Shown here: piece by piece, positions 1 through 64,000 of the stretch
Layout: the number at the start of each line of letters is the position of its first letter
Numbering within the stretch: the stretch's first letter is position 1
Assembly (NCBI GenBank): GCA_965200155.1
Contig: CBDATR010000005.1
Coordinates: forward strand, 35,138-99,137
DNA from: Nitrosopumilaceae archaeon
GTDB lineage: Archaea; Thermoproteota; Nitrososphaeria; Nitrososphaerales; Nitrosopumilaceae
DNA: 64,000 nucleotides
Direction: 5' to 3'
Made by a program: the position numbers and the translations under genes
The notes under the pieces: generated by a model
Told to the model about the DNA's origin: nothing
Database searches by the model: none
Seen by the model: only the letters and a program-made list of their open reading frames with translations

Positions 1-152
1 GGCGCGCCTGATAATACGCATGCCCAACAAGTTTGTTCCATGAGAAATACAGTGCTTGCTCTGTCATGATCTTGGCTGGCGCCATGTATTAGTATAGTTT
101 TTTCAGGATTTTTGGTGTTTAGTATATATTCAATCAACGATTATCCTATTCA

Positions 153-1124
153 TTGTCATTTCCAGCACGCCGTCTTCACCGTTTGCGTCGTACCAAAACC
201 ATGAGGCGATTACTCCGGGAGAGCGCCGTTACCGTTGATGATCTGGTCTGTCCAGTATTTGTTGGAGAAGGACTGGAATCCCGTGAGCCCATAGGATCCA
301 TGACGGGAATAGAGCGCATACCTCTGGACATGGTGCGCGACGAGATACTGGATATACGGGATATGGGTATACCTGCTGTTATGCTTTTTGGGATACCACA
401 AAACAAGGACGAGAAGGGAAGCTCCGCGTATGATGATAACGGCATAGTACAGAAGGCCATAGCCGAGTCTCGCAAAGCGACCGATGATATGGTGATAATG
501 GCAGATGTGTGTATGTGTCAGTATACGTCTACGGGTCATTGTGGAATATATGAGGACGGCCGAATAGATAACGACACTTCCATATCATATCTGGGTCGTA
601 TTGCAGCCAGCTACGCAAAAGTTGGTGTAGACGTGGTATCTCCCTCTGCCATGATGGATGGTCAGGTGTCTGCAATCCGTACGCAGTTGGATGATGGTGG
701 CTTTGGGCATGTGGCAATAATGTCGCATACGGCCAAGCACCGTTCCTCCCTGTACTCGCCCTTCCGTGATGCTGCCGACTGTGCCCCAAAATTTGGCGAT
801 CGTCGAAGCTACCAGGTTCCATATACAAACATGCGCGAAGCCATGGCCGAAGTGCAGGCAGATGTGGACGAGGGGGTGGATATAGTAATGATAAAACCGG
901 CGCTACCTTATCTTGATTTGGTAGCTGAGGTAAGGCGGCGATTAGACCTGCCTGTTGCGGCATACAGTGTATCCGGTGAATATGCGCTAGTCCAGGCGGC
1001 GCACAATAATGGCTGGATAGATAAGACTGCTGTTACCCGGGAGATTCTAGGTTCCATAAAACGGGCTGGTGCAGATATTATCATCACCTATTTTGCCAAA
1101 GATATTGCCCGCCTGCTGGATTGA
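153..1124 (+). CDS. hemB: Porphobilinogen synthase (ALA dehydratase)
   Basis: DVCMCQYTSTGHCG zinc site, SPSAMMDG, YSPFRDA, MIKPALPYLD motifs. Confidence 0.97.
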   Translation: MSFPARRLHRLRRTKTMRRLLRESAVTVDDLVCPVFVGEGLESREPIGSMTGIERIPLDMVRDEILDIRDMGIPAVMLFGIPQNKDEKGSSAYDDNGIVQKAIAESRKATDDMVIMADVCMCQYTSTGHCGIYEDGRIDNDTSISYLGRIAASYAKVGVDVVSPSAMMDGQVSAIRTQLDDGGFGHVAIMSHTAKHRSSLYSPFRDAADCAPKFGDRRSYQVPYTNMREAMAEVQADVDEGVDIVMIKPALPYLDLVAEVRRRLDLPVAAYSVSGEYALVQAAHNNGWIDKTAVTREILGSIKRAGADIIITYFAKDIARLLD

Positions 1125-1226
1125 ATACTGCTTGCACGATAATCTGTGTTGTGCCGCTTTCTGTAACTGCTCAGGTTTCCCCTCACATTATACTAATTGT
1201 TATATTTTATGATACGTAAATCCAGA

Positions 1227-2260
1227 TGTAATGTATGAAAAGTCGATCCACTAGTCATTGGCATCCCGCTCCATCCATTTTACATCATTTGCCCTAATTG
1301 TCTGGGGTATGAGTTCACGTCTTCCGGAATCTTGTCGACAAATCACATTAACTGTCGCGATCAGTTGTGCGTAAATTTAAACACAGGTGAACTCATACTG
1401 TCTGGGTCGCCTTTTTATTCCTGAAGCGGCGTTTCGCCGTTATCTATATCCAGTGAGAAGTGCAATCTTCTCTCATTGTAGTAGTCCACATAATCCCGGA
1501 GACTGTCATAATGCAATATCTCGTCCTCAATCGTTCTGTAGAAGCGCTCCAGTTTGCCATTTGTCTGTGGATGGTATGGCCTGGAATTGATTAGTATGAT
1601 GTCTTGATCCAGCAGTTCTTCCTAGAATAGTGGGTTTCCAGTTCTTTTTGTACTTTTATTGTACTACGAAACACGCGCCGTTATCCGAGATGCAGGGGCG
1701 CCGAATCGTTTCATTGCCAGTCTCAGTAATAGAGAGGCGTTCTCTGAGGTTGCATGCTCAAATAGTGCCGCCCCGACTATACACCTGGATGCGTCATCTA
1801 TGAGATTCAGTCTCCCTGAAGCGCTCATCTTTCATGACATGCCAGTGCCACATTACATTGGAATATTTACGCTCGTAGCGTACCCACTCTGACTTTGCAG
1901 GTGATGAGACTGTCGTACCGTTCTTTTTCATTATGCGATATACTGCGCGATATATTGTAATTCTGTCTAAGCCTCTTTGCAATACGTACTACTCCGGCGG
2001 GATTCTTGCTGCATGCTTCAGTTACCATTCGTATCTGGGTGGCGGTGATTGGTATCATAGGCATGCCCATCTTTACTCGAGTCGTTCCCGTTCTCTGGTT
2101 CACAATCTTCGTACGTGCCTTGTTTCAGGTCTTGAGCTATTTTAGTTGTGGCAACGCCTCTTTTGTCTTGATTCCTCTGTTATTCTCTTTACCATCTGAC
2201 TTGTGTAATCTGAACTACTGTACGCCGGATCCTAAGCGGACTTACTTTTCGCACTATTGA
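1227..2260 (-). mobile_element. IS481-family element, pseudogenised (copy A)
   Basis: Reverse complement of the element at 6690-7636; ends TGTAATGTATGAAAAG / TCAATAG; rve-type fragments; interrupted by MITE at 1307. Confidence 0.85.
1307..1398 (+). mobile_element. 92-bp MITE (IS66-derived)
   Basis: TIR GTATGAGTTCAC/GTGAACTCATAC; 8-bp TSD TGTCTGGG. Confidence 0.95.
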
Positions 2261-2444
2261 TAGTTGTCAGTTATATGTCACCTTTTGGTGATCAGAGCAG
2301 GACGCAATTCTCTTTATAGGTACCATACCCGGATATCGTAGAAATGGGACCCACACTCCGGGTAAGGACGGGGATAACAGGGTAATCAGTCCATATTCAA
2401 TCCATGTATTGCACTTGAATCCATGTACCTACTTTACAGCGCCA

Positions 2445-2545
2445 ATGACAGGTATGTGTTTAATTGGAATCTTTTCCGCACGTAACGCATCCCAAATCTT
2501 TGGCACGCCCACAGCTGGTTCTTCGCCGCACATTGAAGGGTCTCT
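2445..2545 (-). pseudogene. Short IS66 transposase fragment
   Basis: ACAGGTATGTGTTTAATTGGAATCTTTTCCGCACGTAACGCA resembles 30456-30496 of the IS66 remnant. Confidence 0.5.
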
Positions 2546-2686
2546 GATTCTAGCTGGTATTAGTGTGGTTTCCAATTATTGCCGCGCTAGATTGGGATTG
2601 TGTGGGCAGGAGACCCGCCTCCTGCGCGCCATGAGTGGAGAGGCAGGAATCCCATGCGGGACATATGTCAAAGATGAGCAAACTAG

Positions 2687-2708
2687 GGGACTTTTATCTA
2701 AAAGTCCA
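2687..2708 (+). mobile_element. 22-bp GGGAC...GTCCA micro-hairpin insertion
   Basis: GGGACTTTTATCTAAAAGTCCA flanked by direct ACTAG/ACTAG. Confidence 0.8.
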
Positions 2709-3007
2709 ACTAGAAGGTAGCGAAAGGATGTAACAGGCGATGATTAGTGGAGATATTCATGAAACCGTATTCAAGTGAGTGGACGTGACAGTCATAATCA
2801 TGTATTAACATCAAAGACACCGTTGCAAACCTTGCTCTATTCCCATACTGTACCTGCAATGACTAGGCGACTGGTGGGAAAAATCATTCCTGGACGCTCA
2901 GGTGGGATTCTGACCCACAACAGGAGTCCAAACACTACTTGGTTATGCTTATCTGTCCGACTAACAGACTTTTAGATTTCAGTGTCCGCCGCAATAACCC
3001 ATGGCAG

Positions 3008-3115
3008 GTATGAGTTCACCTGTGTCTAAATGGAACGGGTCATTCTATAACTGATCGCGACAGTTAAAGAACCGGTTCTTTTGTGCACAAGATTCCGGAA
3101 GACGTGAACTCATAC
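3008..3115 (-). mobile_element. MITE, 108-bp variant of the 92-bp family
   Basis: Same TIRs; TSD CATGGCAG; two internal segments replaced. Confidence 0.93.
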
Positions 3116-3123
3116 CATGGCAG

Positions 3124-3525
3124 TGGTCGCGGCTCCAAAGAGTATGTTTAGGACATTGGCATCCACGCCGGTGGACATCATTGTAAACATCAACATCATT
3201 AATCCACCCAGACCGGCAAATATCATCATGGTTAAAGGAAGCTGCTTTGGCGGAGGCCTTGTCTGCTTGCCAGTGGGCTTTTCCGGAATGACGCCATTCT
3301 TTACTGCCTCCAGGCATACGAACAGTACCGACCATGATTGTGTGATTTCAGGTAATAGTATTCCACGCCGCAGAATGAGCAGGGCTTAGTGGGTATTCCG
3401 TGATCAAACTCCCGGCCAAGATCCACCATGCAATTCTTGCAGTAGTGGCCGGGAATTCGCCACATGTTCTGGAACTTGTATTTCTTCCAGCTTAGCGTCT
3501 TGCCACAACCACTACAGTTAGTCAT
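3124..3525 (-). pseudogene. Frameshifted small Cys-rich (zinc-finger) hypothetical protein
   Basis: CxxC pairs (CSGC, YCKNC, CSFC) split over two frames; MITEs on both sides. Confidence 0.5.
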
Positions 3526-3545
3526 GTCTTTCTCTCATCATTACC

Positions 3546-3637
3546 GTATGAGTTCACGTCTTCCGGAATCTTGTGCACAAATCACATTAACTGTCGCGAT
3601 CAGTTATGCGTAAATTTAGACACAGGTGAACTCATAC
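3546..3637 (+). mobile_element. 92-bp MITE
   Basis: TIRs; TSD TCATTACC. Confidence 0.95.
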
Positions 3638-3674
3638 TCATTACCTTCTTAATACCTGCTCTGGCCTCTATTAT

Positions 3675-3922
3675 GGAAATTATATACGAAAGTAGCACGG
3701 CAGTAGGACTTTCACTAGAATAATGATTCCAGTCCAGGAATGGCGGCATAGTTACAATAAGTCGTATAACAAGTTCAGCCAGGGAACCGGTTCTATTCCA
3801 TGGAATGGTGAATCATTCTAGTTACGCGTAGCGCCATTCTTGGACTGGAACGGGTTACATTCCATTTTCGTCCCTAGTTGGAGCGATACGCTTCTCCTGT
3901 CCTACGTTCGTATATAATTCCC
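3675..3922 (+). mobile_element. ~248-bp MITE, IS1595 (ISNwi1-like ends), copy 1
   Basis: TIR GGAAATTATATACGAA / TTCGTATATAATTCCC; near-identical copy at 9156-9404. Confidence 0.85.
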
Positions 3923-3968
3923 AATCATCACTAACGCGCACATAAATCTGACCTCGACTCAGCTTTGG

Positions 3969-4444
3969 TATAGCGCCCACCATAACTTCTTGTCCGGTAG
4001 ATGACCGTACTTTTATAGAACAACCACTAGAGTAGAATCACCAGATGACGGATGACATAATTTGGACCGTCATTATACCGTTGAAGAAAAATAAGGAGTT
4101 CTCCCGGCGCGCCAAGATATTTGGTTACACATACGATTACGTGTATAACAGGGGCGGTGTCCGAGATTACGCTGGGCGGTTACTACATACCTGGAACCAC
4201 TCGTGAATTGAAACATGATCCGGCCAAGGTCAAGAATAAGAACGAGTACACCAAGTCACCATACGACCTAAAGAAGGGCGATCCACTTTACGTGAATCAG
4301 CTACCGCGTTCTAGAACGGTTATCAGGGGACGGTTTACCCGTACAACCGGAAGCGTCAGGGTGGGAATAATGGCGACAAGCCAAAGCCATGTGCTGCCCA
4401 GGAACGAGGCATCATATTCTCAATGACTTATGGTGACCGCTATA
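3969..4444 (+). mobile_element. Internally deleted TIR-flanked tnpB element (T1)
   Basis: Ends TATAGCGCCCACCATAA / TTATGGTGACCGCTATA; both halves match the ends of 60464-62109. Confidence 0.85.
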
Positions 4445-4477
4445 ATCCAGTGACAACGGGTATATTTTCTAAAAAAA

Positions 4478-4510
4478 TTAGCATAGGCTAAAAAAGTTAG
4501 CATAGGCTAA
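4478..4510. promoter_or_regulatory. Two tandem DtxR/MntR-like operator palindromes
   Basis: TTAGCATAGGCTAA at 4478-4491 and 4497-4510, just upstream of a TATA-like TTTTATAT and the oxidase-ZIP operon. Confidence 0.7.
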
Positions 4511-4541
4511 ATTTTATATTCAGGGCAGAAGATTTCCGTTC

Positions 4542-5540
4542 ATGCGATCTACGCGGGTCATGCTCATAGCTATTCCAGCCTTGGCCGCCCTGTCTCTCCT
4601 GGCAATACTGCCTGATGCATCCACCGCAACAGAGACCACTTTTATCACTCACACAGGTGCGATAATCAGGACCACCGGCGAGGTACTAGACCCGGTATAT
4701 GCGCCCAGCACCGTAGAATTTGATCCCGACGAATTCCTGCGCAACTTTGAGTATGGTAGGATATCGCAGGAGAACGGCCAGACCGTCCGGGAGTACACCA
4801 TAGTGGCGCGTGATGATCAGGTTCAGGAGATATCACCGGGAGTATACTATAATGTGTGGACGTATAACGGGACCGTGCCCGGACCCACCATACGGGCCAC
4901 CGAGGGGGATATAGTACGAATACATTTCATAAACCAGGGCTCAAAGCCCCATACCATGCACTTCCACGGCATACATCCAGCAGAAATGGACGGCGTATTC
5001 GAGATTGTGGGCCAGAACGGCGGCCAGTTTATGTATGAATTTGAGGCTGGACCAGTAGGCGTGCACCCTTACCACTGTCATATAATGCCCCTGGAAGAGC
5101 ACATAGTGCACGGCCTATACGGTATGTTCATCGTGGATCCCCGGGAGGGTAGACCGCCCGCAGACGAGATGGTAATGATTCTAAACGGATTTGATACAGA
5201 TTTTGACGGCGAGAATAATTATTACGCGGCCAATACTGTCCCCTTCTATTACCAACACCACCCCATACAGATAGAGGTAGATCAGCTTGTGCGAATATAC
5301 GTCGCAAACATGGTAGAGTTTGATCCCATCAACAACTTTCACCTGCACGGCAACCTGTACTATTACTACCCAACCGGAACCGACACAGTACCATCCCATT
5401 ATACGGACATGATTACCATGTCCCAGACCGAGCGCGGGATAATGGAGTTCTCCTATACATATCCTGGCATGTATCTGTTCCACGCGCATAAAGTGGAGTT
5501 CTCTGAGAAGGGCTGGGCTGGTACGTTCCTGGTGCAATGA
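4542..5540 (+). CDS. Two-domain multicopper oxidase
   Basis: HTMHFHG, YHCH, HLHG, FHAH copper ligands; signal peptide. Confidence 0.92.
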   Translation: MRSTRVMLIAIPALAALSLLAILPDASTATETTFITHTGAIIRTTGEVLDPVYAPSTVEFDPDEFLRNFEYGRISQENGQTVREYTIVARDDQVQEISPGVYYNVWTYNGTVPGPTIRATEGDIVRIHFINQGSKPHTMHFHGIHPAEMDGVFEIVGQNGGQFMYEFEAGPVGVHPYHCHIMPLEEHIVHGLYGMFIVDPREGRPPADEMVMILNGFDTDFDGENNYYAANTVPFYYQHHPIQIEVDQLVRIYVANMVEFDPINNFHLHGNLYYYYPTGTDTVPSHYTDMITMSQTERGIMEFSYTYPGMYLFHAHKVEFSEKGWAGTFLVQ

Positions 5541-6661
5541 GCGCACGCCAGCTGGCCGCGGCCCTTATACCATTTGCCCTTATAATCATACTAGTCGTAT
5601 ATATCACCGGACCGGGTGCAGATGTCGTAACTACAGGCACCCCGCTGCCGGAGATAACCCTAGAGCGCATAGACTTTGTAGAGGGCGAGGTACAGGTGAC
5701 GGTACGCAACACGGGACCCCTACCAGTCAATATAGTACAGGGCGACGTAAATGATCGTATACAGCCAGCAGCAGTCGAGCCGGACGGCTACCTGACGCGT
5801 TTTGAAACTGCGCTGGTGCGTATCCCATACTCATGGAACCCGGCCGAGCCATATACGCTGGGCATTACGATACAGGACGGTACACGTTTTGAGAGACTAG
5901 TGGAAGCGGCAGCACCGGCAGTCATTCTGGACATCGACAGGATAGGAGAGTTTGCCCTAGTGGGTACCTACATTGGCATAATCCCAGTATTCATCGGATT
6001 GATGTGGCTACCCTTTATACGGCGCCTGGACAAGAATATGCTTTCTTTCTTTCTGGCCCTGACCCTGGGACTGTTGATATTCCTGGGCATAGATACCGTA
6101 GAGGAAGCCGTGGAGATATCCAAAGAGAACCTATCTCCGTCCATGAATAGTGCACTAATGATATTCACCGTGGCTGCTGTCGCCTTTCTGGCATTACAGT
6201 ATACAGGAAGCCGTCTTGGAGAGCAACGCGCCCCGCTGGCCGCGGCACTCTTCATATCCATAGGAATAGGACTGCACAACTTTGGCGAGGGGCTGGCACT
6301 GGGAGCAGCGTTGAATTTGGGGTCCGCGGCATTCTCCGCATATCTTATGGCCGGTTTTGCCATTCATAATACAACAGAGGGCATAGCCATAGCATCCCCC
6401 CTGGCATCACAGAAGCGCATAATCTCCAAGCTAATCATATTTGGAATGATAGCCGGGGCCCCAGCCATATTTGGGGTCTGGACTGGCGGATTCTTCTACT
6501 CCCCTTTGTCGGCCACAATATTCCTGGCGGTGGGAGCAGGCGCAATATTTCAGGTTACATATTCCATATTCAAGTGGATAGGAAACGTATCCACACCCCA
6601 CATATGCGGAGGCATGACTGTAGGGATAGTCATAATGTATGTCACCAGCATCATAGTGTAG
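5537..6661 (+). CDS. ZIP-family divalent metal transporter
   Basis: LHNFGEG and IHNTTEG motifs, multiple TM helices. Confidence 0.92.
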   Translation: MSARQLAAALIPFALIIILVVYITGPGADVVTTGTPLPEITLERIDFVEGEVQVTVRNTGPLPVNIVQGDVNDRIQPAAVEPDGYLTRFETALVRIPYSWNPAEPYTLGITIQDGTRFERLVEAAAPAVILDIDRIGEFALVGTYIGIIPVFIGLMWLPFIRRLDKNMLSFFLALTLGLLIFLGIDTVEEAVEISKENLSPSMNSALMIFTVAAVAFLALQYTGSRLGEQRAPLAAALFISIGIGLHNFGEGLALGAALNLGSAAFSAYLMAGFAIHNTTEGIAIASPLASQKRIISKLIIFGMIAGAPAIFGVWTGGFFYSPLSATIFLAVGAGAIFQVTYSIFKWIGNVSTPHICGGMTVGIVIMYVTSIIV

Positions 6662-6689
6662 AAACACGCCTGTGTCTGGATTTACGTAT

Positions 6690-7636
6690 TCAATAGTACG
6701 ACAAGTAAGTCCGATTAGGATCCGGCGTACAGTAGTTCAGATTGCACAAGCCAGATGGTAAAGAGAATAACAGAGGAATCAAGACAAAAGAGGCGTTGCC
6801 ACAACTAAAATAGCTCAAGACCAACATGAGTACAAGACACGTACGAAGATTGTTAACCAGAGAACGGGAACGACTCAAGTAAAGATAGGCAGGCCCATGA
6901 TACTAATCACCGCCACCCAGATACGAATGGTAACTGAAGCAATACAGCAAGGATCCCGCCGGAGTAGTACGTATTGCAAAGAGGCTTAGATAGAATTACA
7001 ATATATCGCGTAGTATATCGCATAATGAAAAAGAACGGTACAGCAGGATCATCACCTGCAAAGTCAGAGTGGGTACACTATGAGCGTAAATATTCCAATG
7101 CAATGTGGCACTGGCATGTCATGAAAGATGAGCGCTTCAAGGGACTGAATCTCATAGATGATGCATCCAGGTGTATAGTCGGGGCGGCACTATTTGAGCA
7201 TGCAACCTCAGAGAACGCCGTTCTATTACTGAGACTGGCAATGAAACGATTCGGCGCCCCTGCATCTCGGATAACGGCGCGTGTTTCGTAGGACAATAAA
7301 AGGGCAAAAAGAACTGGAAACCCACTATTCTAGGAAGAACTGCTGGATCAATACATCATACTAATCAGTTCCAGACCATGCCACCCGCAGACAAATGGCA
7401 AACTGGAGCGCTTCCATGGAATGATTGAGGATAAGATATGGCATTATGACAGTCTCCGGGATTATGTGGACTACTACAATGAGAGAAGGTTGCACTTCTC
7501 ACTGGATATAGATAACGGCGAAACGCTGCTCATGGCCTTTAGGAATAAAAAGGCGACCCAGACAATCAGGGCAAATGATGTAAAATGGATGGAGCGAGAT
7601 ACCAATGACTAGCGGACCGACTTTTCATACATTACA
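6690..7636 (+). mobile_element. IS481-family element, pseudogenised (copy B)
   Basis: IDDASRCIVG, DNG, HPQTNGKLERF, YYNERRLHFSL fragments in shifted frames. Confidence 0.87.
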
Positions 7637-8839
7637 TCCGGACTAGAACCAGGCACAACCTATATGGTAAATGTATACGCTGATAACACCAAAGCAATGA
7701 GCGTCGGCTCGTTCAACTTTGAAACCAGGGACACGAACCATTCCATTATGATAGAGGACCTGGATACCACTGCTATATCGCACCATGCCGCATCCTTCTC
7801 GTGGATGGCGAATCATCCGGGTTTCTTTGGGTATAGGGTGACGACTGACTCCAATGATGTTATAACACAGGGCCATACAGGTTATTATCAGGCCAATACA
7901 ACCATTAATCTAGACGTTGACAGCCTGCAACCGGGCACCAACTACAACTTAAAGGTCAGCGCCCTATATAATGGAACTAATTATGTGGAGGTAGGCTCCG
8001 CGACAAAATCATTCTCCACTACTAATCCTCCACTGGCAGACCTTGCCGTACACAAGACATTCTCTACTCATGTAGATTTAACGTGGACCGCAATATCCAG
8101 GCAGTCTGAGTATATTGTGAAGGTAACGGATTCATCCGGTCATGTAACGAGTCATACAACACACCACGCCCCGGCCGATTCCATTGTTAAATATAGATTA
8201 TATGGACTTGAACCATGTCAATCTTATACTGTAATGGTATCGGCCCCATCTCACCCGGTTACCGGTCCGGCTACGGATTCAGACCCAATCACATTCTCCA
8301 CTTGGAATACTAAACCAATACGTAGTACAGACAAAGTGTCACGTGTTGGCTACTGCTATTTAGATGAGAGTAGTATCACAATACATTGGGACCGGTATGA
8401 GAATGGTAATAGCTATGTGGTGTTTCTAACAGGGAACGATGGCGATACGACCAGACATGTGGCAAATGGAATCTCACATACTATACATGATTTGATACCA
8501 GGTACCACGTATAGAGTTGAGGTCCAGCTAAATGGTAATGAAAATACAAAGTCACACAAGATACATTTCACTCCCTCATTCCCGACACATATGTGGGGAC
8601 TTGTAGTGACTAGTAAAACTGATGGTGCTACTGCTTCCTGGCAGAAATATGGTGATACAAACGACTATGTGATTCGCGTGAATGATTCCAATGGCGCAAG
8701 AGTACTCGTGAATCATGTTGCCGGAACCACTCATACTATAACAGGCTTGGATTCAGATACCTCATACCAGGTACTAGTCCGGCTCAAGGGTGACACTACT
8801 ATGTTCTCAAATACCAAGACATTCACGACACTCCAGTAA
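7637..8839 (+). CDS. Fibronectin type III repeat protein, 5'-truncated by IS481
   Basis: Repeated GL(E/Q)PGTxY FN3 motifs; frame is open from the IS end (SGLEPGTTY precedes ATG 7664); no signal peptide. Confidence 0.8.
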   Translation, partial: SGLEPGTTYMVNVYADNTKAMSVGSFNFETRDTNHSIMIEDLDTTAISHHAASFSWMANHPGFFGYRVTTDSNDVITQGHTGYYQANTTINLDVDSLQPGTNYNLKVSALYNGTNYVEVGSATKSFSTTNPPLADLAVHKTFSTHVDLTWTAISRQSEYIVKVTDSSGHVTSHTTHHAPADSIVKYRLYGLEPCQSYTVMVSAPSHPVTGPATDSDPITFSTWNTKPIRSTDKVSRVGYCYLDESSITIHWDRYENGNSYVVFLTGNDGDTTRHVANGISHTIHDLIPGTTYRVEVQLNGNENTKSHKIHFTPSFPTHMWGLVVTSKTDGATASWQKYGDTNDYVIRVNDSNGARVLVNHVAGTTHTITGLDSDTSYQVLVRLKGDTTMFSNTKTFTTLQ

Positions 8840-8861
8840 CTTGCAATTACAAAGAATGGGT

Positions 8862-8991
8862 GTGTGAGTTCACGTCTTGGAACGTAACCGGTTACTCCAA
8901 TCTTATGCACAAAATAGTAACCGGTTACTCTTTAACTGTCGCGATCAGTTATAGAATGACCCGTTCCATTTAGACACAGGTGAACTCATAC
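8862..8991 (+). mobile_element. MITE, 130-bp variant of the 92-bp family
   Basis: TIRs present, three internal segments replaced, no TSD. Confidence 0.88.
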
Positions 8992-9155
8992 CGCGCAAGA
9001 CTGCCACCACTCATGATGAACGTCAATAACGAACTACAGAATCATGGAACTACAGGTGGTGAGAAGTGGATGACTGGTGAATAATACATGATTCGCGGTG
9101 TACCTGTTCGCCATGCTGGATTCTGGTTGGATAAGATGGTTGCCACACTTGAGCA

Positions 9156-9404
9156 GGAAATTATATACGAAAGTAGCACTGCAGTAGGGCTTTCACTAGA
9201 ATAATGATTTCCAGTCCAGGAATGGCGGCATAGTTACAATAAGTCGTGTAACAAGTTCAACCAGGGAACCGGTTCTATTCCATGGAATGGTGAATCATTC
9301 TAGTTACGCGTAGCGCCATTCTTGGACTGGAACGGGTTACATTCCATTTTCGTCCCTAGTTGGAGCGATACGCTTCTCCTGTGCTACTTTCGTATATAAT
9401 TCCC
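9156..9404 (+). mobile_element. ~248-bp IS1595-like MITE, copy 2
   Basis: Near-identical to 3675-3922; TIR GGAAATTATATACGAAAGTAGCAC / GTGCTACTTTCGTATATAATTCCC. Confidence 0.85.
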
Positions 9405-9512
9405 TGATGATTGGTACTGTTAGTGTGTGTAATCTAGTGGAGTGAAATCTTACCCCCTGGATTATCTGTTGTATATCCCTACCTTTTAATGGGCAGTGCC
9501 ATATCATAAATT

Positions 9513-10028
9513 GTGCAAAGACCCACGTTGATACTGCTGGGCATGGCTGCCCTACTTGCTGCTGGTATGGGTCTGTCTATTTACTCCACCCAGGTAGTCT
9601 TTGATACCCTGTCCATGTCACAGAACTCCGTTGAACTAGGTGTTCCACTGAGTATATCCTCGGACATACCCCCCGGTGAAGGCGTGTTTGCAGTGGAGAT
9701 CATAGACTATACTGAGGGCATGAGGCTGAATGCCCAAGTTTTGGGCCCCTTGGGCTCATCGATGCGGTCTGTTACCATAGATGATTCTGTATACCAGGAT
9801 GTCTTTATCGTAGATGAGCAACACCAGTACACGCTGGTACTGGAATCTGACTACTCTGAGTCCATAAACGTGGTGGCTGTCATAGGACCTGCCCCGGATG
9901 CAGCCCAGAATACACTGGGATTTGTATCACTATACATGCTACTGGTAGGCGTGGTGGGGATGATTGCCTCTACCGTATATGTAATAATACTGCGTCGGCG
10001 TTCTGACAGGCCGCGTCTGGGCTATTAG
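9513..10028 (+). CDS. Hypothetical membrane protein
   Basis: N- and C-terminal hydrophobic helices, basic tail. Confidence 0.75.
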   Translation: MQRPTLILLGMAALLAAGMGLSIYSTQVVFDTLSMSQNSVELGVPLSISSDIPPGEGVFAVEIIDYTEGMRLNAQVLGPLGSSMRSVTIDDSVYQDVFIVDEQHQYTLVLESDYSESINVVAVIGPAPDAAQNTLGFVSLYMLLVGVVGMIASTVYVIILRRRSDRPRLGY

Positions 10029-10036
10029 GCATTGTT

Positions 10037-10333
10037 CTAGTTAAGGTACGAGTCCATCTCTGTAACGCTGTCTATTATGCCGTTGTAGTTTTCCTCATTT
10101 TCCATTAGTGATGCCAGCTTTTCTGCGTCTGCTGTTAGCATATCGTCATTTCGTATAATGAAGCCATGCTCTATCATGTATCCCAGTTTGTCCTCAATCT
10201 CGTTCATGTCCAGTCCGTACTTGTCCATCAGGTATCCCATATTCTTGGGTCCGCTCTCCAGTTCTGCTATTATGGGGCCTGTAACCTCGTCTAGCATACA
10301 CTCCATGAGCTTCTCTGCATCATATGCTGTCAT
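10037..10333 (-). CDS. Small winged-helix-like hypothetical protein
   Basis: Overlaps the vWA stop; helix pattern ending YMIEHGFI. Confidence 0.65.
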   Translation of the reverse strand: MTAYDAEKLMECMLDEVTGPIIAELESGPKNMGYLMDKYGLDMNEIEDKLGYMIEHGFIIRNDDMLTADAEKLASLMENEENYNGIIDSVTEMDSYLN

Positions 10334-11576
10334 GATGTTTTATCATGGTACGTCTCATATATGATGTTACCAGCCTGCCCATGTCATCCTGGACATGAAA
10401 GTATGTGCCGCCCAGCTGGTGTGCTAGGTTGTCGGCATACTCCATGAGCTCGTCCTCGTCACTTATTACCACAATCTCTATCCCCATTCCGTCCCGCTGG
10501 CATCTCTTGCCCTCCGTGAGCGTTCTTTGGTGTACCTGTTCGTCCACTTTCTTGTACCTGTAGCATAGGTAAACCTGCCGGTCCGGGGCCGTATCCAGTC
10601 TCATACTCTTCTCCTGCATGACATCGTGTATGGTGTCTTTCTCTGGTGTGTAAAAGTTGGCGTAGGGTTTGGTTGTCCTGATTCCGTCCCGCTGGTACTG
10701 GTTTTCCACGTAACACGCGCTGGGTTGCCCGTCGGTTATGAGCACTATTCTCTTGTTCTGTACTGGCTCGGCTGCCAGAATGCCATGTGCCAGCCGGAGA
10801 GCTGCCTGGTAGTTGGTGTAGTGCAGAAAATCGTTGGCATCAAAGGTACGCAGGTATGGTATGTCCCGGGGGTTTATGCGCGCGGCCATACTGGCAAATC
10901 CTATGACATGTACGGAGTCCCGGGGGAAGTACTTTGTATTGGCCATGTACAGTCCCCAGAGTGCCTTCTTTGCGGCCCTTATTCGGCTGATGCCATTGGT
11001 CTTGGTCTTCATGGTGGAGCTGAGATCTATGCAGTATACGATGGCAGCCATGGCGTCTGCCTCCGTCTCGTACTCTTCAATGTCATCTGGCAATATGCCC
11101 AGGGGTCTTCCCCGCCGGGCGGCATTCAGCAGGGTATCCTGTGCGCTTATGTGCATAATATCCTCTCCGGGCTCAAACTTTCTGGTAGACTCAAGTACAC
11201 TCTCTCCTGCTCCTTTGGCATTGATACGGTGATCCCCTGCATCCTTGGGTTCCACGTTCCTCATTATCTCCCTAAGGATGGCATCTCCCACCAACTCAAA
11301 ACCGTGATGGGCCAGCCACTTTTTCTTATCCCTGATGTATCCCTGATCCTTTAGCCTCTTTATGATGACCTCCACTCCCTCCTGTACTACTGCATCATCA
11401 TTGGTATCCTGCATTACCTGCTGGCGCAGATCCCTTTTTACATCATCAAGTCCTGCCTCCCGGTCGCTCAGCGCATGATTGGACAGTATTCCCAGGAAAT
11501 TCTCGTCACTGGGCGAGTCCTTTGGCTGCGCATTGATGTTTGGCTTTGCCCTGACATATGTCCTAGATTGCCACAT
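10320..11576 (-). CDS. vWA domain protein
   Basis: MIDAS DLSSTM, TNYQAAL, LITDGQP. Confidence 0.9.
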   Translation of the reverse strand: MWQSRTYVRAKPNINAQPKDSPSDENFLGILSNHALSDREAGLDDVKRDLRQQVMQDTNDDAVVQEGVEVIIKRLKDQGYIRDKKKWLAHHGFELVGDAILREIMRNVEPKDAGDHRINAKGAGESVLESTRKFEPGEDIMHISAQDTLLNAARRGRPLGILPDDIEEYETEADAMAAIVYCIDLSSTMKTKTNGISRIRAAKKALWGLYMANTKYFPRDSVHVIGFASMAARINPRDIPYLRTFDANDFLHYTNYQAALRLAHGILAAEPVQNKRIVLITDGQPSACYVENQYQRDGIRTTKPYANFYTPEKDTIHDVMQEKSMRLDTAPDRQVYLCYRYKKVDEQVHQRTLTEGKRCQRDGMGIEIVVISDEDELMEYADNLAHQLGGTYFHVQDDMGRLVTSYMRRTMIKHHDSI

Positions 11577-13122
11577 AGTGTTTATCCCGCCGTTCCAGCA
11601 CCTGCGGTTCAGTCCAGCACAGCCTCTCTAGTACCATCTCGGTGGCCACTGCGTTGATACCGTCAGTATGCGTGACGGATTGGGTATTGCGGGACCATGA
11701 TTTCATATCTTTTACAACATCTCTTATCATATCTGTAAGGTGGGGAAATGACTCCAGCTGCTTACTGTATGAGTCCGTGCCGGTCTGCCATGATATCTTT
11801 TGCGATACCACAAAGGACTTTTCTGCGAACTCGGCTTTTATGTCACCATGTTTGGGCGGTTCAAGATCAGTGTGGGAATTTTTTATGGCCTCGAAGCTGG
11901 CTTCCTGCAGTACCCTCTTCCGGTTCTGCAATGTGTTCTCAATCTCCAAAAGCTCGAATCTGGCCACCTGCGATAGGCAGTCAAAGTCCGACGGTCTGGG
12001 ACAGGGTATCTCATGTGGCCGTACTCTCTGCGCTTCGGATACCAGCAGTTCCAGCCCATGGATGCCCATTCTGACACTCACGCCCTTGTCCCGGTTTATC
12101 AGGGGACTCTTTCTTATGGTGCGTACAGTCTTGGCTAGCAGGAGCAATACGTCTTCGGTTATATGACAGCCATGCAGGTTTGACTCCTGAAGTATTATTA
12201 CCATTTCGTCATCGATGGTATCCGGGTGTCTGGTATGTATGTGGCTGCGCAACCGGTCATAGAGGGGCTCGATTATACGTCCTGAGTGGGTGTAGTCTAC
12301 GGGGTTGGCAGTGGCCACAAGGGCGCACCTTGGCCTAAATATTACAGGATATGCTCCTGTGGTGAACCTGCCCTCCTGTAGTACAGAAAGCAGCGTAACC
12401 TGTTTTCGCGGATCCAGGACTGGCAGCTCGTCCATGCAAAAGATACCGTGCTTTGATTGCATCAGCTGGCCGGGAGTATAGGACTCTATGTCATACATCT
12501 CCACCCCTCTCTGGGTGATCTTTACCGCGTCCACGTACCCTACCAGATCCCTGGACGTAATGTCTGGAGTACCCACAACAAATCTGGATCTGGAGTATCC
12601 ATCAATCCATCTTATTGGTGTGTCCAGCCTGTTGTCCCGTATGGATTTCTCTGTTTCGGGACTTGTGTGAAAGGTGGGTATATGACTGACATACTGCTCA
12701 TCATCTAGAAGGGCGATAAGATACTCTTTGGGCATATCCATGGGCGTGTCATTAGTGAGACTTCCCATGACTATGGGCATTGGAGAGAGGAGATGTCTGG
12801 CCATGGTCTCCGCTATGCGGGTCTTGGCTTGACCCATCTGCCCCACCAGTATAATGTCATGCCCTGCCAGTATGGCGCGATCAAGCGCGGGAGTCACGTC
12901 CTGCTCATATCCTATAATGCCTGGGTATCTGTCCTCGCCGGTTTTTATGTGGTTCATAAGATTCCGGCGTAATTGCTCCCTTACACTTACTACCTTGTAG
13001 TTTATGCTCAAAAGATCCCCCAACGTCCTGATGTCCTGGTACCTCTCCGGCACTCCTGGCATCACCTCATCGTATTTGGGCGGCGCCTGGTAGCTGGTAT
13101 TCACAGTATCTGCGTGACCCAT
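11563..13122 (-). CDS. AAA+ ATPase (ChlI/MoxR-like), partner of the vWA protein
   Basis: Walker A GQMGQAKT, Walker B CMDEL, ATANP, PLYDRL. Confidence 0.9.
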   Translation of the reverse strand: MGHADTVNTSYQAPPKYDEVMPGVPERYQDIRTLGDLLSINYKVVSVREQLRRNLMNHIKTGEDRYPGIIGYEQDVTPALDRAILAGHDIILVGQMGQAKTRIAETMARHLLSPMPIVMGSLTNDTPMDMPKEYLIALLDDEQYVSHIPTFHTSPETEKSIRDNRLDTPIRWIDGYSRSRFVVGTPDITSRDLVGYVDAVKITQRGVEMYDIESYTPGQLMQSKHGIFCMDELPVLDPRKQVTLLSVLQEGRFTTGAYPVIFRPRCALVATANPVDYTHSGRIIEPLYDRLRSHIHTRHPDTIDDEMVIILQESNLHGCHITEDVLLLLAKTVRTIRKSPLINRDKGVSVRMGIHGLELLVSEAQRVRPHEIPCPRPSDFDCLSQVARFELLEIENTLQNRKRVLQEASFEAIKNSHTDLEPPKHGDIKAEFAEKSFVVSQKISWQTGTDSYSKQLESFPHLTDMIRDVVKDMKSWSRNTQSVTHTDGINAVATEMVLERLCWTEPQVLERRDKHYVAI

Positions 13123-13217
13123 CAGGCATGTCCGGTGATGCGGGATTTTTAATGTTCCCGAGATGCTCTGGCAAACAGCGCAAAGCGCTTATTTCCCCCG
13201 TATGATCACACGTATGT

Positions 13218-13859
13218 ATGAAAATCTCGGTAGATCAGATGTACCGCATAGAGAACGCGGGTCATGACTTGGGATTCCACAAGCAGTACATGATGGAAAA
13301 TGCCGGTGCCGCCGCCGTTAGGAGACTCCTGGAGCGGGTGGGTGATGTGGTATCAAAGAGCATACTGGTGCTGGCGGGCATGGGTAATAATGGCGGGGAT
13401 GGCCTGGTCATGGCTAGGCACTTGGCCGGATATGGGGCGCAAGTGTATGTAGTACTAATGGGAAAGCCCGAGAACATAAGGACTGTGGAATGCAAGGCCA
13501 ATTATGCCATACTACAAAAGATGCCCTCTGTGACCATACTGCCTGCACTGGATGTCTCGCTGGTCTATGATATACTGGTTGATGCGCTTTTGGGTACCGG
13601 AATTTCCGGAGATATCCGGGAGCCCTATAGCACAGCCATCGCATACATAAACAAGTCTGACTCCTTCAAGATAGCGGTGGATGTTCCTTCCGGCCTTGAT
13701 CCCGACAACGGGAGTGTGGCCAATATTCATGCGAGTGCACACATGACCGTTACCTTTCATCGCATGAAGCGCGGGATGACCGGACACTCCGAGATAACCG
13801 GTCCCATACATGTGGAGAGAATCGGGATACCTCCGGATGTGGAGGATGATATACTGTGA
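13218..13859 (+). CDS. nnrE: NAD(P)H-hydrate epimerase (YjeF N-terminal)
   Basis: MENAG, GNNGGDG, DALLGTG, DVPSG. Confidence 0.93.
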   Translation: MKISVDQMYRIENAGHDLGFHKQYMMENAGAAAVRRLLERVGDVVSKSILVLAGMGNNGGDGLVMARHLAGYGAQVYVVLMGKPENIRTVECKANYAILQKMPSVTILPALDVSLVYDILVDALLGTGISGDIREPYSTAIAYINKSDSFKIAVDVPSGLDPDNGSVANIHASAHMTVTFHRMKRGMTGHSEITGPIHVERIGIPPDVEDDIL

Positions 13860-14461
13860 TTGTGCATCAAATACTGGTGGGGAGGATGCAGAATTTCACA
13901 TACGTCATATATGATGAGGATACCTCTGCCGCCATAGTACTGGATCCATCTTGGGATCTGGACAAGGTGCAGAATATACTGGAGCAGCATAAACTCAAGA
14001 CAAAATACATTGTAAACACGCACAATCACTTTGATCACACATTGGGTAACCAGGCACTGGCAAAGTCCCTGGGTGTCAGTATACTACAGCACCCGGCATC
14101 CGGCCTGCCCCACGACACGGACATAAACGACGGTGATTCCATAAAGTTTGGTAAGTCATCCCTCGCCGTACTACACACCCCGGGTCACTCTCAAGACAGT
14201 ATATGCTTGGTGGGTGACGGCAAGGTATTCACCGGCGATACATTATTTGTCGGCAGCTGCGGCCGCGTAGACCTTCCTGGAGGTAGCGCCGAGGATTTGT
14301 ATGATTCGCTCTTTGGTATAGTGGCAAAATTGGACGGTTCCCTAGTGGTCTATCCCGGTCACAACTACGGCCCTACCGCGACCTCTACAATATCGCGCGA
14401 GGTGGACTCAAACCCGGTACTCCAGTACAGAACCAAACAAGACTTTCTCTCTCTCATGTAA
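13856..14461 (+). CDS. MBL-fold metallo-hydrolase (glyoxalase II-like)
   Basis: THNHFDH, TPGH, TGDTLF, YPGH. Confidence 0.92.
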   Translation: MIVHQILVGRMQNFTYVIYDEDTSAAIVLDPSWDLDKVQNILEQHKLKTKYIVNTHNHFDHTLGNQALAKSLGVSILQHPASGLPHDTDINDGDSIKFGKSSLAVLHTPGHSQDSICLVGDGKVFTGDTLFVGSCGRVDLPGGSAEDLYDSLFGIVAKLDGSLVVYPGHNYGPTATSTISREVDSNPVLQYRTKQDFLSLM

Positions 14462-14464
14462 ATT

Positions 14465-15523
14465 ATGCTTGGTATCTCTTTTCATACAGGACGGGATCAG
14501 TCTCTGTCCATACTGGAGTCTGTGGTGCGCGGCCGGACCATGTTTGTGTTGGTACTCTCATACACTCACACCTCGGAGATTCCCGGAATCACCATAGCAG
14601 GAGCGGATCCTGAATCCATAAAGTACACACCACCCGCGGATGCCGAGTACATCCAGCTTGGTCACTGCAAGTGCATTCCCGGCATACCTATGACACCTGA
14701 CGGCAAGCCCACCCCTGCACTACTGACAAGAACCGCCCTGCAGCTCTCCGGAATACCATTCCTGGCCGTGGACGCGGGTGGACTTGTGCCGCCCCAGATA
14801 CCGCACATACGTACGTACTTAGAACCGGGCCATAACATAGCACAAGGTCCTTCCATGACAGTACAACAGGCTAGGCAGGCCATGGCCAGCGGTCAATACC
14901 TTGGTGATATGCTCTCTGCAGTGTGCGACTGCATAGTACTTGGTGAGTCCATCCCTGGCGGGACCACCACGGCACTAGCTACCATGCACGGCCTGAACCT
15001 GCCTGCCAGGGTAAGCTCCAGCATGCCTGACAATCCTCATGCAGTAAAGGATGATGTAGTGCGCGCCGCCCTGGGGCGACTGGGGATGGATGACTATGTA
15101 CGGGTAGCCTCCCAGACATCGGACCCAATGCTGCTCTTTGTATCCTCGATGCTTGCCTCTGCATCCCGTTCATCGAACGTAATTTTGGCAGGCGGCACAC
15201 AGATGCTTGCGGTTTTGGCATTATCCTCCAAGATTGGGTTTGATGCTACCCGTACGGCTCTGTGTACCACCTCTTATGTCTTGCAGGATCCCGGGGTAGG
15301 GTTTGTAGAGCAGGCGGCAGCCATATCTCCCATATCTGTAATGTCGGTGGATCCGGAACTGCAACACTCCGGGTACTCCGGTCTACAGTCCTATGCCAAT
15401 GGATTTGCCAAGGAAGGCGCCGGAGCTGGAGGCGCCCTGGCATCTGCCATGGTCAAGCTAGACATGACTCCCTCAGACATGTTATTGTATATCGATGGGG
15501 AGTATTCCCGTATATGCGCGTGA
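14465..15523 (+). CDS. cobT: Nicotinate-nucleotide-dimethylbenzimidazole phosphoribosyltransferase, archaeal type
   Basis: GESIPGGTTTA, LAGGTQM, KEGAGAGG. Confidence 0.88.
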   Translation: MLGISFHTGRDQSLSILESVVRGRTMFVLVLSYTHTSEIPGITIAGADPESIKYTPPADAEYIQLGHCKCIPGIPMTPDGKPTPALLTRTALQLSGIPFLAVDAGGLVPPQIPHIRTYLEPGHNIAQGPSMTVQQARQAMASGQYLGDMLSAVCDCIVLGESIPGGTTTALATMHGLNLPARVSSSMPDNPHAVKDDVVRAALGRLGMDDYVRVASQTSDPMLLFVSSMLASASRSSNVILAGGTQMLAVLALSSKIGFDATRTALCTTSYVLQDPGVGFVEQAAAISPISVMSVDPELQHSGYSGLQSYANGFAKEGAGAGGALASAMVKLDMTPSDMLLYIDGEYSRICA

Positions 15524-15529
15524 TGTGTT

Positions 15530-17287
15530 CTATCTTACGGTGACAGACTTTGCTAAATTTCTGGGATAGTCGGGATCCGACTCCCGGGCTAGGGCGGTAT
15601 AATATGCCAGCAGCTGGGATACCGTTACCTCCGCAAAGGAGTATGACACCTCGTCGCCTTGGGGTATGCTTATCCAGTGATCGTATACGGGATTATTCCT
15701 GTCCGAGACGCCTATTATGCGCCCGCCTCGAGCCTTGACCTCCCTGACTCCTAGCAGCATATCACCATAGGTGGAGTCATATGGGTTCATGACCATTACG
15801 AAACTGTCCTTGTCTATGAGAGCCAGCGGTCCGTGTTTCATCTCCCCTCCGGCCAGCCCTTCTGCATGAATATATGTGAGCTCCTTTATCTTTAGGGCCG
15901 ACTCCACTGCCACCGGATAGTGGGGACCTCTTCCCAGTATGTAAATGTCCTTTGTGTCCTTGATATGACCTGCCACATTCCTTATGGCATCCTTGTTACA
16001 TATTACCGATGATATGGACCCGCTTATGTGGTTCACGTCTATACCTGTGTCCTCCGCTATTTCCTGGGCTATGTGGAGCATTACCATGTACTGGGCGCAA
16101 AAGCTCTTGGTGGCAGCTACGCCTATCTCCGGCCCGCAATCCATGTGTATTATCATATCGGATATCCTGGCTAGCGATGAGTTTGCAGAGTTGAGCAGGC
16201 CCACAATGACGCATCCTGCCTTCTTGGCAATAGTGGCTGCTTCCAATACATCTGCACTCTCGCCGCTCTGGGATATGGCTAGCATAACTGTTCCAGACTT
16301 TAGCACTCTTGCCTCCGAGTACATCTCGCTTGAGAGTATGACCTCCATTCGTGTACCTGCAAAACGCGCCAGCGCATGCTTTCCCATGAGGGCTGCGTTG
16401 TAGCTGGTACCACTGCCTGTGGCATAGACTCCTCCGGTTCTCTTTATTATTTCTGACACTTTTTTTATCTCCTGTGCCGATGAGTCGCCTGCCCTAAGCA
16501 CTGCCTGTGGCTGCTCCTCTATCTCTTTTATGGTGTGGTGTATGTGCTCTCCCTTGTCAATGTCAACAAGCTCTTTTGATACGGTGGTGATGTGACGTGG
16601 TATGCGCCTACCGCCAAAGTCCATGAGTGTGGCATTGTCATCCTGTATTGTGACACAGGTCCCGCTCTCCATGTATATTGCCTGGTCCGTATGATCAATG
16701 AACCCCAGCACGTCACTGGATAGGAACAGGCCATCCTGGGCTATTCCGAGTATGAGCGGTTCGCCGTGCTTGGCAGCAACCATGCTCCCGTCTGAGATCA
16801 TGGCTATAAACGCGTAATGTCCGTTTATCTCGGATACAGTATTCAGTAATGAGGCCTTGGCGTCTTTGGTGATGTCATAGTGGCGCTGTAGGAGGTTGGC
16901 TATAACCTCGCTATCTGTCTCGCTACAGAATGTATAGCCTGATCTCTCCAACGACTCCCGGAGGGACTGGTAATTCTCTATAGTTCCATTATGCACTATG
17001 GCAATATTTCCGCTACTACTCATGTGAGGGTGCGCGTTAGTATCATTCACTGCCCCATGCGTAGCCCAGCGTGTATGTCCCACGCCCATAATGCCCTTCA
17101 TCTGGCTCATATGCATTCTTTGGCTCACCTCCTGGACCCTGCCCACGCCCTTTCTTAGGCATATTTCCTCGTTATGCTTTGTGGCAATACCCACGCTGTC
17201 GTATCCCCGGTACTCCATGCGACCAAGCGCATTCACCATTATGGGTGCGGCGCCATCGGCGCCAAGATATCCTATTATCGAGCACAT
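15530..17287 (-). CDS. glmS: Glutamine-fructose-6-phosphate transaminase
   Basis: N-terminal MC, EYRGYDS, HTRWATHG, PRNLAKSVTV. Confidence 0.97.
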   Translation of the reverse strand: MCSIIGYLGADGAAPIMVNALGRMEYRGYDSVGIATKHNEEICLRKGVGRVQEVSQRMHMSQMKGIMGVGHTRWATHGAVNDTNAHPHMSSSGNIAIVHNGTIENYQSLRESLERSGYTFCSETDSEVIANLLQRHYDITKDAKASLLNTVSEINGHYAFIAMISDGSMVAAKHGEPLILGIAQDGLFLSSDVLGFIDHTDQAIYMESGTCVTIQDDNATLMDFGGRRIPRHITTVSKELVDIDKGEHIHHTIKEIEEQPQAVLRAGDSSAQEIKKVSEIIKRTGGVYATGSGTSYNAALMGKHALARFAGTRMEVILSSEMYSEARVLKSGTVMLAISQSGESADVLEAATIAKKAGCVIVGLLNSANSSLARISDMIIHMDCGPEIGVAATKSFCAQYMVMLHIAQEIAEDTGIDVNHISGSISSVICNKDAIRNVAGHIKDTKDIYILGRGPHYPVAVESALKIKELTYIHAEGLAGGEMKHGPLALIDKDSFVMVMNPYDSTYGDMLLGVREVKARGGRIIGVSDRNNPVYDHWISIPQGDEVSYSFAEVTVSQLLAYYTALARESDPDYPRNLAKSVTVR

Positions 17288-17796
17288 TACTTTTCAGTAT
17301 CTGTAGAGCCAACACTAAGACTAGAGGACGGCTTTAGCCTTATTTGATCCTCTTCGTCTTTGGCAACCACGTATGAGGGTATGTCCACTACGCCCTCTCC
17401 TAGCATTATGTGGCCGTGTACTACCGCCTGTCTTGCCTGGTATGGAGATCTGAATCCCATCTTCTTCCACACTATGGTTTGTAGCCTTCGCGCAAGTATG
17501 TCGGTGACCTGCAGATTTAGCACATCGTCCAGCGTGGCGTCTTCGCCGACAAGCCCTACGCGTATAAGTGACTTCATAAGTATGGGCTCTTTCTTTTCGC
17601 GTATCTCCCGTCGTAGAGCAAGCAGTGATCTGGCTTGATGCCTGACCCTTGAGAGTTCAGTGTGCGCCTTCCAGAGCTCTTTTTTACTGCGTAGCCCATA
17701 TGAGCCTACAGTCTCCAGCTCCTCCATCTTCAAGTCATAGTTGAGCGGTCGCTTTGGTTTTCGCCAAACCTTGCGTGGATATTTTGGATCTCCCAT
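17287..17796 (-). CDS. rps4: 30S ribosomal protein S4
   Basis: MGDPK, RRLQTIV, ARQAVVHGHI. Confidence 0.97.
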   Translation of the reverse strand: MGDPKYPRKVWRKPKRPLNYDLKMEELETVGSYGLRSKKELWKAHTELSRVRHQARSLLALRREIREKKEPILMKSLIRVGLVGEDATLDDVLNLQVTDILARRLQTIVWKKMGFRSPYQARQAVVHGHIMLGEGVVDIPSYVVAKDEEDQIRLKPSSSLSVGSTDTEK

Positions 17797-17805
17797 ATCA
17801 TCTCA

Positions 17806-18264
17806 CTATTTGCCCGGCTGAGCTTTGCCTCCTTTTGCCACACCGACAGTACTGCCCTTGCGACCTGTTGTCCTGGTTCTCTGTCCTCTTACCTTCAGCC
17901 CGTATAGGTGTCTGTATCCGCGCCAGCTCTTGGTTAGCCTTTCCCGTTCTATGTCATTGCGTATGGTAAACTCAATGTCCGATGTAAGTAGGTGCATATC
18001 CTTGCCGCTCTCTATGTCCTTGCGGCGGTTGAGGAACCATGTGGGAAATCCAGTCTTTAGGGGATCAGTAATTATGTTCTCAATGTCCGATGCCTGACTC
18101 TCGCTTATGTATCCAATACTGGAGTGGGGGTCTATGTTCATTTTTTCAAGTATTGCCCTGGAAAAACTGTTACCCACGCCCCGTATCTGCTTTAGGCCTA
18201 CCAGTGTCTTCTTCTCGCCGGGTATGTCGTTACCCAGTATTCTGACTATGTGTCTATACTCCAA
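17806..18264 (-). CDS. rps13: 30S ribosomal protein S13
   Basis: [24 protein letters not shown]. Confidence 0.97.
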
Positions 18265-18463
18265 TAGGCATTTTTGACTCCATGCCCATTAAAAACCATA
18301 TGATCAAGTGGTGAATAACCAATCACTGGTTTGTGCATGCATGACAAAAACCTGTGTGCCATAGGAAAAGGTAGGTATCATTCACAGGAATAGAATGGCA
18401 TTCTGTATCGTGACCTTGCGAATAAGCCGTTTCACTAATTTCCTACTGCTCGACAGGTTATAC

Positions 18464-18572
18464 TCCTGCTAACAACTTTAACCCGGAATGTCGAATATAC
18501 TCCTAAATGGCATGACTTGTCCATTTTCGATCACTTCCTGCTAACAACTTTAACCCGGAATGTCGAATATAC
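18464..18572. repeat. Repeat-spacer-repeat: 37-bp duplication around a 35-bp insert
   Basis: TCCTGCTAACAACTTTAACCCGGAATGTCGAATATAC at 18464-18500 and 18536-18572. Confidence 0.9.
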
Positions 18573-18575
18573 AGC

Positions 18576-19211
18576 ATGAAATTGAATCTGGATGGAATAA
18601 TAGATACTTTAGAAGCGGTACAGGAGTCCCGGAACGCCCTGCTTACACAGTCTCGCCGTGCCATATCCGCGTGTGGTCGTGCCATAATACTGACACACCG
18701 GGGTATGCATGAGGAGGCAGTAGAGGCGCTAAAGATTGCCGACACACAGATAAGAACTATGCAGAATGCGGCTCTGCCCTCAACCATGCATTATATCATA
18801 CCTGCAGAGCAGGAGTATGCCGAGGCGTCCGTATTCATGAATATAGTAAGGCATGACAGTATACCGGATATATCTGCCTTGGCCATACAGCCTGAGTCAT
18901 ACGTGCTGGGCATGCTGGATGTTATAGGCGAGCTCAAGCGTCTAATGCTGGATCAGATACGAATGGGTATGGCCGATGCGGCACATCATACGTTTGATAC
19001 CATGGAGCGCCTGTATACGGACTTGTACGAATTTGCCGCATATGATAAAGTTCTCAGAGAGTCTCGCCGCAAGCTGGATGTAGCGCGGATACTGCTGGAG
19101 GACTGCCGCTCCATTATAACCGAGGAGCAACGTAGGCAGGATATGTTACAAAGCATGCGGGCGATGGGATTTGAACCCACGAACTCCTCAGAGACTAGCC
19201 CCTCAAGCTAG
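18576..19211 (+). CDS. Translin-family protein
   Basis: QEYAEA, YVLGMLDVIGELKR, RRKLDVAR. Confidence 0.88.
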   Translation: MKLNLDGIIDTLEAVQESRNALLTQSRRAISACGRAIILTHRGMHEEAVEALKIADTQIRTMQNAALPSTMHYIIPAEQEYAEASVFMNIVRHDSIPDISALAIQPESYVLGMLDVIGELKRLMLDQIRMGMADAAHHTFDTMERLYTDLYEFAAYDKVLRESRRKLDVARILLEDCRSIITEEQRRQDMLQSMRAMGFEPTNSSETSPSS

Positions 19212-19240
19212 CGCCTTTGGCCAGGCTGGGCGACGCCCGC
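19156..19240 (-). tRNA. tRNA-Leu(GAG)
   Basis: GCGGGCGTCGCCCAGCCTGGCCAAAGGCG..CTAGC TTGAGGG GCTAG..long variable arm..GTGGGTTCAAATCCCATCGCCCGCA. Confidence 0.95.
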
Positions 19241-19293
19241 ATAGACGCGCTCTTGCATGGTTTTTATAATCCTTGGGCATCATCACGATCTAG

Positions 19294-19530
19294 ATGCTTG
19301 TTCCAGTAAGATGTTTTACCTGTGGCAGTCTTATTGCGGACAGGTTTACCAGATACAAAAAGGAGATCCGGGCGGGCAAGGATCCTGGTGAGGTTCTGGA
19401 CTTGATGAATATGAGTCGGTACTGTTGCAGGCGAATGTTTCTCACATCGGTGGAAACAATACATCAAGTGATTCCGTTCTTTGAGGCAGTGGGCAAGAGA
19501 AACGAAGAGATACGACAGGATATTGCTTGA
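19294..19530 (+). CDS. rpoN: RNA polymerase subunit N (Rpo10)
   Basis: PVRCFTCG, RYCCRRM. Confidence 0.97.
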   Translation: MLVPVRCFTCGSLIADRFTRYKKEIRAGKDPGEVLDLMNMSRYCCRRMFLTSVETIHQVIPFFEAVGKRNEEIRQDIA

Positions 19531-20765
19531 CTGGAATAATAACGTCTGTACGTGGTCGTGTAATACTGAACAGCCGCGGTTCCCAAACACTTGAGATAGA
19601 TATATCTGACGGTACCAGCACGGGTCGAGCCGCGGCGCCCTCCGGAGCCAGTGTGGGCATGCACGAGGCTGTATCTTTTCCCGACGGTGGGCCTCAGGCA
19701 TCACTGAATTTTTTAGATAATCATGTATCTGTGCTGTTGGGCGTTGATCCCGGTGACGCCTCTGCAATTTATGGTGCGCTGCGAGAGCTGGATCCTACCC
19801 CCTCCTATTCTGTGATGGGCGGTTCCCTTGCATATGCTGTATCGCTGGCGGCAGCACAATGTGCCGCAAAGTCAAAGAATTTGCCCCTCTATCATCATCT
19901 GGGCGGACGGGACTCGTACCGCTTGCCTATTCCTCTTGGTAACATACTGGGCGGGGGGGCCCATGCAGGACCGGGCACTCCGGACATACAGGAGATACTG
20001 GTATGCGCTCTCAGGCCGGATACCATTCATGATGCTATATGGACCAACATTGCTATACATCAAGAATTAGGCCGCAAACTCTCCAGTCTGGATGGGAGTT
20101 TTACCCGAGGTCGCGGTGATGAGGGCGGCTGGGCTCCGGTTATGACAAACGAGAAGGCATTGGAGACATCGGCTCGCGTATGTGAGTCTCTGGGTTATAC
20201 CCTGGGCAAGGATGTATCTCTGGGGGTTGATTTTGCCTCATCAACGCAGTATGATGCCAAGTCTGATCGGTATGTTTACGAGCGCGCAGGATTTAGCAAC
20301 GACGCTGGGGAGCAGATAGAGTTTATCTCAGATATAATACGGCGATACAAGCTGGTGTATGCCGAGGATGGGGTACATGAGGAAGACTTTGATGGAATGG
20401 CCACGCTAACCTCCCGATTCCCTGATACGCTGGTGACCGGCGATGATTTGACGGTAACCAACCATACCATACTGGAAAAGGCCGCATCCATGCATTCGTG
20501 CAACGCAGCCATACTGAAGGTCAACCAAGCGGGATCCCTGTACGAGGCTCTCCTCTTTGCGCGCACTGCACAGGAAAGGAGTATTCAGCTGGTAACCTCG
20601 CACCGTTCAGGCGAATCCACCAACTCACATATAACACATGTGGGTATAGCTACTGGCTCTTCACTGTTAAAGGTGGGTGTAGTGGGGGGTGAACGGGTCG
20701 CTAAACTCAACGAGCTTCTGCGAATATCTGAGCATGATTTAATACAAGGCCTCGCAACCCTGTAA
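19527..20765 (+). CDS. eno: Enolase
   Basis: NSRG, PSGAS, GDEGG, LKVNQ, SHRSGE, ERVAKLNELL. Confidence 0.96.
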   Translation: MTGIITSVRGRVILNSRGSQTLEIDISDGTSTGRAAAPSGASVGMHEAVSFPDGGPQASLNFLDNHVSVLLGVDPGDASAIYGALRELDPTPSYSVMGGSLAYAVSLAAAQCAAKSKNLPLYHHLGGRDSYRLPIPLGNILGGGAHAGPGTPDIQEILVCALRPDTIHDAIWTNIAIHQELGRKLSSLDGSFTRGRGDEGGWAPVMTNEKALETSARVCESLGYTLGKDVSLGVDFASSTQYDAKSDRYVYERAGFSNDAGEQIEFISDIIRRYKLVYAEDGVHEEDFDGMATLTSRFPDTLVTGDDLTVTNHTILEKAASMHSCNAAILKVNQAGSLYEALLFARTAQERSIQLVTSHRSGESTNSHITHVGIATGSSLLKVGVVGGERVAKLNELLRISEHDLIQGLATL

Positions 20766-20768
20766 TAC

Positions 20769-21380
20769 ATGCAGGCAAGCGCCCCGGATATCAAGAATAG
20801 GGTTCTGACAACGGGTATACGGGTGGGAACTGGTGTAAGGACCAAATTTATGCGGCCATACATAACCTCTGATCCTCTTGACGGTTACTACATGTTCGAC
20901 ATTGAGATAACATTGCAGCGTATAGATACTGCGGCCCGATTCATACATGGTATAGGTCCCAGCAAGGTCTTGGTGTGTAGCGGTCGTGAATATGCATACT
21001 CACCCATTGAAAAATTCTCCGAACTGGTGGGTTGCATGATGAAGCTCAGTCGCTTTATGCCCGGCACCTTGACCAATCCGTCACTAAAGTACTATATTGA
21101 GCCCAAATTGCTACTGGTCTCGGATCCACAAGTTGATGAGCAGGCTGTCATAGAGGCGACTAACGCGGGCATACCCGTGATCGGGGTGGCCAACACAGAT
21201 AACCTGACGTCGAATATAGATCTTGTAATTCCTGCAAACAACAAGGGCCGTCGCTCACTAGCTACCATATACTGGTTACTGGCGCGCCGTGTTCTCATAG
21301 TGGGGGGCAAGCTGGAAGAAGATGGCGTCATGCCCTATGAGATAGACGACTTCGAGACAAAGAATTTTGAGGGAGAGTAA
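20769..21380 (+). CDS. rps2: 30S ribosomal protein S2
   Basis: RFMPGTLTNP, IPANNKG. Confidence 0.96.
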   Translation: MQASAPDIKNRVLTTGIRVGTGVRTKFMRPYITSDPLDGYYMFDIEITLQRIDTAARFIHGIGPSKVLVCSGREYAYSPIEKFSELVGCMMKLSRFMPGTLTNPSLKYYIEPKLLLVSDPQVDEQAVIEATNAGIPVIGVANTDNLTSNIDLVIPANNKGRRSLATIYWLLARRVLIVGGKLEEDGVMPYEIDDFETKNFEGE

Positions 21381-22179
21381 AGTCCGTCCTCCTGCCGTAT
21401 CTGGACTCTTTTATCCCAGGGGTGGCCTAGCGCGTAGCATAACTGATATCTTTCAAGCCGGTCCGGGATTACCTCCGGGTATGTCTAACAGTACGATAGC
21501 CGTGGTAGTTCCACATGCCGGTTATCAATACTCGGGAATGGTGGCTTCATACTCGTATTATGAGATATCCGGGAACGAGTATCCATACGCTGTAATGGTG
21601 GGTCCGGATCATCGGGGATTGGGAACTGGAATATCCTTGTCCGGTCACGCGCAATGGGAGACTCCATTGGGCGTATCACCTGTACATGAATCATCTGCCT
21701 TGGAGGGGTGTGGTGCCATGTGTGATGTTAGAGCCCATGCATCCGAGCACAGCCTGGAGGTACAGCTGCCCATGATCCAGTATGTCTTTGGGCGTGTGCC
21801 CATACTTCCAATACTGCTCTCGGATCAGTCTATGGTTACCGCGGAGATGCTGGGCAGGCATCTGGCACTGAAAGTGGGTCCGGATAATCCAGCAATGATA
21901 GCCTCCTCGGATCTCACGCATTATGCTCCTGATAGTGTGGTCCGTGATAAAGACCGACATGCCATAGACGCAATGCTGGACTTGGATATTGGGCGATTCT
22001 ATGACACGCTGAGAGGGATGGGAATTACTGCGTGTGGATATGGGGCCATATCCACAATCATGCAGTATAGCATAGAGATGGGCGCATCCAAAGGGCGCCT
22101 ACTGTCATATGTGACCAGCGGCGACACCGGTGGCGACAGAGAGTCGGTAGTGGGATACTGTGCTGTAGCATACGAGTAA
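21367..22179 (+). CDS. MEMO1 / AmmeMemoRadiSam protein B
   Basis: PHAGYQYSG, EHSLEVQLP, SSDLTHY, VVGY. Confidence 0.93.
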   Translation: MRESKVRPPAVSGLFYPRGGLARSITDIFQAGPGLPPGMSNSTIAVVVPHAGYQYSGMVASYSYYEISGNEYPYAVMVGPDHRGLGTGISLSGHAQWETPLGVSPVHESSALEGCGAMCDVRAHASEHSLEVQLPMIQYVFGRVPILPILLSDQSMVTAEMLGRHLALKVGPDNPAMIASSDLTHYAPDSVVRDKDRHAIDAMLDLDIGRFYDTLRGMGITACGYGAISTIMQYSIEMGASKGRLLSYVTSGDTGGDRESVVGYCAVAYE

Positions 22180-22403
22180 CTGTGACGTCATGATGTGCCA
22201 AACACTTCTGAATATGGGGGAGATTTGACTTAGTGTGCGTCTTTTGCTCCCTGACCATGTTGCGCAGTCAACCTAGTGACGTCTTAATCACTGTATGGAT
22301 GATGTGTTCTCTCAAGCCAAATATTATAATCTGCAGAGTCGGCGCCCCGGTGTGCGGCGCCAAAGGACAGAAAGGTAATAAGCTCACGTCACACTGAAAA
22401 TTC

Positions 22404-23072
22404 ATGTCTGAGATTCCCAGTGTGTCCAGGGAGCCACTTAATCTATTGTTCAATATGGGTGGCGTATCGAGGAAGAACGTATGGGATATAGATTTGCTGA
22501 ACATACTAAACATGCTTGCCCGTGTGCTGGAGAAGAAAGACGGCGGGGATCTTCGCATGGCTGGTGTGGCAATTCTCTCCTCGACGCTAATATACAAAAT
22601 GAAGGTGGATAGCATATTTGCCCTGCACCAGGAGACCGTAACCAAGAGTCCACCTCCAAAAAGAAAGCGTGTGGACATAGCAGAGATGCCCATGCCATAT
22701 CGCCATCAATCCACATATGCTGTTACACTGGATGAGTTATTGGCTGAACTTCAAAACTTGGTGGTGTCCATTGCCAATCCTAGGACCCGCCGGTCTTCAC
22801 GACTGAACATAACTCCAGTCGATGTGCCGGATATAAAGGAGCATATGCTGTCGCTGGAGCTTGCGATAAAACCGTACCAAGATCTGATACTGGAAAAACT
22901 ACGGCACCTGGAACGCACACGATTTCAGGATATGGCATCTGAACTGGATTCTTTGGATTCTGTCCGCCTGTTCTTTGCAATACTCTTCTTGGCTAGCAAT
23001 GGCAGGATAACCCTGGAACAGAATGGCGATGATATTATGATTATGATGTCCGACAATCAGGCGACTCACTGA
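22404..23072 (+). CDS. scpA: Chromosome segregation kleisin ScpA
   Basis: NVWDIDL, VTLDELL, FFAILFLA..GRITLEQ. Confidence 0.85.
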   Translation: MSEIPSVSREPLNLLFNMGGVSRKNVWDIDLLNILNMLARVLEKKDGGDLRMAGVAILSSTLIYKMKVDSIFALHQETVTKSPPPKRKRVDIAEMPMPYRHQSTYAVTLDELLAELQNLVVSIANPRTRRSSRLNITPVDVPDIKEHMLSLELAIKPYQDLILEKLRHLERTRFQDMASELDSLDSVRLFFAILFLASNGRITLEQNGDDIMIMMSDNQATH

Positions 23073-23367
23073 GTATCGTGTACTTGTGACTAGCTTGAGA
23101 CGGAACACGCCCTTGACAGTTTATATCGCCCAAGTAATTTTCCATATGTGCCGCCATGGCAGATTCTAAATCCTGTTATTTCACTACGCGACATTCGCAT
23201 AACAAGGCAGCACAGCATACTTTAGGGCTGGCGGGGATAATTCCCTACCGGTTTAGGGTGGTTTGCTTATACTGTTCCATGAAAACATGCCTCAGTTTGG
23301 AGCGTTCTAAACGACTACCGGACGCTGGATGGATCTCTATAAATTAGAGGTGCCTATGTACTATGTT

Positions 23368-23760
23368 ATGAGAAAGACTGTAGAGAATCTTGCCACCAGT
23401 AAGATAACCGGTGGCAGGAGGCATCCGTTGCGCATACGCCGAAAATACGAGATTGACAGGTATCCCAATGAGGCCCTGAACAGGGATCAGCAGGTGACAG
23501 TAATTCGGCGTGTCCGGGGCCGCAACAGCAAGACGGCTCTCAAGACCGTAGATTACGTGAATCTGGCCGGAGCTGACAAAAAGGTGATACGGACAAAGAT
23601 TCTGAAGGTACTGGAGAACCCCACCAATAACGACTACCAGCGGCGGGGTGTTATAACACGAAGGGCCATACTGGAAACCAAGGAAGGCAAGTGCAGGGTA
23701 GTATCTAGGCCGGGCCAAGATGGTGTAGTCAACGCAGTCCTGATGGAGTCCAAGAAATAA
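23368..23760 (+). CDS. rps8e: 30S ribosomal protein S8e
   Basis: KITGG, RVRGRN, SRPGQDGVVNAV. Confidence 0.95.
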   Translation: MRKTVENLATSKITGGRRHPLRIRRKYEIDRYPNEALNRDQQVTVIRRVRGRNSKTALKTVDYVNLAGADKKVIRTKILKVLENPTNNDYQRRGVITRRAILETKEGKCRVVSRPGQDGVVNAVLMESKK

Positions 23761-23784
23761 GTAGTATTCATGTAGACTCTATGT

Positions 23785-24600
23785 ATGGGTAAGCGCGTTG
23801 CAATTTTGGGTTGTGGTGTCATAGGCACACATCTTGCCTTGGCCATAGATCGTGGTTATATTCCTGCCACTCTGCATGCCGTATATGATGAGGATCCACT
23901 GGCATCAGAGCGACTTGCTGACAAGCTAAAGTCCAGGCCCATAATATCCCAAAATGCTCATCTACTTTCGTACCCGCCTGTGGATGTGGTGGTGGAGGCT
24001 GCCTCGCAGACGGCGGTACGTAACGCGGGTCTGAGTGTACTGCAGAATCGTCGGGACCTGATTATAATGAGCGTCGGCGCCTTGCTGGACGATAGTATCC
24101 GGGAGACACTGGAGGATGCGTGCAGCCATTATGGTTGTAGGGTTTACCTCCCCTCCGGTGCCATAGGCGGCCTGGATGCCATTGCTGCGGTCAAGCAAGA
24201 GGTAGAAAAAATATCCATAACCACCACAAAGAGTCCCTCCTCTCTTGGAGGTGCACCTTACTTTGAGGAGTTTCACACTGATCCCGCTACCATACAGGAA
24301 AGGACTGTTCTGTTCTCTGGTACTGCAACAGATGCAGTAAAACTATTCCCGGCTAACGTGAATGTGGCTGCCCTTGTCTCCCTGGCCGCTGGCCGTAACG
24401 CTACCGTTACTGTGGTGGCGGATCCTGGCACTACAAAAAATATCCACGTCATAGACGCCTCTGGAACATTTGGCTCCATGTCGTTTGTGATACATAATGT
24501 GCCAGATGCTGATAACCCTCGTACCAGCAGGCTGGCAATACTGGCTGCCATAGAAACATTATATCGATACTGCTCGTATACCGTGAGAATTGGCACTTAA
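23785..24600 (+). CDS. nadX: L-aspartate dehydrogenase
   Basis: GCGVIG, VVEAAS, PSGAIGGLD, FPANVNVAA; next to nadA. Confidence 0.93.
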   Translation: MGKRVAILGCGVIGTHLALAIDRGYIPATLHAVYDEDPLASERLADKLKSRPIISQNAHLLSYPPVDVVVEAASQTAVRNAGLSVLQNRRDLIIMSVGALLDDSIRETLEDACSHYGCRVYLPSGAIGGLDAIAAVKQEVEKISITTTKSPSSLGGAPYFEEFHTDPATIQERTVLFSGTATDAVKLFPANVNVAALVSLAAGRNATVTVVADPGTTKNIHVIDASGTFGSMSFVIHNVPDADNPRTSRLAILAAIETLYRYCSYTVRIGT

Positions 24601-24676
24601 TGTTGGCAAAAATTGCCTTCATTAAAAGCAATAATAACCATATTCGACATTAACATTTCGCTTAAATCATGGATAC

Positions 24677-25636
24677 TTGTACATTCGATCTATGCAGGAG
24701 GATGTGGCTGACCGCATACGCCAGCTCAAGAAAGAGAAGAATGCCGTTATTCTAGCGCACAACTACCAGATACCCCAAGTACAGGATGTGGCAGATATAG
24801 TGGGAGACTCGCTAAACCTCTCCAGACAAGCCGCCAAGGTGGATCAGGATATCATTATATTTTGCGGCGTACATTTTATGGCGGAAACCGCGGCCATAAT
24901 TAGCCCTCAAAAACAAGTACTCATACCGGATCCTGATGCCGGTTGCTCGCTGTCTGACTCCATAACGGCATCGCAGTTACGAGAATGGAAGAAAGATCAT
25001 CCCGGTTCTGTGGCAGTAGGATACGTAAATACCACGGCCCAGATAAAGGCCGAACTTGACTATTGCTGTACCTCGTCCAATGCGGTGAACGTGGTGCGAG
25101 CCATTCCTGCAGATCAGGACATACTCTTTCTACCCGACATGTTCTTGGGGTCATATGTGGGCAAGATGACGGGACGCAAGAACATGTATGTGTGGGCCGG
25201 TGAATGCCATGTACACGCGGGTATTACCTCGCAGGATGTGGAAAAGAAGATGCGCGGCCTAGACGATGCCGAGTTTGTCATACATCCTGAGTGCAGCTGT
25301 ACCACTCCAATGTTATATGATCTGGCATCGGGCCAGTACCGCGACAGACCTGTGTCCATCCTGTCCACTGAGGGCATGATGAAGCATGTCAAGAATTCCA
25401 GATCTACCAGTTTTGTGGTAGCCACCGAGACCGGTATACTGCACAGGATGAGGCGGCAGAATCCGGGGAAACAGTTCTTGCCTGCCTCCGACAAGGCTGA
25501 GTGTCAATACATGAAGATGATAACCTTGGAGAAGGTGTATGATTCTCTGGCAAATGACAGATACCTAGTCACTGTTCCCTCGGACATATCCTCTCGTGCC
25601 CGCTTGGCCATAGACAGGATGCTGGCTATAAGCTGA
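24677..25636 (+). CDS. nadA: Quinolinate synthase A
   Basis: LAHNYQ, CGVHFMAE, AGCSL, HPEC. Confidence 0.97.
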   Translation: MYIRSMQEDVADRIRQLKKEKNAVILAHNYQIPQVQDVADIVGDSLNLSRQAAKVDQDIIIFCGVHFMAETAAIISPQKQVLIPDPDAGCSLSDSITASQLREWKKDHPGSVAVGYVNTTAQIKAELDYCCTSSNAVNVVRAIPADQDILFLPDMFLGSYVGKMTGRKNMYVWAGECHVHAGITSQDVEKKMRGLDDAEFVIHPECSCTTPMLYDLASGQYRDRPVSILSTEGMMKHVKNSRSTSFVVATETGILHRMRRQNPGKQFLPASDKAECQYMKMITLEKVYDSLANDRYLVTVPSDISSRARLAIDRMLAIS

Positions 25637-25853
25637 GATTGCCCCTTCCTGAATTATGCCACACACCCTTCGGGCAGATTGCGTAAGATTTCTTTTGATA
25701 TGGGAAATGTTCTTTGCACGTCAGTATAAACCGGAATTATATTGCATAATCTCTCACGTGTAGTATTTATCTCTCAGTGGCATTTCTAAATCATATCGGT
25801 GCTGTATGACCAATCGCCCTGTCTCGTTTGTGTAATGGCCAGTGAATCCATAT

Positions 25854-26802
25854 TCAATAGTACGAAAAGTAAGTCCGCTTAGGATCCGGCGTACAGTAGC
25901 TGACTATTTCATTGCACAAGCCAATGGTAAAGAGAATAACAGAGGAATCAAGATAAAAGAGGCGTTGCCGCAACCAAAATAGCTCAAGACCTGAAACAAG
26001 ACACGTACGAAGATTGTGAACCAGAGAACGGGGACGACTCAAGATGGGCAGGCCCATGATACCAATCACCGCCACCCAGATACGAATGGTGACTGAAGCA
26101 TACAGCAAGGACCCCGCCGGAGTAGTACGTATTGCAAAGAGGCTTAGACATGATACATATCGCGCAGTATGTCACATAATGAAAAAGAACGGCACGACAG
26201 TCTCATCACCTGCAAAGTCAGAGTGGGTACGCTATGAGCGTAAATATTCCAATGCAATGTGGCACTGGCATGTCATGAAAGATGAGCGCTTCGAGGGACT
26301 GAATCTCATAGATGATACATCCAGGTATAGTCGGGGCGGCACTATTCTAGCATGCAGCCTTAGAGAACGCCACTCTATTACTGAGACTGGCAATGAAACG
26401 ATTCGGCGCCCCTGCATCTCGGATAACGGCGCGTGTTTCGTAGGACAATAAAAGGGCAAGAAAAGCTGGAAACCCACTATTCTAGGAAGAACTGCTGGAT
26501 CAAGACATCATACTAATCAATTCCAGACCATATCACCCGCAGACAAATGGCAAACTGGAGCGCTTCCACAGAACGATTGAGGACGAGGGGACTCTTATTT
26601 AAGAGTCCAACGAGATATGGTATTATGACAGTCTCCGGGATTATGTGGACTACTACAATGAGAGAAGATTGCACTTCTCACTGGATAGATAACGACGAAA
26701 CACCACTCCAGGAATAAAAAGGCGACCCAGACTAGGGCAAATGATGCAAAATGGACGGAGCGGGATGCCAATGAGTAGCGGACCGACTTTTCATACATTA
26801 CA
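25854..26802 (+). mobile_element. IS481-family element, pseudogenised (copy C)
   Basis: Same ends and body as copies A, B, D. Confidence 0.87.
26588..26609 (+). mobile_element. 22-bp micro-hairpin insertion
   Basis: GGGACTCTTATTTAAGAGTCCA with ACGAG/ACGAG duplication; absent from the other IS481 copies. Confidence 0.88.
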
Positions 26803-26846
26803 ATGTGATGACAATACTAATAAACTATCGACCATACTTTATCAAA

Positions 26847-28890
26847 ATGTTACAATCTACGAACCGTAGCAATATCGCACTTAAAGCTTTAATCGGGGGG
26901 GGGGGGTCTCCTCCTTGCACTTTTACTAGTATTAGTACCGGCCACTGATCTTGCGTTTGCCTTATATATACTAGACATAGAACCACAGAGTGTAGCTGAA
27001 GGCGGTACAATTGCGTTTTGGATAGATGTCATGGGTGGCGATGGCGGCCCCATAACATACACCATGAAAAACGGCCCACCAGGTGCCACATTACGCTCTT
27101 CTACTGGCTACTTTACGTGGACGCCCAGCTTTTATAGCCCATCCTCTGTTACCATAACCGTCACCGCCGAGGACAACACACACGGGTGGGACACCGAGGA
27201 TTTCACCATATCGGTCATTAAGAAAGACCGTCCAATATCCGGTCTTACAGTAACTCCTACCTCCACTGGTGCCACCGTTACATGGAATCAGTACAAAACT
27301 GATACCAAATATGTCGTGGCGTTACGTGATGGAGATGGAGATAGACTTGGGGTAACACGCGTTACCGGAACCACACATGATATTACCGGACTGACTCCTG
27401 ACACCGACTATAGGGTATTTGTCAGAACCATTGGAGACGGCTTTGTCAAGTCCAACCTTGTATTCTTTAAGACAAAAGTCCCTCCCCCTAGTTTCACTAC
27501 TATACCAGACATTACCATGAATGAGGCCGAGAAGAAAACCATACCACTCAGTGTAACCCCTGCGAGTGATTCTGTCACATATGCAATAACCAAACAGGAC
27601 GGCACAGCTGCACCCGGATTTGCATACATAGCTCCCATATCTTCTGACGGTGCAATTACAGACCACATTGTTTTGCTTCCTGGCAGAACCGATAGTGGAC
27701 AATATTCACTGCGTGTCACAGCAACTAGTGGTAGCGATCCCATACATGAGGACTTTGTACTTACCGTAAATGACGACGTTATAGATCCACCTAGTATCTC
27801 AGAAAGAACGCCAAATTCTATAACTATCGAAGTACCTGGAACTGAACCAACAAATTATAAAGACTCACCTCTTTGTGTAGTAGCTGATGTCTTTGAATCT
27901 TCCCCATGGAAGCTTATGCAGACCGAATCTCTGACTATTCATGGTAACATGACAATCACAAACCTCTTACCTAATACTGATTACACCATCAGTGTGGTCA
28001 ACGAATGCAAAGGTGTAAGTTTAGAAACCTTCGATGTCAATACTGATTCCATCCTCAGATTCACTAATACTATACCAGACATTACCATGGACGAGGGTAC
28101 AACACGTTACATAAAGCTAAATGCAAATGATTATAATGATAGGGACATCAAATATAATTTAAAGGTCCTGAACGACAAGACATTACCTGGATCTGCAGGA
28201 ATATCCGGTGGTATCCTCCTTTTGGAGCCTGATAGAACAGCAGCAGGAGAATACACTCTACGTGTCAAAGCAACTGCTGGCAGCGACATCATACGTGATG
28301 AATTTGTACTTACCGTAAGTGATCCTGGTATTGATCCACCCCAAATCAAAACTAAAAATAGCACCTCTGTAACTATAGAGGTCGCCTCAGAGGACTATGA
28401 CGCAAAGAGCATAGCCTGTACAATCGCCGATATCTTCCAAACCTCTTCCGGGCCTTCAAGTGCTGATTTACATGTGTTCACATCAAACCCTCTAACAATT
28501 ACGGGCCTCTCACCTGATACTGAATACACCATAATTGTGTCTACAGACTGTGTTCCCGCTGGAATTCTGGGAACCCTAAAGTTCACTACATCATCTAGTA
28601 GCAGTGATCAGACATCACCTGACGATCAGACATCTTTAACACTAAGTAGAACCATAAGTGGCAATGATGTTACTCTAAGCTGGAACGACTTGGCAGATAC
28701 TACCTATATCGTGGTGGTATTTGATGGGGACAGAGACCGAGTCATTGAAGGCGGAGCAGCACGCGTATCAACTAACTCCTATACCCTCGAAGACTTAGAT
28801 GCTGACACATATACGGCATTTGTGAGAACCCCTGGACCCTCAGGAACTCATACCATGTCCAACACTGTAACCTTTACCATCACCAGTTAA
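26847..28890 (+). CDS. Secreted FN3/cadherin-like surface protein, frameshifted at a G12 tract
   Basis: ATG 26847 joins ORF 27031-28890 if one G is removed from 26895-26906, giving a signal peptide; FN3 and Ig-like repeats. Confidence 0.8.
26895..26906. repeat. G12 homopolymer (candidate contingency locus)
   Basis: AATC-G12-TCTCCTCC inside the signal-peptide coding region. Confidence 0.85.
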
Positions 28891-28949
28891 TTTTTTCTCA
28901 GTTTAAGTTGTCTCACGCGTTCAGATGCCAACCCGGCTTGTATGAGAGT

Positions 28950-29069
28950 GCGGCATAGCCACGGGTCTGTTCTAGCCGCCCAACCATGGGGCGGCATAGC
29001 CACGGGTCTGTTCTAGCCGCCCAACCATGGGGCGGCATAGCCACGGGTCTGTTCTAGCCGCCCAACCAG
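28950..29069. repeat. 41-bp tandem repeat x3 (36-bp GGGGC...GCCCA hairpin + ACCAT)
   Basis: GCGGCATAGCCACGGGTCTGTTCTAGCCGCCCAACCATGGG repeated. Confidence 0.9.
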
Positions 29070-29084
29070 AAAGGCTGGCGCATA

Positions 29085-29176
29085 GTATGAGTTCACCTGT
29101 GTCTAAATTTACGCATAACTAATCGCAACAGTTAATGTGATTTGTGCATAAGATTCCGGAAGACGTGAACTCATAC
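29085..29176 (-). mobile_element. 92-bp MITE
   Basis: TIRs; TSD GGCGCATA. Confidence 0.95.
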
Positions 29177-29280
29177 GGCGCATATCCTGTCCCGACAGAG
29201 TACACATAACGGAATTAATGCCAGCTAGAATGTGCGGCAGTAGTGAGCGGGAATGATTCCAATTGGGTGCGGTAAATAAA

Positions 29281-29374
29281 GGGGGCGGCCATTCCCGCCC
29301 AATGAGGGGGCGGTTTACCCGCCCAATGAGGGGGCTACAAAGTAGCCCAATGAGGGGGCGACCATTCCAGGGCC
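29281..29374. repeat. 24-bp-period array of micro-hairpins with variable loops
   Basis: GCCCAATGAGGGGGC at 29297, 29321, 29345 separated by GGTTTACCC and TACAAAGTA. Confidence 0.85.
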
Positions 29375-29630
29375 GATTATGCCTGGGAACAATTCATGGT
29401 ACATGTGGAATAGCAGAGAATAGTGGCTAGATTTGGATGATGTAAGTAGTTCATAGGGACGGTTACCATGGAATGAGTCACAGAATGGTGTGTATCCGCA
29501 CCTGGGCGCTATCGGGACGCCCGGATCATCCCTGAATCGTTGCGGGTCGTCCGCGCAAATTACTGAGGGGATTGAATCATTCTTGGACGTGTTCCGGGAA
29601 TGATTCCCGGCCAGTTAAAGTCCACACCGG

Positions 29631-30528
29631 GTATGAGTTCACGTGTTTTGATCACATAATATGATAGAATGCATCCCAGTTTTTTAATTATAATTGCATT
29701 CTGGCAGCAACCTCGTTCATTACAGAAAGGCCCTGAGCCCTCCATGTCTGAACACATATGGACATGCGGCGCATGGCCCTTTCACCACCCTTTATCTGAC
29801 CACTAATCTTGCGGAATACCACTGCGTATCAGAACCGGTTCCACTGCTCCGCTGGATTGTTGGTGGGCTCCACACTGTCATATTCTAGGAATACGAACAT
29901 GCCTGGTATGGCCTTATTCAATCCTTTTACCTTCTTTTGCAGTTCAGTATCATCAACATCACAATACTGATGCATCTGCTCCTGCCTCAAATGAGTGTCG
30001 TAATTGCGCGGACGGCCCGCAGCGATTCACGTGCGCTCCGGATCAAATCGTTGTCAAGTTTGATCCGGGCGTCCTGATCACCGGGATCAATATAGAATCC
30101 TGCATGTAATATACTGGTATCGCGCAATAAATGCGCCCAGATGGTGCTTCCCACCGTCATCAAACCGGTAACACACAACGTACCTGTCTGTGACTATCGC
30201 GCCCTGGTAACCGTTCAGGTATTTGTACACTACATGTGAACTCCTACTTTTGTATATCATCCACTCTTCGGCCCGCATCCCCCATATCCAGCCACGCTTA
30301 CCCGCCAGTGATATACCAGTTTCGTCCACATGAATGCTGGGTGATTTTTTCATAAATTGTTTCCATAAATGATTCGCATGCATCGGCGGCCCTGGCAATT
30401 ATGTTGTTTACCGCACCCACCGATATATTCAGGCCGAAGAGATCTCTCGAAATTACAGGTATGCGCTTTATTGGAATTTTCTCCGCACGCAATGCAGTGA
30501 TGGCACCACATAATTGGACCCCAAAACC
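29631..30528 (-). mobile_element. IS66-family remnant (transposase pseudogene plus terminal repeat)
   Basis: IHVDETG, GWIW, VTDRY, WAHLLRD, EPTNN..RKISG fragments; end GTATGAGTTCACGT at 29631. Confidence 0.85.
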
Positions 30529-30620
30529 GTATGAGTTCACCTGTGTCTAAATTTACGCATAACTGATCGCGACAGTTAATGTGATTTGTGCATAAGATTC
30601 CGGAAGACGTGAACTCATAC
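30529..30620 (-). mobile_element. 92-bp MITE without TSD (recombined junction)
   Basis: Flanks differ (CCAAAACC / TTCAAGAG); joins the IS66 remnant to the tnpB remnant. Confidence 0.92.
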
Positions 30621-30858
30621 TTCAAGAGTGGTTCCGGGTATGTAGTAGCCACCAAGACTGATCTCGTATACCGCTCTATTATAGACATAATCGGATGTGT
30701 GACCAAATATCTTGGCGCGCCGGGAGAACTCCTTATCATTCTTCAACGGTATAATGACGGTCCAAATTATGTCATCCATCGTCTGATGATTCTACTCCAG
30801 CAGTGGTTCTATAAAAGTACGGTCCTATACCCGGCAAAGACTTGTGGTGGGCGCTATA
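30621..30858 (-). mobile_element. Left end of TIR-tnpB element (T2), truncated
   Basis: Matches ~61889-62109, including end ACTTGTGGTGGGCGCTATA. Confidence 0.8.
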
Positions 30859-30958
30859 TAATGACCAAAATTTGTGAACCGTCCGGAGTCAAAAGGCTGG
30901 CAGGTTAGCATATGGTTTGGCATGAATGGATCATGCGGGATTAAAAATTGAAAAACAT

Positions 30959-31768
30959 CTAGAATCTGGGCATTAGGCTGAGCTTGGATCTCGCAGACAT
31001 TGCCACTATGGATATTATGGCAACCGCCAAGACTAGTGCAGCTATGGTTCCAAACTCGGGTACCGCTACGGATGTCCCGATTATCTCTATTTGACTAGAT
31101 CCTGCTATGAAGTCTATTCTGAGCATTCTAGAATCATCTGTGGTACTGGTTTCCATATACTGAACCTCTTCGCCGTCAATCAGTACAAAGAACGCATCAT
31201 CATCACCATTGGGCATTAGGGAGTCTATCAACATACGTGGGAGTGTTATATCCAGGTATCCGTCGTTATCAGCCTCAATGTCAATGATCAATGTGTTTGC
31301 TTCCGGATTGGTATGCATTCCAAGTACACTACCCTCTCTTATAGTGAATGATGGTTCAAACTCGGTACCATCCACCATAATTCCGGGAGTATCAATAGGT
31401 GTAAACGTAAATGAGGTAGTTGCTAGCCGGGGCGACCGGGCATCAAGGGAGTAATTTGCCTCGATGGTGTACAATCCTTGCTCCTTCATCAGTCCGCCAG
31501 CTACAATATCAAGAGCGAACGTATTGCCGTCCCCTACCCTGAGCTGGTTCAGAGCTACTAAATTGCCGCTCGGTGAGGTAACAGTTATGCTCACATCACC
31601 GCCGTGCTTCTGTAGTACAAATCCCATAATGGATACGACCTCGCCTTCTACATACGACTCTTTATCGGTACTCACAGTTACGTAATCTACCATCTGGGCC
31701 ATAGCAGGGGCCATACTAATACCAGTTAGTATTACGGCCGCCAAAGCCAAAGTCAGAAATCTTATCAT
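30959..31768 (-). CDS. PEFG-CTERM sorting domain surface protein
   Basis: Signal peptide; IEIIGT..VPEFG followed by TM helix and basic tail. Confidence 0.92.
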   Translation of the reverse strand: MIRFLTLALAAVILTGISMAPAMAQMVDYVTVSTDKESYVEGEVVSIMGFVLQKHGGDVSITVTSPSGNLVALNQLRVGDGNTFALDIVAGGLMKEQGLYTIEANYSLDARSPRLATTSFTFTPIDTPGIMVDGTEFEPSFTIREGSVLGMHTNPEANTLIIDIEADNDGYLDITLPRMLIDSLMPNGDDDAFFVLIDGEEVQYMETSTTDDSRMLRIDFIAGSSQIEIIGTSVAVPEFGTIAALVLAVAIISIVAMSARSKLSLMPRF

Positions 31769-31858
31769 TAGATTGAAATTATGAAAATTCTATTTAAATA
31801 TGTCATGTTAACCATATCTTTCCCATCCTGTATGCAAGGGTGAGTTTGCCAGATGTTG

Positions 31859-32419
31859 TATAATATCAACCATAAGTCTTAGCCCATGGTTTTTTGTGGA
31901 GCGGAAAACTCGCACAATAGTCATGTTCATGAGATGTCGGTTTTCTGCCCCCTGAGTATAGGACGACTTGCTCAGCCGTCCGTTGCAGGGTATTCCTACC
32001 CGCATTGATATGAACATGTGTCTCCTGCACACATTGGGTGCAGACTAATCTACTCTTGATAATCTGGAATGCTTGCCAATATTCCCGCATACAAAGCATT
32101 TCTGGCTTGTGTGCTGGCTGGGAACCGCGATTAAATCTATACGCGAGCCTCACGTTTCTGGTCCATCTTGTGTAGGGAGCCACCAACACGGTTCTGGCGC
32201 ACCGTTCTATTAATGGAACGTTTCCGGTTACCACCGTGACTGACTTGTTATAGACAAACCGGTATGGGCGACACATCACATACACCCAGAGTGCAAGCTC
32301 GGGGTTTCGTTTGACTGGTATCTTTACCTTATGAACAACTGTTTTTATCATTCTGTTGTGGTGTTTGTTCCTTCTACGTACGTTCCTTTACCTGGCAAGA
32401 ACTTATGGTGAGTACTATA
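31859..32419 (-). mobile_element. Second-subfamily TIR-tnpB element, internally deleted (T4)
   Basis: Ends TATAATATCAACCATAAGTCTT / AACTTATGGTGAGTACTATA; ORF with TnpB-like N-terminus (CRPYRFVYNKSV). Confidence 0.65.
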
Positions 32420-32664
32420 ATACTGCGGAACAACTGTCATGACGTACAAAATAGAAAGATATGTGCATTCACCAACTGGTTGGAGGCAAAAAGAGCTCGA
32501 GCCAACTAGGGCTAGAAATTGGAGAAACGTTTAACTCGAGCAAAGGAGCAGTTGGGCCGCAAGCATAAAATCTACCCGTTGGCACATCCGGAAAATCGTG
32601 TCATCATTAGACATATATTAACACGAATAGTTGCAGGTAATGGTTTGTATATTTTGGGTGTAAA

Positions 32665-32934
32665 ATGGGGGAATTTTACATAATGGCCGCTAAAAAAAAT
32701 AAAGTTTTGGTACCGGATCATGTCTACGTCCCCAAGCATGAGATAATATCCAAAGAGGAGGCACAGGAAGTGCTTAGAAAGTATAACTGTACCCCCACTG
32801 AGCTGCCACTCATATTCGTGACAGATCCCGCCATAGCAGGTTTGGGCGTACGGCCAGGCGACATGATCAAGATATATCGTGACAGCCCTACCGCCGGCCA
32901 GAGCATATACTACAGGTACGTGGTTGAGGTATGA
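32665..32934 (+). CDS. rpoH: RNA polymerase subunit H (Rpo5)
   Basis: HVYVPKHEI, LPLIFVTDP, SPTAG..YYRYVV. Confidence 0.97.
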   Translation: MGEFYIMAAKKNKVLVPDHVYVPKHEIISKEEAQEVLRKYNCTPTELPLIFVTDPAIAGLGVRPGDMIKIYRDSPTAGQSIYYRYVVEV

Positions 32935-35900
32935 ACGAAACATCAAAGTGGTGGCCTGTCATACAGGATATCCTAAGAAGGGACGGGATAGACAGACAGC
33001 ATCTTAACTCGTTCAACGACTTCCTAAACAAGGGACTCCAGGAGATAATAGATGATGTAGGACAGGTGGAGATAGAGAATGCCGACTATCCGTACCGTAT
33101 CCAGATGGGGCGCGTAAAGTTGCAGAAGCCCCGGATGATGGAGCTGGATGGTTCCATTACACACATCACCCCCGGTGAGGCTAGGCTGAGAAACGTCTCC
33201 TACTCTGCCCCAATAATGATGGAAGCCAGTGTTGTTGAAGAAGGGCAGATACTGGAGTCTAGATACGTCCACATAGGCGATATCCCAATCATGGTGAAAT
33301 CCAACAAGTGTATCTTGTACAATCTCTCTCCTGAGAAGCTAGTGGGGCATGGCGAGGACGTACATGACCCCGGCGGCTACTTTATCATAAATGGATCCGA
33401 GCGTGTTGTTGTTGGCTTGGAGGATCTCTCTTACAACAAGATAATGGTGGACAAGGAGACAGTAAGCGGCAACATAGTCAACAAAGCCAAGGTGTATTCT
33501 TCCATATCCGGATTCAGATCAAAACTGGAGATAATCATGAAAAATGACGGTCTGCTGCTTTCAAAGATGCCCAGCACACCTGTAGATATCCCCGTGGCTG
33601 TCCTAATGCGGGCCTTGGGACTGGAATCGGACCAGGATATAGCCGAGACTGTCTCAATGAACGAAGAGATACAGGATCAGCTGGAGATATCCTTTGAAAA
33701 GACCAGGAATGATGTCAAGACTACCAAGGATGCAATCGTGTACATTAGCAAGAGAATTGCGCCAGGCATGCTAGAGGAGTTCCAGATAAAACGCGCCGAG
33801 ACACTACTGGACTGGAACCTATTGCCCCATCTGGGCAAAAAGACAGAGAATCGCAAGGAGAAAGCTCAGTTTCTGGGCGAGGCCACCTGTAAGCTGCTGG
33901 AGCTGCGCCTGGGGTTCATAGTACCGGATGACAAGGACCATTATGGCAACAAGGTGATAAAATTCGCCGGTCATCTGCTCTCGGAGATATTCCGTACATC
34001 TTTCAAGAACCTAATACGTGACATGAAGTACCAGCTGGAACGCTCGGGCCAGAAACGGGGTATAAACGCAGTAGCGGCAGCCATTCGTCCTGGCATAATA
34101 ACTGACAAAATAAACAATGCCATAGCCACGGGTAACTGGGGCCGGGGCCGGGTAGGTGTCACACAACTGCTTGACAGGACCAATTACCTCTCAACAATAA
34201 GCCACCTGAGACGTATACAGTCCCCTCTAAGTAGAACTCAGCCCAACTACGAGGCCCGGGATTTGCATTCAACCCATTTTGGCCGTATATGCCCCAACGA
34301 GACCCCAGAGGGTTCCAACTGTGGCTTGGTAAAAAACTTGGCACTGTCTGCCATAATATCGGTGGAGACTCCCGCCGAGGAGATCATAGAAAAGCTGTAC
34401 GAATTAGGCACGGTGCAGTTTGATGATGCCATGGATATCAGGCTGGACAGTACAAGGGTATTCGTCAATGGCCGACTCATAGGATACTACCAGGACGGTG
34501 AGGGCCTGACTACATCCCTGCGGGATATGCGCCGCCAGGACAAGATACATACACATGTAGGCATATCATATCATCCCGCAGAGATTCCCGGTGCCGCCAA
34601 TCGCCTATACGTTAACTGCAATGCAGGGCGCGTTTTGCGTCCCCTGATTATAGTGGATAATGGCAAGTCGCGCCTAACTGATGCCATACTTAGCAAGATA
34701 CAACAGAATCTGATTTCCTGGCATGATCTCCTGGCCATGGGAGTAATAGAGCTTGTAGATGCCAACGAGGAAGAGAACACCCATATCCGATTAGACGATA
34801 GCGACATGAAGAATAACACCCATCTGGAAATATTCTCGCCTGCCATACTTGGTGCAGGTGCCTCCACAATCCCGTATCCTGAACACAACCAGTCTCCGCG
34901 AAATACCTACGGCTCGGCAATGGCCAAACAGAGCTTGGGCTTTTCCACGCCAATGATGAACACCAGTACATACGTGAGACAGCACATAATGCTTTATCCC
35001 CAGACGCCTATTGTTAATACCAAATCCATGGGTCTCTTGGGCTTGGAGGACAGGCCCGCGGGACAAAACTGCGTGGTGGCGGTGCTTCCCTTTGATGGAT
35101 ATAACATAGAGGATGCCATAGTGATAAGCAAGGCTGCCGTGGATAGAGGTTTGGGCCGCACCTTCTTCTTCCGCATCTATGATGCAGAATCCAAGCAGTA
35201 TCCTGGCGGCGAGAGGGACACATTTGAGATACCCAACTCTGAGGATCGCATCCGGGGCTACAAGGGTGAGCGTGCATACAAATTACTGGAAGATGATGGC
35301 GTGGTCTCCAGCGAGGCCAATGTGGAAGGTGGTAACATACTCATAGGAAAGACTAGCCCGCCTAGGTACAACCAAGAGTTCCGGGAAGTGGAGAGTGTAG
35401 GCCGGGAGCGTCGTGATACATCCATTGGCGTCAGGCCCTCGGAGAACGGTGTTGTTGACACAGTAGTAATGACACAATCCAACGAGGGAGGCAAGATGTA
35501 CAAGATACGTGTACGTGATATGCGCGTGCCCGAGATAGGCGACAAGTTTGCTTCTCGACATGGACAGAAGGGGGTATTGGGCATACTGGCCAAGAACGAG
35601 GATTTACCATACACCGCGGACGGTATATCTCCTGATGTACTGATTAACCCCCATGCCTTCCCCTCCCGAATGACTGTGGGCATGTTCATGGAGTCCATAT
35701 GCGGTAAGGCTGCAGCTCTGCGGGGCTCAAAGTTTGATGGATCCGCCTTTGTAGGCGAGAAGATGGATGCAGTTCGGCAAGCCATGAACGAGACAGGATT
35801 TCACTATTCCGGCAAGGAGATAATGTACGACGGCCGTACCGGCAAACCATTCCCGGTAGATGTCTTTATTGGGGTAGTTTACTACCAGAAACTGCACCAT

Positions 35901-36275
35901 ATGGTGGCGGACAAGATTCACGCCCGAGCCAGGGGCCAGGTACAAATGCTCACAAAACAGCCCACCGAGGGCAGGGCTAGAGGTGGCGGACTGAGATTCG
36001 GCGAGATGGAGAGGGACTGTCTCATAGCTTACGGCGCATCCATGATACTCAAGGACAGACTGCTGGATGAGTCTGACAAGTCTGACGTATATGTCTGTGA
36101 GCGTTGCGGTCTTGTGGCATACCATGACGTAAAGCAGCGCAAGTATGTATGTCGCATCTGCGGCGACAAGGCCAGCGTCTCGTCCATATCCGTAGCATAT
36201 GCTTTCAAACTGCTACTACAGGAGATGCAGAGCCTCAACGTTGCACCCAGATTGCTCATACGGGAGAAGGTATAA
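32931..36275 (+). CDS. rpoB: RNA polymerase subunit B (Rpo2)
   Basis: GDKFASRHGQKG, GGLRFGEMERD. Confidence 0.98.
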   Translation: MNETSKWWPVIQDILRRDGIDRQHLNSFNDFLNKGLQEIIDDVGQVEIENADYPYRIQMGRVKLQKPRMMELDGSITHITPGEARLRNVSYSAPIMMEASVVEEGQILESRYVHIGDIPIMVKSNKCILYNLSPEKLVGHGEDVHDPGGYFIINGSERVVVGLEDLSYNKIMVDKETVSGNIVNKAKVYSSISGFRSKLEIIMKNDGLLLSKMPSTPVDIPVAVLMRALGLESDQDIAETVSMNEEIQDQLEISFEKTRNDVKTTKDAIVYISKRIAPGMLEEFQIKRAETLLDWNLLPHLGKKTENRKEKAQFLGEATCKLLELRLGFIVPDDKDHYGNKVIKFAGHLLSEIFRTSFKNLIRDMKYQLERSGQKRGINAVAAAIRPGIITDKINNAIATGNWGRGRVGVTQLLDRTNYLSTISHLRRIQSPLSRTQPNYEARDLHSTHFGRICPNETPEGSNCGLVKNLALSAIISVETPAEEIIEKLYELGTVQFDDAMDIRLDSTRVFVNGRLIGYYQDGEGLTTSLRDMRRQDKIHTHVGISYHPAEIPGAANRLYVNCNAGRVLRPLIIVDNGKSRLTDAILSKIQQNLISWHDLLAMGVIELVDANEEENTHIRLDDSDMKNNTHLEIFSPAILGAGASTIPYPEHNQSPRNTYGSAMAKQSLGFSTPMMNTSTYVRQHIMLYPQTPIVNTKSMGLLGLEDRPAGQNCVVAVLPFDGYNIEDAIVISKAAVDRGLGRTFFFRIYDAESKQYPGGERDTFEIPNSEDRIRGYKGERAYKLLEDDGVVSSEANVEGGNILIGKTSPPRYNQEFREVESVGRERRDTSIGVRPSENGVVDTVVMTQSNEGGKMYKIRVRDMRVPEIGDKFASRHGQKGVLGILAKNEDLPYTADGISPDVLINPHAFPSRMTVGMFMESICGKAAALRGSKFDGSAFVGEKMDAVRQAMNETGFHYSGKEIMYDGRTGKPFPVDVFIGVVYYQKLHHMVADKIHARARGQVQMLTKQPTEGRARGGGLRFGEMERDCLIAYGASMILKDRLLDESDKSDVYVCERCGLVAYHDVKQRKYVCRICGDKASVSSISVAYAFKLLLQEMQSLNVAPRLLIREKV

Positions 36276-39200
36276 TGTCCTCTGTTCAGACTATAAAATC
36301 CGTTGACGGAATACGTTTCTCTGTATGGTCACCGACGGAGATTCGCAAGTATTCTGTGGCAGAGATAACCGCCCCGGAGACGTACGACGAGGAGGGTACT
36401 CCGGTACATGGTGGCCTGATGGACGGACATTTGGGCGTTCTGGAACCGGGACAAAAGTGTCTAACTTGCGGAAACACCGCGGCGTTGTGCCCGGGACACT
36501 TTGGCCATATCGAGCTGGCTGAGCCTGCAATGCATATTGCATTCATCGATAACATACACAAGCTGCTCATCTCCATCTGCCGATCCTGCTCCCGGCTAAA
36601 AATACCCCAGGAGGATTTGGACGAATTTCTCAGAATACGCAACAAGCAAGCTGCGTACTCTATCATATCACAAAAACGCATACCTGAACAGATTATAGAC
36701 AAGGCCCGCAAGACCGTGGACTGCCCACATTGTGGAAAAAAGCAGTATGATCTGATATTTACAAAGCCTACAACCTTTGTGGAAAAGGCAGACAATGAAG
36801 AGCACAGGCTGCTTCCCATAACCATACGTAACCGATTCTCTCAGGTGATTGACGATGATCTCGTACTCTTGGGATATGATCCAGACACTGCAAGACCGGA
36901 GTGGTTCATACTGCAGGCATTGCCTGTCCCGCCTGTCACTGTTCGCCCTTCCATAATACTTGAGACCGGTATAAGATCCGAGGACGATCTTACTCACAAG
37001 ATGGTTGATATCATACGGGTAAACCAGCGACTAAAGGAGAGCAAAGAGGCGGGGACGCCACCTCTCATAGTGCAGGATTTGGTAGACCTATTACAGTATC
37101 ACATAACCACGTACTTTGACAACGAGGTATCGGGAATCCCGCAAGCCCATCACCGTTCCGGCAGACCACTCAAGACACTCACACAAAGACTGAAAGGCAA
37201 GGAGGGGAGATTCCGTGGCTCCCTATCCGGAAAGAGGGTGGACTTTTCCAGTAGGACTGTAATATCGCCGGATCCCAATCTTGATCTCTCTGAGGTGGGT
37301 GTTCCTGAAATTGTTGCCATAAAACTCACTATACCGGAGATGATTACCGAATGGAACATCGAGGATATCAAGAAGCTTGTCATAAACGGACCGGATACGT
37401 ATCCCGGCGTAAACTACATCATGAGACCTGATGGTGTCAAAATAAGGCTGGACTTTGTTGAAGACCGCTCTGCCATATCAGAGAATCTGGAGGTGGGGTA
37501 CCGGGTGGAGAGGCACCTGGCTGATGGTGATATTGTAATGTTCAACAGGCAGCCATCGTTGCACCAAATGTCCATAATGGCACACTACGTCAAGGTATTG
37601 CCGGGGCGCACCTTTAGGCTCCATCCGGCAGTATGTCCGCCTTATAATGCGGACTTTGATGGCGATGAAATGAACCTGCATGTGCCGCAGAGTGAGGAGG
37701 CGCGCGCAGAAGCCATACTACTTATGCGTGTCCAGGACCAGATAATATCGCCCAGATATGGCGGGCCCATAATCGGTGGATTGCGGGACTTTGTTACAGG
37801 CGCGTATCTTTTGACAAAGGATGACACGGTACTGGATATACATGATTTTGCCAACTTGGCCATGCTGGGCGGATATGATGGTACCATGCCCGAACCTGCG
37901 CACAGTAACGAGAAGGGACCGGTATACACGGGCAAGCAATTATTCTCGCTCTTCCTGCCTGATGATTTCAACTACACCATGACATCAAAATGGTCCAAGG
38001 GAACTGTGGGAACCGAAAAGGATGTGGTGATAAAGAATGGCCAACTTATACAAGGCGTAATAGACAAGTCTGCCATAGGCGCCGAGGAGCCGGAGAGTGT
38101 ACTGCACCGTCTTGCCAAGGACTATGGAAATACAACTGCCAAAACGTTCCTTAACTCCATACTGGTCATAGTAAAACAGTTCATTACGCATTATGGTTTC
38201 AGTTATGGATACGGTGACTTGGAGATAGGTGGGGAACGACGGGGTGCCATACTTAATGGCATACAGGACGCGTATACTCAGGTATCTACACTTATGGAGG
38301 ATTTGCGCAATGGTGACTACAAGGCAACAAGAGGCCTATCTGATACGGAGTCACTGGAGCGTGATATAGTCAATGAACTATCCAAGGCCAGAGACCTGTC
38401 TGGCACTACGGCAGATCGGGCTATGGGTATGTCTAATCCCGCCAGAATAATGGCTACCACTGGCGCCAGGGGCTCCTCCTTGAATATAGGCCAGATGGCC
38501 GGAGCCTTGGGGCAGCAGTCCAGACGGGGAAACCGACTGATGGATGGCTATACTAATCGTGCATTACCTCACTTTGAGGAGTATGATGAGAACCCGGATG
38601 CCAGCGGGTTTGTTAAATCCAATTATAGGGACGGTCTCTCCATACTGGAGTTCTTCTTCCACGCAATGGGTGGGCGTGAAGGCTTGGTGGACACCGCGGT
38701 ACGTACCCAGCAGAGCGGTTACATGCAGAGGAGGCTTATCAATGCCTTGGAACACATAAAGCTGGAATACGACGGAACGGTACGAGACCCTCATGGTCAC
38801 ATAGTACAGTTCCTATACGGTGAAGACGGCATAGATGTGGCAAAGAGTGATCATGGCGAGGCATTCAACATAGAGCGCAAGATAGAGTCCCAGCGTATGG
38901 TGGACTCTGGCAGTCCTGCTACCTGGGAGGAGATAGACGAATTATTGCTCAAGTATACCAACGTCTTCAACCAGCACCTAAAGAATAATGTGGCAGCTGC
39001 AATGCAAAAATCTAACTTATCTAGGATCGGAGTTGAGCGGGTATGCAAGCAGAGCTTGGACTTGTACAACAAGGCCAAGGTTGAACCCGGTCAGGCTGTG
39101 GGTATAGTAACGGCACAATCCATCGGCGAACCCGGCACACAAATGACACTGCGTACATTCCACTTTGCTGGCATACGTGAAAGAAACGTAACGCTGGGCC

Positions 39201-40096
39201 TGCCCCGGCTCATCGAGCTTGTTGATGCGCGTAAAAAGCCCAACACACCCACCATGGACATATTCCTGAAGAAGGATGTAGCCACAGACCAGAAAATAGC
39301 CCTGGATGTAGCACAGAATGTGAAGCAGACCCGAATTAGAAACCTAATACTTGATACCAATACAGACTATAGTACCTTCATTACTTTACTATTCAACGAG
39401 AAGCGAATGAGGGAGCGGGGTATTACCGTGGAAAGTATTGCAGATAGCCTACAATCCAACAAGAAGTTCAAGACTGAGCCCGGTGACATGCAACTACTCT
39501 TGCGTTTCCACTCGGAGACCGATGCATCTACAGTCATAACCGTCCAGAACAAGATACTGAACACAACCATAAAGGGAGTGGCTGATGTGGCGCGCGTTAC
39601 CGTAATAAAGAAAGACAACCAGTGGAGTATTCAGACCACCGGCTCCAACCTTTCCAAGGTACTGGAGATTGAGGGTGTAGACAAGAACAGAATACTTACA
39701 AACAACGTCTTTGAGATAAGCGAAACTTTGGGCATAGAAGCTGCCCGCAATGCGCTTATACACGAGCTTACGACCACACTGGAGGATCAGGGTCTGGAAG
39801 TTGATGTGCGGTATATCATGCTGGTAGCAGACCTGATGTGCTCTCGTGGTCACATGCAGCAGATAGGCCGTCATGGTATTGCAGGTACCAAGGACAGTGT
39901 TCTGGCTAGGGCAGCCTTTGAGATTACCGTTCCTACAATCGCCCATGCGGCGTTGGCCGGAGAGGTGGAACAACTCAAGGGAGTAACTGAAAATGTTATT
40001 GTTGGAAGCAACATACCAATAGGCAGTGGCACTGTTGACTTGTACATGCAGGTAAGCAAGAGACGTGATGATGTGGACACATCATCGAATACATAG
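36275..40096 (+). CDS. rpoA: RNA polymerase subunit A, A'/A'' fused (Rpo1)
   Basis: NADFDGDEMN; continuous into AQSIGEPGTQMTLRTFH; ATG overlaps the rpoB stop. Confidence 0.98.
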   Translation: MSSVQTIKSVDGIRFSVWSPTEIRKYSVAEITAPETYDEEGTPVHGGLMDGHLGVLEPGQKCLTCGNTAALCPGHFGHIELAEPAMHIAFIDNIHKLLISICRSCSRLKIPQEDLDEFLRIRNKQAAYSIISQKRIPEQIIDKARKTVDCPHCGKKQYDLIFTKPTTFVEKADNEEHRLLPITIRNRFSQVIDDDLVLLGYDPDTARPEWFILQALPVPPVTVRPSIILETGIRSEDDLTHKMVDIIRVNQRLKESKEAGTPPLIVQDLVDLLQYHITTYFDNEVSGIPQAHHRSGRPLKTLTQRLKGKEGRFRGSLSGKRVDFSSRTVISPDPNLDLSEVGVPEIVAIKLTIPEMITEWNIEDIKKLVINGPDTYPGVNYIMRPDGVKIRLDFVEDRSAISENLEVGYRVERHLADGDIVMFNRQPSLHQMSIMAHYVKVLPGRTFRLHPAVCPPYNADFDGDEMNLHVPQSEEARAEAILLMRVQDQIISPRYGGPIIGGLRDFVTGAYLLTKDDTVLDIHDFANLAMLGGYDGTMPEPAHSNEKGPVYTGKQLFSLFLPDDFNYTMTSKWSKGTVGTEKDVVIKNGQLIQGVIDKSAIGAEEPESVLHRLAKDYGNTTAKTFLNSILVIVKQFITHYGFSYGYGDLEIGGERRGAILNGIQDAYTQVSTLMEDLRNGDYKATRGLSDTESLERDIVNELSKARDLSGTTADRAMGMSNPARIMATTGARGSSLNIGQMAGALGQQSRRGNRLMDGYTNRALPHFEEYDENPDASGFVKSNYRDGLSILEFFFHAMGGREGLVDTAVRTQQSGYMQRRLINALEHIKLEYDGTVRDPHGHIVQFLYGEDGIDVAKSDHGEAFNIERKIESQRMVDSGSPATWEEIDELLLKYTNVFNQHLKNNVAAAMQKSNLSRIGVERVCKQSLDLYNKAKVEPGQAVGIVTAQSIGEPGTQMTLRTFHFAGIRERNVTLGLPRLIELVDARKKPNTPTMDIFLKKDVATDQKIALDVAQNVKQTRIRNLILDTNTDYSTFITLLFNEKRMRERGITVESIADSLQSNKKFKTEPGDMQLLLRFHSETDASTVITVQNKILNTTIKGVADVARVTVIKKDNQWSIQTTGSNLSKVLEIEGVDKNRILTNNVFEISETLGIEAARNALIHELTTTLEDQGLEVDVRYIMLVADLMCSRGHMQQIGRHGIAGTKDSVLARAAFEITVPTIAHAALAGEVEQLKGVTENVIVGSNIPIGSGTVDLYMQVSKRRDDVDTSSNT

Positions 40097-40405
40097 TACC
40101 TGTCTATTTTTGCGCATAACAAGATGAATCGATGTTTGGTCATGTTATACAGTAAGGCTTGTACTCGCAAATATCTGAGTGTATTTCCGGCGATTCTTGG
40201 AACGATGGATTCCCATATGGTATATAATTATGCAAATTTTCCAAGTGTGCGTATTGTATTATTAATTTCAGTTATTTATGCGGCTATGTATTTTTTGTAT
40301 ATTTGTGCCTGAATTTGGACACAATATTGGTTATACATTTGGATTGCAATCGCGCTAAGGCAGTGCCATGTCCACCATTCAAGCATAAGTGGTACCAAAT
40401 TTTAG

Positions 40406-40497
40406 GTATGAGTTCACGTCTTCCGGAATCTTATGCACAAATCGCATTAACTGTCGCGATCAGTTATGCGTAAATTTAGACACAGGTGAACTCATAC
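40406..40497 (+). mobile_element. 92-bp MITE
   Basis: TIRs; TSD AATTTTAG. Confidence 0.95.
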
Positions 40498-40715
40498 AAT
40501 TTTAGGTTTAAACGGCGCATATTTTATGATACAAGTTCATTAACAGGCTCAGGACGAGTCCCTACCATTGGCCAGGAACCGGTTTGCCCGCATATTCTAG
40601 GTAACCGCGATTAATGAACGGGGTTTTAGATAACGCGTGAATTTGCACAGTAGTTGAGAAGCTCGCTTTAGTACTGCCAAATAATTATATTTGAATTAAT
40701 GTACAACAGGCTGGT

Positions 40716-40803
40716 AGCCCGATAGTCTAGCGGTCAAATGGATACAGGCCAAGGATCCCGCGCTCTGGACGCGGGGGCGGCAGTTCGAATCTGCCTCGGG
40801 CTA
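40716..40803 (+). tRNA. tRNA-Gln(CTG) with ~15-nt D-loop intron
   Basis: AGCCCGA/TCGGGCT acceptor stem, CCGCG CTCTGGA CGCGG anticodon arm, GTTCGAATC; extra 15 nt in D arm. Confidence 0.88.
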
Positions 40804-40876
40804 TTGTTACTCATTATGCTGACCAAGTCCAGAATACAGTCGTTTAGTTATACTGTATGCTTGAAAAAGCTATATG

Positions 40877-41476
40877 CTATCTTGATGCTTGAGCTATTCG
40901 TTCCAGCTCGTTCTTCTTCTTGACTGATGGTGATGCAGGATCGTTGGCGGCGGCAGACAACAGGTGTTCGGCCATCCACTCCTCTACAGATTTTGGATTG
41001 GCAAAGGCTTTCTCTTTTACGCCGTCGGCGATGAATCTCAGTGCAAGATCCACTCTGCGTATTGGTGCTACATCAACAGACAGGTGATATGTGGTTCCGC
41101 CGTACACTATACGGGTGGTGTCCTCGTTGGGGGCAGAATTCTCCACTGCCCGTACCAGTACCTCCACTGGGTTTTTGCCTGTCTTTAGCCATATTATGTC
41201 AAATGCAGTACGAACTGTGTTAATAGCCCGTGTCTTCTTTCCTGCCATGCGACCTGTATTCTTTGCATAGCGCTTGCCGAAATGCATTATCTTGTTGCAT
41301 AACCGCTCTACGATATTTACGTCCGCCTTGTTGTATCTCTTTAATGCAGAACGGCCAAAAGTATACGGTATTGCCTGGGGCCGCAGTGAGATGGCTGTCT
41401 TGAGACCCGGATCTTTTATCTCTATTTCACTGAGATCATATTTGCGAAATAGTAGTATGGATTTCTCTGATTCCAT
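40877..41476 (-). CDS. rps7: 30S ribosomal protein S7
   Basis: NPVEVLVRAVEN, VDVAPIRRVD, ERIAQASR. Confidence 0.97.
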   Translation of the reverse strand: MESEKSILLFRKYDLSEIEIKDPGLKTAISLRPQAIPYTFGRSALKRYNKADVNIVERLCNKIMHFGKRYAKNTGRMAGKKTRAINTVRTAFDIIWLKTGKNPVEVLVRAVENSAPNEDTTRIVYGGTTYHLSVDVAPIRRVDLALRFIADGVKEKAFANPKSVEEWMAEHLLSAAANDPASPSVKKKNELERIAQASR

Positions 41477-41480
41477 ATAA

Positions 41481-41918
41481 TCACCTACGGGGTTTCTCCT
41501 TCTTGCCTATTACAAGCTCATGGAGCGATGTACCATTGACCTTGAATACCTTGAAGCGGACACCGGGAATATCTCCCATGGCTCCGCCCTGGGTAGCGCC
41601 CATTCCCTGTATGTGTACCTCGTCATGCTCTTCAATAAAATTCAGCGCTCCGTCACGTGGAAGAAATGCAGAGACCGATTTGCCGTTTTTAATAAGCTGG
41701 ACACGGACACACTTTCGTACCGCGGAGTTGGGCTGTTTGGCTGCAACTCCTATCTTTTCTAGTACTATGCCACGTGCTTGTGGGGCTCCTGCCAGTGGAT
41801 CTGCCTTTTTGTCTATTCCCAATCGCCGACGCTTAAATGACGAAATTGCCCATCGTTGTCGTTTTCTCTTTGATTTGAGTACACGACCTGCAAATAATCC
41901 CAGCGGTGACTTTGTCAT
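41481..41918 (-). CDS. rps12: 30S ribosomal protein S12
   Basis: [21 protein letters not shown]. Confidence 0.98.
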
Positions 41919-41925
41919 ATCTACA

Positions 41926-42387
41926 TCACCACTCCAGGGACTGCCTCTGTGGACTGTTTATCATAACGTATCCTATGTCAAAATGACGCTTGGCCAGAAG
42001 ACGAGCCTTTTCTGCATTGCGGCCTTCCCTGCCTACTACAATGCCCTTCTTTCCCGCATCTACGGTTACGGTGGCCTGTTTTGTACCATCCGTTCTGGTA
42101 CTAATCTCCACATTTGAGACTAGCTTGCTATTTAACATATTTTTCAGAAATCTCTCTGGCTCACTGTGAAACTCTACCAACTCCACATTGCGCTTGATCA
42201 TGTTCTGCAATGATTTAATGTGAATGCCGCCCTTGCCTATGGCCAAACCCATCTTGCCTGATCCCACAACAAATATCACACGATCCAGTTTCTCGTCTTC
42301 AATACAATCCATAGCTGACGACTTTGTAACTTTTTGGAAAAGTGACATCATTCGCATTTGTTCGCTAGTTAGTTTAATAGCCTGCAT
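41926..42387 (-). CDS. nusA: Archaeal NusA (KH domains)
   Basis: [18 protein letters not shown]. Confidence 0.93.
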
Positions 42388-42402
42388 ACCCCAATTACAC
42401 AC

Positions 42403-42735
42403 CTAGACATTACTCTCATTTATAGTTTGATTGTTTCCGCTCTCCTTTATGACTGACTGAACTGTTGCAGGACTTGCATCTCTTAATGAGAGTGTGGATA
42501 CGCGAAACTGCAACCCGCACATTTTGCCAAGCGTTCTGGAATTTCCGTCGAATCTAACAACTGGTACGTCTTCCTTTTCTGCTGCTTGAATTGCGCTATC
42601 CATGGTTACTGATCCTGAATTTGAGCACACCACCAAGTTGGACGACTTGATGGAGTTAAGTACCTGCCTTGATCCTAGTACCACGCGCTTCTCCCGTATG
42701 GCATCTTTGAGAGTTTTTGCTAGTATTTTACTCAT
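42403..42735 (-). CDS. rpl30e: 50S ribosomal protein L30e
   Basis: VVLGSRQ, LGKMCGLQFRVS; upstream of nusA. Confidence 0.9.
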   Translation of the reverse strand: MSKILAKTLKDAIREKRVVLGSRQVLNSIKSSNLVVCSNSGSVTMDSAIQAAEKEDVPVVRFDGNSRTLGKMCGLQFRVSTLSLRDASPATVQSVIKESGNNQTINESNV

Positions 42736-43012
42736 AAGGTGATTTTTGCCGTGTTGAATTTATACCTTTGTGTAAATTTAAATGCAGTACAATTTGTGAC
42801 CAATTTTGCCCTATGGTTCTGTTTGTTGCGCCATATCAAATTTCAACTGGTGGTGGAATAATTTAAAAAACATGTACAAAAAAATGCGCATTATATTTTA
42901 ATGATGAGCGATTATGTAAATAAATCATAGTTAAAAATATCATACACAAAATCCATTATTTGTGGATTTCCTGCCCCATTAGAATAAACTCCATGGTACA
43001 CATTCACGTGAT

Positions 43013-44026
43013 TTATGCGCGTGCAACCTTGATTAGGTTTGATATTTTTATGTCCATTCCAAATCTTGCTTCGTTCTTTTTCATGTATCGGTATATGGCC
43101 AGAACGTCAGGAAATGCTTTTAGCGCGTTAAAATTGTGGTGTATTTTCTTCCTAACAAACCCAAAAACTTTGTCATATATCGCATAGTGTTCCAGTACTG
43201 CACGCTCGTAGGCCTTGAAATCATGCATATTTTTTAGGAATATCTCTACGCATTGCATGCTGGGTATTATGCCCTCGCCAAGTAATGCATAAACCGTTCC
43301 TATAGATTCTCCAACTCCCACCACTTTGCCGTCATAGTGTGGCTTGCAATGGCTGGGGGTAGCTAATCTTATTGGCCTGCCTTTTGTAGCAAGGACTTTC
43401 CCGCCGTGTTTTTTTAGGAAATCATCTGTGGCCTTGACATGATTTTTGTTATAATCTCCTGCACCAATATGTGCCATGTTTTTACTCAATGGAAAATACC
43501 AGAAATATCCTGACATTCCCGGGAATGGTTCTATGTAGAAGTCATTGTATGGTGTGCCATTTTCGTACTCTACCTTATACTCATAGGTTGGCAAAAAGAA
43601 ATCTTTTTTGAGACGTGGGAGGTATGCGCGATGAAATCCGGTGCAGTCTACGATCATGTCATAATTATCATTAAGCCAACTCAGCTTTGGGGCTTGACCG
43701 TACACCACATCGGAGTCGCGTATAAAATCCTTGATTAATCCAAGTTTATTATAGGTGCACAATCCGTGTAATCCTATATCAAACTTGTTGCCGCCAGACA
43801 TCTTTACATCCATGCGTTGTCCGTCATGTATGAGAAAATCATCAAAGCTTCGATTGGTCTTGGAACAAAAGTCCTCCAATACACTCTTTATGGTGCCCCA
43901 TGCACATATGGAGTCATGACGAACTTCAGTATTGCGTTCATAGCCTGTTACTTTGTGTTCTGTATCGTGCAGTCTGGCCATGAGATAGCTGCCGGCCACT
44001 CCCATACCCATTACGGCTATTTTCAT
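43013..44026 (-). CDS. FAD-dependent oxidoreductase, geranylgeranyl reductase family
   Basis: GMGVAG Rossmann, GYFWYFP, VGESIG..LLGEGI. Confidence 0.88.
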   Translation of the reverse strand: MKIAVMGMGVAGSYLMARLHDTEHKVTGYERNTEVRHDSICAWGTIKSVLEDFCSKTNRSFDDFLIHDGQRMDVKMSGGNKFDIGLHGLCTYNKLGLIKDFIRDSDVVYGQAPKLSWLNDNYDMIVDCTGFHRAYLPRLKKDFFLPTYEYKVEYENGTPYNDFYIEPFPGMSGYFWYFPLSKNMAHIGAGDYNKNHVKATDDFLKKHGGKVLATKGRPIRLATPSHCKPHYDGKVVGVGESIGTVYALLGEGIIPSMQCVEIFLKNMHDFKAYERAVLEHYAIYDKVFGFVRKKIHHNFNALKAFPDVLAIYRYMKKNEARFGMDIKISNLIKVARA

Positions 44027-44288
44027 AGTCACTATACGTATACGTTCAATAAAAAACATGTGAGTGATGTCTCTACATTTACGTGCTTTAGAATGGATTC
44101 TTGAAAATACATCTGTATGACATTGCTTACACAATTACCTTATGAGTCACACATACAAGCTTATATGTCCAAATTTCCGTTCGATGCGTAATTGCAATTA
44201 ATATGACATGATTATAAGTCCAATAATTACACCACAACTGAAATTAAAAACTGCATACACTAAAATTGATCCTGTAATTATTGTTAAC

Positions 44289-45539
44289 ATGCGCGTCCTA
44301 GTGGTATTTGCCATACTTGCGGTATGTGTTGTCCCGGTGGCGTGGGGGGATTCGGTTTTGGGTACAACCAGTAAGGGTACACTGGATGTTAGGGTTACGC
44401 CAAGCGCAGAGAATATTGTTGTTGAGTTCCTGAATCCCAGTACAGACAGACTGCAAGAACATGTGGATTATGCACTGGCAGTATATAATGACGATATGGC
44501 ACTCTTTGGCCCTATACCACTAACACACACCACGCCTGGAAAGGTTACCATACCGGCGCAGCTGCTGGATGGCGTAAATACTGTGGATATATCGGTGCAC
44601 GGAATACTATTCATTCCCATAGAGGCGGAGACTGTGTCACTGGATGTGGTTTTGGGATCTGTAGGAACTACTGACCCTGTGGAGAGGGATGATGTTTTGG
44701 AGCAGGCGCTACCCAGCTGGATAAAGGTTACTACCGGATTGTGGGTACAGGATCAGATAGATGATCAGTCATTCATAAACGCGATAACATACCTGATAGG
44801 GGAAGGCATTATTATAGTACAGGCTGTTCCGGAGCAATCCGGCTCCGGTGGGCCCATTCCGGATTGGGTGAAAAGCACTGCGGGATACTGGTCTGAGAAT
44901 CTTATTTCGGATACTGAATTTTTGAACGCGTTACAATATCTGATATCCCAGGGAATCATAGTAGTACAGGATGTGACAGATGTTTCCATGTCTGTTGGCG
45001 GTGTGGATTTGTCTTTTGCATCTTCGGTGAAGGGGAGTCCTGATTCACCCATAACCATAATAGAGTTCGGGGATTACCAATGCCCCAACTGCAAAGCATG
45101 GTTTGAGAATACAAGACCCAGTATCGATTCCCAGTATGTGGATAGTGGGATTGCCCGCATATACTTTGTTGATTTGGCGTTCATAGGACCGGATTCCGTG
45201 CTCGCCGCGGCCGCGACATATTGCGCCCAGGATCAGGATATGTACTGGGAATTCCATAATCACATGTACGGCAATCAAAGGGGCATACAGGATGGGTGGG
45301 CATCCGGCGAAAGTTTAGTATCATACGCGTCTGATGTGGGACTGGATACGGAAAGATTTACCTCGTGTTTGGCCGAAGACCACACCGAACGTGTCTCGTT
45401 TAATGTTGAGCAAGCTGCGATAAATGGTATTACCCGTACACCATCATTCATTCTTGTAGGACCGGGTGGTGTAGCACAGATAGAGGGAAACCAGCCCTTT
45501 GCAACATTTGATAATACAATACAAGAGCTGCTGAACTGA
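44289..45539 (+). CDS. Exported DsbA-like thioredoxin with thaumarchaeal IPxWIK repeats
   Basis: Signal peptide, LPSWIK/IPDWVK repeats, EFGDYQCPNC, TPSF. Confidence 0.9.
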   Translation: MRVLVVFAILAVCVVPVAWGDSVLGTTSKGTLDVRVTPSAENIVVEFLNPSTDRLQEHVDYALAVYNDDMALFGPIPLTHTTPGKVTIPAQLLDGVNTVDISVHGILFIPIEAETVSLDVVLGSVGTTDPVERDDVLEQALPSWIKVTTGLWVQDQIDDQSFINAITYLIGEGIIIVQAVPEQSGSGGPIPDWVKSTAGYWSENLISDTEFLNALQYLISQGIIVVQDVTDVSMSVGGVDLSFASSVKGSPDSPITIIEFGDYQCPNCKAWFENTRPSIDSQYVDSGIARIYFVDLAFIGPDSVLAAAATYCAQDQDMYWEFHNHMYGNQRGIQDGWASGESLVSYASDVGLDTERFTSCLAEDHTERVSFNVEQAAINGITRTPSFILVGPGGVAQIEGNQPFATFDNTIQELLN

Positions 45540-45729
45540 CCTATCCTATAATAGACCTTATGCGCATGATTGACAGTAACAGCCTAGGTTGCTTCAAACT
45601 GGGATGTATTTTATGGCACACAATCAGTCAAGCATGAACAATGTTAATGGCACCTGCCAGCACTAACGTATGCCGTGTAGTGGGGTGACCGGATCTTGAT
45701 GACGTATATCATGAGTGAGCTAAACGGTT

Positions 45730-45821
45730 GTATGAGTTCACCTGTGTCTAAATTTACGCATAACTGATCGCTACAGTTAATGTGATTTATGCATAAGATT
45801 CCGGAAGACGTGAACTCATAC
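45730..45821 (-). mobile_element. 92-bp MITE
   Basis: TIRs; TSD AAACGGTT. Confidence 0.95.
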
Positions 45822-46169
45822 AAACGGTTACCACAAAACCCATTAATTTAGTGGATTTTCTGATGAATGATATTTGAATTATAATATCATGGAAATTATG
45901 GACAGATATTTTTCAAAAATTTCTTGTATCTGGTTTGCATAATGTGTAAATTATGCAACCCGGATACTACGAGTAGATCTTCCCGGAATTCCTCACGACT
46001 GCCATCATATACCTGACTTAATCTACGATATACCTTTAGCATTCGAATTACATGCTCGATTAATATGCGCCTTTTTGATACATATTGGTTGTATTTCCTT
46101 TCAGTGTTAGTGAGTGATTCCCTACCCCTGTATGGAATTATTACCTTTGCGCCGGGTAGGAAGGCTTTC

Positions 46170-46261
46170 GTGTGAGTTCACCTGTGTCTAAATTTACGCA
46201 TAACTGATCGCGACAGTTAATGTGATTTGTGCATAAGATTCCGGAAGACGTGAACTCATAC
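46170..46261 (-). mobile_element. 92-bp MITE
   Basis: TIRs; 7/8 TSD AGGCTTTC/AGTCTTTC. Confidence 0.93.
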
Positions 46262-46794
46262 AGTCTTTCATCCCCTGATATCCTGCATCTGCTATTACTG
46301 TTATCTTATCGGATGGTGGTGTGGTTGATTCTTTTAGGGACTTGCCCCATTTGCCGCCAGGGGGAATATCATTCTTGAATATGCCATAATCGTGTCTTTT
46401 TCCCTCATATACTCCACTGACGTGAATTATCAGTCTTTTCTTGTTTGATGTTATCTGTACGTTATACGTGTGGGTTTTTTGTTTACCAGAGTACATTGCC
46501 CCCTGATTTTTTTCAGGACGCTGTACGCGTACATGTGTCCCGTCAGTCTTTATCTCCCCTCCGGCTCGGCCTGGAACAATTTCCTTAAAGTCGGGTGTTG
46601 ACTTGATTTGCGATATTGCTTTTGCAACGGTATCGGCCGTTGGGATTATCTTGATCAGTCCCTGCTTTGTAAACTGGATGTAACGGCATGTGTTTGACTG
46701 GTTTATCTTGAGTATTGCAGCAAGAAGCTCCTGCTTTGTATTGCAGCGCAGGCGTATCAGTGTAACTAAGAGTACATGCCTGACCGGAAATTTG

Positions 46795-46886
46795 GTGTGA
46801 GTTCACCGGTGTCTAAATTTACGCACAACTGATCGCGACAGTTAATGTGATTTGTGCATAAGATTCCGGAAGACGTGAACTCATAC
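46795..46886 (-). mobile_element. 92-bp MITE
   Basis: TIRs; TSD GAAATTTG. Confidence 0.95.
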
Positions 46887-47188
46887 GAAATTTGTTCACG
46901 AGACCGCGATCATTTGTAAGTTCTAAGAATCGCCGTACATCATCACCTTCCAGGGACTCTACGTATTCTGTGAATCTGGTTAGTATCCATTTGAACTCTT
47001 CCGGAGTGCATCCGGTCAGGGAATGAAGCTGATCCTTGCGTTCTATGATGTCATCGAGATTTGAAACGAGGGCATTCTTTGTTTGAGCTTCAAGTTTGCC
47101 ACGCAGGTTTGTTACTTTGGCCTCGGACTCTGTGCGTGGCCGGTTGTACTCTATGACTAACTACTCCTTGGTGAGTTCTTCTGCTTTT

Positions 47189-47280
47189 GTATGAGTTCAC
47201 GTCTTCCGGAATCTTATGCACAAATCACATTAACTGTCGCGATCAGTTATGCGTAAATTTAGACACAGGTGAACTCATAC
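47189..47280 (+). mobile_element. 92-bp MITE
   Basis: TIRs; TSD CTGCTTTT. Confidence 0.95.
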
Positions 47281-47476
47281 CTGCTTTTAGCATACCTGGC
47301 ACTACAAAATTAGATCTTAACTTTTCTGTTTCACACGAGTCTGTTCAATAGTACGAAAAGTAAGTCCGCTTAGGATCCGGCGTACAGTAGCTGACTATTT
47401 CAGATTGCACAAGCCACGAAAGGCTATGGTAAAGAGAATAACAGAGGAATCAATAGTAAGACAGTGCAAAAGAGGC

Positions 47477-47587
47477 GTTGCCACAACCAAAATAGCTCAA
47501 GACCTAAACATCGCGAGTGGCAGTGAAATATATTCGCAATATGCATATGATGTTGCCACAACCAAAATAGCTCAAGACCTAAACATC
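47477..47587. repeat. Repeat-spacer-repeat: 36-bp duplication around a 39-bp insert
   Basis: GTTGCCACAACCAAAATAGCTCAAGACCTAAACATC twice; single in IS481 copies A-C. Confidence 0.92.
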
Positions 47588-48050
47588 AGTTCAAGACACG
47601 TACGAAGATTGTGAACCAGAGAACGGGAACGACTCAAGTAAAGATGGGCAGGCCCATGATACCAATCACCGCCACACAGATACGAATGGTAACTGAAGCA
47701 TACAGCAAGGATCCCGCCGGAGTAGTACGTATTGCAAAGAGGCTTAGACATAATACATACCACGCAGTATATCGCATAATGAAAAAGAACGGTACGGCAG
47801 GATCATCACCTGCAAAGTCAGAGTGGGTACGCTATGAGCGTAAATATTCCAATGCAATGTGGCACTGGCATGTCATGAAAGATGAGCGCTTCAGGGGACT
47901 GGATCTCATAGATGATGCATCCAGGTGTATAGTCGGAGCGGCACTTTGAGCATGCAACCTCAGAGAACGCCGTTCTATTACTGAGACTGGCAATGAAACG
48001 ATTCGGCGCCCCTGCATCTCGGATAACGGCGCGTGTTTCGTAGGACAATA

Positions 48051-48142
48051 GTGTGAGTTCACCTATGTCTAAATTTACGCATAACTGATCGCGACAGTTA
48101 ATGTGATTTGTGCATAAAATTCCGGAAGACGTGAACTCATAC
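48051..48142 (-). mobile_element. 92-bp MITE
   Basis: TIRs; TSD GGACAATA. Confidence 0.95.
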
Positions 48143-48869
48143 GGACAATAAAGTGGCAAAAAGAACTGGAAACCCACTATTCTAGGAAGAACTGCTGGAT
48201 CAAGACATCATACTAATCAATTCCAGGCCATACCACCCGCAGACAAATGGCAAACTGGAGCGCTTCCATAGAACGATTGAGGACGAGATATGGCATTATG
48301 ACAGTCTCCGGGATTATGTGGACTACTACAATGAGAGAAGATTGCACTTCTCACTGGATATAGATAACGGCGAAACGCCGCTTCAGGAATAAAAAGGCGA
48401 CCCAGACAATTAGGGCAAATGATGCAAAATGAATGGAGCGGGATGCCAATGACTAGCGGACCGACTTTTCATACATTACATTTCACACGAGTCTGTGTGG
48501 GAAAACCCATGATACTAGGTCAATTGTTCGTATCTAACAACTTGGTTTAGACGTGCAGGGTGGGAGAGGTGATTCTGCGCATACGGTCTATTATAGCATT
48601 TTTATGATACAATTTCCATTAAACATTGGCTATATAGATTCCTGCGTTATGGGAACGAGGCGAGTTACGCGCAGTATACGCGTCCTTTGCAAACTGTCAT
48701 GCATTACAAAATACTTGCGCATTCCCATATGGACCGGAGTGACAGCGCCGGAGAGAGCATGCAATTTTGGAGCGTAAGGGCTGGTACCGGTTTATCGTGA
48801 AAATGCGCAGTACTGGAATGCGGTATCACTCACAGCAATAATTAAGTGGCAATATTGTAATTTTATCAC

Positions 48870-49571
48870 ATGCAGTCTGTTATACTGGCTGGCGGTTTGG
48901 GTACGCGTCTACTGCCATATACCATGTTTCTACCCAAACCAATGCTGCCCCTAGGGGAAAAACCGCTTTTGGAGCACCTTATAGAATGGAATGTCCAGCA
49001 TGGCCTGGATGATATAGTCATATGCATAAGCTATCTGGGAAGGCTTATCGAGAACTATTTTGGTAATGGGGGGGAATTTGGCGTATCCATACAATACGCG
49101 AGATCCAAAAAACCGTTAGCTACCGCAGGTCAGCTTCATACGGCTCGCGATCTATTGGATGATACCTTTGTGTGCATGTATGGGGATTCTCTGTACGACT
49201 TTGATTTGGGCAGTATGATAAATGCCCATAGACACAACAGTGCATTCATCACCATGGCTTTGCACCGTCACACATCAACTATACCATACGGTGTAATAGA
49301 TACACATGCGGATGGCAGTGTACTGAGTTGGCGCGAAAAACCGAAAATCACAAACCAGATAAACGCGGGCTGCTATGTAATGGAGCCTGATATAATGAAG
49401 CACATACCAGCAGATGTGCCTTGGGGTATGGATGCCGTTATAAAATCCACCATGAATGATGGCAGCAAGGTTTACGGACATGTCTTTGAGGGCGACTTTA
49501 TAGATGTGGGAACACGCGATTCCTACGATACGCTGAGCCAAAAGTATAGGGAGAGGCTGAAAAATGTATGA
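48870..49571 (+). CDS. Sugar-phosphate nucleotidyltransferase
   Basis: ILAGGLGTRLLP..PKPML. Confidence 0.93.
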   Translation: MQSVILAGGLGTRLLPYTMFLPKPMLPLGEKPLLEHLIEWNVQHGLDDIVICISYLGRLIENYFGNGGEFGVSIQYARSKKPLATAGQLHTARDLLDDTFVCMYGDSLYDFDLGSMINAHRHNSAFITMALHRHTSTIPYGVIDTHADGSVLSWREKPKITNQINAGCYVMEPDIMKHIPADVPWGMDAVIKSTMNDGSKVYGHVFEGDFIDVGTRDSYDTLSQKYRERLKNV

Positions 49572-50046
49572 TAAATCCAAGAATGGGAGTTATACACAGG
49601 TGCCGGACAATCATAATATCGTAATACGGGATATCATTTCACAGGATATAGACAACGGTTTCCTGGAATCACTGGATTCATTGCGTACCGCAAGCAGTAT
49701 GGACAAGACTCGCGCTAGGTCAATACTCAGTGGAATAGAGAATGACCCCAATCACATAATAGCTGTGGCATCCATATCTGATATGGTGGTGGGTACGGCT
49801 ACCCTCTTGATAGAACAAAAGTTTATCCACAACGGTGGACTGGCGGGCCACATCGAGGATGTTGCCGTAGCGACCAAGTATCGGGGCAAGGGTATAGGCA
49901 GCATGATTGTGGAGTACCTTTTAGCGGTTGCCTACAAAAGGGGCTGCTACAGAACTACGCTGGACTGCCAACCATACCTGATACCATTTTACACAAAAAT
50001 GGGATTCAGGAGACACGCTGATACCATGCGTTATGATCATAACTAA
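49564..50046 (+). CDS. GNAT acetyltransferase, glucosamine-6-phosphate N-acetyltransferase-like
   Basis: EQKFIH..GHIEDVAV..RGKGIG, CYRTTLDC. Confidence 0.88.
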   Translation: MYDKSKNGSYTQVPDNHNIVIRDIISQDIDNGFLESLDSLRTASSMDKTRARSILSGIENDPNHIIAVASISDMVVGTATLLIEQKFIHNGGLAGHIEDVAVATKYRGKGIGSMIVEYLLAVAYKRGCYRTTLDCQPYLIPFYTKMGFRRHADTMRYDHN

Positions 50047-50483
50047 AGATAGTCTTTCCTGCGTTTACGCGCTCTTGTACGAAACAGCAGGGCACCAAAT
50101 ACCATCACCGGTACTGACACCGCCATGAACAGCGGGGGTGAGATGTCTGTGGCAGTGGTCACGTATGTGGGGTGTATGGAGTCCACCAGTGTATTACAAT
50201 ATGCCATGCCTGCCAGCAGGGCTCCTCCACCTCCGATTATCATGGAACCGGCAAACCGTGAACCATATCTTTTAGATAACAAGAATGACACCGCGGCCAT
50301 TATGGAAGCGGGAGCCACTCCGATGGAAATGAACTGCAGTATCTTGGGATCTGGCTCAAATATTATTCCCGACTCTATATCTTCTGGAGCCTGTAGCATG
50401 TAGTTGTATATGGTTGCCATCTCCCCCACAAACAACACAAAGAGCCCTAGACTGGCTACTGCTATCCACTTTTCCATGGCCAT
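50043..50483 (-). CDS. Conserved hypothetical membrane protein
   Basis: Four hydrophobic segments, basic C-terminus. Confidence 0.75.
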   Translation of the reverse strand: MAMEKWIAVASLGLFVLFVGEMATIYNYMLQAPEDIESGIIFEPDPKILQFISIGVAPASIMAAVSFLLSKRYGSRFAGSMIIGGGGALLAGMAYCNTLVDSIHPTYVTTATDISPPLFMAVSVPVMVFGALLFRTRARKRRKDYL

Positions 50484-50521
50484 TATGCTATAATACGTTG
50501 GTTTCTAAATAAACCATTAAG

Positions 50522-51460
50522 TCAATCTACTCCTACTATGGATACAAGCTCACTGCGCCCTGCCGCGCTGAGTCTCTTGACTACCTCTTCCGGCGACACA
50601 TCACACAGGGATATGCCAAAACCGTGCAGCAGGCTTGGTGATACTGGTGTCGATGGATATACCTCTATGTGCCAATGCAACTGAATGCGGTTCTTTGGTG
50701 GAAGACGCAGAACCAGGCTGTATGGGGCGTTATCCAGTATGGTGGCAAGACCCTTCAATAGGGCAGTCAGTATGAGCGCCAAGTCCTTGATCTCCTTCTG
50801 GCTTATGGAGAGAAATCGGACTCCGTGTCTCTTGGGAGCTATCCAAAACTCGTAGGGAAACGAGGGTGACCATGGGCAGAACGCAATAAAACTACCAGCC
50901 TCCAATATGTGGTTGTTTTTTTCTGTACCTGGTTTGATCATCTGGCATACATGACAGACGTCTAGGTTATTCTTTGCAATGTTGGCCATCTTGACCTCGT
51001 CAGTTATCGTCAATGGTACATCCTTGAACGTGACTACGTTCAGGTGTGGCACACAGCTGAAAGCGCTCATGTCTGCGTATATGGCCACATACTTGACATG
51101 CCTTCTTTCATACAATGATTCCACGGTATTCTGGGCTGCTACCAACATGTTTGTCCATTGTTGTTGGTCATCTATTCTGTCATCGCTTCCTGTCACCGTT
51201 AGCTCATAATGGTGACCAAAAGCGGGCTGGCTGGACATGGGGGCATCAGTGTACGTCTCCTTGGAATTGGTGGTGACTATTGGGTTACTACTTTTGTGAA
51301 TTAGTATGGTATAGTCGTTCTCTCTTCCAAAGGCGTTGTCCATCTTTTGTATATTGCCGTCCCTGTAGATGAGCAATTGTGCAGGCTCGTCCGTATCCGA
51401 CTCCTCGTCATAATGTCCCCTTATGATGGCAGTCTTCTTGTTTATGTGATTCTTTCGCAT
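50522..51460 (-). CDS. Galactose-1-phosphate uridylyltransferase-like protein (divergent)
   Basis: CHVC, FCPWSPSFPYEFWIAPKRH, HWHIEVYP; HxH motif reads VPH. Confidence 0.8.
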   Translation of the reverse strand: MRKNHINKKTAIIRGHYDEESDTDEPAQLLIYRDGNIQKMDNAFGRENDYTILIHKSSNPIVTTNSKETYTDAPMSSQPAFGHHYELTVTGSDDRIDDQQQWTNMLVAAQNTVESLYERRHVKYVAIYADMSAFSCVPHLNVVTFKDVPLTITDEVKMANIAKNNLDVCHVCQMIKPGTEKNNHILEAGSFIAFCPWSPSFPYEFWIAPKRHGVRFLSISQKEIKDLALILTALLKGLATILDNAPYSLVLRLPPKNRIQLHWHIEVYPSTPVSPSLLHGFGISLCDVSPEEVVKRLSAAGRSELVSIVGVD

Positions 51461-51796
51461 TAAACTCAATGGTATCAAGCATGCCGCGTGGTTGAAAAAT
51501 CTTTGGAGAGAATTTTCACATACCCCATTCCATGTTATCTGTGTGATTTCATATCTTCCGCAATCATATGATGGATGAGTCTGGGCATTGCTCAACCTGT
51601 CTATCGTACCCTTCTGTGGTGCGCCGTGCTCTTACACTGGTTGACGCTATACGCACAAATCATGCAATACTCCAATTGGTATGTGTTATGTGTATCTGAG
51701 CAACAAGTACGGTAATCATTCCCGCGTGACTAAGACGTTAACTCATGATACTACTGCTGGAAAATTTTATTATCTTTCATCACCTAAATTTTCCAC

Positions 51797-52933
51797 ATGC
51801 AAAATGCGGAGAACGTACAAAATCCTGTCATGGAACAGCAACAGAGGCTGCTTGTGATATGTGTTGACAGGGATAATGATGTGGGGGACAAGGCCAACAT
51901 AGAAACTCCGGTGTTCGGCCGCGATTCGTGTATTGAGGCTGCCCAGAGGTTGGCCCTGGAGGATCCCGAGGACGCGGACTCCAATACAATATTTGCCGCG
52001 ATAAAGACTTATGAAGACTTGGTAAGCAAGGGATATACCGCCGAGGTGGTCACCGTGGCCGGATCCGCAGATAGGGGTGTGGTTGCGGATGAAAAAATAC
52101 TGCGCGAGGTAAAGGAGCTCCTGACAAAGTTTCCTGCCACCGGTGCCATAATCATATCCGATGGGGAAGATGATGAATCTGTCATACCTGTAATACAGGG
52201 TGTCCTTCCAATAGTTTCAGTTAAACGGGTGGTGATGAAGGTAAGTCGTACCGTGGAGTACTCCTATGCTGTCCTGGGTAAGTATCTCAAGATGGTGGCA
52301 TACGACCCCAAGTATTCCAAGTTCTTTCTTGGATTGCCCGGCATCCTTTTACTCATAGGTGGCATAGGTAGCATATTCGGATATACTGCGGAAATATTTG
52401 CGGTTCTTGTGAGTGTGCTGGGTGGGGCCTTTGTTATACGCGCCTTTGATGTGGACAGAACCCTTTCCAACTGGACCAAGCCCACCCCCACGGGATTTGT
52501 TAGAATGTTTGCATTAATTGGCGGAGCCGTGTTGATACTGTCCTCTGTACCTGCCGGGCTTACCGCCCTGGATCCTGCCATATTCTCGTCCCAGATAGAC
52601 GTTGTGTCTGCAATGACTGACAGGGTGATACTGGGTCAGTTCGTGGCCGGTGCACTCCCAATACTGTGGGTGGGGATGGGCGCCATACTGTCTGGAATGC
52701 TACTTAGCAATATAATGGCCGGTTCCCACCGGCAAATAGGCGACATCCTGCGACTGGTGGTACTTGTATCACTATATCCCGCTGTGCACCAATTCACCAA
52801 TATTCTCGTATATGATGAGAGCTCCTTTTCTCTCATATTGCCCATAATGGGTGGCCTGGGAGTGACCGCGGTGGTGGCCACCATACTCTTCTGGAGAAAC
52901 CGCCGTAACAGAACAGTGGATAACGAAAGCTGA
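51797..52933 (+). CDS. DUF373 family membrane protein
   Basis: VICVDRDND, DPEDADSN, SDGEDDE and TM C-terminus. Confidence 0.9.
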   Translation: MQNAENVQNPVMEQQQRLLVICVDRDNDVGDKANIETPVFGRDSCIEAAQRLALEDPEDADSNTIFAAIKTYEDLVSKGYTAEVVTVAGSADRGVVADEKILREVKELLTKFPATGAIIISDGEDDESVIPVIQGVLPIVSVKRVVMKVSRTVEYSYAVLGKYLKMVAYDPKYSKFFLGLPGILLLIGGIGSIFGYTAEIFAVLVSVLGGAFVIRAFDVDRTLSNWTKPTPTGFVRMFALIGGAVLILSSVPAGLTALDPAIFSSQIDVVSAMTDRVILGQFVAGALPILWVGMGAILSGMLLSNIMAGSHRQIGDILRLVVLVSLYPAVHQFTNILVYDESSFSLILPIMGGLGVTAVVATILFWRNRRNRTVDNES

Positions 52934-52961
52934 ATAACCGACACTTGATCACTGGATTGTA

Positions 52962-53753
52962 ATGGGCAGACTGCGGGATCTTATTCTACGATACTCCCGA
53001 TTATACGATGTATATGCAAGGCGCCTTGAGCGGGAAATTCTGGGCGATGACATACCCGGTCACATAGCAATAATACTGGACGGAAACAGGCGGTGGGCCA
53101 AACGTCATATGAGTCAAAAGATGAAGGGACACTTTCAGGGAGCAGACGCGGTGGAGAATCTGTTGGAGTGGTGCAAGGAACTGGATATTCGCATTGTTAC
53201 ACTATACGTGCTCTCCACCGAGAACCTGTCCCGGGAGGGTGATGAGCTTTCATACCTGTACCAGCTAATAGAGCGACGGCTGTCCAAACTGTATCACGAC
53301 CCTCGCATACACAGGGATCGTATGCGAGTGCGGTCCATAGGGAAGACAGATATCCTTCCCGAATCTCTTCGAGACATACTGCATAGACTGGATGATGCCA
53401 CTATCGACTATGATATGCGCTACCTTAATGTCGCGCTAGCTTATGGGGGGCAAAGCGAGTTGGTGGATGCCATAAAAAAGATTGGTGCCAAGATAGTGAA
53501 TGGTGATTTGAATGTAAATGACATAAGCCCCAGCATTATAGAGTCCCATCTGTACACGTCATATCTGCCACAACCGTCCCCGGATCTCATACTTCGTACA
53601 TCCGGCGAGCAAAGACTAAGCGGATTTCTGCTCTGGCAGAGTGCATACAGCGAGCTGGTATTCATGGACATACTGTGGCCTGATTTTAGGAAGATTGATC
53701 TTTTGAGGGCTGTACGAATATACCAAAAGCGACGGCGACGAATGGGCAAGTAG
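52962..53753 (+). CDS. uppS: Polyprenyl diphosphate synthase (cis-prenyltransferase)
   Basis: HIAIILDGNRRWA, RTSGEQRLSGFLLWQ. Confidence 0.96.
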   Translation: MGRLRDLILRYSRLYDVYARRLEREILGDDIPGHIAIILDGNRRWAKRHMSQKMKGHFQGADAVENLLEWCKELDIRIVTLYVLSTENLSREGDELSYLYQLIERRLSKLYHDPRIHRDRMRVRSIGKTDILPESLRDILHRLDDATIDYDMRYLNVALAYGGQSELVDAIKKIGAKIVNGDLNVNDISPSIIESHLYTSYLPQPSPDLILRTSGEQRLSGFLLWQSAYSELVFMDILWPDFRKIDLLRAVRIYQKRRRRMGK

Positions 53754-53850
53754 GCGTATTCTCATGCCAGAGTGGTATGTGGCGAGTATATGGCCAGAGA
53801 CTTTTGGCAGTCACTATACCAATTTAAACGGGATGCGCACATTCCGTATC

Positions 53851-54270
53851 ATGGAAGTATCGGCGGGAGTTGTGCTAATCAGGAAGGAGAACGGAGTAAA
53901 CCTCTTCTTGCTGCTACAGTATCCTTCGGGACATTGGGACTTTATCAAGGGCCATAAAGAGAATGGTGAGACCGATATACAGACCGCCATTAGGGAGTCC
54001 GAGGAGGAGACCGGTATTCGCGACATACAGTTTCTGGACGGATTTGCAGAGCGTATACAATACGTGTACAAGAACAGGCATCGTCTAATACACAAGCGTG
54101 TGGTATTTCTGCTGGGCATTACAAATACCGCGGAGGTCAGTTTGTCTGATGAGCACCTGGAATTCCTGTGGACCGACTATGAGCAATCCGTACAACAGGT
54201 TACCTTCGGTAATGCCCGCCGTGTACTGTCCCGGGCTCAGGAGTTCCTGCGTGAGCGCAATATGCTATAG
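53851..54270 (+). CDS. NUDIX hydrolase (Ap4A hydrolase-like)
   Basis: WDFIKGH..GET..TAIRESEEETG Nudix box. Confidence 0.92.
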   Translation: MEVSAGVVLIRKENGVNLFLLLQYPSGHWDFIKGHKENGETDIQTAIRESEEETGIRDIQFLDGFAERIQYVYKNRHRLIHKRVVFLLGITNTAEVSLSDEHLEFLWTDYEQSVQQVTFGNARRVLSRAQEFLRERNML

Positions 54271-54597
54271 TGCCGTGACTTTGGTATAGAAAATTAAGGA
54301 ATTATATACATGGGTTACCTGTATATTCTCTTATATTTGCATAACTATTCCCAACTTTGTAAACACGTATTCGTGTTATCGGGTGTAGTTCGTTACACTA
54401 ATCCTGCGCCTCTTTCACCTTGGCATTCAATCCTGTCGCCATTCATGGTGGGTTCCGCACACAATCGTTCCCTGATGTAATCCAAGTTCGCATCCGGCCT
54501 CAGCCGCTCCAACATCACATCATCCATGGCTGTGCTGGATTCATCCTGCCACAGGTTCATAATGATATCGAATGGTTCCTATATCTGCCGAGAACCA

Positions 54598-54744
54598 GTA
54601 TGAGTTCACGTCTTCCGGAATCTTGTGCACAAAAGAACCGGTTCTGTATGAGTTCACGTCTTCCGGAATCTTGTGCACAAAAGAACCGGTTCTTTAACTG
54701 TCGCGATCAGTTGTGCGTAAATTTAGACACAGGTGAACTCATAC
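54598..54744 (+). mobile_element. MITE variant with 48-bp tandem duplication of its left end
   Basis: TIR starts at 54598 and 54646; TSD GAGAACCA. Confidence 0.9.
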
Positions 54745-55457
54745 GAGAACCAGCCTGACAGAATTACCAAGTTTGAATAATTCTCATACGTCATGCAGAA
54801 CCGTTCCCATTTCACACCAGTGGCCGCGGTCATGGGAAGAATAATTCCAAGATATCCCCGTCTATTACATGAATCACCCGGATCAGGGTTCAAGTTACAC
54901 ACCCAGCTTGAAAATCTGAATTACAAGTACATTCAATCGAAAGATCACGACTTTCTTTGGCATTACACGCTGACAACGCCAAATACATAGAACGTGGGAG
55001 AAACCTCCTAGTTCAGTACTACCCTGCATGGATCAAGATGAACCATGCCAAGGAGGGGCGCCCCCTTGCGCGGATGCTCTGAATTTCGTGTCCATAAACT
55101 TGGATCTCCATGACATTGGGAATGCTTCAGAATCAATCGTTCATCTACGTCACTAAGACGAATCCAGAATGGTGACCTGCTCGGATCCAGACAAGCTAAT
55201 GACTATGGTTCTGGACTCCCACAGTCCAATCGCGGCGAATAGATACAAAGACGCGTATTCATAAAAAACACACGTGCAAGAAATGCAGTCGTGGTTACGG
55301 ACGACAGTACCGGCGATGCAGAACCGCATGCTGAATCAAATATCTACAAACACAAGGATCAGGTGGAACTAATATCCGGAACCGGGGTTCCCCTATCCAG
55401 GTGAGTTGCGTAGACTAACGGTAATTGTTATTAACTCTACAAGGAACGTACTAAATT

Positions 55458-57158
55458 ATGGGAGGACGAGAAACCACAATACTATTTGGTATGGTTGCCA
55501 TAGCTGCCTTGGGAACGGTTATGACTGTATATGCTCAGGACACAATATCCGGACTTGAGGTAACCGGTACGTCCGATGGCGCCACCATGTCATGGGATAG
55601 ATATGATAGAATGGAAAATTACGTGGTTCGTGTTGATGATACACATGGCCAGCGAGTAATGGTGACACATACAAGCGGAATCTCATATACGATAACCGGC
55701 TTGGCGTCCGATACCTCATACCAGGTATCGGTCCGGCTCAAGGGTGACTCGTCGGTAAAATCAGATACGATAACCTTTACTACACTTTCTGATACCTCAT
55801 CCAAAATAAATGACGATGATAATACCTCTGCCAAGATAACATTGTATTCTCCTGAAGTCACCAGTGACGGTGCCTCCATATCCTGGGATAGATATGATAG
55901 AATGGATCGATATGTTATACGAGTCTTGGATAGTAACGGTGACAGAGTACAGGTCAAGCAGGCTACAGGAACCTCATACATTATAACCGGCCTGGAATCC
56001 AACACCTCATACCAGGTATCTGTCCGGCTCAAGGGTGACACTTCCGTACAATCTGATACAACAACCTTTACCACGCTTGGTACGGGTACAGGCAAGATAG
56101 CACTGAACACAATTAGATCCACCAGTGACGGTGCCTCCATATCCTGGGATAGATATGATAGAATGGATCGATATGTTATACGAGTCTTGGATAGTAACGG
56201 TGACAGAGTACAGGTCAAGCAGGCTACAGGAACCTCATACATTATAACCGGCCTGGAATCCAACACCTCATACCAGGTATCTGTCCGGCTCAAGGGTGAC
56301 ACTTCCGTACAATCTGATACAACAACCTTTACCACGCTTGGTACGGGTACAGGCAAGATAGCACTGAACACAATTAGATCCACCAGTGACGGTGCCTCCA
56401 TATCCTGGGATAGATATGATAGAATGGATCGATATGTTATACGAGTCTTGGATAGTAACGGTGACAGAGTACAGGTCAAGCAGGCTACAGGAACCTCATA
56501 CATTATAACCGGCCTGGAATCCAACACCTCATACCAGGTATCTGTCCGGCTCAAGGGTGACACTTCCGTACAATCTGATACAACAACCTTTAGGACTACA
56601 AAATCGGTCGGCGCACCCAAGTTCACCAGTTCCATAGGCAATATAACAATGGAAGAGGCCCAGGTCCGTATCATAACCTTGAATGCGACGGATCCCAATG
56701 GTGATTCCTTGGTATATAGAATCACAAACCAGGACGATTCCCCCACGCCCGTTGTTTTTTACATAGATGATGACAAGCTGTATCTTGTTGCTACCAGACA
56801 TGAATCTGGCACATACAAACTGCGTGTTACAGTGAGTGATGGAACGAATATAGACAAGGACGACTTTGTGCTTACCATAAATGATGGTGCCATTCCGCCT
56901 CCCTCCATTACTAGAATAACAGATACTACTATAACTATACAACTCCCCAGTGAGGACGACGACCCGCGTTGTGTAGCTGCCTATGCCATTTCCTATATTC
57001 CACCTAAGTTCGCGGTTGGTGTTCAGACAGAGTCCGGGGAGCCTATTACAATAACGGACCTAACACCTAGCACAGTTTATGATGTCACCGTATACAACAG
57101 ATGTCACAGTTATTATTTGAGCCACTTCACGTTTACGACAACGGATAATCCTTCCTAA
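55458..57158 (+). CDS. Secreted fibronectin type III repeat protein
   Basis: Signal peptide, four FN3 units, then cadherin-like and FN3 domains. Confidence 0.9.
   Translation: MGGRETTILFGMVAIAALGTVMTVYAQDTISGLEVTGTSDGATMSWDRYDRMENYVVRVDDTHGQRVMVTHTSGISYTITGLASDTSYQVSVRLKGDSSVKSDTITFTTLSDTSSKINDDDNTSAKITLYSPEVTSDGASISWDRYDRMDRYVIRVLDSNGDRVQVKQATGTSYIITGLESNTSYQVSVRLKGDTSVQSDTTTFTTLGTGTGKIALNTIRSTSDGASISWDRYDRMDRYVIRVLDSNGDRVQVKQATGTSYIITGLESNTSYQVSVRLKGDTSVQSDTTTFTTLGTGTGKIALNTIRSTSDGASISWDRYDRMDRYVIRVLDSNGDRVQVKQATGTSYIITGLESNTSYQVSVRLKGDTSVQSDTTTFRTTKSVGAPKFTSSIGNITMEEAQVRIITLNATDPNGDSLVYRITNQDDSPTPVVFYIDDDKLYLVATRHESGTYKLRVTVSDGTNIDKDDFVLTINDGAIPPPSITRITDTTITIQLPSEDDDPRCVAAYAISYIPPKFAVGVQTESGEPITITDLTPSTVYDVTVYNRCHSYYLSHFTFTTTDNPS
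55859..56591. repeat. 261-bp near-perfect intragenic tandem repeat (~3 copies)
   Basis: CCAGTGACGGTGCCTCCATA at 55861, 56122, 56383. Confidence 0.93.
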
Positions 57159-57419
57159 CACATATCTGTGGAGTACAAAAAAGGCTATCTGTAGGCGGAG
57201 ACTTATGAATATCGTCCTGTCCTAGTTGTATCATTATGGGTCGCTAGTGGGGTCTCCTGTATGGTCCATTTTCAGTATCTTGCATTGTAACCGTTAAGGT
57301 TAGGTACAGGATATGCATTAACGTTGGTAATACTATCCCGGATGGAGTAGTCCGTATTCCAAAGAGAGTTGCATTCACACCGTACCCATTTACGCTGTTC
57401 TGACTGTATGATATGTAAG

Positions 57420-58195
57420 CAGGTGGCCAGCCATCCTATTATCATGGTTATCGTATCCAACAGCCTTATGTTGAGCCGTCCGGTAAACTCGTTCATCGAT
57501 GTATTGCGTAAACATGATAGAAGACGCCGTAAACCCCCGTTTTAGTAAAATTTCAGAACGACTCGAATCAATGGTGTAACATATGGCGGACATATTCCCC
57601 AGCGCTATGCTTCACGCTCATGATTTTTCAATGACTTGTAAGCCGTGTTTTCGTCAGTGCATTTGGTGGTATATGCCTAGGCATTCTCTTATCAAGGCGG
57701 GCCGCAGTCGTTTTCGGGAGCGGTTTGGCGTGTATTGTTCCAGTCTTTTATGCCGACAACCGCGGTTTTGTTCGCGGTTCCCTTCCTCATCTCCTTGCCG
57801 CCGATGTACATCTCGTCCATCCATCTTGTAATCTGGACTGACTAGCGTTCTTCATTACTCCCTCAAACGATGTACTAGGAACCACGCCGATTTCTGTGTG
57901 ATGCCCAAGTCGCGGTACAGTTTCATACCGGAGACGACTTTCAGGTTTGTGGCTAACAGGCATGTTACTATCGACCAATTCTGGTTGGACTTTTTTTTAA
58001 GAGTCCCCTGGTAACTAATTTTGGACTGCTGCATAATGGTCCCGTACTTGACGCTAAAGAACCGGTTGCATTCTATGCATCGATGTGGCATCTTTTTGTG
58101 AGCGGACTCGCAAGTCGTGCTAGAGCCGCAGTGGGGGCATTTGCTTCCGTCCTTCCAGATTTTCGACTCAAACCATTTCGTCATCCGGGAACATG
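57420..58195 (-). pseudogene. IS1595-family transposase remnant
   Basis: CPHCGS..CIEC..FSVKYGT zinc ribbon, LGITQKSAW, MDEMYIGG, EFTGRLN. Confidence 0.85.
57986..58007 (-). mobile_element. 22-bp micro-hairpin insertion
   Basis: TGGACTTTTTTTTAAGAGTCCC flanked by CTGGT/CTGGT; adds 9 codons in frame to the IS1595 ORF. Confidence 0.88.
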
Positions 58196-58967
58196 CAGAA
58201 TAATTCTCCTATTACCTGTTACATAGTATATCAAGGTAATCCATGCATATGGTTCTCGAAAATTCATACACCGAATTTAATCCATGCAGATGATTCCTGG
58301 TATACAAGAACAGGATGGCAATAATTCAGGTCATGCCGGGAGTGTGTGTTTGTCTATATCCACAGGGCGGCTAGCGAGAATACAATTGATGATACGAGTG
58401 TATGGTGGAATATTCCAATGTATCTTGTGAACCCAAAAACTATGGCTGGGAAAATATGCCATACATGAAATGGCGACCGTGATGAGCAAACCAAAGTAAA
58501 ATAATATCGGCTCTAGAGTCACAAGGTATGGGTGGACTAGTCTTGGAAAGTTCGTTTCCTCGCAATGAAGGGGAACTCTGGCATTGCCATCTTGCAAGAG
58601 TATGGGAGTATATTCTGGCTGGTGACGCGTATTGCGTGCAATGTATCTACAACATGTCTACTACACTTTACAGCGATATACTTTTACCAATGGATGGCGT
58701 AGGTTGGCATGCCCAGAGACGCCATATATTTGGGTATGGCAAAAGAGATGCCCCAAAGGTTACAGTATCTTACCAATCGGTGTATTATACACTGCCCGTC
58801 TGTAGCATAGTCATTACCATAATTACTACCCATGATATAGTTGCATATTCATCAATTCATGGCATTTCATCATATACTAGAGGCGGGTCTTGTCTGAGAC
58901 CAAACTGCTGGTGTACTTACCATAAGGTCATACACATGTCGGCGCAGGGTAGATGGGGCAGTGTATC

Positions 58968-60341
58968 ATGATCATACAAGATACATTAAGCCGGGAGGAA
59001 AAGGTACTGTCGCAGAATACTGTGGGGATATACCTTTGCGGTGTAACAGTTTATGATGATTCGCACATAGGTCATGCCCGGACCATTATAGTCTTTGATG
59101 TTCTGCGTCGGTACTTGGAGCATATGGGTCATGCCGTACGTATGATACAGAATTTCACCGACGTGGATGACAAAATCATACAGCGGGCTGCCACGGAAGG
59201 GGCAGAACCCCTTGAGCTGAGCGCCCGGTATATCAACCGGTATCATCAGGACTTTGACGCCCTCAACGTCTTGCGGGCTACCGCCTACCCGCAAGCATCT
59301 GAGCACATAACGCAGATAATCTCGCTTATATCGGAGCTTATAAAGTCGGGTCACGCATATGATGCTAGTTCCGGTGTATACTACTCGGTGGGTTCATTTC
59401 CCCAGTATGGCGTACTGTCTAAGAAGGATATGACCCAGATGCTGGCAGGTTCCCGGGTAGATCTGGAGCATGACAAAAAAGACCCCGCAGACTTTGCTCT
59501 ATGGAAAAAAACCGGAGAACCTCCATTTTGGGATAGTCCGTGGGGGACGGGACGTCCCGGATGGCATATAGAGTGCTCTGCCATGAGCCTTCAATACTTG
59601 GGCAAGCAGTTTGAGATACATGGCGGTGGGAGGGATCTAATATTCCCGCACCATGAGAACGAGATAGCCCAGAATCATGGCTACTCTGGACTTCAGCCCG
59701 CCCATGTCTGGATGCACACGGGAATGGTTACGATATCGGGCCAAAAGATGTCAAAGTCGCTGGGCAATGTCAAGACAGTTAGGACACTATTGTATATGTG
59801 GGGTCCCAACGTACTCCGTCTCTTCTGCCTGTCGGGTCAGTACCAAAAGCCAATAGACTATACCCCTGAATTGCTAACGGAGTCTCTGGCATTGTGGAGG
59901 CGCCTGGAGACGTGCTACCATACACTGGAGCAGACCATTCCAGGAGATGCTGACGGGGATGAAATCTGGCTGGACACATTTGAGAGGCGCCTCTCTGAGG
60001 ACTTGAATACCCATGGCGCCATAGCGACAATGATGGAGATGGCCCGGGAAGTGGGTGAGCGGGCCGCCCGAAAACAGCTGGACGGGGGCATCGCGGCGTC
60101 TTTGCATAAACAGTTACAAAAAATGCTGGGTATTCTTGGATTAGTTGTGGCCCCAATTCCAGACATGGCTAACATGATGAATATGGTTAAGCAGAGAGAG
60201 GAATGCCGCCGGGCTCGAGACTATTCCAGCGCCGACTCCATCCGGGACAAACTAAGGCATGCCAACGTGGAGCTGCTGGATTACCGGGGTCGCACACTGT
60301 TGGTATACCATGAGCCCATACCCGGCGAGAATGCTGTCTGA
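58968..60341 (+). CDS. cysS: Cysteine-tRNA ligase
   Basis: CGVTVY..HIGH, PGWHIECS, FPHHENE, KMSKS. Confidence 0.97.
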   Translation: MIIQDTLSREEKVLSQNTVGIYLCGVTVYDDSHIGHARTIIVFDVLRRYLEHMGHAVRMIQNFTDVDDKIIQRAATEGAEPLELSARYINRYHQDFDALNVLRATAYPQASEHITQIISLISELIKSGHAYDASSGVYYSVGSFPQYGVLSKKDMTQMLAGSRVDLEHDKKDPADFALWKKTGEPPFWDSPWGTGRPGWHIECSAMSLQYLGKQFEIHGGGRDLIFPHHENEIAQNHGYSGLQPAHVWMHTGMVTISGQKMSKSLGNVKTVRTLLYMWGPNVLRLFCLSGQYQKPIDYTPELLTESLALWRRLETCYHTLEQTIPGDADGDEIWLDTFERRLSEDLNTHGAIATMMEMAREVGERAARKQLDGGIAASLHKQLQKMLGILGLVVAPIPDMANMMNMVKQREECRRARDYSSADSIRDKLRHANVELLDYRGRTLLVYHEPIPGENAV

Positions 60342-60524
60342 GTGTGAACGCAAACCCCATTGCCCTGCTCTGGTCAACTGAAGCTGGCATAGCTTGTTGA
60401 CAGAATATCCCCCAACTCCAGAAAAACACTGTATACATTTTGGCACTTCCGCACTATTGTACATATAGCGGTCACCATAAGTCTTTGAGAACATGGCACC
60501 TCGTTCCTAGACAGTACATGGCTT

Positions 60525-60616
60525 GTATGAGTTCACGTCTTCCGGAATCTTGTGCACAAATCACATTAACTGTCGCGATCAGTTGTGCGTAAATTTAGAC
60601 ACAGGTGAACTCATAC
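60525..60616 (+). mobile_element. 92-bp MITE
   Basis: TIRs; TSD CATGGCTT. Confidence 0.95.
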
Positions 60617-61296
60617 CATGGCTTTGGATTGTCACCATTATTCCCGCCCTGACGCCTCCGGACGACACGCTCTGCCGCCCCATACAGGGAAACCAGTTAC
60701 TAAACGCCGCGTTGATATCGGCGTGAAATTCCTGGTTACATATTGAAAGTGTCACTAGTTGATCGTGATTTGTCGTCAACGTGTCCACACACGTGACGGG
60801 TCTGGCTTGTGTATTTCGCCGGCACAGCCGCAAATTCAATCCCCAGTGCCTCGCACTTTTGTACTACTTTCCGGCGGAACTCGCCTACCCGGTTCTCGCG
60901 CATGGAGCGGTTCATTGTTATTTTGTGGTTCCCGCCATTACTGGTCATTGATATCGGCGATAAATCATCTAGTACTACCTTGCCCACACCTTTGGTGACC
61001 GCGTGGACTATTCTATTCGTGGAGTCGTTCGCAATGTTGTTGGCTTTCTGTCGTAATTGAGTGACTTGTTTCTCGATCTTTCGCTTCCTGCGCTTACCTT
61101 TTCGCGTTCTAATACTCTGGAGTGAGATAATCTCCCGCAATATGGAACGATGTATCATGTTATGAATAATCGTTCTACCATTCGTGTAAGCTGTTACAGC
61201 TAGATGTTTCCCGCCGACATCCACGCCGCGAACAACGCTGGTTGGTACATGTTTTGGTGGTTTCTCCCGTATATTGATGTGAATCTCGAATTGACG

Positions 61297-61409
61297 CTCC
61301 CTACTATTGGTTACTCGTTCCACTATCTTGAATGTACCTTGTCAAATACAAAGAATTCTACCTCAGGACCCCTCCCTACTATTGGTTACTCGTTCCACTA
61401 TCTTGAATG
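61297..61409. repeat. Repeat-spacer-repeat: 38-bp duplication around a 37-bp insert
   Basis: CTCCCTACTATTGGTTACTCGTTCCACTATCTTGAATG twice. Confidence 0.92.
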
Positions 61410-61637
61410 AGTGCATGTCCAAGGAACGATCGATTATTTTGGTTGTTCTCACCATACCAATACCCGGCAGGTATAGTTCGCGAGAACCGCGCCTTATCGG
61501 CGGACTCACACATTACTCTATCATTGTCACGCCGGTGTGGTATGTAATTAGAATGATCCTCGTACGCCCGCCTGCACGCGACAGACGCCTGTAATATGGC
61601 ACTTCGGCCATAGTTAGAGGGTAACTCGCGCACCCAC

Positions 61638-61747
61638 TCCAGATCAGGGCGCCACTTTGTCAATTCCAGGAACAAATATTCCGGTACACCAGCGGCCTGA
61701 ACGGCTCTATCCAGATCAGGGCGCCACTTTGTCAATTCCAGGAACAA
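61638..61747. repeat. Repeat-spacer-repeat: 38-bp duplication around a 34-bp insert
   Basis: TCCAGATCAGGGCGCCACTTTGTCAATTCCAGGAACAA twice. Confidence 0.92.
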
Positions 61748-62237
61748 GCCATTCTTGTTGGACTGGTAAATCGTCCCCTGATAGCCGTTCTAGAATGCGG
61801 TAGCTGATTCACGTATAATGAATCACAGACCATATGATGACTTGGCGGACTCGTTCTTATTCTTGACCTTGGCCGGATCATGCTTCAATTCAAGAGTGGT
61901 TCCGGGTATGTAACAACCACCCAGCGTGATCTCGGACACCGCCCTGTCATATACGTAATCGGATGTGTGTCCAAATATCTTGGCGCGCCGGGAGAATTCA
62001 CTATTATTTTTCAACAGTATAACGACAGTCCGAATTATGTCCTCCATCATATGGTGGTTCTATAAAAGTACGGTCCTATACCTGGCAAAGACTTATGGTG
62101 GGCGCTATACGAGGCAGGGATTGCGTACGACAAATGTAGAATCTGATAGTTGTTATATCATACCCGTCACCCATTTCCTGGCCTTTGGGCTTGATGCATT
62201 GACGGCGCAATACTTCCCTGAAAGGCAGGTCACGCCA

Positions 62238-63143
62238 TTATAGGGATTTCTTGATTCGGTCCATGATCATTTTTCTTTGTCGTTCTCTTATGGCCTGCCT
62301 TGTCTCTTTGGGATGCAGTGAGTAGTAACCGGTCTCATTCGGCCTATACATAACATAAGCCCACAGCATATTCAATACGCCTCTCTTGCTTATTCCCGAC
62401 CTGTGCAGTAATAAACTGGCACACCGATAAAGCACAAATAATGGATGATAGTCCATGGCTCGCATTGCCTGGCCCCACTCATAAAAGCCGTGGCTGTGGC
62501 CAAGCTGGTCTATATGTTCGTACGTGATGTCGTTCCAGACTTTAACTGAATAACCCCCGTCAAGCGCCCTGTGAATTATTACTGACTCGTACCCGACTAT
62601 TTCTGGACATTTCTCAAAATTCTCAAAAAACCACTCCTGTTTCACGACTCTTCCCGCCCCGTGTGGTGACATTGATTCTGTATCACCGTGATTCCCGCTT
62701 GCTATCACGATTCTTGGGTTCTTTTCCATGCGCTCAATGATTCGTTCCGTATAATTATGCCCCAGTATGGAATCCCCACTAACAATCAGGTGATACCCGA
62801 ATGATTTGTCCCAGCACATGTTCCACAATCTGGGTAATCTGGAATAATCACGTGTCTTGCTACCCGTTTGTATGACTTGAATGATATCCGGGTAACTCGT
62901 TCTGAACGATTCCAGTATCTCGCCTGTTCCATCGGTTGAGCCATCCTCAACAACAATGATCTTGCCCGGCTTTAGAGTCTGGTTCACCAGACTGTCCATT
63001 ACCATTCCAATAGTTCTCTTGCAATCCCGGACTGGTAGTATACAGTAGTAACCCCTCCCCCCCGTCATGGGATATCGGCACCGTAGTTCCTTAAAATGTA
63101 TTGTAATGGATTTTGCTCCTGATTCATTCGTGCGATAATCCAT
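62238..63143 (-). CDS. Glycosyltransferase family 2
   Basis: ILPVRD, IIVVEDGSTDGT; true start may be ATG 63068. Confidence 0.88.
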   Translation of the reverse strand: MDYRTNESGAKSITIHFKELRCRYPMTGGRGYYCILPVRDCKRTIGMVMDSLVNQTLKPGKIIVVEDGSTDGTGEILESFRTSYPDIIQVIQTGSKTRDYSRLPRLWNMCWDKSFGYHLIVSGDSILGHNYTERIIERMEKNPRIVIASGNHGDTESMSPHGAGRVVKQEWFFENFEKCPEIVGYESVIIHRALDGGYSVKVWNDITYEHIDQLGHSHGFYEWGQAMRAMDYHPLFVLYRCASLLLHRSGISKRGVLNMLWAYVMYRPNETGYYSLHPKETRQAIRERQRKMIMDRIKKSL

Positions 63144-63253
63144 GATATAAGACCGCGCCTTCCCTAATCACGCGATCCGTAGTGCGTGAATTTAGACTTC
63201 GGTGAACTTGTACAATTTTCGCATACTGCAAAATATTGTTCCCACAGTGTATG

Positions 63254-64000
63254 TCATTTAGTAGATGGCCGTGCCATATCTCGCAATATGCGGGGCAGTC
63301 TGGCCAGGTCGTAATTGGCAGGCAACCCGTACCGGTCATCCCCATATCCTTCACGAAAGGCATATCCGCCCAGAATAACAGGAACCCCACATCTGTCCGA
63401 TAATTTATCTGCCAACCGCCTTGCCGAGGAGCGATTGTCATCTAAGGAGGTAGATATCATGACCACATGTGGCTTGTGTCTGCTTACAAAGGAGAGTATA
63501 TCACTTGTAGGTGCAGGACCTGCCAGATTGTATACTGTAAAGCCGTGACCTGATAGATACAACTCCATAACGTCACAACCCATACGGTGCTTCTCGCCGG
63601 GCGGAATACATAACAGAATTTTAATCCGGGTGGCTTTCTTGGAGTTGTCTTTCATGAGCATCTTGATCATACTTAGTGCAGTGTTGCTGGCAATGTGCTC
63701 GGTTGCTATATCTATCTGACCATCTTCCCACTCCTGGCCTATACGATGCAATACCGGCCGCAATATCAATTCAAAGAATTCAGCATTACGCCTCAAGGAC
63801 TTTACCACCTGCTCATATATTTTCATGACACCGTCCAGATCACCGTGTGTCAGGGAGTTGTATGCAGCATCCCGCGTATCGCCGGTCACATGAGACCGGC
63901 TTCCGCTCTTGGAGCCAAAAAAGTTCACTATATGCTCGTTTCTGTACTCCTCCGGCACATCCTGTAGTGTGACTCCGGAGGCGTTGCCCAGATATTTTAC
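63254..64000 (-). CDS. Cobalamin-binding domain protein (5' end beyond window)
   Basis: W-x9-EH and GEKHRMG motifs; frame open to the window edge. Confidence 0.88.
   Translation of the reverse strand, partial: VKYLGNASGVTLQDVPEEYRNEHIVNFFGSKSGSRSHVTGDTRDAAYNSLTHGDLDGVMKIYEQVVKSLRRNAEFFELILRPVLHRIGQEWEDGQIDIATEHIASNTALSMIKMLMKDNSKKATRIKILLCIPPGEKHRMGCDVMELYLSGHGFTVYNLAGPAPTSDILSFVSRHKPHVVMISTSLDDNRSSARRLADKLSDRCGVPVILGGYAFREGYGDDRYGLPANYDLARLPRILRDMARPSTK

Follow-up and report, generated by a model that had tools for sequence, protein, structure and literature searches.

The closest analogues of the elements described here are the GC clusters of yeast mitochondria, the cyanobacterial SDRs, the REPs, and the Ssn/NTS hairpins. 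GC clusters (e.g. GC42), like fungal and sponge mitochondrial hairpin elements, are short palindromic hairpins whose putative target duplication is very short; they keep their fold while their sequence changes, their units merge and shuffle, and their mechanism is not established (PMC4478555). GC clusters are organellar, GC-rich, about 30–50 nt long and bordered by an AG duplication, and intron-encoded endonucleases or reverse transcriptases have been proposed as their drivers. The small dispersed repeats SDR4–6 of Nostoc and other cyanobacteria, taken here from a second-hand description, are 21–27-nt hairpins that count as the smallest mobile elements known and insert precisely at defined short sites; SDR5 inserts between nucleotides 3 and 4 of HIP1 (PMC4390886).

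The REP/REPIN-RAYT and IS200/IS605 systems, together with the PATEs, are described as relying on 20–40-nt hairpins recognised as folded single strands, with REP and IS200/IS605-type units inserted strand-specifically beside a short sequence, clustered, and sometimes in frame within genes (PMC3116915, PMC6006769, PMC3733652). REPs come with a GTAG or CGTC tag and a Y1-HUH gene. The hairpin-recognising single-strand transposases (IS200/IS605, RAYT) are not known to produce a target duplication. The NTS/SRM hairpins of the Ssn system are oriented repeats with non-palindromic flanks that end in ..GGGAAT-CYRG, are enriched in symbionts, are recognised only as single-stranded DNA, and flank the gene of a GIY-YIG nuclease that consists of one domain and measures 94 aa in N. 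meningitidis; the paper on them contains no mention of archaea and no description of a target duplication (Chenal et al. 2025, PMC11893778). MITEs, finally, which include a 92-bp IS66-linked MITE of the genome studied here, are non-coding units of about 50–500 bp with inverted-repeat ends and a target duplication that insert into other repeats and have ends and duplication length in common with an autonomous insertion sequence.

The window, a stretch of 64,000 nucleotides from a Nitrosopumilaceae archaeon, contains three hairpins between paired pentamers, two of them within transposase genes:

2682..2713, plus strand: ACTAG, hairpin GGGACTTTTATCTAAAAGTCCA (2687-2708), ACTAG
26583..26614, plus strand: ACGAG, hairpin GGGACTCTTATTTAAGAGTCCA (26588-26609), ACGAG; within an IS481-like transposase frame
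57981..58012, minus strand: ACCAG, decayed hairpin GGGACTCTTAAAAAAAAGTCCA (57986-58007), ACCAG; keeps the reading frame of the IS1595-type transposase fragment around it
25854..26802, plus strand: IS481-like element (rve integrase core) hosting the 26588 hairpin; the genome has about 113 such loci
57855-58184, minus strand: open reading frame of the IS1595-type transposase fragment hosting the 57986 hairpin; weak Pfam match

All three hairpins and their pentamers had been reported in a preliminary description of this DNA and lie where it placed them. Searching the window with GGGACTN10AGTCCA returned exact matches at 2687-2708 (+), 26588-26609 (+) and 57986-58007 (−) and a fourth at 58022-58043 with one mismatch and no flanking repeat; four matches stand against 0.17 expected by chance and were reached in 0 of 100 shuffles, an excess over chance. 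The earlier term micro-hairpin suits the copies at 2687-2708 (DNA fold −8.3 kcal/mol, z −6.05) and 26588-26609 (z −4.21), but not that at 57986-58007, which has decayed to a weak fold (−2.9 kcal/mol, z −0.51).

The three hairpins are genuine insertions, with empty-site controls for two of them. The hairpin at 26588 adds an in-frame TAA (GTLI*) to the frame of an IS481-like element whose own target duplication is about 11–12 bp and of which an intact-looking copy matches Pfam rve at E 4.4e-12. Three sibling copies in the window are empty at this site:

1511..1532, minus strand: single ACGAG
7423..7444, plus strand: single ATAAG
48275..48296, plus strand: single ACGAG

The preliminary description had called this hairpin absent from IS481 siblings, which is true of these three but not of the genome, where the 85 copies covering the site comprise 45 filled with the hairpin and a second pentamer, 38 empty with one ACGAG-type pentamer, and 2 with unrelated rearrangements. 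Twenty-six filled copies read ACGAG..ATGAG, and the duplication is thus often no longer perfect. Filled and empty states are scattered over the IS481-like tree (22 changes versus 24.7 in shuffles), a scatter that does not demonstrate repeated independent insertion within the family: because ordinary polymorphisms also lose their linkage beyond 20 bp (r2 0.385 at ≤20 bp, 0.029 at 21–50 bp), a single insertion followed by reshuffling suffices. The IS1595-type fragment, whose match to Zn_ribbon_IS1595 (E 4.2e-5, 23.9 bits) falls under the 25.4-bit cut-off, is split between SYQ and NW by an exact in-frame 27 bp, as had been noticed earlier, giving SYQ[GTLKKKSNQ]NW; at the corresponding place two paralogues (C13:31995-32290 and C7:12751-12902) have SYQSW and are shorter by exactly these 27 bp. 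For the 2682..2713 locus, the sole other copy (C24:373545-374366, 99% identical) is likewise filled, leaving no empty paralogue for comparison, and a search of 20 relatives revealed no homologous DNA.

These 22-bp copies, though real, represent only one subtype of a larger, many-stemmed, array-forming family that the preliminary description missed. Its members are laid out as 5'-(G/A)GG, a stem of 6–11 bp, a short loop, the returning stem and CCA(A)-3', 19–25 nt in total, and about 26 different stem sequences occur. Stems vary widely yet stay paired through compensated changes: across 26 distinct cores at depths 3–7, 118/130 cells are Watson-Crick, whereas 1000 shuffles of the 3' arms averaged 61.8 and never exceeded 84. 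At depth 3 the pair is A-T in 14 cores, against 12 with G-C, and at depth 5 it is T-A in 14, against 10 with G-C. Hairpins of the form GG..CC followed by AAYNAG number 98 in the genome versus 2 in the reversed genome, those of ≤40 nt in total with perfect 7-bp arms, AA and a mismatch-free 4-bp duplication number 27 versus 0, and flanks are identical at 4/4 positions in 38/205 hairpins versus 0/77 in the control.

Arms that resemble abutted inverted repeats, and loops that vary from site to site, could suggest the collapsed footprint of a larger inverted-repeat transposon reduced to its two termini, which the preliminary description had envisaged. Stem positions, however, differ between sites nearly everywhere except GG/CC, so that many different parents would be needed, and the major resident insertion sequences (IS481-like, DDE_Tnp_4 and TnpB-type elements), like the IS66 MITE, all have ends different from those of the hairpins. 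The larger element sought on this account did not appear: a search over spans of up to 8 kb gave no long element bounded by GGACT..AGTCC and a 5-bp duplication, and long pairs having 7-bp arms, AA and a perfect 4-bp duplication stayed at control level (18 versus 10). This origin is close to refuted and its probability is minimal.

The target of the hairpins is (A)YNRG, of which 4–5 bp are duplicated. At different sites the single hairpin sequence GGGGCGGTTTACCCGCCCA is flanked by ATGAG/ATGAG, ACGAG/ACGAG, TCCGG/ACCGG and TCCGG/ACCAG; since one hairpin has different duplications at different sites, the duplication is real. Orientation and YNRG context would also fit a PATE-like unit derived from IS200/IS605, which inserts strand-specifically 3' of a fixed tetra- or pentanucleotide and brings its own right-hand cleavage sequence; the differing flanks of one hairpin at different sites, with left and right matching, favour a duplication over an element-borne cleavage site. 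The duplications counted were CGAG (14), CAAG (3), TGAG (1), CTAG (3), CCGG (3) and CCAT (3), none of the non-palindromic ones occurs as its reverse complement, and GGG..CCAA always lies on the strand that shows the target as YNRG. The fixed orientation proposed earlier holds, while the ACNAG consensus with a 5-bp duplication is better replaced by a 4-bp YNRG, frequently preceded by A, and an element end of CCAA. Over 29 site clusters, which probably include some chance hairpins, the flanks agree at the outermost of five positions in 13 and at the inner four in 20–22; about nine independent sites agree at only 3/4 positions or fewer.

The most probable explanation, in our judgement, is a non-coding, non-autonomous, structure-dependent family of hairpin mini-insertions whose termini and fold are recognised and which is moved in trans. 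Filled and empty paralogous sites, duplications that vary from site to site around a single hairpin sequence, the single orientation and the excess over the reversed genome all support the ultra-minimal mobile element that had been one of two earlier suggestions. Because conservation is confined to the termini and the fold, what is recognised would be a folded single strand and not a sequence. A nuclease or transposase that acts in trans and is specific for structure would make a 4–5-nt staggered, strand-specific cut at YNRG and join the hairpin into it, gap filling would then create the target duplication, and every insertion would restore the target on both sides. The enzyme may have been lost, may be encoded in the 12% of the genome that the assembly lacks, or may be of a class so far unconnected with transposition.

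Candidate drivers were sought in the 87.6%-complete assembly. Profile searches gave no match to the Y1 transposase PF01797, for which 6/14 control genomes were positive, and none to PF00239 or PF00589 (serine or tyrosine recombinase); PF01541 (GIY-YIG), searched at E ≤0.1, matched a single frame of 532 aa and no small Ssn-like gene. Very divergent small GIY-YIG homologues, or genes in the missing 12%, may have escaped this search.

Set beside the known systems, the archaeal hairpins behave much as GC clusters do, with a conserved fold, a short duplication, and merging and shuffling of units (seen here as arrays, unit turnover and deletion between hairpins); the likeness is behavioural and involves no relation of sequence or host. 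The archaeal elements are chromosomal and 19–25 nt long, with GGG..CCAA ends, a YNRG duplication and many AT-rich stems. With the SDRs, as described second-hand, they have in common the small size and precise insertion at a short site, whereas host phylum, sequence and target all differ. The proposed recognition as a folded strand, strand-specific insertion, clustering and occasional in-frame placement recall the REP and IS200/IS605-type units, but a place among the REP/REPIN-RAYT elements was rejected on the GGG..CCA(A) ends without a GTAG or CGTC tag, the real duplication and the lack of any PF01797 match in the 87.6%-complete assembly. Like the NTS/SRM repeats they are oriented with non-palindromic flanks, and their ..CCAA-YNRG end can be compared with that of the NTS; membership was rejected as no small single-domain GIY-YIG gene was found in the incomplete assembly, the PF01541 match being confined to the 532-aa frame. 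They are non-coding, end in inverted repeats, duplicate their target and insert into other repeats as MITEs do, but at 19–25 nt, with no partner found and stem sequence not conserved, they are not MITEs: their terminal repeats are unlike those of any tested resident insertion sequence, and their duplication of 4–5 bp differs from about 11–12 bp (IS481-like) and about TA (DDE_Tnp_4).

A bolder proposal, which we advance only tentatively, is an archaeal hairpin transposon with a new type of mechanism, in which a 19–25-nt folded strand is inserted in fixed orientation, with a 4–5-bp target duplication, by an enzyme outside the known hairpin-moving classes (Y1-HUH transposases, small GIY-YIG nucleases, serine or tyrosine recombinases). 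If true, few transposable units that make a genuine target duplication would be smaller, and an unrecognised structure-specific integrase in Nitrososphaeria would be indicated.

The genome also contains about 57 ectopic CRISPR-spacer-like (repeat-spacer-repeat) insertions. Off-array integration is evidently frequent, and a Cas4-Cas1 fusion, Cas2, a 288-repeat array and about 20 TnpB-type matches are present; the hairpins might on these grounds be by-products of staggered breakage by a TnpB-type nuclease or the Cas4-Cas1/Cas2 integrase, with a small fold-back DNA captured as the break is filled in. The ectopic CRISPR events, however, duplicate 36–38 bp rather than 4–5 bp, the array is free of family hairpins although AATGAGG occurs in every repeat, and conserved GGG..CCAA ends are not expected of captured DNA. 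TnpB targets are determined by a guide RNA of about 16–20 nt and not by YNRG. We regard such a by-product as improbable.

Stem conservation, the sense orientation of all five gene-borne sites relative to the host gene, and the several arrays immediately downstream of genes would be expected of a host-selected motif, such as a transcript-end or protein-binding hairpin or an RNA-level element excised from transcripts. Most copies nevertheless lie within defunct transposase genes, in one of which the insert carries an in-frame stop, and searches of 9 further genomes of the genus did not find the elements. Retention by selection is very improbable. Excision is further opposed by the flanks. In the bulge-helix-bulge motif, the intron-exon boundaries form a 4-bp helix flanked by two 3-nt bulges; 26583-26614 instead folds as a plain hairpin with unpaired flanks, and an archaeal mini-intron of this kind was rejected.

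Two hairpin patterns were found in 0/40 related genomes, 9 of the same genus included, and searches of GTDB species genomes and of metagenome contigs yielded one chance-like match and 19 unrelated single matches, respectively. The family is seen here only in one sponge-associated archaeon.

A TnpB-type element holds three more hairpin sites: A (22 filled, 2 empty, n=24), B, inside the RYTS|QTC motif (21 filled, 3 empty, n=24), and C (26 filled, 5 empty, n=31), which reads TCCGG when empty and TCCGG, hairpin, ACCGG when filled. Hairpins are multiplied passively as the host insertion sequence is copied, and they also occur in intergenic DNA and stack in same-direction arrays. Further copies in the window are as follows:

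4327..4350, plus strand: hairpin GGGACGGTTTACCCGTACA and ACCGG in the TnpB-type element, from comparison with an intact element
61754..61777, minus strand: hairpin GGGACGATTTACCAGTCCA and ACAAG, site A of the TnpB-type element
29282..29354, plus strand: same-direction array of GGGGCGGCCATTCCCGCCCA, GGGGCGGTTTACCCGCCCA and GGGGCTACAAAGTAGCCCA, with ATGAG after each

At 4327..4350 the left flank of site A is joined to the right flank of site C, the mark of a deletion between two hairpin copies; recombination between copies removes the intervening DNA.

Array units turn over as well. The paralogue of the window array on contig C35 has six 24-nt copies of the middle unit, present once in the window, and no third unit. 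Such identical-unit arrays resemble slippage and lend some weight to replication copy-choice, in which a nascent strand ending in YNRG switches by microhomology to a second hairpin locus, copies a hairpin and the next YNRG, and switches back, template switching within the hairpin keeping stems perfect; a dedicated enzyme would be unnecessary. The compensated stem changes could arise from quasi-palindrome correction, an established mechanism, other small palindromic replacements were found within the 92-bp MITE, and the transposase searches were negative. Copy-choice is nonetheless unlikely: a donor flank would travel along, whereas the same hairpin has different 4–5-mers at different sites, identical left and right within a site, and neither strict orientation at a defined YNRG target nor restriction to one of 41 searched genomes is predicted. 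With a trans-mobilised hairpin, a target recreated on both sides by each insertion would explain the arrays. The array at 29282..29354 folds as three hairpins (−21.5 kcal/mol, z −3.40), and a degenerate fourth unit extends it to about 29375.

Three hairpins, each between matching pentamers, had been singled out in the preliminary description, and all are exact in the sequence as to position, strand and flanks:

2687-2708, plus strand, hairpin with an identical ACTAG on both sides
26588-26609, plus strand, hairpin with an identical ACGAG on both sides
57986-58007, minus strand, hairpin with an identical ACCAG on both sides

The hairpin pattern matches the window four times against 0.17 expected by chance, and none of 100 shuffled sequences reached four. 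As single-stranded DNA, the 2687 and 26588 hairpins are good folds (−8.3 kcal/mol, z −6.05, and −7.2 kcal/mol, z −4.21, respectively); the 57986 hairpin has decayed (−2.9 kcal/mol, z −0.51). The window corresponds to G000:C5:35138-99137; its genome (G000 in coordinates; 2.38 Mb, 51 contigs, 87.6% complete) is one whose DNA is present in sponge-metagenome runs.

The family is larger than these three copies. A search for GG, a stem of at least six pairs and CC followed by AAYNAG returned 98 matches in the genome and 2 in the reversed genome, and about 26 distinct hairpin sequences were distinguished (e.g. GGGACGGTTTACCCGTCCA, GGGGCGGTTTACCCGCCCA, GGGGCTACAAAGTAGCCCA and GGGGCGGGGAACCGTTCCCCGCCCA). 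The stems stay paired while their sequence changes: Watson-Crick pairs occupy 118 of 130 cells at stem depths 3-7, whereas dealing the 3' arms among the hairpins gave 61.8 on average and 84 at most; at depth 3 the pair is A-T in 14 hairpins and G-C in 12. Two hairpin patterns were tested against 40 relatives, nine of them of the same genus, with no match in any. Among public collections, one unrelated match came from the GTDB species genomes and 19 single matches, lacking the flanking signature, from metagenome contigs; none was convincing.

Insertion was assessed by comparing filled copies of a host sequence, which carry the hairpin and a repeated flank, with empty copies, which carry a single pentamer and no hairpin. 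The 26588 hairpin lies in an IS481-like element (25854-26802) that has an rve integrase core and is found at about 113 loci in the genome. Eighty-five copies cover the hairpin site: 43 carry one hairpin, 2 a tandem pair and 2 an unrelated rearrangement, and the remaining 38 are empty, with the pentamer ACGAG in 20, ATGAG in 8, ATAAG in 4 and others in 6. The earlier statement that this hairpin is missing from sibling IS481 elements holds for the three empty siblings in the window but not genome-wide, where 45 of 85 copies are filled. With the insert, the transposase frame reads GTLI-stop, and the open frame of one copy terminates at the hairpin. At 57986, the insert is the in-frame 27 bp first described between SYQ and NW of IS1595; it adds GTLKKKSNQ to an IS1595-type fragment, while in two paralogues exactly these 27 bp are missing and the sequence is SYQSW. 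The 2687 hairpin is without an empty-site control, because the sole other copy in the genome, 99% identical, is also filled and homologous DNA was not found in 20 relatives. Finally, a TnpB-type element (in Pfam, Cas12f1-like_TNB above and OrfB_IS605 below the cut-off) bears hairpins at three sites:

Site A, filled in 22 and empty in 2 of 24 copies
Site B, filled in 21 and empty in 3 of 24 copies, inside the conserved RYTS|QTC motif, with eight residues added
Site C, filled in 26 and empty in 5 of 31 copies

The anatomy of the insertion was defined from the flanks. Twenty-seven short elements combine perfect 7-bp arms and AA with a 4-bp flanking repeat that is exact, against none in the control, and their duplications are CGAG (14), CAAG (3), CTAG (3), CCGG (3), CCAT (3) and TGAG (1). 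None of the non-palindromic duplications was seen reverse-complemented, which bears out the fixed orientation proposed initially. Across 29 site clusters, which probably include some chance hairpins, the two flanks match in 20-22 clusters at each of the four inner positions and in 13 at the outermost, and at site C the empty form TCCGG corresponds to a filled form of TCCGG, hairpin and ACCGG. Most simply, therefore, the duplication is 4 bp (YNRG), the element ends in CCAA and the target is often preceded by A, so that the target consensus ACNAG of the preliminary description is refined to YNRG, often with A in front. It is the target, not the element, that supplies the repeat, since the duplication beside GGGGCGGTTTACCCGCCCA varies with the site (ATGAG, ACGAG or CCGG). 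A model in which the left pentamer belongs to the element, considered on the basis of ATGAG counts (0 of 47 on the left versus 28 of 45 on the right), was dropped because the same hairpin has other matching flanks elsewhere. Kinship with the CRISPR repeat through a common CAATGAGG was judged to be chance, as other sites use ACGAG, ACCAG or ACAAG and no hairpin is present in the array.

The number of independent events is smaller than the number of copies. Filled and empty copies are dispersed over the IS481-like tree (22 changes of state, compared with 24.7 in shuffles), and nucleotide diversity is 0.004 in the hairpin as against 0.036-0.058 in its flanks. These two observations at first suggested repeated insertion within the element but were not accepted as evidence for it, since linkage between ordinary polymorphisms falls from an r2 of 0.385 at up to 20 bp to 0.029 at 21-50 bp, and a small number of high-frequency columns, partly of CpG type, hold the flank diversity. 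A single insertion is enough if the element was then copied and reshuffled; independent events were therefore counted by site, and a hand count gives roughly 20 rather than about 100. The 74 full-length IS481-like copies (e.g. 25854-26802) are themselves extreme mosaics whose common polymorphisms are unlinked beyond 20 bp. Many of their variable columns resemble decay of CpG to TpG or CpA (CACGG to CATGG or CACAG, ACGAG to ATGAG or ACAAG), which points either to rampant conversion of short tracts or to CpG that is hypermutable and perhaps methylated.

Hairpins also form same-direction arrays at several intergenic places, one of which lies in the window:

29282-29354, array of three hairpins that differ from one another, with ATGAG after each

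A paralogue of this region (29282-29375) on the minus strand of contig C35 (G000:C35:29300-29600) differs in content: the middle 24-nt unit (GGGAGCGGTTTACCCGCCCA plus ATGAG), present once in the window, is found there in six identical copies, and the third unit is missing. At 4327-4350, in the TnpB-type element, a single hairpin has the left flank of site A on one side and the site C right flank on the other, about 1.1 kb between the two hairpin copies having been deleted. Replication copy-choice is regarded as an unlikely source of the family. A host or RNA function of the hairpins is considered very improbable. All five gene-borne sites, a small number, are in the sense orientation of the host gene. 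Public contigs from four runs, aligned to 20001-40000, are broken in repeats between about 25880 and 30829; one of them, of 261 nt and from an RNA library, aligns to 29303-29587 with 24 gaps.

The search for a driver covered several enzyme classes. Family searches of the 87.6%-complete genome found no Y1-HUH transposase, serine recombinase or tyrosine recombinase, and GIY-YIG gave a single match, a 532-aa frame. The genome has a broken reverse transcriptase, and the duplications of its abundant insertion sequences differ from those of the hairpins. Long elements with the hairpin ends were also sought, given the initial suggestion that the hairpins are larger elements collapsed to their two termini; none was found (18 long pairs versus 10 in the control), and this is the least probable of the readings. 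Capture of the hairpins where TnpB or Cas1 has broken the DNA is judged distinctly improbable. The genome contains about 20 TnpB-type matches, and a Cas4-Cas1 fusion and Cas2 adjoin a 288-repeat CRISPR array on contig C9. The TnpB-bearing element (G000:C10:368100-369900) has terminal inverted repeats of about 25 bp, TGTATAGCG..CCATAAGTCTTTG, unlike classical IS200/IS605 ends, and a search of the assembly for TnpA gave nothing.

On balance we favor, with some reservation, enzyme-mediated transposition as the means of spread. In this model, a non-autonomous mini-element would be recognized by its fold and its GGG and CCAA ends and would insert strand-specifically at YNRG through a 4-5-nt staggered cut, presumably by way of a single-stranded intermediate. 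In the parts of the reports drawn on here, the systems closest in behavior are the GC clusters of yeast mitochondria (PMC4478555), cyanobacterial small dispersed repeats (SDRs; PMC4390886), REP/REPIN palindromes with RAYT (PMC3116915, PMC6006769, PMC3733652) and Ssn/NTS hairpins (PMC11893778). The family lacks the testable defining features of MITEs, REP-RAYT and Ssn/NTS, and a survey of literature titles on archaeal or thaumarchaeal hairpin mini-elements found none that describes a family of this kind in Nitrososphaeria. If mobile, these hairpins would lower to about 20 nt the size at which an element in a cellular chromosome can still make a real target duplication, and would have spread without any enzyme class known to handle hairpin DNA. 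How tiny hairpin repeats such as GC clusters, SDRs and REP-like sequences spread is an old question, which would then become testable in a compact archaeal genome where controls, both filled and empty, are numerous and built in. On the practical side, the hairpins act as in-frame or stop-bearing gene inserts, seed arrays and cause deletions, all of which annotation pipelines will misread.

A second kind of insertion emerged from a scan for two-copy direct repeats (28-46 nt, period 64-84 nt) after removal of arrays and CRISPR repeats, which left 67 events genome-wide. By hand count, about 57 of these have a period of 71-75, mostly with a 36-37-nt repeat; the resident CRISPR array has this geometry too (288 repeats of 36-37 nt, with a period of mostly 72-74). 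Four lie in the window, were confirmed with a second tool and consist of 34-39 nt of unrelated DNA between perfect direct repeats of 36-38 nt, spaced at 72-75 nt:

18464-18572, putative ectopic event
47477-47587, putative ectopic event
61297-61409, putative ectopic event
61638-61747, putative ectopic event

Judged by this geometry, the roughly 57 events look like ectopic (“neo-CRISPR”) spacer integrations, a process known from E. coli in which Cas1-Cas2 is overproduced (Nivala et al. 2018, as summarized in PMC7054753). Here it appears to operate naturally and on a large scale, one for which we have met no report from a natural genome, and the case merits its own study.

Small palindromes are found in other settings as well. 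In some copies of the 92-bp IS66-linked MITE inserted in IS481-like elements (e.g. G000:C9:54064-55165 and C24:302478-303621), a short internal segment is replaced by a small palindrome, e.g. AGAACCGGTTCT, and the long hairpins of site C have a related core, GGAACCGTTCC, in their loop; insertion of one palindrome inside another may be a general feature of this genome. The minus strand of C9 (index ~168900-169100) and C35 (locus G) carry a 43-nt tandem repeat, GGGGTGGCATAGCCACGAAATTGTTCTAGCCGTCCAACCATG x3; its tail, ..GTCCAACCAG/ATG, is the same as that of the hairpin family, and it adjoins a paralogue of window segment 29170-29260.

What the first reader, a model, noticed from the sequence alone, without database searches (positions are those of the whole stretch)
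18464..61747. Scattered single-spacer CRISPR-like insertions: 36-38 bp local duplication around a 34-39 bp foreign fragment
Seen: four unrelated sites share one geometry (repeat/spacer 37/35 at 18464, 36/39 at 47477, 38/37 at 61297, 38/34 at 61638; periods 72, 75, 75, 72). The duplicated sequences are different from each other and belong to the local DNA (a promoter, IS481, tnpB). The middle pieces are unrelated to their surroundings. Known: Cas1-Cas2 inserts fixed-length spacers and duplicates a repeat-length target, and off-target integration outside arrays has been shown experimentally. Inference: a Cas1-type integrase in this lineage integrates fragments genome-wide with little sequence specificity, leaving orphan neo-arrays in neutral DNA. 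Four in 64 kb would be a high natural load. No cas gene is visible in the window.
Basis: partly seen in the sequence, partly recalled or inferred. Interest (0 to 1): 0.92.

Follow-up and report, generated by a model that had tools for sequence, protein, structure and literature searches.

The report
Stray CRISPR spacer insertions genome-wide
The CRISPR spacer-inserting enzyme of this sponge-associated ammonia-oxidising archaeon appears to have pasted about 60 short DNA pieces, many copied from its own chromosome, into ordinary genes and mobile elements instead of into its CRISPR array.

Summary
All four sites are exact, each a 36-38 bp direct repeat around a 34-39 bp insert.

**Genome-wide load.** The window's 2.38 Mb genome holds 68 such units, made by 63 independent events at 50 target sequences. 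Their periods are 71-75 bp, with one of 78 bp.

**Match to the native system.** The genome has one Cas1, a type I-G Cas4/Cas1 fusion with Cas2. It lies next to a 289-repeat array with a 36-nt repeat and 35-39-nt spacers. This geometry matches the stray units.

**Evidence for insertion plus duplication.**
- Rebuilt empty sites match uninterrupted paralogous copies for 35 of 68 units.
- 37 of 68 inserts are copies of sequence elsewhere in the same genome, mostly perfect.
- Only 1 of 288 native spacers matches the genome outside the array.

The Cas1-Cas2 off-target reading is supported, with two corrections. Many inserts are self DNA, not foreign. Targeting is not fully random, because hot spots resemble the native repeat.

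**Status and limits.** Off-target integration is known from E. coli experiments. My 7 literature searches found no natural load of this size. Reads spanning the sites could not be shown.

The parts
18464..18500 (.). Site 1, first copy of the duplicated 37-bp target
   Evidence: Exact repeat
18501..18535 (.). Site 1 insert (35 nt). No source found.
   Evidence: No other copy in the genome. A 25-nt core had no exact hit in viral contigs or metagenome contigs.
18536..18572 (.). Site 1, second copy of the target. It ends 3 nt before the ATG of the translin-family ORF 18576-19211 (+).
47477..47512 (.). Site 2, first copy of the duplicated 36-bp target, inside a repeat family of about 93 copies (HTH ORF 47405-47614)
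47513..47551 (.). Site 2 insert (39 nt). No source found.
   Evidence: No other copy in the genome. A 26-nt core had no exact hit in viral contigs or metagenome contigs.
47552..47587 (.). Site 2, second copy of the target
   Evidence: The rebuilt empty site aligns end to end (1-236) with many paralogous copies at 77-88% identity.
61297..61334 (.). Site 3, first copy of the target (38 nt apparent), in a fragmented tnpB-like gene (ORF 60736-61323, minus strand)
61335..61371 (.). Site 3 insert (37 nt). It is a perfect copy of G000:C10:308550-308586.
   Evidence: 37 of 37 identical, one hit
61372..61409 (.). Site 3, second copy of the target
   Evidence: The rebuilt empty site matches 10 uninterrupted paralogous copies, the best at 94% over 225 bp.
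61638..61675 (.). Site 4, first copy of the target (38 nt apparent), same tnpB-like element
61676..61709 (.). Site 4 insert (34 nt). It is a perfect copy of G000:C34:112405-112438.
   Evidence: 34 of 34 identical, one hit
61710..61747 (.). Site 4, second copy of the target
   Evidence: The rebuilt empty site matches 20 uninterrupted paralogous copies, the best at 96.6% over 238 bp.

Best explanation
The four sites, and about 60 more across the genome, are products of off-target (ectopic) spacer integration by the organism's own type I-G adaptation complex, the Cas4/Cas1 fusion plus Cas2.

**Proposed mechanism.** The complex joins the two 3' ends of a prespacer of about 36 nt to the two strands of a non-CRISPR target, 36-37 bp apart. 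This is the same ruler it uses on its 36-nt repeat. Gap repair then duplicates the target, giving target-insert-target.

**Shown here:**
- The geometry and its match to the native array.
- The existence of empty sites.
- The chromosomal origin of many inserts.
- An intact cas4/1-cas2 pair.
- Repeated hits on repeat-like targets.

**Inferred:**
- That Cas4/1-Cas2 is the enzyme responsible.
- That self-derived spacers persist only at stray sites because those sites give no usable crRNA, while self-targeting spacers in the real array are purged by autoimmunity.
- That the high load persists because this mobile-element-rich symbiont genome tolerates insertions.
For: **1. Geometry**
- 68 units remain after I dropped 9 tandem-repeat rows from 77 candidates.
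- Periods are 71 (5 units), 72 (30), 73 (18), 74 (8), 75 (6) and 78 (1), mean 72.78. The native array mean is 73.06.
- Perfect pairs have apparent repeats of 36 (15 pairs), 37 (20) and 38-40 (10). This fits a 36-37 bp stagger plus chance extension.
- The native array has 289 repeats of 36 nt, 287 of them identical. Spacer lengths are 36 (85 spacers), 37 (101), 38 (63), 35 (16) and 39 (15).

**2. Machinery**
- There is a single Cas1 hit in the genome.
- It matches Cas4g/Cas1g (NF049935) at 710 bits against a cut-off of 560. Cas2 is also present.
- Cas3g, Csb2, Csb1 and the Cas3-extension protein lie on the far side of the array.

**3. Empty sites**
- 35 of 68 rebuilt pre-insertion sequences match uninterrupted paralogous copies.
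- Two of them match at 100% over 236-237 bp.

**4. Donors**
- 37 of 68 inserts have a source sequence of at least 30 nt elsewhere in the genome, outside any stray unit.
- 27 of these sources are single-copy, and 20 of the 27 are 100% identical.
- Matches stop at the insert boundaries.
- Only 1 of 288 native spacers matches the genome outside the array. Fisher p = 3e-30.

**5. Link to the array**
- Native spacer 58 and the stray insert at C25:4797-4831 are overlapping pieces of one unknown source, shifted by 9 nt.

**6. Site choice**
- 47 distinct targets average 12.91 of 36 identities to the native repeat. The figure is 11.42 for 5000 random sites scored the same way (z = 4.8).
- Seven multi-hit targets average 15.7, against 12.6 for single-hit targets (p = 6e-4).
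- Five units at four sites lie within 9 kb upstream of the array.

**7. Independent assembly**
- A relative from another genus, G098, has the same system with a 36-nt repeat and period mode 73.
- It carries 2 clear stray units (36/75 and 37/73) in the 400 kb I sampled.

**8. Precedent**
- Off-target integration that spawns neo-CRISPR arrays was reported for E. coli by Nivala et al. 2018.
- I saw that work only as cited in passages of 10.1101/148544, PMC7054753 and PMC6698737.
Against: - **No clear PAM.** TTN (the complement of the GAA PAM used for a type I-G system in PMC10504553) flanks only 10 of 37 source sequences on either side. I estimate about 5 would be expected by chance. So Cas4-type selection is not evident, and insert orientation could not be set.
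- **No shared strong target motif.** A motif search found none.
- **Reads not shown to span.** Logan contigs break at the repeat copies and the output table was cut.
- **No orthologous empty sites.** Same-genus genomes are only about 75% identical in DNA, so empty sites rest on paralogues only.
- **No source for 31 of 68 inserts**, including window sites 1 and 2.
- **Relatives without stray units.** Two relatives with the same system showed none in 380 kb (G006) and 360 kb (G035). The system alone is therefore not sufficient for a high load.
- **Enzyme activity is inferred, not measured.**
Confidence: 0.9

Rival explanations
1. Assembly or sequencing artefact. On this reading the repeat-insert-repeat units are chimeric joins made by the assembler in a repeat-rich metagenome bin.
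For: The genome is a 51-contig bin at 87.6% completeness and holds repeat families of up to about 90 copies. I could not show reads or contigs spanning the three sites laid.
Against: - An artefact has no reason to reproduce the native array's 36-37 / 35-39 geometry at 68 places.
- It would not place perfect single-copy fragments from other contigs between exact duplications.
- It would not recur in an independently assembled 2-contig genome, G098.
- 28 of 68 units lie in single-copy DNA.
Confidence: 0.02
2. Another insertion system, such as an unrecognised integrase, a casposase-like enzyme or a transposase, makes a 36-37 bp target duplication and happens to match the CRISPR geometry.
For: No PAM signal. 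The genome is 12% incomplete. It holds many transposase families, including IS5, tnpB and the multi-copy families.
Against: - Only one Cas1 was found.
- The inserts are all different, have no terminal repeats or shared ends, and are random chromosomal fragments of spacer length.
- One insert overlaps a native spacer's source.
- Targets resemble the native repeat.
Confidence: 0.04
3. Repair-associated templated insertion. On this reading, break repair or template switching duplicates local DNA and copies a short stretch from elsewhere.
For: The inserts are copies of distant chromosomal DNA, as templated insertions are.
Against: - The lengths are fixed, not broad.
- By my hand tally from the values printed, the ambiguous overlap between insert ends and target flanks averages about 1.8 nt over 19 units. 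I estimate about 1.3 nt by chance. So there is no microhomology signal.
- The same 36-nt target was hit up to 6 times, each time with a different insert.
Confidence: 0.03

Closest known systems
Neo-CRISPR arrays from non-canonical (off-target) spacer integration by Cas1-Cas2 in E. coli (Nivala, Shipman and Church 2018, Nat Microbiol; not held in the library, seen only as cited in passages of 10.1101/148544, PMC7054753, PMC6698737 and PMC6546382)
   Same: - A spacer-length insert flanked by a repeat-length duplication of non-CRISPR DNA.
- Units can gain a second spacer, as at C9:70403-70587 and C24:237593-237778.
- The sites bear some likeness to the native repeat.
   Different: - That work used over-produced type I-E Cas1-Cas2 and supplied oligonucleotides (passage in PMC7054753). 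It had only 'circumstantial evidence' from two other species (passage in 10.1101/148544).
- Here the events are natural, number 63 in one genome, come from a type I-G Cas4/Cas1 fusion in an archaeon, and mostly carry self DNA.
In vitro off-target integration by Pyrococcus furiosus Cas1-Cas2 at repeat-like plasmid sites (Grainy et al. 2019, PMC6698737; passages read)
   Same: Integration into non-CRISPR DNA that shares features with the repeat. Specificity comes from points spread along the repeat. Here, enrichment is at repeat positions 3, 5, 11, 12, 26 and 34.
   Different: That is a test-tube reaction on plasmids. Here the events are fixed in a chromosome.
Type I-G Cas4/1-Cas2 adaptation (Dhingra and Sashital 2023, PMC10504553; abstract and passages read)
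   Same: The same protein family (Cas4g/Cas1g). That paper describes the Cas1 domain as a sequence-independent nuclease that trims the non-PAM end. This could explain how prespacers without a PAM arise.
   Different: That work describes PAM-directed, leader-directed integration. The stray units here show no clear PAM and no leader.
Ectopic spacer acquisition inside CRISPR arrays of Streptococcus thermophilus (Achigar et al. 2021, PMC7999890; abstract only)
   Same: Integration away from the leader-proximal repeat.
   Different: Those events still use a true CRISPR repeat inside the array. Here the targets are unrelated genomic sequences.

Membership tests
Off-target Cas1-Cas2 integration product (neo-CRISPR unit) | Target duplication equal in length to the native repeat | tested here: met
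   The native repeat is 36 nt. Perfect stray pairs are 36 nt (15 pairs), 37 nt (20) and 38-40 nt (10). Units with unambiguous source boundaries give duplications of 36 or 37 bp.
Off-target Cas1-Cas2 integration product (neo-CRISPR unit) | Insert length equal to native spacer length | tested here: met
   Periods are 71-75 in 67 of 68 units, mean 72.78, against 73.06 for the native array.
Off-target Cas1-Cas2 integration product (neo-CRISPR unit) | A pre-insertion (empty) allele exists | tested here: met
   35 of 68 rebuilt empty sites match uninterrupted paralogous copies. Orthologous empty sites could not be tested, because relatives are only about 75% identical.
Off-target Cas1-Cas2 integration product (neo-CRISPR unit) | Insert is a captured fragment with an identifiable donor | tested here: met
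   37 of 68 inserts have a source in the genome, and 20 of 27 single-copy sources are 100% identical. 31 of 68 have no donor.
Off-target Cas1-Cas2 integration product (neo-CRISPR unit) | Intact Cas1 and Cas2 in the same genome | tested here: met
   The Cas4/Cas1 ORF is 549 aa with full-length matches, and a Cas2 ORF is present. Activity was not tested.
Off-target Cas1-Cas2 integration product (neo-CRISPR unit) | Donors carry the system's PAM | tested here: inconclusive
   TTN occurs on either flank in 10 of 37 sources. The PAM of this particular system is unknown. The GAA/TTC PAM is taken from another type I-G system.
Off-target Cas1-Cas2 integration product (neo-CRISPR unit) | Structure present in the DNA molecules (reads span it) | tested here: inconclusive
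   The organism is present in 4 runs, but contigs break at repeats and the table is cut.
Canonical CRISPR array | Repeats shared with a cas-associated array, a leader, and a repeat that the crRNA-processing protein can bind | tested here: not met
   The 50 target sequences are unrelated to each other and only 8-18 of 36 positions identical to the native repeat. They lie inside genes and mobile elements.
Type I-G CRISPR-Cas (the presumed source system) | Cas4g/Cas1g fusion, Cas2, Cas3g, Csb2 (Cas5/6), Csb1 (Cas7g) | tested here: met
   NCBIfam hits above cut-off: NF049935, TIGR02621, TIGR02165, TIGR02570, NF049934. Pfam Cas2.
Type I-G CRISPR-Cas (the presumed source system) | Large subunit Csx17/Cas8g | tested here: not met
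   TIGR04113 was not found in G000 (87.6% complete), nor in G006, G098 or G035. It was found in G061 and G071. A divergent or unassembled copy is not excluded.
Tandem duplication with later divergence | Middle piece is a diverged copy of adjacent DNA | tested here: not met
   The inserts match distant contigs perfectly. Nine true tandem-repeat rows were recognised and removed.
Casposon or other transposon | Element with terminal repeats and its own transposase; a constant element sequence | tested here: not met
   Each insert is 34-40 nt and all are different. There is no second Cas1.

The most novel reading that the evidence does not exclude
In this sponge-associated ammonia-oxidising archaeon, and at lower density in at least one related genus, the CRISPR adaptation module acts as a continuing genome-wide insertional mutagen and a natural source of new repeat-spacer-repeat seeds.

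The stray units would then be an unselected fossil record of naive adaptation. That record would show that at least half of the captured fragments are self DNA, drawn preferentially from one 540-kb region.

The unusually high load may follow from loss of targeting fidelity. One candidate cause is the two-spacer unit that now separates the cas4/1 stop from the cas2 start by about 150 bp.
Probability: 0.3. Interest if true: 0.9.

Novelty: new member of a known kind. Interest (0 to 1): 0.8.

Why it matters
Off-target spacer integration has been shown with over-produced enzymes in E. coli and in test tubes. Whether it matters in nature has stayed open (passage in 10.1101/148544).

A natural genome with 63 events would matter in four ways:
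1. It gives a direct measure of a hidden cost of CRISPR adaptation. Genes are interrupted, for example open frames of 495, 523 and 326 aa.
2. It gives a view of what the adaptation machine captures before selection by autoimmunity. Here 37 of 68 stray inserts are self DNA, against 1 of 288 in the real array.
3. It supplies natural target sites from which the repeat features read by a type I-G integrase can be inferred.
4. It provides living examples of how new CRISPR arrays with new repeats could arise.

It also warns annotators that one- and two-spacer 'arrays' in such genomes are not independent CRISPR loci.

Tried and rejected
- **Motif search.** A search over targets with free orientation and frame found no strong shared motif and was dominated by repeat families. 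I replaced it with a comparison to the native repeat using a matched random control.
- **PAM and orientation.** TTN occurs at 10 of 37 source flanks. By my own comparison of the rows, the orientation implied by TTN agreed with the best repeat-likeness orientation in about 5 of 9 cases, which is chance level. I made no claim about orientation.
- **Microhomology.** By my hand tally, microhomology at junctions is not above chance.
- **Orthologous empty sites.** Relatives are too divergent, at about 75% DNA identity.
- **Source of window inserts 1 and 2.** There was no exact hit for a 25- or 26-nt core in viral contigs or metagenome contigs. These searches are exact-match only, so a diverged source would be missed.
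- **Reads.** On window 47000-62000 in 4 runs from 2 studies, the unique parts are covered by contigs with 0-5 differences. The repeat-family parts are broken into short contigs and the piece table is cut. I assume these contigs are built from short words, which could not carry a 36-38-nt exact repeat. Spanning is therefore neither shown nor refuted. Loose ends at 47505 and a joint from 47505 to 47596 look like paralogous copies lacking the 75-bp unit, and I did not count them as evidence. No cover-based claim is made.
- **G098 inserts.** Two stray inserts have no second copy in that genome at up to 2 mismatches. So self-origin is not shown there. A third G098 candidate (32/73, palindromic, with a third partial copy) was left out as ambiguous.
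- **G006.** One decayed 26-nt pair with period 72 upstream of cas4/1 was not counted.
- **Csx17.** Its absence does not track the stray units: it is also missing in G006 and G035, which showed none.
- **Literature.** My 7 searches found no report of a natural genome-wide load of such units. The Nivala 2018 paper itself is not held, and supplements were not consulted.
- **Unpublished genome.** G095 appears only as one row in the tally.

Full report
**1. Observation**

All four sites are in the sequence exactly as described. The repeat finder lists them as 4 of the 7 direct-repeat families in the window.

| Site | Repeat copies | Repeat / insert / period |
|---|---|---|
| 1 | 18464-18500 and 18536-18572 | 37 / 35 / 72 |
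| 2 | 47477-47512 and 47552-47587 | 36 / 39 / 75 |
| 3 | 61297-61334 and 61372-61409 | 38 / 37 / 75 |
| 4 | 61638-61675 and 61710-61747 | 38 / 34 / 72 |

The four repeats differ from one another.

**2. The same structure genome-wide**

The window is G000:C5:35138-99137 in a 2.38 Mb, 51-contig genome that is 87.6% complete.

- An exact-repeat scan found one very large CRISPR array on contig C9 and dozens of isolated pairs with the same spacing.
- A mismatch-tolerant scan gave 77 candidates.
- I dropped 9 rows that are true tandem repeats: C10:347755, 347801 and 347832; C29:837; C32:797; C33:4561 and 4575; C40:6223 and 6595. That leaves 68 units.
- By insert sequence these are 63 independent events, on 50 distinct target sequences.
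- Periods are 71 (5 units), 72 (30), 73 (18), 74 (8), 75 (6) and 78 (1).

The distribution is sharply peaked. I took exact pairs outside the array and outside crowded tandem regions. Of 46 pairs with 36-38-nt repeats, 41 have a 34-39-nt gap, and neighbouring cells of the table are nearly empty. A shuffled genome gave only 4 repeated 14-mers within 200 nt.

**3. The native system**

- The genome has a single Cas1 hit. It is a 549-aa Cas4/Cas1 fusion (Pfam) that matches NCBIfam Cas4g/Cas1g at 710 bits against a cut-off of 560.
- It is followed by Cas2, a leader of about 165 bp, and 289 repeats of 36 nt, of which 287 are identical.
- The two variant repeats lie at the far end, which places the leader on the cas2 side.
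- Spacer lengths are 37 (101 spacers), 36 (85), 38 (63), 35 (16) and 39 (15), with 8 others.
- Beyond the array, on the other strand, lie a Cas3-extension protein, Cas3g, Csb2 and Csb1. This is a type I-G system.
- Csx17/Cas8g was not found here. An IS5 transposase fragment sits upstream of csb1.
- The native mean period of 73.06 matches the 72.78 of the stray units.

**4. Insertion plus duplication is shown by empty sites**

For each unit I rebuilt the sequence without one repeat copy and the insert, then searched the genome.

- 35 of 68 rebuilt sites match paralogous copies that run straight through the junction.
- Two match at 100%: C34:102345 over 237 bp and C13:35858 over 236 bp.
- Window sites 3 and 4 have 10 and 20 such copies.
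- Site 2 aligns end to end with many copies of its repeat family at 77-88% identity.
- Site 1 lies in single-copy DNA.

**5. Where the inserts come from**

- 29 of 68 inserts have an exact core match elsewhere in the genome.
- With BLAST, 37 of 68 have a source of at least 30 nt that is not itself part of a stray unit. Of these, 27 are single-copy, and 20 of the 27 are 100% identical.
- The alignments stop at the insert ends, apart from chance extensions.
- The window site 3 insert equals C10:308550-308586, and the site 4 insert equals C34:112405-112438.
- Only 1 of 288 native spacers matches the genome outside the array. Fisher p = 3e-30.
- That one match is itself to a stray insert. Native spacer 58 and the insert at C25:4797-4831 are overlapping pieces of one unknown source, shifted by 9 nt.

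So the stray sites and the array sample the same kind of DNA with the same fragment length, but only the stray sites keep self-derived fragments.

My inference is that self-targeting spacers in the real array are removed by autoimmunity. The stray units lack the native repeat, give no usable crRNA and are therefore tolerated. An alternative I cannot exclude is that the array has stopped acquiring and all present integration is off-target.

**6. Site choice**

No strong common motif exists, but targeting is not random.

- 47 distinct targets of at least 36 nt share on average 12.91 of 36 positions with the native repeat, taking the better orientation. The figure is 11.42 for 5000 random genomic sites scored the same way (z = 4.8).
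- The excess lies at repeat positions 3, 5, 11, 12, 26 and 34.
- Seven targets were hit by 2-6 different inserts each. These resemble the repeat more, at 15.7 against 12.6 (Mann-Whitney p = 6e-4).
- Five units at four sites lie within 9 kb upstream of the array.
- One of these is a two-insert unit placed exactly between the cas4/1 stop codon and the cas2 start. Both frames remain open, but they are now about 150 bp apart.

**7. Consequences for the genome**

- 40 of 68 units lie in multi-copy DNA and 28 in single-copy DNA.
- Of the 28 single-copy units, 14 fall in open frames of at least 100 aa in the rebuilt sequence.
- Some of these frames are now broken: 495, 523 and 326 aa at C10:229607, C10:288031 and C10:311421.
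- Others carry an in-frame addition, for example 575 to 599 aa at C22:16729.
- Periods divisible by 3 make up 37 of 68 stray units against 102 of 288 native units (p = 0.005). This may reflect selection against frameshifts, but I did not test that further.
- 47 of 68 repeat pairs are perfect, so most events are young.

**8. Weak points**

- **No clear PAM.** TTN flanks 10 of 37 donors on either side. The GAA/TTC PAM is taken from another type I-G system (PMC10504553, passages).
- **Reads.** The organism is present in 4 sponge-associated runs from 2 studies. Their contigs break at the repeats, so spanning is untested.
- **Empty sites** rest on paralogues only, because same-genus genomes are about 75% identical.
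- **Missing donors.** 31 of 68 inserts have none. The cores of window inserts 1 and 2 have no exact hit in the viral or metagenome collections.

**9. Relatives**

The genome encodes archaeal AmoA, and the runs that hold it are sponge metagenomes. In its family, 25 of 81 sampled genomes (G000 included) have a Cas1 match at E <= 1e-10. Eleven relatives have a Cas4/Cas1 of this type at 52-66% identity, one of them a partial match at a contig end.

| Genome | Relation | Amount sampled | Result |
|---|---|---|---|
| G006 | same genus | 380 kb | no stray units |
| G035 | same family | 360 kb | no stray units |
| G098 | another genus | 400 kb | 2 clear units, 36/75 and 37/73 |

G098 also has a native 36-nt repeat with period mode 73. 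Its two inserts have no second copy in that genome. The process is therefore not an oddity of one assembly, but its density here, about 1 per 35 kb, is unusual.

**10. Comparison with what is known**

- Off-target integration by Cas1-Cas2 that seeds 'neo-CRISPR' arrays was reported for E. coli by Nivala et al. 2018. I could not read that paper.
- Papers that cite it describe over-produced Cas1-Cas2 with supplied oligonucleotides, and only circumstantial evidence from two other species.
- Repeat-like off-target sites were mapped in vitro for Pyrococcus furiosus.
- My 7 searches found no natural genome-wide load like this one.

I therefore file the finding as a new, natural and unusually rich member of a known kind of event. 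It is not a new kind of system.

**11. Verdict**

| Question | Answer |
|---|---|
| Observation | confirmed |
| Confidence in the Cas4/1-Cas2 mechanism | 0.9 |
| Interest | 0.8 |

Noticed in passing
G000 contig C10 (donor positions 28035-478564): 17 of 27 single-copy donors of stray inserts lie on one 540-kb contig, where 6.1 would be expected (binomial p = 8.6e-6). Target sites are spread in proportion to contig length. This may mark a region prone to breaks or replication stalling.
   Followed up: partly
G000:C9:70403-70587 (outside the window): A two-insert stray unit sits exactly between the cas4/1 stop codon and the cas2 start. Both genes stay open, but they are moved about 150 bp apart. 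Its first insert has a perfect source on C10. Its second has a source on C24 with 1 mismatch.
   Followed up: partly
G000:C25:4797-4831 and native spacer 58 in C9: A stray insert and a native spacer are overlapping fragments of the same unknown source, shifted by 9 nt. That source is absent from the assembly.
   Followed up: partly
G000 repeat family, e.g. C24:454178-454282, C31:58798, C43:71452: The most-hit target (6 independent inserts) belongs to a family of about 70 copies. Those copies already carry two diverged versions of the 37-39-nt target 66 bp apart, which is a mini-array-like arrangement of unknown origin.
   Followed up: no
G000:C9:98700-100900 (L003:7217-9404): Csx17/Cas8g was not detected in this genome, nor in G006, G098 or G035. 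It was detected in G061 and G071. An IS5 transposase fragment lies where it might be expected, upstream of csb1.
   Followed up: partly
window 28950-29072; also C2, C9:21256 and 51848, C24:399689, C35:29901: A 41-nt unit occurs in tandem arrays at several places in the genome, with 3 copies in the window.
   Followed up: no
window 54598-54693: An exact 48-bp tandem duplication.
   Followed up: no
G000 contigs C2-C4, C6, C8, C11, C14-C18, C26-C29 and others: About two dozen small contigs of 35-43% GC contain microsatellites and long tandem repeats. They differ from the 45-52% GC of the large contigs and may be host or other DNA placed in the bin.
   Followed up: no
window 19155-19241 (minus strand): tRNA-Leu(GAG) overlaps the last 57 nt of the translin-family ORF 18576-19211. 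The ORF's true end may therefore be earlier.
   Followed up: no
G006, L023:3507-3604: A 26-nt exact pair with period 72 lies upstream of cas4/1 in the same-genus relative, and 6 of the next 10 nt also match. It may be an old, decayed stray unit.
   Followed up: no

Follow-up and report, generated by a model that had tools for sequence, protein, structure and literature searches.

A decayed tnpB element between IS630-type ends in a Nitrosopumilaceae archaeon, probably mobilised in trans by an IS630-family transposase

The solo tnpB element located at positions 60464-62109 of the window analysed here, a stretch of 64,000 nt from a Nitrosopumilaceae archaeon, is best interpreted as a fossil non-autonomous IS630/Tc1-mariner-type element that was moved in trans by an IS630-family DDE transposase, a reading to which we assign a probability of about three in four. 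The element shares its ends with other elements of the genome whose transposase belongs to the IS630 family, is flanked by TA, shows a 2-bp duplication, and contains no other transposase. Since tnpB lies between IS630-type ends, we infer that a borrowed transposase acted on these ends and most likely mobilised it, as the first-pass annotation of the window had suggested; shared ends, the TA duplication, the failure to find Y1 or serine enzymes in the 87.6%-complete assembly, and the IS630 relatives all support that suggestion. Because every tnpB and IS630 copy is broken, mobilisation is a reconstructed history and not a demonstrated activity.

The terminal inverted repeats (TIRs) of the element comprise 24 nt each (arms 60464-60487 and 62086-62109), 22 of which (92%) are complementary, and TA is present at both extremities, which confirms the boundaries drawn by the first-pass annotation. 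Counted without TA, the TIR at the tnpB 3' end occupies positions 60466-60487 on the plus strand (TAGCGGTCACCATAAGTCTTTG) and that at the 5' end positions 62086-62107 on the minus strand (TAGCGCCCACCATAAGTCTTTG), both assigned from end-motif matches and the inverted-repeat arms. The dinucleotides at 60464-60465 and 62108-62109 are the left and right copies of a presumed target duplication, as judged from the sequence itself, genome-wide TA flanks, and empty-site comparisons. With up to three mismatches, the 24-mer end occurs at four sites in the window (4421-4444, 30835-30858, 60464-60487, and 62086-62109) and in 0 of 100 dinucleotide shuffles. Across the genome, the 20-mer end (up to four mismatches) gives 140 matches, and paired 20-mer ends are spaced by ~91 bp, 0.5 kb, 1-1.3 kb, ~1.5 kb (tnpB elements), or ~2 kb (IS630-like elements). 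The 18-mer end is matched 91 times in this genome versus 0-1 times in each of nine other genomes of the same genus.

Two shortened relatives of the element are found in the window, and the 24-mer matches bear out the earlier claim that one carries the same two ends and the other one of them. T1 (3969-4444, plus strand) arose by internal deletion: it still has both ends, each adjoined by TA, and preserves the initial ~350 nt of the element and its final ~106-123 nt. T2 (30621-30858, minus strand) is a 5'-end fragment with a single end, cut by a 92-bp MITE at 30531-30620. The same ends also bound deletion derivatives and ~91-bp MITEs in the genome.

Genome-wide, TA adjoins 111 of 123 ends, compared with a genomic TA frequency of 6.7%, and the sequence is random from position -3 outward (A 33, G 35, T 25, and C 30 at position -3). 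Two independent insertions were compared with empty sites, for which diverged paralogues (~70-85% identical) and not pre-insertion alleles were used; in both, the empty site has 2 nt where the filled site has 2 nt at either border of the element, which fits the 2-bp TA duplication anticipated in the first-pass annotation, with one filled site reading TG...TA instead of TA...TA. No true pre-insertion allele was found in 31 genomes (G000 and 30 relatives) or in contigs from public runs. When positions 59264-63309 of the window were searched in these 31 genomes, conservation was confined to the cysS flank, and none of them gave a contiguous empty site; in public runs X1 and X2, DNA-type contigs end inside the element ends (~60492 and ~62078), and none bridges the flanks. 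Three joined-flank matches (C10:40509, C13:13691, and C31:34513) were rejected as not readable as empty sites.

The statement that the ends enclose only tnpB holds insofar as tnpB is the sole gene, but the gene is broken and the element also contains a nested 92-bp MITE and two repeat-insert-repeat units. The tnpB pseudogene (60619-62050, minus strand) is disrupted by stops and frameshifts and terminates prematurely within the zinc ribbon, and in a tblastn search with an intact relative as query it covers residues 1-425. Its pieces match Pfam OrfB_IS605 and Cas12f1-like_TNB: the piece at 60736-61323 (minus strand) scores 33 bits against PF07282 (cut-off 26.3) and 30.4 bits against PF01385 (cut-off 30.5), and the tnpB fragment L014 scores 40.2 and 35.1 bits, respectively. 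Alignment A1 combines the longest fragment from this genome (307 aa) with four intact relatives, and in it RuvC residues D223, E309, and D395 and the CxxC..CxxC motif are invariant; in the window copy, the RuvC-II E position is D and the frame is broken ahead of the third RuvC D. The genome contains ~14 full-length copies of the element, several with RuvC and zinc-ribbon residues still legible; the assembly, which is 87.6% complete, yielded no unbroken tnpB of the family. The nearest TnpB relatives found are archaeal. A second, different tnpB remnant sits near the cas locus, and the NCBIfam guided_TnpB profile was applied solely to that remnant. The nested MITE (60525-60616; ends GTATGAGTTCAC) is flanked by an 8-bp duplication, CATGGCTT, at 60517-60524 and 60617-60624; the part of the element that it occupies gives 613 BLAST hits confined to that part, and T1 lacks it at the equivalent position.

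Downstream of the tnpB frame, positions 60488-60735 (minus strand) form a candidate omega-RNA scaffold that is interrupted by the MITE and conserved in 21 genome copies. The fold comprises five helices maintained by compensatory changes, in line with what the earlier reading of the 3' end proposed; such changes affect 9 of 26 pairs and come from only ~3 lineages. Pairing is retained in 97.9% of cells versus 86.6% in shuffles and 35-53% when the structure is slid, the structure having been derived from the same alignment. The first-pass annotation had placed the scaffold in a ~150-bp 3' segment retained in T1; the retained length is ~106-123 nt. The 3' RNA region is homologous between the elements of this genome and the solo tnpB elements of sister genomes described below. 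Five loci carrying copies gave no Rfam match at E <= 1, and the element is partly covered by contigs from RNA libraries X6 and X7, which, as contigs alone, are no proof of transcription.

Elements with the same TIRs and an IS630-type transposase, which the first-pass annotation had proposed as the source of the mobilising enzyme, are present in the genome. The IS630-like element C13:13691-15735 carries the same ends (beginning TATAGCGGCC and TATAGCAGTC), as do at least eight further IS630-like fragments, and the broken frames of these elements give weak DDE_3 matches (18-25 bits). A homologous-protein search with a 142-aa IS630 piece, restricted to longer proteins, returned none; an exhaustive phmmer search of 1.84 billion proteins with the same piece later retrieved 30 proteins at E <= 0.001. 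Among those of full length, P0003 ranks first (358 aa, 43% identical, E 5.9e-22), and HTH and DDE_3 domains scored above cut-off in all five full-length relatives tested. All copies in this genome are broken, the assembly having yielded no intact IS630-type transposase of the family. Similarity between the tnpB and IS630-like elements is restricted to ~24-26 nt of the ends, and none of the TIR pairs of the genome holds tnpB and a transposase together. In the 87.6%-complete assembly there were 0 matches to the Y1 transposase (PF01797) and 0 to serine recombinases/transposases (PF00239), and neither type of tnpA was found within the same ends. IS1595- and IS66-family transposases are also present. 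A tblastn search of this genome with the intact IS630 transposase of G005 (L061) gave no match, so that enzyme is not the missing partner.

Solo tnpB elements of the same TnpB clade, also with inverted ends, occur in sister genomes G005, G006, and G001, where they differ from the window element in their ends (beginning GGGAATTATATAC), an 8-bp duplication, and intact frames of 450-453 aa. G005 alone holds ~20 recent-looking copies, and its protein is 45% identical to the 307-aa fragment in alignment A1 and 48-54% identical over six-frame matches. IS1595-family elements have a 10-13-nt tip and an 8-bp duplication in common with the sister tnpB elements and, judging from these sequence features, are the likely partner in G005 and G006. 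Two other candidates for that role were rejected: rve-family genes have single end-like matches nearby with no second end or duplication, and the IS66 family is represented by eight loci without the end motif. Since the same TnpB clade lies inside different ends in sister genomes, the cassette appears to have changed transposon ends within one genus. That the tnpB/omega-RNA cassette switched between two unrelated DDE systems, IS1595-like and IS630-type, within one archaeal genus is a proposal to which we give slightly less than even odds.

The same observations could be accommodated by accidental capture, in which tnpB came to lie between two IS630-type ends, whether by landing there or because an IS630 MITE arose around the cassette, and was thereafter copied as dead weight, neither TnpB nor its RNA ever being of use to the element. 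All tnpB copies are pseudogenes, the sister genomes indicate that the IS630 ends are secondary, and insertion at TA does not supply a fixed TAM, all of which would suit a passenger without function. We nevertheless regard this explanation as unlikely, as ~14 full-length copies arose before decay, catalytic and zinc-ribbon residues can still be read in several of them, the 3' structure is conserved between lineages, and published associations of this kind, in the portion of the literature drawn on here, are recurrent and mobile (Altae-Tran et al., 2023, PMC10691335). Far less probable is that a DDE transposase of another family, such as IS5, IS1380, or IS1595, moves the element, with TA belonging either to the TIR itself or to a duplication that extends beyond it (TNA, CTAG, or 8 bp). 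IS1595- and IS66-family enzymes do occur in the genome, but the bases beyond TA are random at the 123 ends, filled and empty sites differ by 2 nt, elements sharing the TAGCGGTCACCATAAGTC-type ends encode IS630-type DDE_3 remnants, and IS1595-type elements, which show an 8-bp duplication, have different tips (GGGAATTATA). A conventional solo tnpB of the IS200/IS605 family (IS1341 group) moved by Y1 TnpA peel-and-paste, with coincidental inverted ends, would agree with the Pfam domains, which are those of IS605 OrfB, and with solo tnpB being the commonest form in the part of the survey considered (10.1101/2023.03.14.532601), but is close to refuted by the absence of any Y1_Tnp match in the 87.6%-complete assembly, the symmetrical 24-nt ends common to DDE_3 elements and tiny MITEs, and the TA adjoining both ends.

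Under the preferred reading, mobilisation by an IS630-family transposase acting in trans, the element would have been a cut-and-paste unit with 22-24-nt inverted ends that inserted at TA with TA duplication, carried tnpB and its 3' omega-RNA scaffold as sole cargo, and encoded no transposase, the enzyme being supplied by separate elements with the same ends. The cassette would have been captured between IS630 ends, as suggested by the same TnpB clade lying within other ends in the sister genomes, and the family would then have expanded to ~14 full-length copies, deletion derivatives, and ~91-bp MITEs before decaying alongside its partner. TnpB of IS200/IS605 elements cuts the emptied donor site, and repair restores the element. 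By analogy, TnpB guided by an RNA reading from the 3' end into the flank may have cut emptied donor sites here, with repair re-copying the element, although we consider this somewhat less likely than its opposite. Because the target is TA only, with no obvious fixed TAM by the guide, a homing role of TnpB at such ends remains unexplained.

IS1341-type elements of the IS200/IS605 family have no inverted ends, generate no duplication, and are moved by Y1 TnpA. The window element resembles them in its cargo, a tnpB with a candidate omega-RNA scaffold overlapping the tnpB 3' end and no transposase inside, and differs from them in its inverted ends, its TA duplication, and the lack of any Y1 enzyme found. 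Closer parallels are provided by IS630-linked TnpBs, a large branch of which ('DDE-6') is described with symmetrical ends, with solo TnpBs whose ends match those of transposase-bearing elements, suggesting mobilisation in trans, and with the tnpB 3' end within 250 bp of the transposon end (Altae-Tran et al., 2023, PNAS, PMC10691335). The likeness lies in a tnpB inside symmetrical IS630-type inverted ends, in a tnpB 3' end that is equally close to the transposon end, and in a solo form that shares the ends of its partner. Unlike the DDE-6 TnpBs, which, as far as the relevant portion of that study describes them, combine tnpB, an IS630 transposase, and an HTH gene between a single pair of symmetrical ends, the two genes never share a TIR pair here and a separate HTH gene was not observed, and unlike the cases in that portion, the host is a Nitrosopumilaceae archaeon and all copies are decayed. 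The host is sponge-associated. A further parallel is Fanzor1, found in Tc1/mariner and non-autonomous eukaryotic DNA transposons (PMC3627910; PMC10530073), in which, as outlined in the sections drawn on, the passenger is likewise a nuclease of the TnpB family, there accompanied by a structured RNA at the 3' end and here by a candidate one, and the carriers are cut-and-paste elements that have inverted ends and duplicate their target, some of them keeping the ends only; Fanzor1 hosts are eukaryotes and giant viruses, unlike the present host, and the likeness is one of arrangement. The partnership of TnpB with IS630 elements is thus already published (PMC10691335, in the part consulted), and the present case is a good example of it and no new principle. 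Its contribution is the within-genus contrast of the same TnpB clade in two kinds of transposon ends.

The two repeat-insert-repeat units inside tnpB belong to a separate phenomenon. The first (61297-61409) is an exact 38-nt duplication around a 37-nt insert (61335-61371) identical to C10:308550-308586, whose translation, by reading, we take to resemble glutamine synthetase; the second (61638-61747), which is in frame, is an exact 38-nt duplication around a 34-nt insert (61676-61709) identical to C34:112405-112438, presumably purQ-like, again by reading of the translation. About 50 such isolated units occur genome-wide; the duplication measures 36-37 nt in 37 of 50, and the insert 34-39 nt in 47 of 50. 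The type I-G CRISPR array resident in this genome has the same geometry (36-nt repeat, spacers mostly 35-39 nt), the Cas4g/Cas1g profile scores 710.7 bits (cut-off 560), and cas2 is also present. Inserts are self-derived in 25 of 50 isolated units versus 1 of 285 in the array, and no clear PAM or target motif was seen at the units. The most likely origin of the units is ectopic integration by Cas1-Cas2. Off-target 'neo-CRISPR' spacer integration by Cas1-Cas2 is known from Nivala, Shipman and Church (2018; via 10.1101/148544, PMC7054753), and, as represented in the parts of these sources used here, shares a spacer-length insert between repeat-length duplications of non-CRISPR DNA; it was seen in E. 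coli over-producing Cas1-Cas2, whereas the ~50 units described here are natural and belong to a single archaeal genome that encodes a type I-G adaptation module. These ~50 fresh integrations, half of them from the cell's own DNA, would represent a CRISPR integrase acting as a mutagen in a natural genome, and the contrast of 1/285 with 25/50 would reflect the strength of self-spacer exclusion from the working array. This by-product may outweigh the tnpB finding in importance.

For the TnpB family, the window element provides a clean archaeal TnpB passenger on a DDE transposon, with the partner, a deletion series, and MITEs all in one genome. If the switch of ends within the genus is correct, the nuclease-guide module would be portable, capable of riding as a passenger on any cut-and-paste element after refitting, and guide capture at inverted-repeat, duplication-making ends would follow a TAM rule other than that of IS605. 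The intact copies in G005 and G006 offer a direct route to TnpB guide and TAM action at such ends, a question that is also relevant to the origin of Fanzor.

The tnpB element at 60464-62109 is flanked by two frames whose 3' ends face it: a cysS-like one (58953-60341) and, converging from the minus strand, one of 301 aa (62238-63143) that reads as a putative glycosyltransferase. Its inverted arms are 24 nt long and complementary at 22 of 24 positions (92%), and since both ends read TATAGCG, a TA is outermost on each side. At three or fewer mismatches the end 24-mer occurs at four sites in the window (4421-4444, 30835-30858, 60464-60487, and 62086-62109), and it was matched in 0 of 100 dinucleotide-preserving shuffles, which bears out the first-pass annotation of an element bounded by terminal inverted repeats and TA. 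The tnpB gene occupies the minus strand, and its pieces match two Pfam domains, Cas12f1-like_TNB at 33 bits (cut-off 26.3) and OrfB_IS605 at 30.4 bits (cut-off 30.5). Alignment by tblastn with an intact 450-aa relative matched residues 1-425 across two frames; it shows that stops interrupt the gene close to the N-terminus, that the frame shifts near 61500, that the zinc ribbon is cut short by a stop, and that an aspartate occupies the RuvC-II glutamate position. The element itself harbours three insertions. One is a 92-bp MITE at 60525-60616 (8-bp duplication, CATGGCTT); the other two are repeat-insert-repeat units, i.e., direct duplications around a spacer-length insert (61297-61409 and 61638-61747, each with a 38-nt exact duplication, and with inserts of 37 and 34 nt, respectively). 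An internal-deletion copy, T1 (3969-4444), retains element positions 1-198, without the MITE at the corresponding spot, and 1294-1646, while T2 (30621-30858) is the 5' end of a tnpB element cut off by a MITE.

A BLAST search of the element against its source genome (2.38 Mb in 51 contigs, 87.6% complete), where the window spans C5:35138-99137, gave 769 alignments, 613 of them restricted to the MITE; the others represent 55 loci, including the window copy, the two sources of the inserts, and 13 additional loci, 1.3-1.6 kb long, extending to both ends. Among eight fetched full-length copies (L011-L018), no open tnpB frame exceeds 307 aa; intact TnpB relatives have 450-453 aa. The 20-nt end matches 140 sites across the genome at four or fewer mismatches, opposed pairs being spaced by ~91 bp, ~0.5 kb, 1-1.3 kb, ~1.5 kb, or ~2 kb, and the 18-nt end core has 91 matches here versus 0-1 per genome in nine others of the genus. 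The MITE (ends GTATGAGTTCAC, 8-bp duplication), with its 613 matches in 2.38 Mb, is found nested in both tnpB and IS630-like elements, and its copies in the window include, besides the one within tnpB, 29087-29175 and 30531-30620. Short tandem and interspersed repeats (ccacgggtctgttctagccgcccaacca… and gggggcgg…cccgcccaatgag…) lie beside MITE copies at 29000-29360.

The first-pass annotation had regarded tnpB as a passenger mobilised in trans by an IS630/Tc1-mariner DDE transposase, in parallel to Fanzor-mariner associations. IS630-type elements with the same ends are indeed present in the genome, in decayed form. The ~2-kb end pair at C13:13691-15735 (contig C13) has the ends TATAGCGGCC... 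and TATAGCAGTC..., three nested MITEs, and broken frames that match DDE_3 weakly (25.1 bits at best against a cut-off of 28.6), and at least eight further fragments of this element are all broken. A word-based search with a 142-aa IS630-like piece found no longer homologues; exhaustive phmmer comparison with 1.84 billion representatives gave 30 matches at E <= 0.001, among them a 358-aa protein (P0003; 43% identity, E 5.9e-22), and all five full-length matches tested carry HTH domains and DDE_3 above the cut-off. Because full-length relatives of their frame carry these domains, the end-sharing elements are decayed IS630-family insertion sequences. Their similarity to the tnpB element is confined to ~24-26 terminal nucleotides, and we infer from these sequences that an IS630-family transposase would have mobilised the tnpB element in trans. 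Neither intact tnpB or IS630-type transposase genes nor a Y1 transposase or serine recombinase was found in the assembly, and as this is 87.6% complete, these absences are to be read as "not found". The sister genome G005 has an intact IS630-family transposase within one of its tnpB elements (L061:999-2024); this 342-aa protein (DDE_3 E 4e-21) gave no tblastn match to the IS630-like remnants and is unrelated to them.

With TA omitted from the search pattern, TA directly precedes 111 of 123 ends (genome-wide TA frequency 6.7%), and bases from position -3 outward are random. The flanks of 38 end pairs were joined by script and compared with the genome, making two independent insertions readable. 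The first is a ~91-bp mini-element that entered a member of a ~125-bp repeat family; the sequence is CACA-[TA, CA or TG]-TGCC in six empty paralogues and CACA-TG-[element]-TA-TGCC where the site is filled. This family (…CCTCACATATGCCCATGAATT…), with C10:35893-35983, C24:341723-341813, and ~25 paralogues, offers an empty-site series. The second, C35:24047-25240, has TA on both sides, and its paralogue C9:1041-1153 shows two bases (GT) there. Both insertions fit a duplication of 2 bp, the empty sites being paralogues and not true pre-insertion alleles, none of which was found among 30 relatives or the contigs of four public runs.

The principle of a tnpB passenger mobilised in trans on IS630 ends is already known from published work on TnpBs and Fanzors. 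Altae-Tran et al. (2023; PMC10691335) describe symmetrical ends for a TnpB branch that goes with IS630 DDE transposases and an HTH protein, inverted ends in six of six DDE-associated TnpB groups, and solo TnpBs framed by almost the same ends as transposase-bearing systems have, which suggested mobilisation in trans; DDE-associated TnpBs are also proposed there as a link between TnpB and Fanzors. Fanzors, according to a further study (PMC10530073), are carried both by autonomous Mariner/Tc1 elements and by non-autonomous ones retaining only the ends. In contrast to the published IS630-linked branch, the source genome carries tnpB and transposase on separate elements. This arrangement is new, as are the host lineage, the complete decay series, and an apparent change of ends between members of one genus.

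When the genus was searched in all six frames, intact TnpB homologues turned up in three sister genomes: G005 (45 matches, most with open frames of 440-493 aa), G006, and G001. An alignment of four intact proteins with the 307-aa fragment shows no variation in the RuvC D, E, and D or in the two CxxC pairs. When one genome was scanned per species, close relatives came only from contigs with the title Nitrosopumilaceae archaeon or Cenarchaeum sp., followed by Nitrosopumilus at 29% identity and then Thorarchaeota. In the three sister genomes tnpB is likewise the sole cargo, but within other ends (GGGAATTATATAC...; in G005, 23-31 nt of them are inverted) and AT-rich 8-bp duplications (e.g., ATTTTAAA, TTAAGAAC, and TAAGAATT). 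A second TnpB lineage (L071), 32% identical, has similar ends, and ~250-bp MITEs of the source genome (at least five copies; 3674-3923 and 9154-9406 in the window), with 33-34-nt inverted ends GG(A/G)AATTATATACGAAAGTAGCAC, have the same tip as the sister tnpB elements. IS1595 elements produce 8-bp duplications, and IS1595-family transposase genes (PF12762, E ~1e-41) occur in all four genomes searched. In G005, one such element (L169:266-2396) has 24-nt ends beginning GGGAATTATA and the 8-bp duplication AAAATTAT, and another (L165) has 13 terminal nucleotides in common with the tnpB elements. As IS1595-family elements share tips and 8-bp duplication with the sister tnpB elements, we conclude that this TnpB clade usually rides IS1595-like ends and acquired IS630-type ends in the source genome, the direction of the swap being inferred. 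The intact solo-tnpB elements of G005 (~20, ~1.47 kb each, with perfect 8-bp duplications, e.g., L032:1367-2838) and G006 (e.g., L042) would be well suited to experiments on guide and TAM.

The final ~250 nt of the element are conserved among 21 own copies, and the 3' region aligns with those of G005, G006, and G001 to ~60 nt from the end. Folding it with RNAalifold gave five helices with 26 pairs, 9 of them with compensatory changes, a structure derived from the alignment on which it was scored and to which only ~3 lineages contribute. Paired cells amount to 97.9%, versus 86.6% in shuffles and 35-53% with partners slid in the same alignment; the covariation score (0.397 vs. 0.188 in shuffles) was reached by 0 of 500 shuffles, and the count of 9 covarying pairs by 37 of 500. 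Helices 3-5 are retained in T1, and Rfam contains no match for the segment, which is a credible candidate omega-RNA scaffold.

Units like the two nested in tnpB also occur elsewhere. Contig C9 carries a CRISPR array (71011-92014; 285 spacers, mostly 35-39 nt, and a 36-nt repeat), adjoined by cas2 and a type I-G Cas4g/Cas1g fusion (NF049935, 710.7 bits, cut-off 560). Outside it we found 50 isolated units with exact duplications, all 71-78 nt in unit length, with duplications of 36-37 nt in 37 and inserts of 34-39 nt in 47, which matches the geometry of the resident array; those in the window lie at 18464-18572, 47477-47587, 61297-61409, and 61638-61747. When as many as 5 of 36 positions may differ, spacings of 71-75 comprise 75 units, versus 40 in 31 neighbouring spacing bins combined. 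Half of the inserts (25/50) have a second same-genome match, mostly full-length and near-identical, and 12 of 22 with a unique source derive from C10, which makes up 23% of the assembly; the sources of tnpB's two inserts are frames that appear to resemble glutamine synthetase and purQ. Among array spacers, 1 of 285 has a same-genome match, itself an isolated unit. Two self-derived units occupy precisely the junction of cas4/cas1 and cas2, after the stop of the one and before the start of the other (C9:70400-70590; L078:1323-1510), where a 37-nt target stands in three copies and both genes are intact, ~148 bp apart. Two targets, CTTGTAATGTGCAAGATCTTTCTTGGTAGACGCAAG and CTATTACTGAGACTGGCAATGAAACGATTCGGCGCC, recur with different inserts (C10:83012, C24:460667, C24:500916/500987, C13:35858, C34:161231, and C34:37402), either as hot spots of the same process or as small arrays of their own on a repeat. 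No clear PAM or target motif emerged for the isolated units. Ectopic spacer integration is known from E. coli in which the integrase is over-produced (Nivala et al., 2018, as cited in 10.1101/148544 and PMC7054753), whereas the ~50 isolated units of the source genome are natural. Ectopic integration by the resident Cas1-Cas2, on an unusual scale, is the best reading of these units, as their agreement with the array in geometry speaks for the integrase, and we judge them worth a study of their own.

What the first reader, a model, noticed from the sequence alone, without database searches (positions are those of the whole stretch)
61335..61371. Spacer inside tnpB encodes a glutamine synthetase peptide
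Seen: the reverse complement reads G GGT CCT GAG GTA GAA TTC TTT GTA TTT GAC AAG GTA = GPEVEFFVFDKV. Known: GPExEFFxFD is the conserved metal-ligand motif of type I glutamine synthetase. Inference: the insert is a captured 37-bp piece of chromosomal glnA, so the spacers are real DNA from elsewhere, not slippage products. Spacers at 18501 (VIENGQVMPFR) and 61676 (RAVQAAGVPEY) also read as open coding frames.
Basis: partly seen in the sequence, partly recalled or inferred. Interest (0 to 1): 0.85.

Follow-up and report, generated by a model that had tools for sequence, protein, structure and literature searches.

The report
Off-target CRISPR spacer copied from glnA
A 37-base copy of this archaeon's own glutamine synthetase gene sits inside a decayed tnpB gene, most likely because the cell's CRISPR integrase inserted it at the wrong place; it is one of about fifty such stray insertions in the genome.

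Summary
Window 61335-61371 is 37/37 identical to the assembly's own glnA (C10:308550-308586). It lies between two perfect 38-nt copies of local tnpB sequence. A 97%-identical tnpB paralog holds that sequence once and has no insert.

The genome (Nitrosopumilaceae; runs are labelled sponge metagenome) has one Cas1. This is a type I-G Cas4g/Cas1g fusion next to cas2 and a 289-repeat array with a 36-nt repeat and spacers averaging 36.99 nt.

A genome-wide scan found 50 'duplication-insert-duplication' units, each duplicating its own local 33-40 nt. Period minus 36 averages 36.92 nt. 24 of 50 inserts match the chromosome elsewhere, 16 of them perfectly, and one more overlaps array spacer S58. Among array spacers, 0 of 288 have a full-length chromosomal match.

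Best reading: off-target spacer integration by Cas4/1-Cas2. This is known from engineered E. coli ('neo-CRISPR'). Here it is natural, archaeal and unusually frequent: 17 units per 800 kb, against 0 and 1 in two congeners.

No clear PAM was found. Target sites do not resemble the repeat. Read-level confirmation was not obtained.

The parts
61297..61334 (.). Left copy of the duplicated tnpB target sequence of unit c (38 nt as the maximal repeat; a true duplication of 36 nt is compatible)
   Evidence: Perfect direct repeat with 61372-61409. Present once in the C9 paralog. The source match can extend 2 nt to the left and 1 nt to the right, so a 36-nt duplication fits.
61335..61371 (-). The finding: a 37-nt insert (spacer) identical to the organism's own glnA; the glnA sense strand is the window's minus strand
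   Evidence: 37/37 to C10:308550-308586, E=3.4e-15. The source ORF is a glutamine synthetase. Best match in 80 relatives' glnA loci is 35/37.
61372..61409 (.). Right copy of the duplicated target of unit c
61638..61675 (.). Left copy of the duplicated target of unit d (38 nt)
   Evidence: Perfect repeat with 61710-61747, spacing 72. Single copy in the C9 paralog.
61676..61709 (+). 34-nt insert identical to a PurQ-like glutamine amidotransferase gene of the same genome
   Evidence: 34/34 to C34:112405-112438, in an ORF with GATase_5 E=9e-37. One further base matches on each side, giving a 36-nt spacer with a 36-nt duplication.
61710..61747 (.). Right copy of the duplicated target of unit d
60736..61747 (-). 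Decayed tnpB (IS200/IS605 OrfB-like) copy that received units c and d
   Evidence: Pfam hits Cas12f1-like_TNB at 33.0 bits and OrfB_IS605 at 30.4 bits (cut-off 30.5) on ORF 60736-61323(-). Stop codons and a split frame are seen. More than 20 paralogous pieces lie in the genome. The closest paralog is also fragmented.
18464..18572 (.). Unit a: 37-nt duplication (18464-18500 and 18536-18572) around a 35-nt insert (18501-18535), directly upstream of a translin-family ORF (18576-19211)
   Evidence: for the unit. The insert has no other match in the assembly or in viral contigs. Translin hit at E=8.4e-07.
47477..47587 (.). Unit b: 36-nt duplication (47477-47512 and 47552-47587) around a 39-nt insert (47513-47551). 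It lies in frame in the helix-turn-helix region of a multi-copy element's small ORF.
   Evidence: for the unit. The ORF 47405-47614 reads ...VATTKIAQDLNI-ASGSEIYSQYAYD-VATTKIAQDLNI.... Its HTH_23 and GerE hits are weak and below cut-off. The duplicated sequence has 65 further copies. The insert has no other match.

Best explanation
The insert is a CRISPR spacer that the cell's own adaptation machinery put in the wrong place. The type I-G Cas4g/Cas1g-Cas2 integrase captured a fragment of about 37-39 bp from the chromosomal glnA gene. It joined the two 3' ends of that fragment to opposite strands of a tnpB pseudogene, about 36 bp apart, which is the repeat-length ruler it uses at the real array. 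Gap repair then duplicated the intervening 36-38 bp of tnpB, giving tnpB'-spacer-tnpB'.

The same process produced at least 50 such units across the genome. The flanking duplications are not the CRISPR repeat and lack its hairpin. I therefore infer that the type I-G Cas5/Cas6 fusion Csb2 does not process them into crRNA. That would explain why perfect self-matching spacers persist at these sites while none persists in the array.

Shown: the anatomy, the source of the insert, the empty site, the resident system, the matching geometry and the contrast in self-matches. Inferred: catalysis by Cas4/1-Cas2, the 36-bp stagger, and the lack of crRNA maturation.
For: 1. Exact source. The insert is 37/37 to the organism's own glnA and this is the only full-length hit. 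The source ORF is a glutamine synthetase. The best match in 80 foreign glnA loci is 35/37.

2. Empty site. A 97%-identical tnpB paralog (C9) holds both target sequences once and lacks exactly 75 and 72 nt. No other paralog piece bridges the inserts, apart from one copy with its own, different insert at the same site.

3. Resident machinery. PF01867 finds one Cas1 in the genome. It is Cas4g/Cas1g (NF049935, E=1.1e-213) with cas2 beside it. Cas3g, Csb2, Csb1 and the Cas3-extension protein are present. The array has 289 repeats of 36 nt. The Cas4 Cys and D..ExK motifs and the Cas1 motifs are present (my reading of the alignment).

4. Geometry. The 50 units have duplications of 33-40 nt (37 of 50 are 36 or 37 nt) and periods of 71-78 nt. 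Mean period minus 36 is 36.92 nt against a mean array spacer of 36.99 nt. Of the 16 units with a perfect source, 12 are compatible with a duplication of exactly 36 nt.

5. Contrast in self-matches. 24 of 50 inserts match the chromosome elsewhere, 16 identically over their full length, and one more overlaps an array spacer. Among array spacers, 0 of 288 have a full-length match outside the array.

6. Shared foreign source. Array spacer S58 and the ectopic insert at C25:4797-4831 share 28 nt with a 9-nt offset, which suggests overlapping protospacers from one invader.

7. PAM hint. TTN, the PAM reported for a Cas4/1 fusion system (PMC6547450, abstract), flanks 7 of 20 self protospacers against 12.6% expected (p=0.009 as a prior hypothesis).

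8. A second empty-site case. The organism's own cas4/1-cas2 junction carries two units (148 nt) that are absent in 4 of 4 congeners examined.
Against: - No read-level confirmation. The Logan contigs of 4 runs that were laid did not bridge the junctions, and the junction 36-mer is absent from metagenome contigs.
- The glnA protospacer has no TTN on either side. 13 of 20 self protospacers lack it, and no motif survives a de novo test.
- Target sites do not resemble the repeat ends: 4.29 of 8 positions match against 4.31 for random sites. Over the whole repeat the similarity is only weakly raised: 14.5 of 36 against 13.8. In vitro off-target sites of P. furiosus Cas1-Cas2 were reported to share features with repeats (PMC6698737, passages), so this differs.
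- Two congeners with intact Cas4g/Cas1g and large arrays have 0 and 1 such units in 800 kb each. Possessing the system is therefore not sufficient.
- 4 of 16 perfect-source units need a duplication of 37-38 nt, not 36.
- Integrase activity was not and cannot be tested here.
Confidence: 0.88

Rival explanations
1. Assembly or sequencing artefact: chimeric joins placed a glnA fragment inside tnpB.
For: No contig of the 4 laid runs bridged the junctions. The junction 36-mer is absent from metagenome contigs. The genome is a 51-contig bin containing some foreign-looking low-GC contigs.
Against: An artefact would not produce 50 cases that each have a perfect local duplication of 33-40 nt and an insert of 32-39 nt, with a mean identical to the resident array's spacer length (36.92 against 36.99). 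The inserts share no k-mers with their flanks, so graph mis-joins are not expected. The same scan finds 0 units in 800 kb of one congener and 1 in another. A 21-kb array of 289 identical repeats was assembled contiguously, which I take to indicate long reads.
Confidence: 0.04
2. Replication slippage or templated-insertion repair generated the duplication and the insert, with no CRISPR integrase involved.
For: The window also holds plain tandem duplications without inserts: 28950-29072 (41 nt x3) and 54598-54693 (48 nt x2). Local duplication processes are therefore active.
Against: Slippage cannot import 37 nt from another contig. Templated-insertion repair is not known, to my recollection, to give a fixed flanking duplication of about 36 nt. 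The size match to this genome's repeat and spacers and the overlap of one insert with an array spacer's protospacer both point to the CRISPR machinery.
Confidence: 0.03
3. The units are functional mini-CRISPR arrays or regulatory self-targeting guides, for example a glnA-directed crRNA, or guides used by TnpB.
For: In E. coli, off-target units were proposed to seed new arrays (passage in 10.1101/148544 citing Nivala 2018). Three loci here carry two spacers in tandem. Units c and d lie in a tnpB locus.
Against: Every locus has a different 'repeat', namely local sequence, with at most 17 of 36 positions matching the CRISPR repeat. The sources are 100% identical and apparently intact genes, which argues against active DNA interference. 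The tnpB host copy is broken. Units occur in many unrelated contexts.
Confidence: 0.04
4. Another mobile-element integrase, such as a casposase or transposase, makes the roughly 36-bp target-site duplications.
For: The genome is rich in IS and TnpB copies: 333 of 1000 random 36-mers are multi-copy. By my recollection, casposons are known in this archaeal family.
Against: The whole-genome PF01867 search finds only the Cas4g/Cas1g gene. The inserts are not a conserved element but unrelated fragments of 32-39 nt from chromosomal genes. By my recollection, known transposon and casposon duplications are much shorter.
Confidence: 0.01

Closest known systems
Off-target ('non-canonical') spacer integration generating neo-CRISPR loci in E. 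coli type I-E (Nivala, Shipman & Church 2018; known here only through passages in 10.1101/148544, PMC7054753 and PMC6698737)
   Same: A spacer-sized insert at a non-CRISPR site, flanked by a duplication of the target, made by the resident Cas1-Cas2. By my recollection the E. coli duplication also equals the repeat length. Such sites can gain a further spacer; three loci here carry two.
   Different: In E. coli the events were rare and needed overproduced Cas1-Cas2 and supplied oligonucleotides (PMC7054753 passage). Evidence from natural genomes was described as circumstantial and limited to two species (10.1101/148544 passage). Here the organism is an uncultured archaeon with a type I-G Cas4/Cas1 fusion. 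It has 50 fixed units, about half with self-derived inserts, and includes two units inside its own cas4/1-cas2 junction.
Canonical leader-proximal adaptation by a type I-U/I-G Cas4-Cas1 fusion (Geobacter sulfurreducens; PMC6547450, abstract and outline seen)
   Same: The same protein family (NF049935, E=1.1e-213) and the same spacer length distribution as the local array. TTN is enriched at some protospacers: 7 of 20.
   Different: The target is not the leader-repeat junction. Most self protospacers (13 of 20) lack TTN. The chromosome, which that paper reports as avoided (section heading only), supplies at least 24 of 50 inserts.
In vitro off-target integration by Pyrococcus furiosus Cas1-Cas2 (PMC6698737, passages)
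   Same: An archaeal integrase that inserts spacers at non-CRISPR DNA with repeat-length spacing.
   Different: [quoted passage not shown] Here the sites show no similarity to the repeat ends. Yet several sites were hit repeatedly, so the determinant is unknown.
'Ectopic' spacer acquisition in Streptococcus thermophilus and S. mutans type II-A arrays (PMC7999890, PMC5338259; search listing and abstract starts only)
   Same: A spacer is inserted away from the leader-proximal repeat.
   Different: There, 'ectopic' means at an internal repeat of the true array. Here the sites lie outside any array and create their own repeat.

Membership tests
Off-target Cas1-Cas2 spacer integration (neo-CRISPR unit) | Target-site duplication equal to the resident CRISPR repeat length | tested here: met
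   The repeat is 36 nt. Duplications are 33-40 nt and 37 of 50 are 36 or 37 nt. Unit c is 38 nt as a maximal repeat and is compatible with 36 nt. 12 of 16 perfect-source units are compatible with exactly 36 nt, and 4 of 16 need 37-38 nt.
Off-target Cas1-Cas2 spacer integration (neo-CRISPR unit) | Insert length follows the resident spacer length distribution | tested here: met
   Mean period minus 36 is 36.92 nt for the 50 units, against a mean array spacer of 36.99 nt. Array spacer lengths peak at 36-38 nt.
Off-target Cas1-Cas2 spacer integration (neo-CRISPR unit) | Insert is a copy of DNA from elsewhere (a protospacer) | tested here: met
   Unit c is 37/37 to glnA and unit d is 34/34 to the PurQ-like gene. 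25 of 50 inserts match elsewhere in the assembly (24 chromosomal, 1 an array spacer), 16 perfectly. 25 of 50, including window units a and b, have no source in the assembly.
Off-target Cas1-Cas2 spacer integration (neo-CRISPR unit) | An empty (pre-integration) site exists with one copy of the duplicated sequence | tested here: met
   The C9 paralog lacks exactly 75 and 72 nt. The cas4/1-cas2 junction of 4 of 4 congeners lacks the 148 nt. The paralog is not the orthologous allele.
Off-target Cas1-Cas2 spacer integration (neo-CRISPR unit) | An apparently intact adaptation module is present in the same genome | tested here: met
   Cas4g/Cas1g is 549 aa with full-length profile coverage, and cas2 lies beside it. 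It is the only Cas1. Motifs are present. The array has 288 spacers.
Off-target Cas1-Cas2 spacer integration (neo-CRISPR unit) | Protospacers flanked by the system's PAM | tested here: inconclusive
   This system's own PAM is unknown. No viral or metagenome match was found for array-spacer or insert patterns. TTN flanks 7 of 20 self protospacers (p=0.009 as a prior hypothesis) but is not significant in a de novo test. Unit c has no TTN.
Off-target Cas1-Cas2 spacer integration (neo-CRISPR unit) | Integration catalysed by Cas1-Cas2 | not testable with these tools
   This needs biochemistry or genetics.
Canonical CRISPR array | A repeat shared between units and with the cas-adjacent array, with a leader | tested here: not met
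   Each unit duplicates different local sequence. The best similarity to the CRISPR repeat is 17 of 36 positions. The repeat core occurs only on C9.
Type I-G CRISPR-Cas (the resident system) | Cas3g, Csb1/Cas7g, Csb2, the Cas4g/Cas1g fusion and Cas2 | tested here: met
   NCBIfam hits: TIGR02621 at 1.2e-212, TIGR02570 at 3.1e-20, TIGR02165 at 2e-84, NF049934 at 3.1e-82, NF049935 at 1.1e-213 and TIGR01573 at 9.6e-09.
Type I-G CRISPR-Cas (the resident system) | The large subunit Csx17/Cas8g | tested here: not met
   TIGR04113 gives no match in the organism's own genome. It is also not found in 3 of 4 congeners and is found in G001. The model may miss a divergent form. IS5-family transposase fragments lie about 0.7-1.6 kb upstream of csb1.
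Glutamine synthetase type I (source gene) | Gln-synt_N plus the Gln-synt_C catalytic domain | tested here: met
   Pfam E=1.6e-26 and E=1.4e-119. Relatives' glnA are 76-85% identical at protein level.
TnpB (IS200/IS605 OrfB; host gene) | OrfB_IS605 (RuvC-like) domain and the C-terminal zinc-finger (TNB) domain in one intact ORF | tested here: inconclusive
   On a 195-aa fragment, TNB scores 33.0 bits (over the cut-off) and OrfB_IS605 scores 30.4 bits (cut-off 30.5). The gene is split and carries stops, so it is a pseudogene. The closest paralog is also fragmented.

The most novel reading that the evidence does not exclude
This uncultured Nitrosopumilaceae archaeon carries a natural, genome-wide record of promiscuous Cas4/1-Cas2 activity. 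There are at least 50 fixed off-target integrations, about 20 times the density seen in two congeners with the same system.

About half of the inserts come from the organism's own chromosome, with a bias to one stretch of about 400 kb. Some sites are hit repeatedly even though they do not resemble the repeat.

The integrase has also inserted two spacers between its own cas4/1 and cas2 genes. This may have uncoupled their expression and loosened target fidelity.

If so, off-target adaptation is a real mutagenic force in nature. It disrupts genes, adds in-frame 24-25-codon insertions and seeds new repeat-spacer units. The self fraction at these unselected sites would then estimate how often naive adaptation samples self DNA before autoimmunity removes such spacers from arrays.
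Probability: 0.5. Interest if true: 0.85.

Novelty: new member of a known kind. Interest (0 to 1): 0.72.

Why it matters
Off-target spacer integration has been shown mainly with overexpressed E. coli Cas1-Cas2 and in vitro. How often it happens in nature was described as unclear (passage in 10.1101/148544). This genome offers dozens of natural events in one organism, with known sources and empty sites. That makes three questions directly testable:

1. What does a type I-G Cas4/1-Cas2 integrase recognise when it chooses a target? The hotspots here do not resemble the repeat.
2. How much self DNA does naive adaptation sample? Here at least 24 of 50 inserts at unselected sites are self-derived, against 0 of 288 in the array.
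3. What does mis-integration cost the genome? An amidohydrolase gene and an FtsX permease gene are disrupted here, and other genes carry in-frame insertions.

It also warns annotators that isolated repeat-spacer-repeat units with unique 'repeats' are footprints of the integrase, not arrays.

Tried and rejected
**Read-level check.** The look-up of sequencing runs listed 8 runs, all holding 0.41 or less of the sampled words. Five are labelled sponge metagenome and three carry a coded organism label. Read laying on 4 of them gave only short Logan contigs. None of the listed pieces bridges 61334/61335 or 61371/61372. Cover over the insert comes from contigs that run on into glnA flanks. Loose ends at 61676 show the uninserted paralog form. 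This neither supports nor refutes the junctions.

**Junction in public contigs.** The junction 36-mer was not found in metagenome contigs.

**PAM from invaders.** A 21-nt string shared by two array spacers was not found in viral contigs or metagenome contigs. Inserts a and b were not found in viral contigs. Array spacers and inserts blasted against all fetched loci of relatives gave only chance matches of 16-17 nt, apart from glnA.

**De novo flank motif.** The test is not significant: the top dinucleotide is TT at positions -3,-2 in 7 of 20, against a null maximum averaging 6.2 with a 95th percentile of 8.

**Target motif.** Similarity to the last 8 or first 8 nt of the repeat is no better than random. 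The idea that sites mimic the repeat's ATTGAAGG end is rejected.

**Replication-related source bias.** GC skew of C10 and C24 is flat and uninformative. The excess of sources on C10 (13 of 24, p=8e-4) stays unexplained.

**In-frame selection.** All four window periods are multiples of three, but genome-wide only 26 of 50 are, against 102 of 288 array periods (p=0.028). This is at most a weak effect.

**A defective Cas4 domain as the cause.** Its motifs are present.

**Loss of Csx17 as the cause.** It is also not detected in 3 of 4 congeners.

**Repeat richness alone as the cause.** G006 is nearly as repeat-rich: 13.6% of its 24-mers are repeated, against 15.5% here.

**Rows excluded by eye.** In G006 I excluded about 70 scan rows by eye. 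They belong to clusters of protein-coding tandem repeats, mostly with a 75-nt period, that share one motif. One row (867871) was kept as a candidate, and its insert has no other copy in G006.

**Imperfect units.** 19 further units with imperfect duplications in the organism's own genome were not curated and are not counted in the 50.

**Literature.** Searches listed no paper describing large-scale natural off-target integration or this organism's CRISPR system. They cover only the held library. Nivala 2018 itself is not held, and supplements were not consulted. Its list of natural neo-CRISPR candidates may bear on the novelty claim.

Full report
**Observation.** They lie between two perfect 38-nt direct repeats, 61297-61334 and 61372-61409. 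The window is C5:35138-99137 of a 51-contig, 2.38-Mb assembly. Against that assembly the 37-mer has one other full-length hit, 37/37 at C10:308550-308586 on the opposite strand (E=3.4e-15), and everything else is 16 nt or shorter. That position lies in an ORF with Gln-synt_N (E=1.6e-26) and Gln-synt_C (E=1.4e-119), and the ORF contains FWGPEVEFFVFDKVHWD. Among 80 glnA loci of other genomes the best match is 35/37, so the organism's own gene is the most likely source. The host locus is a decayed tnpB. Cas12f1-like_TNB scores 33.0 bits and OrfB_IS605 scores 30.4 bits, just under its 30.5 cut-off. The frame is split, and the insert adds two stops in the tnpB frame.

**Anatomy.** The window holds four such units:
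- 18464-18572: 37-nt duplication, 35-nt insert.
- 47477-47587: 36-nt duplication, 39-nt insert.
- 61297-61409: 38-nt duplication, 37-nt insert.
- 61638-61747: 38-nt duplication, 34-nt insert.

Each duplicates its own local sequence, and no repeat is shared between units. A 97%-identical tnpB paralog on C9 carries the two tnpB target sequences once each and lacks exactly 75 and 72 nt. These are therefore insertions with target duplication. The 61676 insert is 34/34 identical to a PurQ-like amidotransferase gene on C34. The inserts at 18501 and 47513 have no source in the assembly, which is 87.6% complete.

**Resident CRISPR-Cas.** Contig C9 carries, in order:
- a Cas4g/Cas1g fusion (NF049935, E=1.1e-213), the only Cas1 in the genome;
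- cas2;
- a 166-nt leader;
- an array of 289 repeats of 36 nt. Its 288 spacers are mostly 36-38 nt long, and the repeat at the far end is degenerate.

Beyond the array, on the other strand, lie a Cas3-extension protein, Cas3g, Csb2 and Csb1. This is a type I-G system. Csx17/Cas8g was not detected, nor was it detected in 3 of 4 congeners.

**Census.** I scanned the whole genome for perfect direct repeats of at least 28 nt with a period of 55-95 nt. I excluded the array, low-complexity sequence and cases where the insert resembles the repeat. I then kept duplications of 33-41 nt with inserts of 30-42 nt. This leaves 50 units on 9 contigs, and three loci carry two inserts in tandem.
- Periods: 71 (3 units), 72 (20), 73 (14), 74 (7), 75 (5), 78 (1). 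37 of 50 duplications are 36 or 37 nt.
- Mean period minus 36 is 36.92 nt, against a mean array spacer of 36.99 nt.
- Boundaries are ambiguous by a few bases. Of the 16 units whose source is known exactly, 12 are compatible with a 36-nt duplication and 4 require 37-38 nt.
- A looser scan lists 19 more candidates with imperfect duplications, probably older events. These were not curated.

**Origin of the inserts.** 25 of 50 inserts match elsewhere in the assembly. Of these, 16 are identical over their full length, 4 have one mismatch, 4 have two or three mismatches, and one overlaps array spacer S58. By contrast, 0 of 288 array spacers have a full-length match outside the array. Only two have any match: S58 against that ectopic insert, and one 17-nt partial match. 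S58 and the insert at C25 share 28 nt with a 9-nt offset, as expected for two acquisitions from one invader. Sources are concentrated on C10: 13 of 24, on a contig that is 22.7% of the genome (p=8e-4). GC skew gave no explanation for this. TTN is the PAM reported for a Geobacter Cas4/1 fusion (PMC6547450, abstract). It flanks 7 of 20 protospacers that have at most one mismatch, against 12.6% expected (p=0.009 as a prior hypothesis), but no motif passes a de novo test. The glnA protospacer has no TTN.

**Targets.** Sites do not resemble the repeat ends: 4.29 of 8 positions match, against 4.31 for random sites. Over the whole repeat the similarity is only weakly raised: 14.5 of 36 against 13.8. 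Several sites were nevertheless hit repeatedly with different inserts:
- the tnpB site of unit c, hit again in a second paralog at C10:39401;
- a site in a multi-copy IS66-family transposase gene (4 inserts);
- a site in another element with about 85 copies (3 inserts in the set of 50, plus one older unit).

28 of 50 targets are multi-copy sequence, against 333 of 1000 random 36-mers (odds ratio 2.5, p=0.002). Only 15 of 50 sites lie in open frames of at least 150 aa, and 8 of those 15 keep the frame. An amidohydrolase gene and an FtsX-permease gene are interrupted. Two units (148 nt) sit between the cas4/1 stop codon and the cas2 start codon, which are adjacent in 4 of 4 congeners.

**Relatives.** glnA places the organism in the Nitrosopumilaceae (best 85% protein identity). 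The public runs that hold parts of the locus are labelled sponge metagenome or carry a coded organism label. Seven of the 10 genomes searched in the genus (this one included) match Cas4g/Cas1g, 5 of them over the family cut-off. The same scan on 800 kb of each of two congeners with intact genes and large arrays gave these counts:
- G005: 0 units.
- G006: 1 candidate after I excluded 75-nt protein repeats by eye. Its insert has no other copy in G006.
- This genome, on 800 kb with the same filter: 17 units.

**Mechanism.** The simplest account is off-target integration by Cas4/1-Cas2, with staggered attack about 36 bp apart followed by gap repair that duplicates the target. Self-derived spacers survive at these sites because the flanking sequences are not CRISPR repeats. 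They are presumably not matured into crRNA, whereas the same spacers in the array would be autoimmune. The anatomy, the sources, the empty sites and the statistics are shown. The catalysis, the stagger and the lack of processing are inferred. Why this genome has so many units is open. Candidates are the interrupted cas4/1-cas2 junction, relaxed selection in a repeat-rich symbiont (15.5% of 24-mers are repeated here, against 7.4% and 13.6% in the congeners), or unusually high adaptation activity.

**Rivals.** Assembly artefact, slippage or templated repair, functional mini-arrays and another integrase are each disfavoured by the evidence listed under Rival explanations. Together I give them about 0.12.

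**Known and new.** Off-target integration is known from E. coli overproducing Cas1-Cas2 (Nivala et al. 2018). That paper is not held, and I know it only from passages in 10.1101/148544, PMC7054753 and PMC6698737. It is also known in vitro for P. furiosus, where histones reduce off-target events (PMC13748974, passages). One passage states that its frequency in nature is unclear, with circumstantial evidence in two species. Five library searches listed nothing like the present case. I therefore file it as a new member of a known kind: the same mechanism in a new subtype and domain of life, occurring naturally and at unusual density.

**Limits.**
- There is no read-level confirmation.
- The PAM is unresolved.
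- The census depends on my filters.
- The relatives were sampled, not scanned whole.
- Supplementary files were not consulted.

Noticed in passing
own genome C9:70400-70587 (outside the window; L095:3107-3294): Two off-target units (148 nt) lie between the cas4/cas1 stop codon and the cas2 start codon. In four congeners the stop and start are adjacent. In this genome cas2 begins with TTG inside the third copy of the duplicated sequence. This may uncouple cas1 and cas2 expression.
   Followed up: partly
own genome C24:500840-501100, C10:83012, C24:460667, C10:210127, C13:47756 and others: A 36-nt sequence near the 5' end of a multi-copy IS66-family transposase gene (about 76 copies) already occurs as repeat, conserved 36-nt 'spacer', repeat in many copies. 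It has received further, different inserts in at least three copies. It looks like an old integration that spread with the IS and remains a hotspot.
   Followed up: partly
own genome C10:28035-414241: 13 of the 24 chromosomal sources of self-derived inserts lie on this one stretch of contig C10, which is 22.7% of the genome (p=8e-4). GC skew gives no clue to an origin or terminus.
   Followed up: partly
window 28950-29072, 54598-54693, 55859-56592: Perfect tandem duplications without inserts: 41 nt x3, 48 nt x2, and 261 nt x2.8.
   Followed up: no
window 47477-47505 and about 100 other places in the genome: The first 29 nt of the unit-b target belong to a very abundant element, with 65 or more further copies at 88% identity or better. 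It encodes a small helix-turn-helix ORF. 333 of 1000 random 36-mers of this genome are multi-copy.
   Followed up: partly
own genome contigs C2-C4, C6, C15-C18, C26-C28, C44-C45 and others: Many short contigs have 35-41% GC, against about 47% for the large contigs. They carry (GT)n, (CA)n and (ATT)n microsatellites, so they look like foreign, possibly host, DNA binned with the archaeon.
   Followed up: no
own genome C9:98700-105800 (L004:6800-13904): Next to the type I-G effector genes lie IS5-family transposase fragments and a split DUF499 plus DUF1156-methylase anti-phage gene set. No Csx17/Cas8g gene was detected where one is expected.
   Followed up: partly
G006:C1:867871-867980 (L192): A congener has one candidate off-target unit: a 38-nt duplication, a 34-nt insert and a period of 72, matching its own array's commonest period of 72. 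The insert has no other copy in that genome.
   Followed up: yes
own genome C7:13672-14714: About 1 kb of a perfect 14-nt tandem repeat.
   Followed up: no
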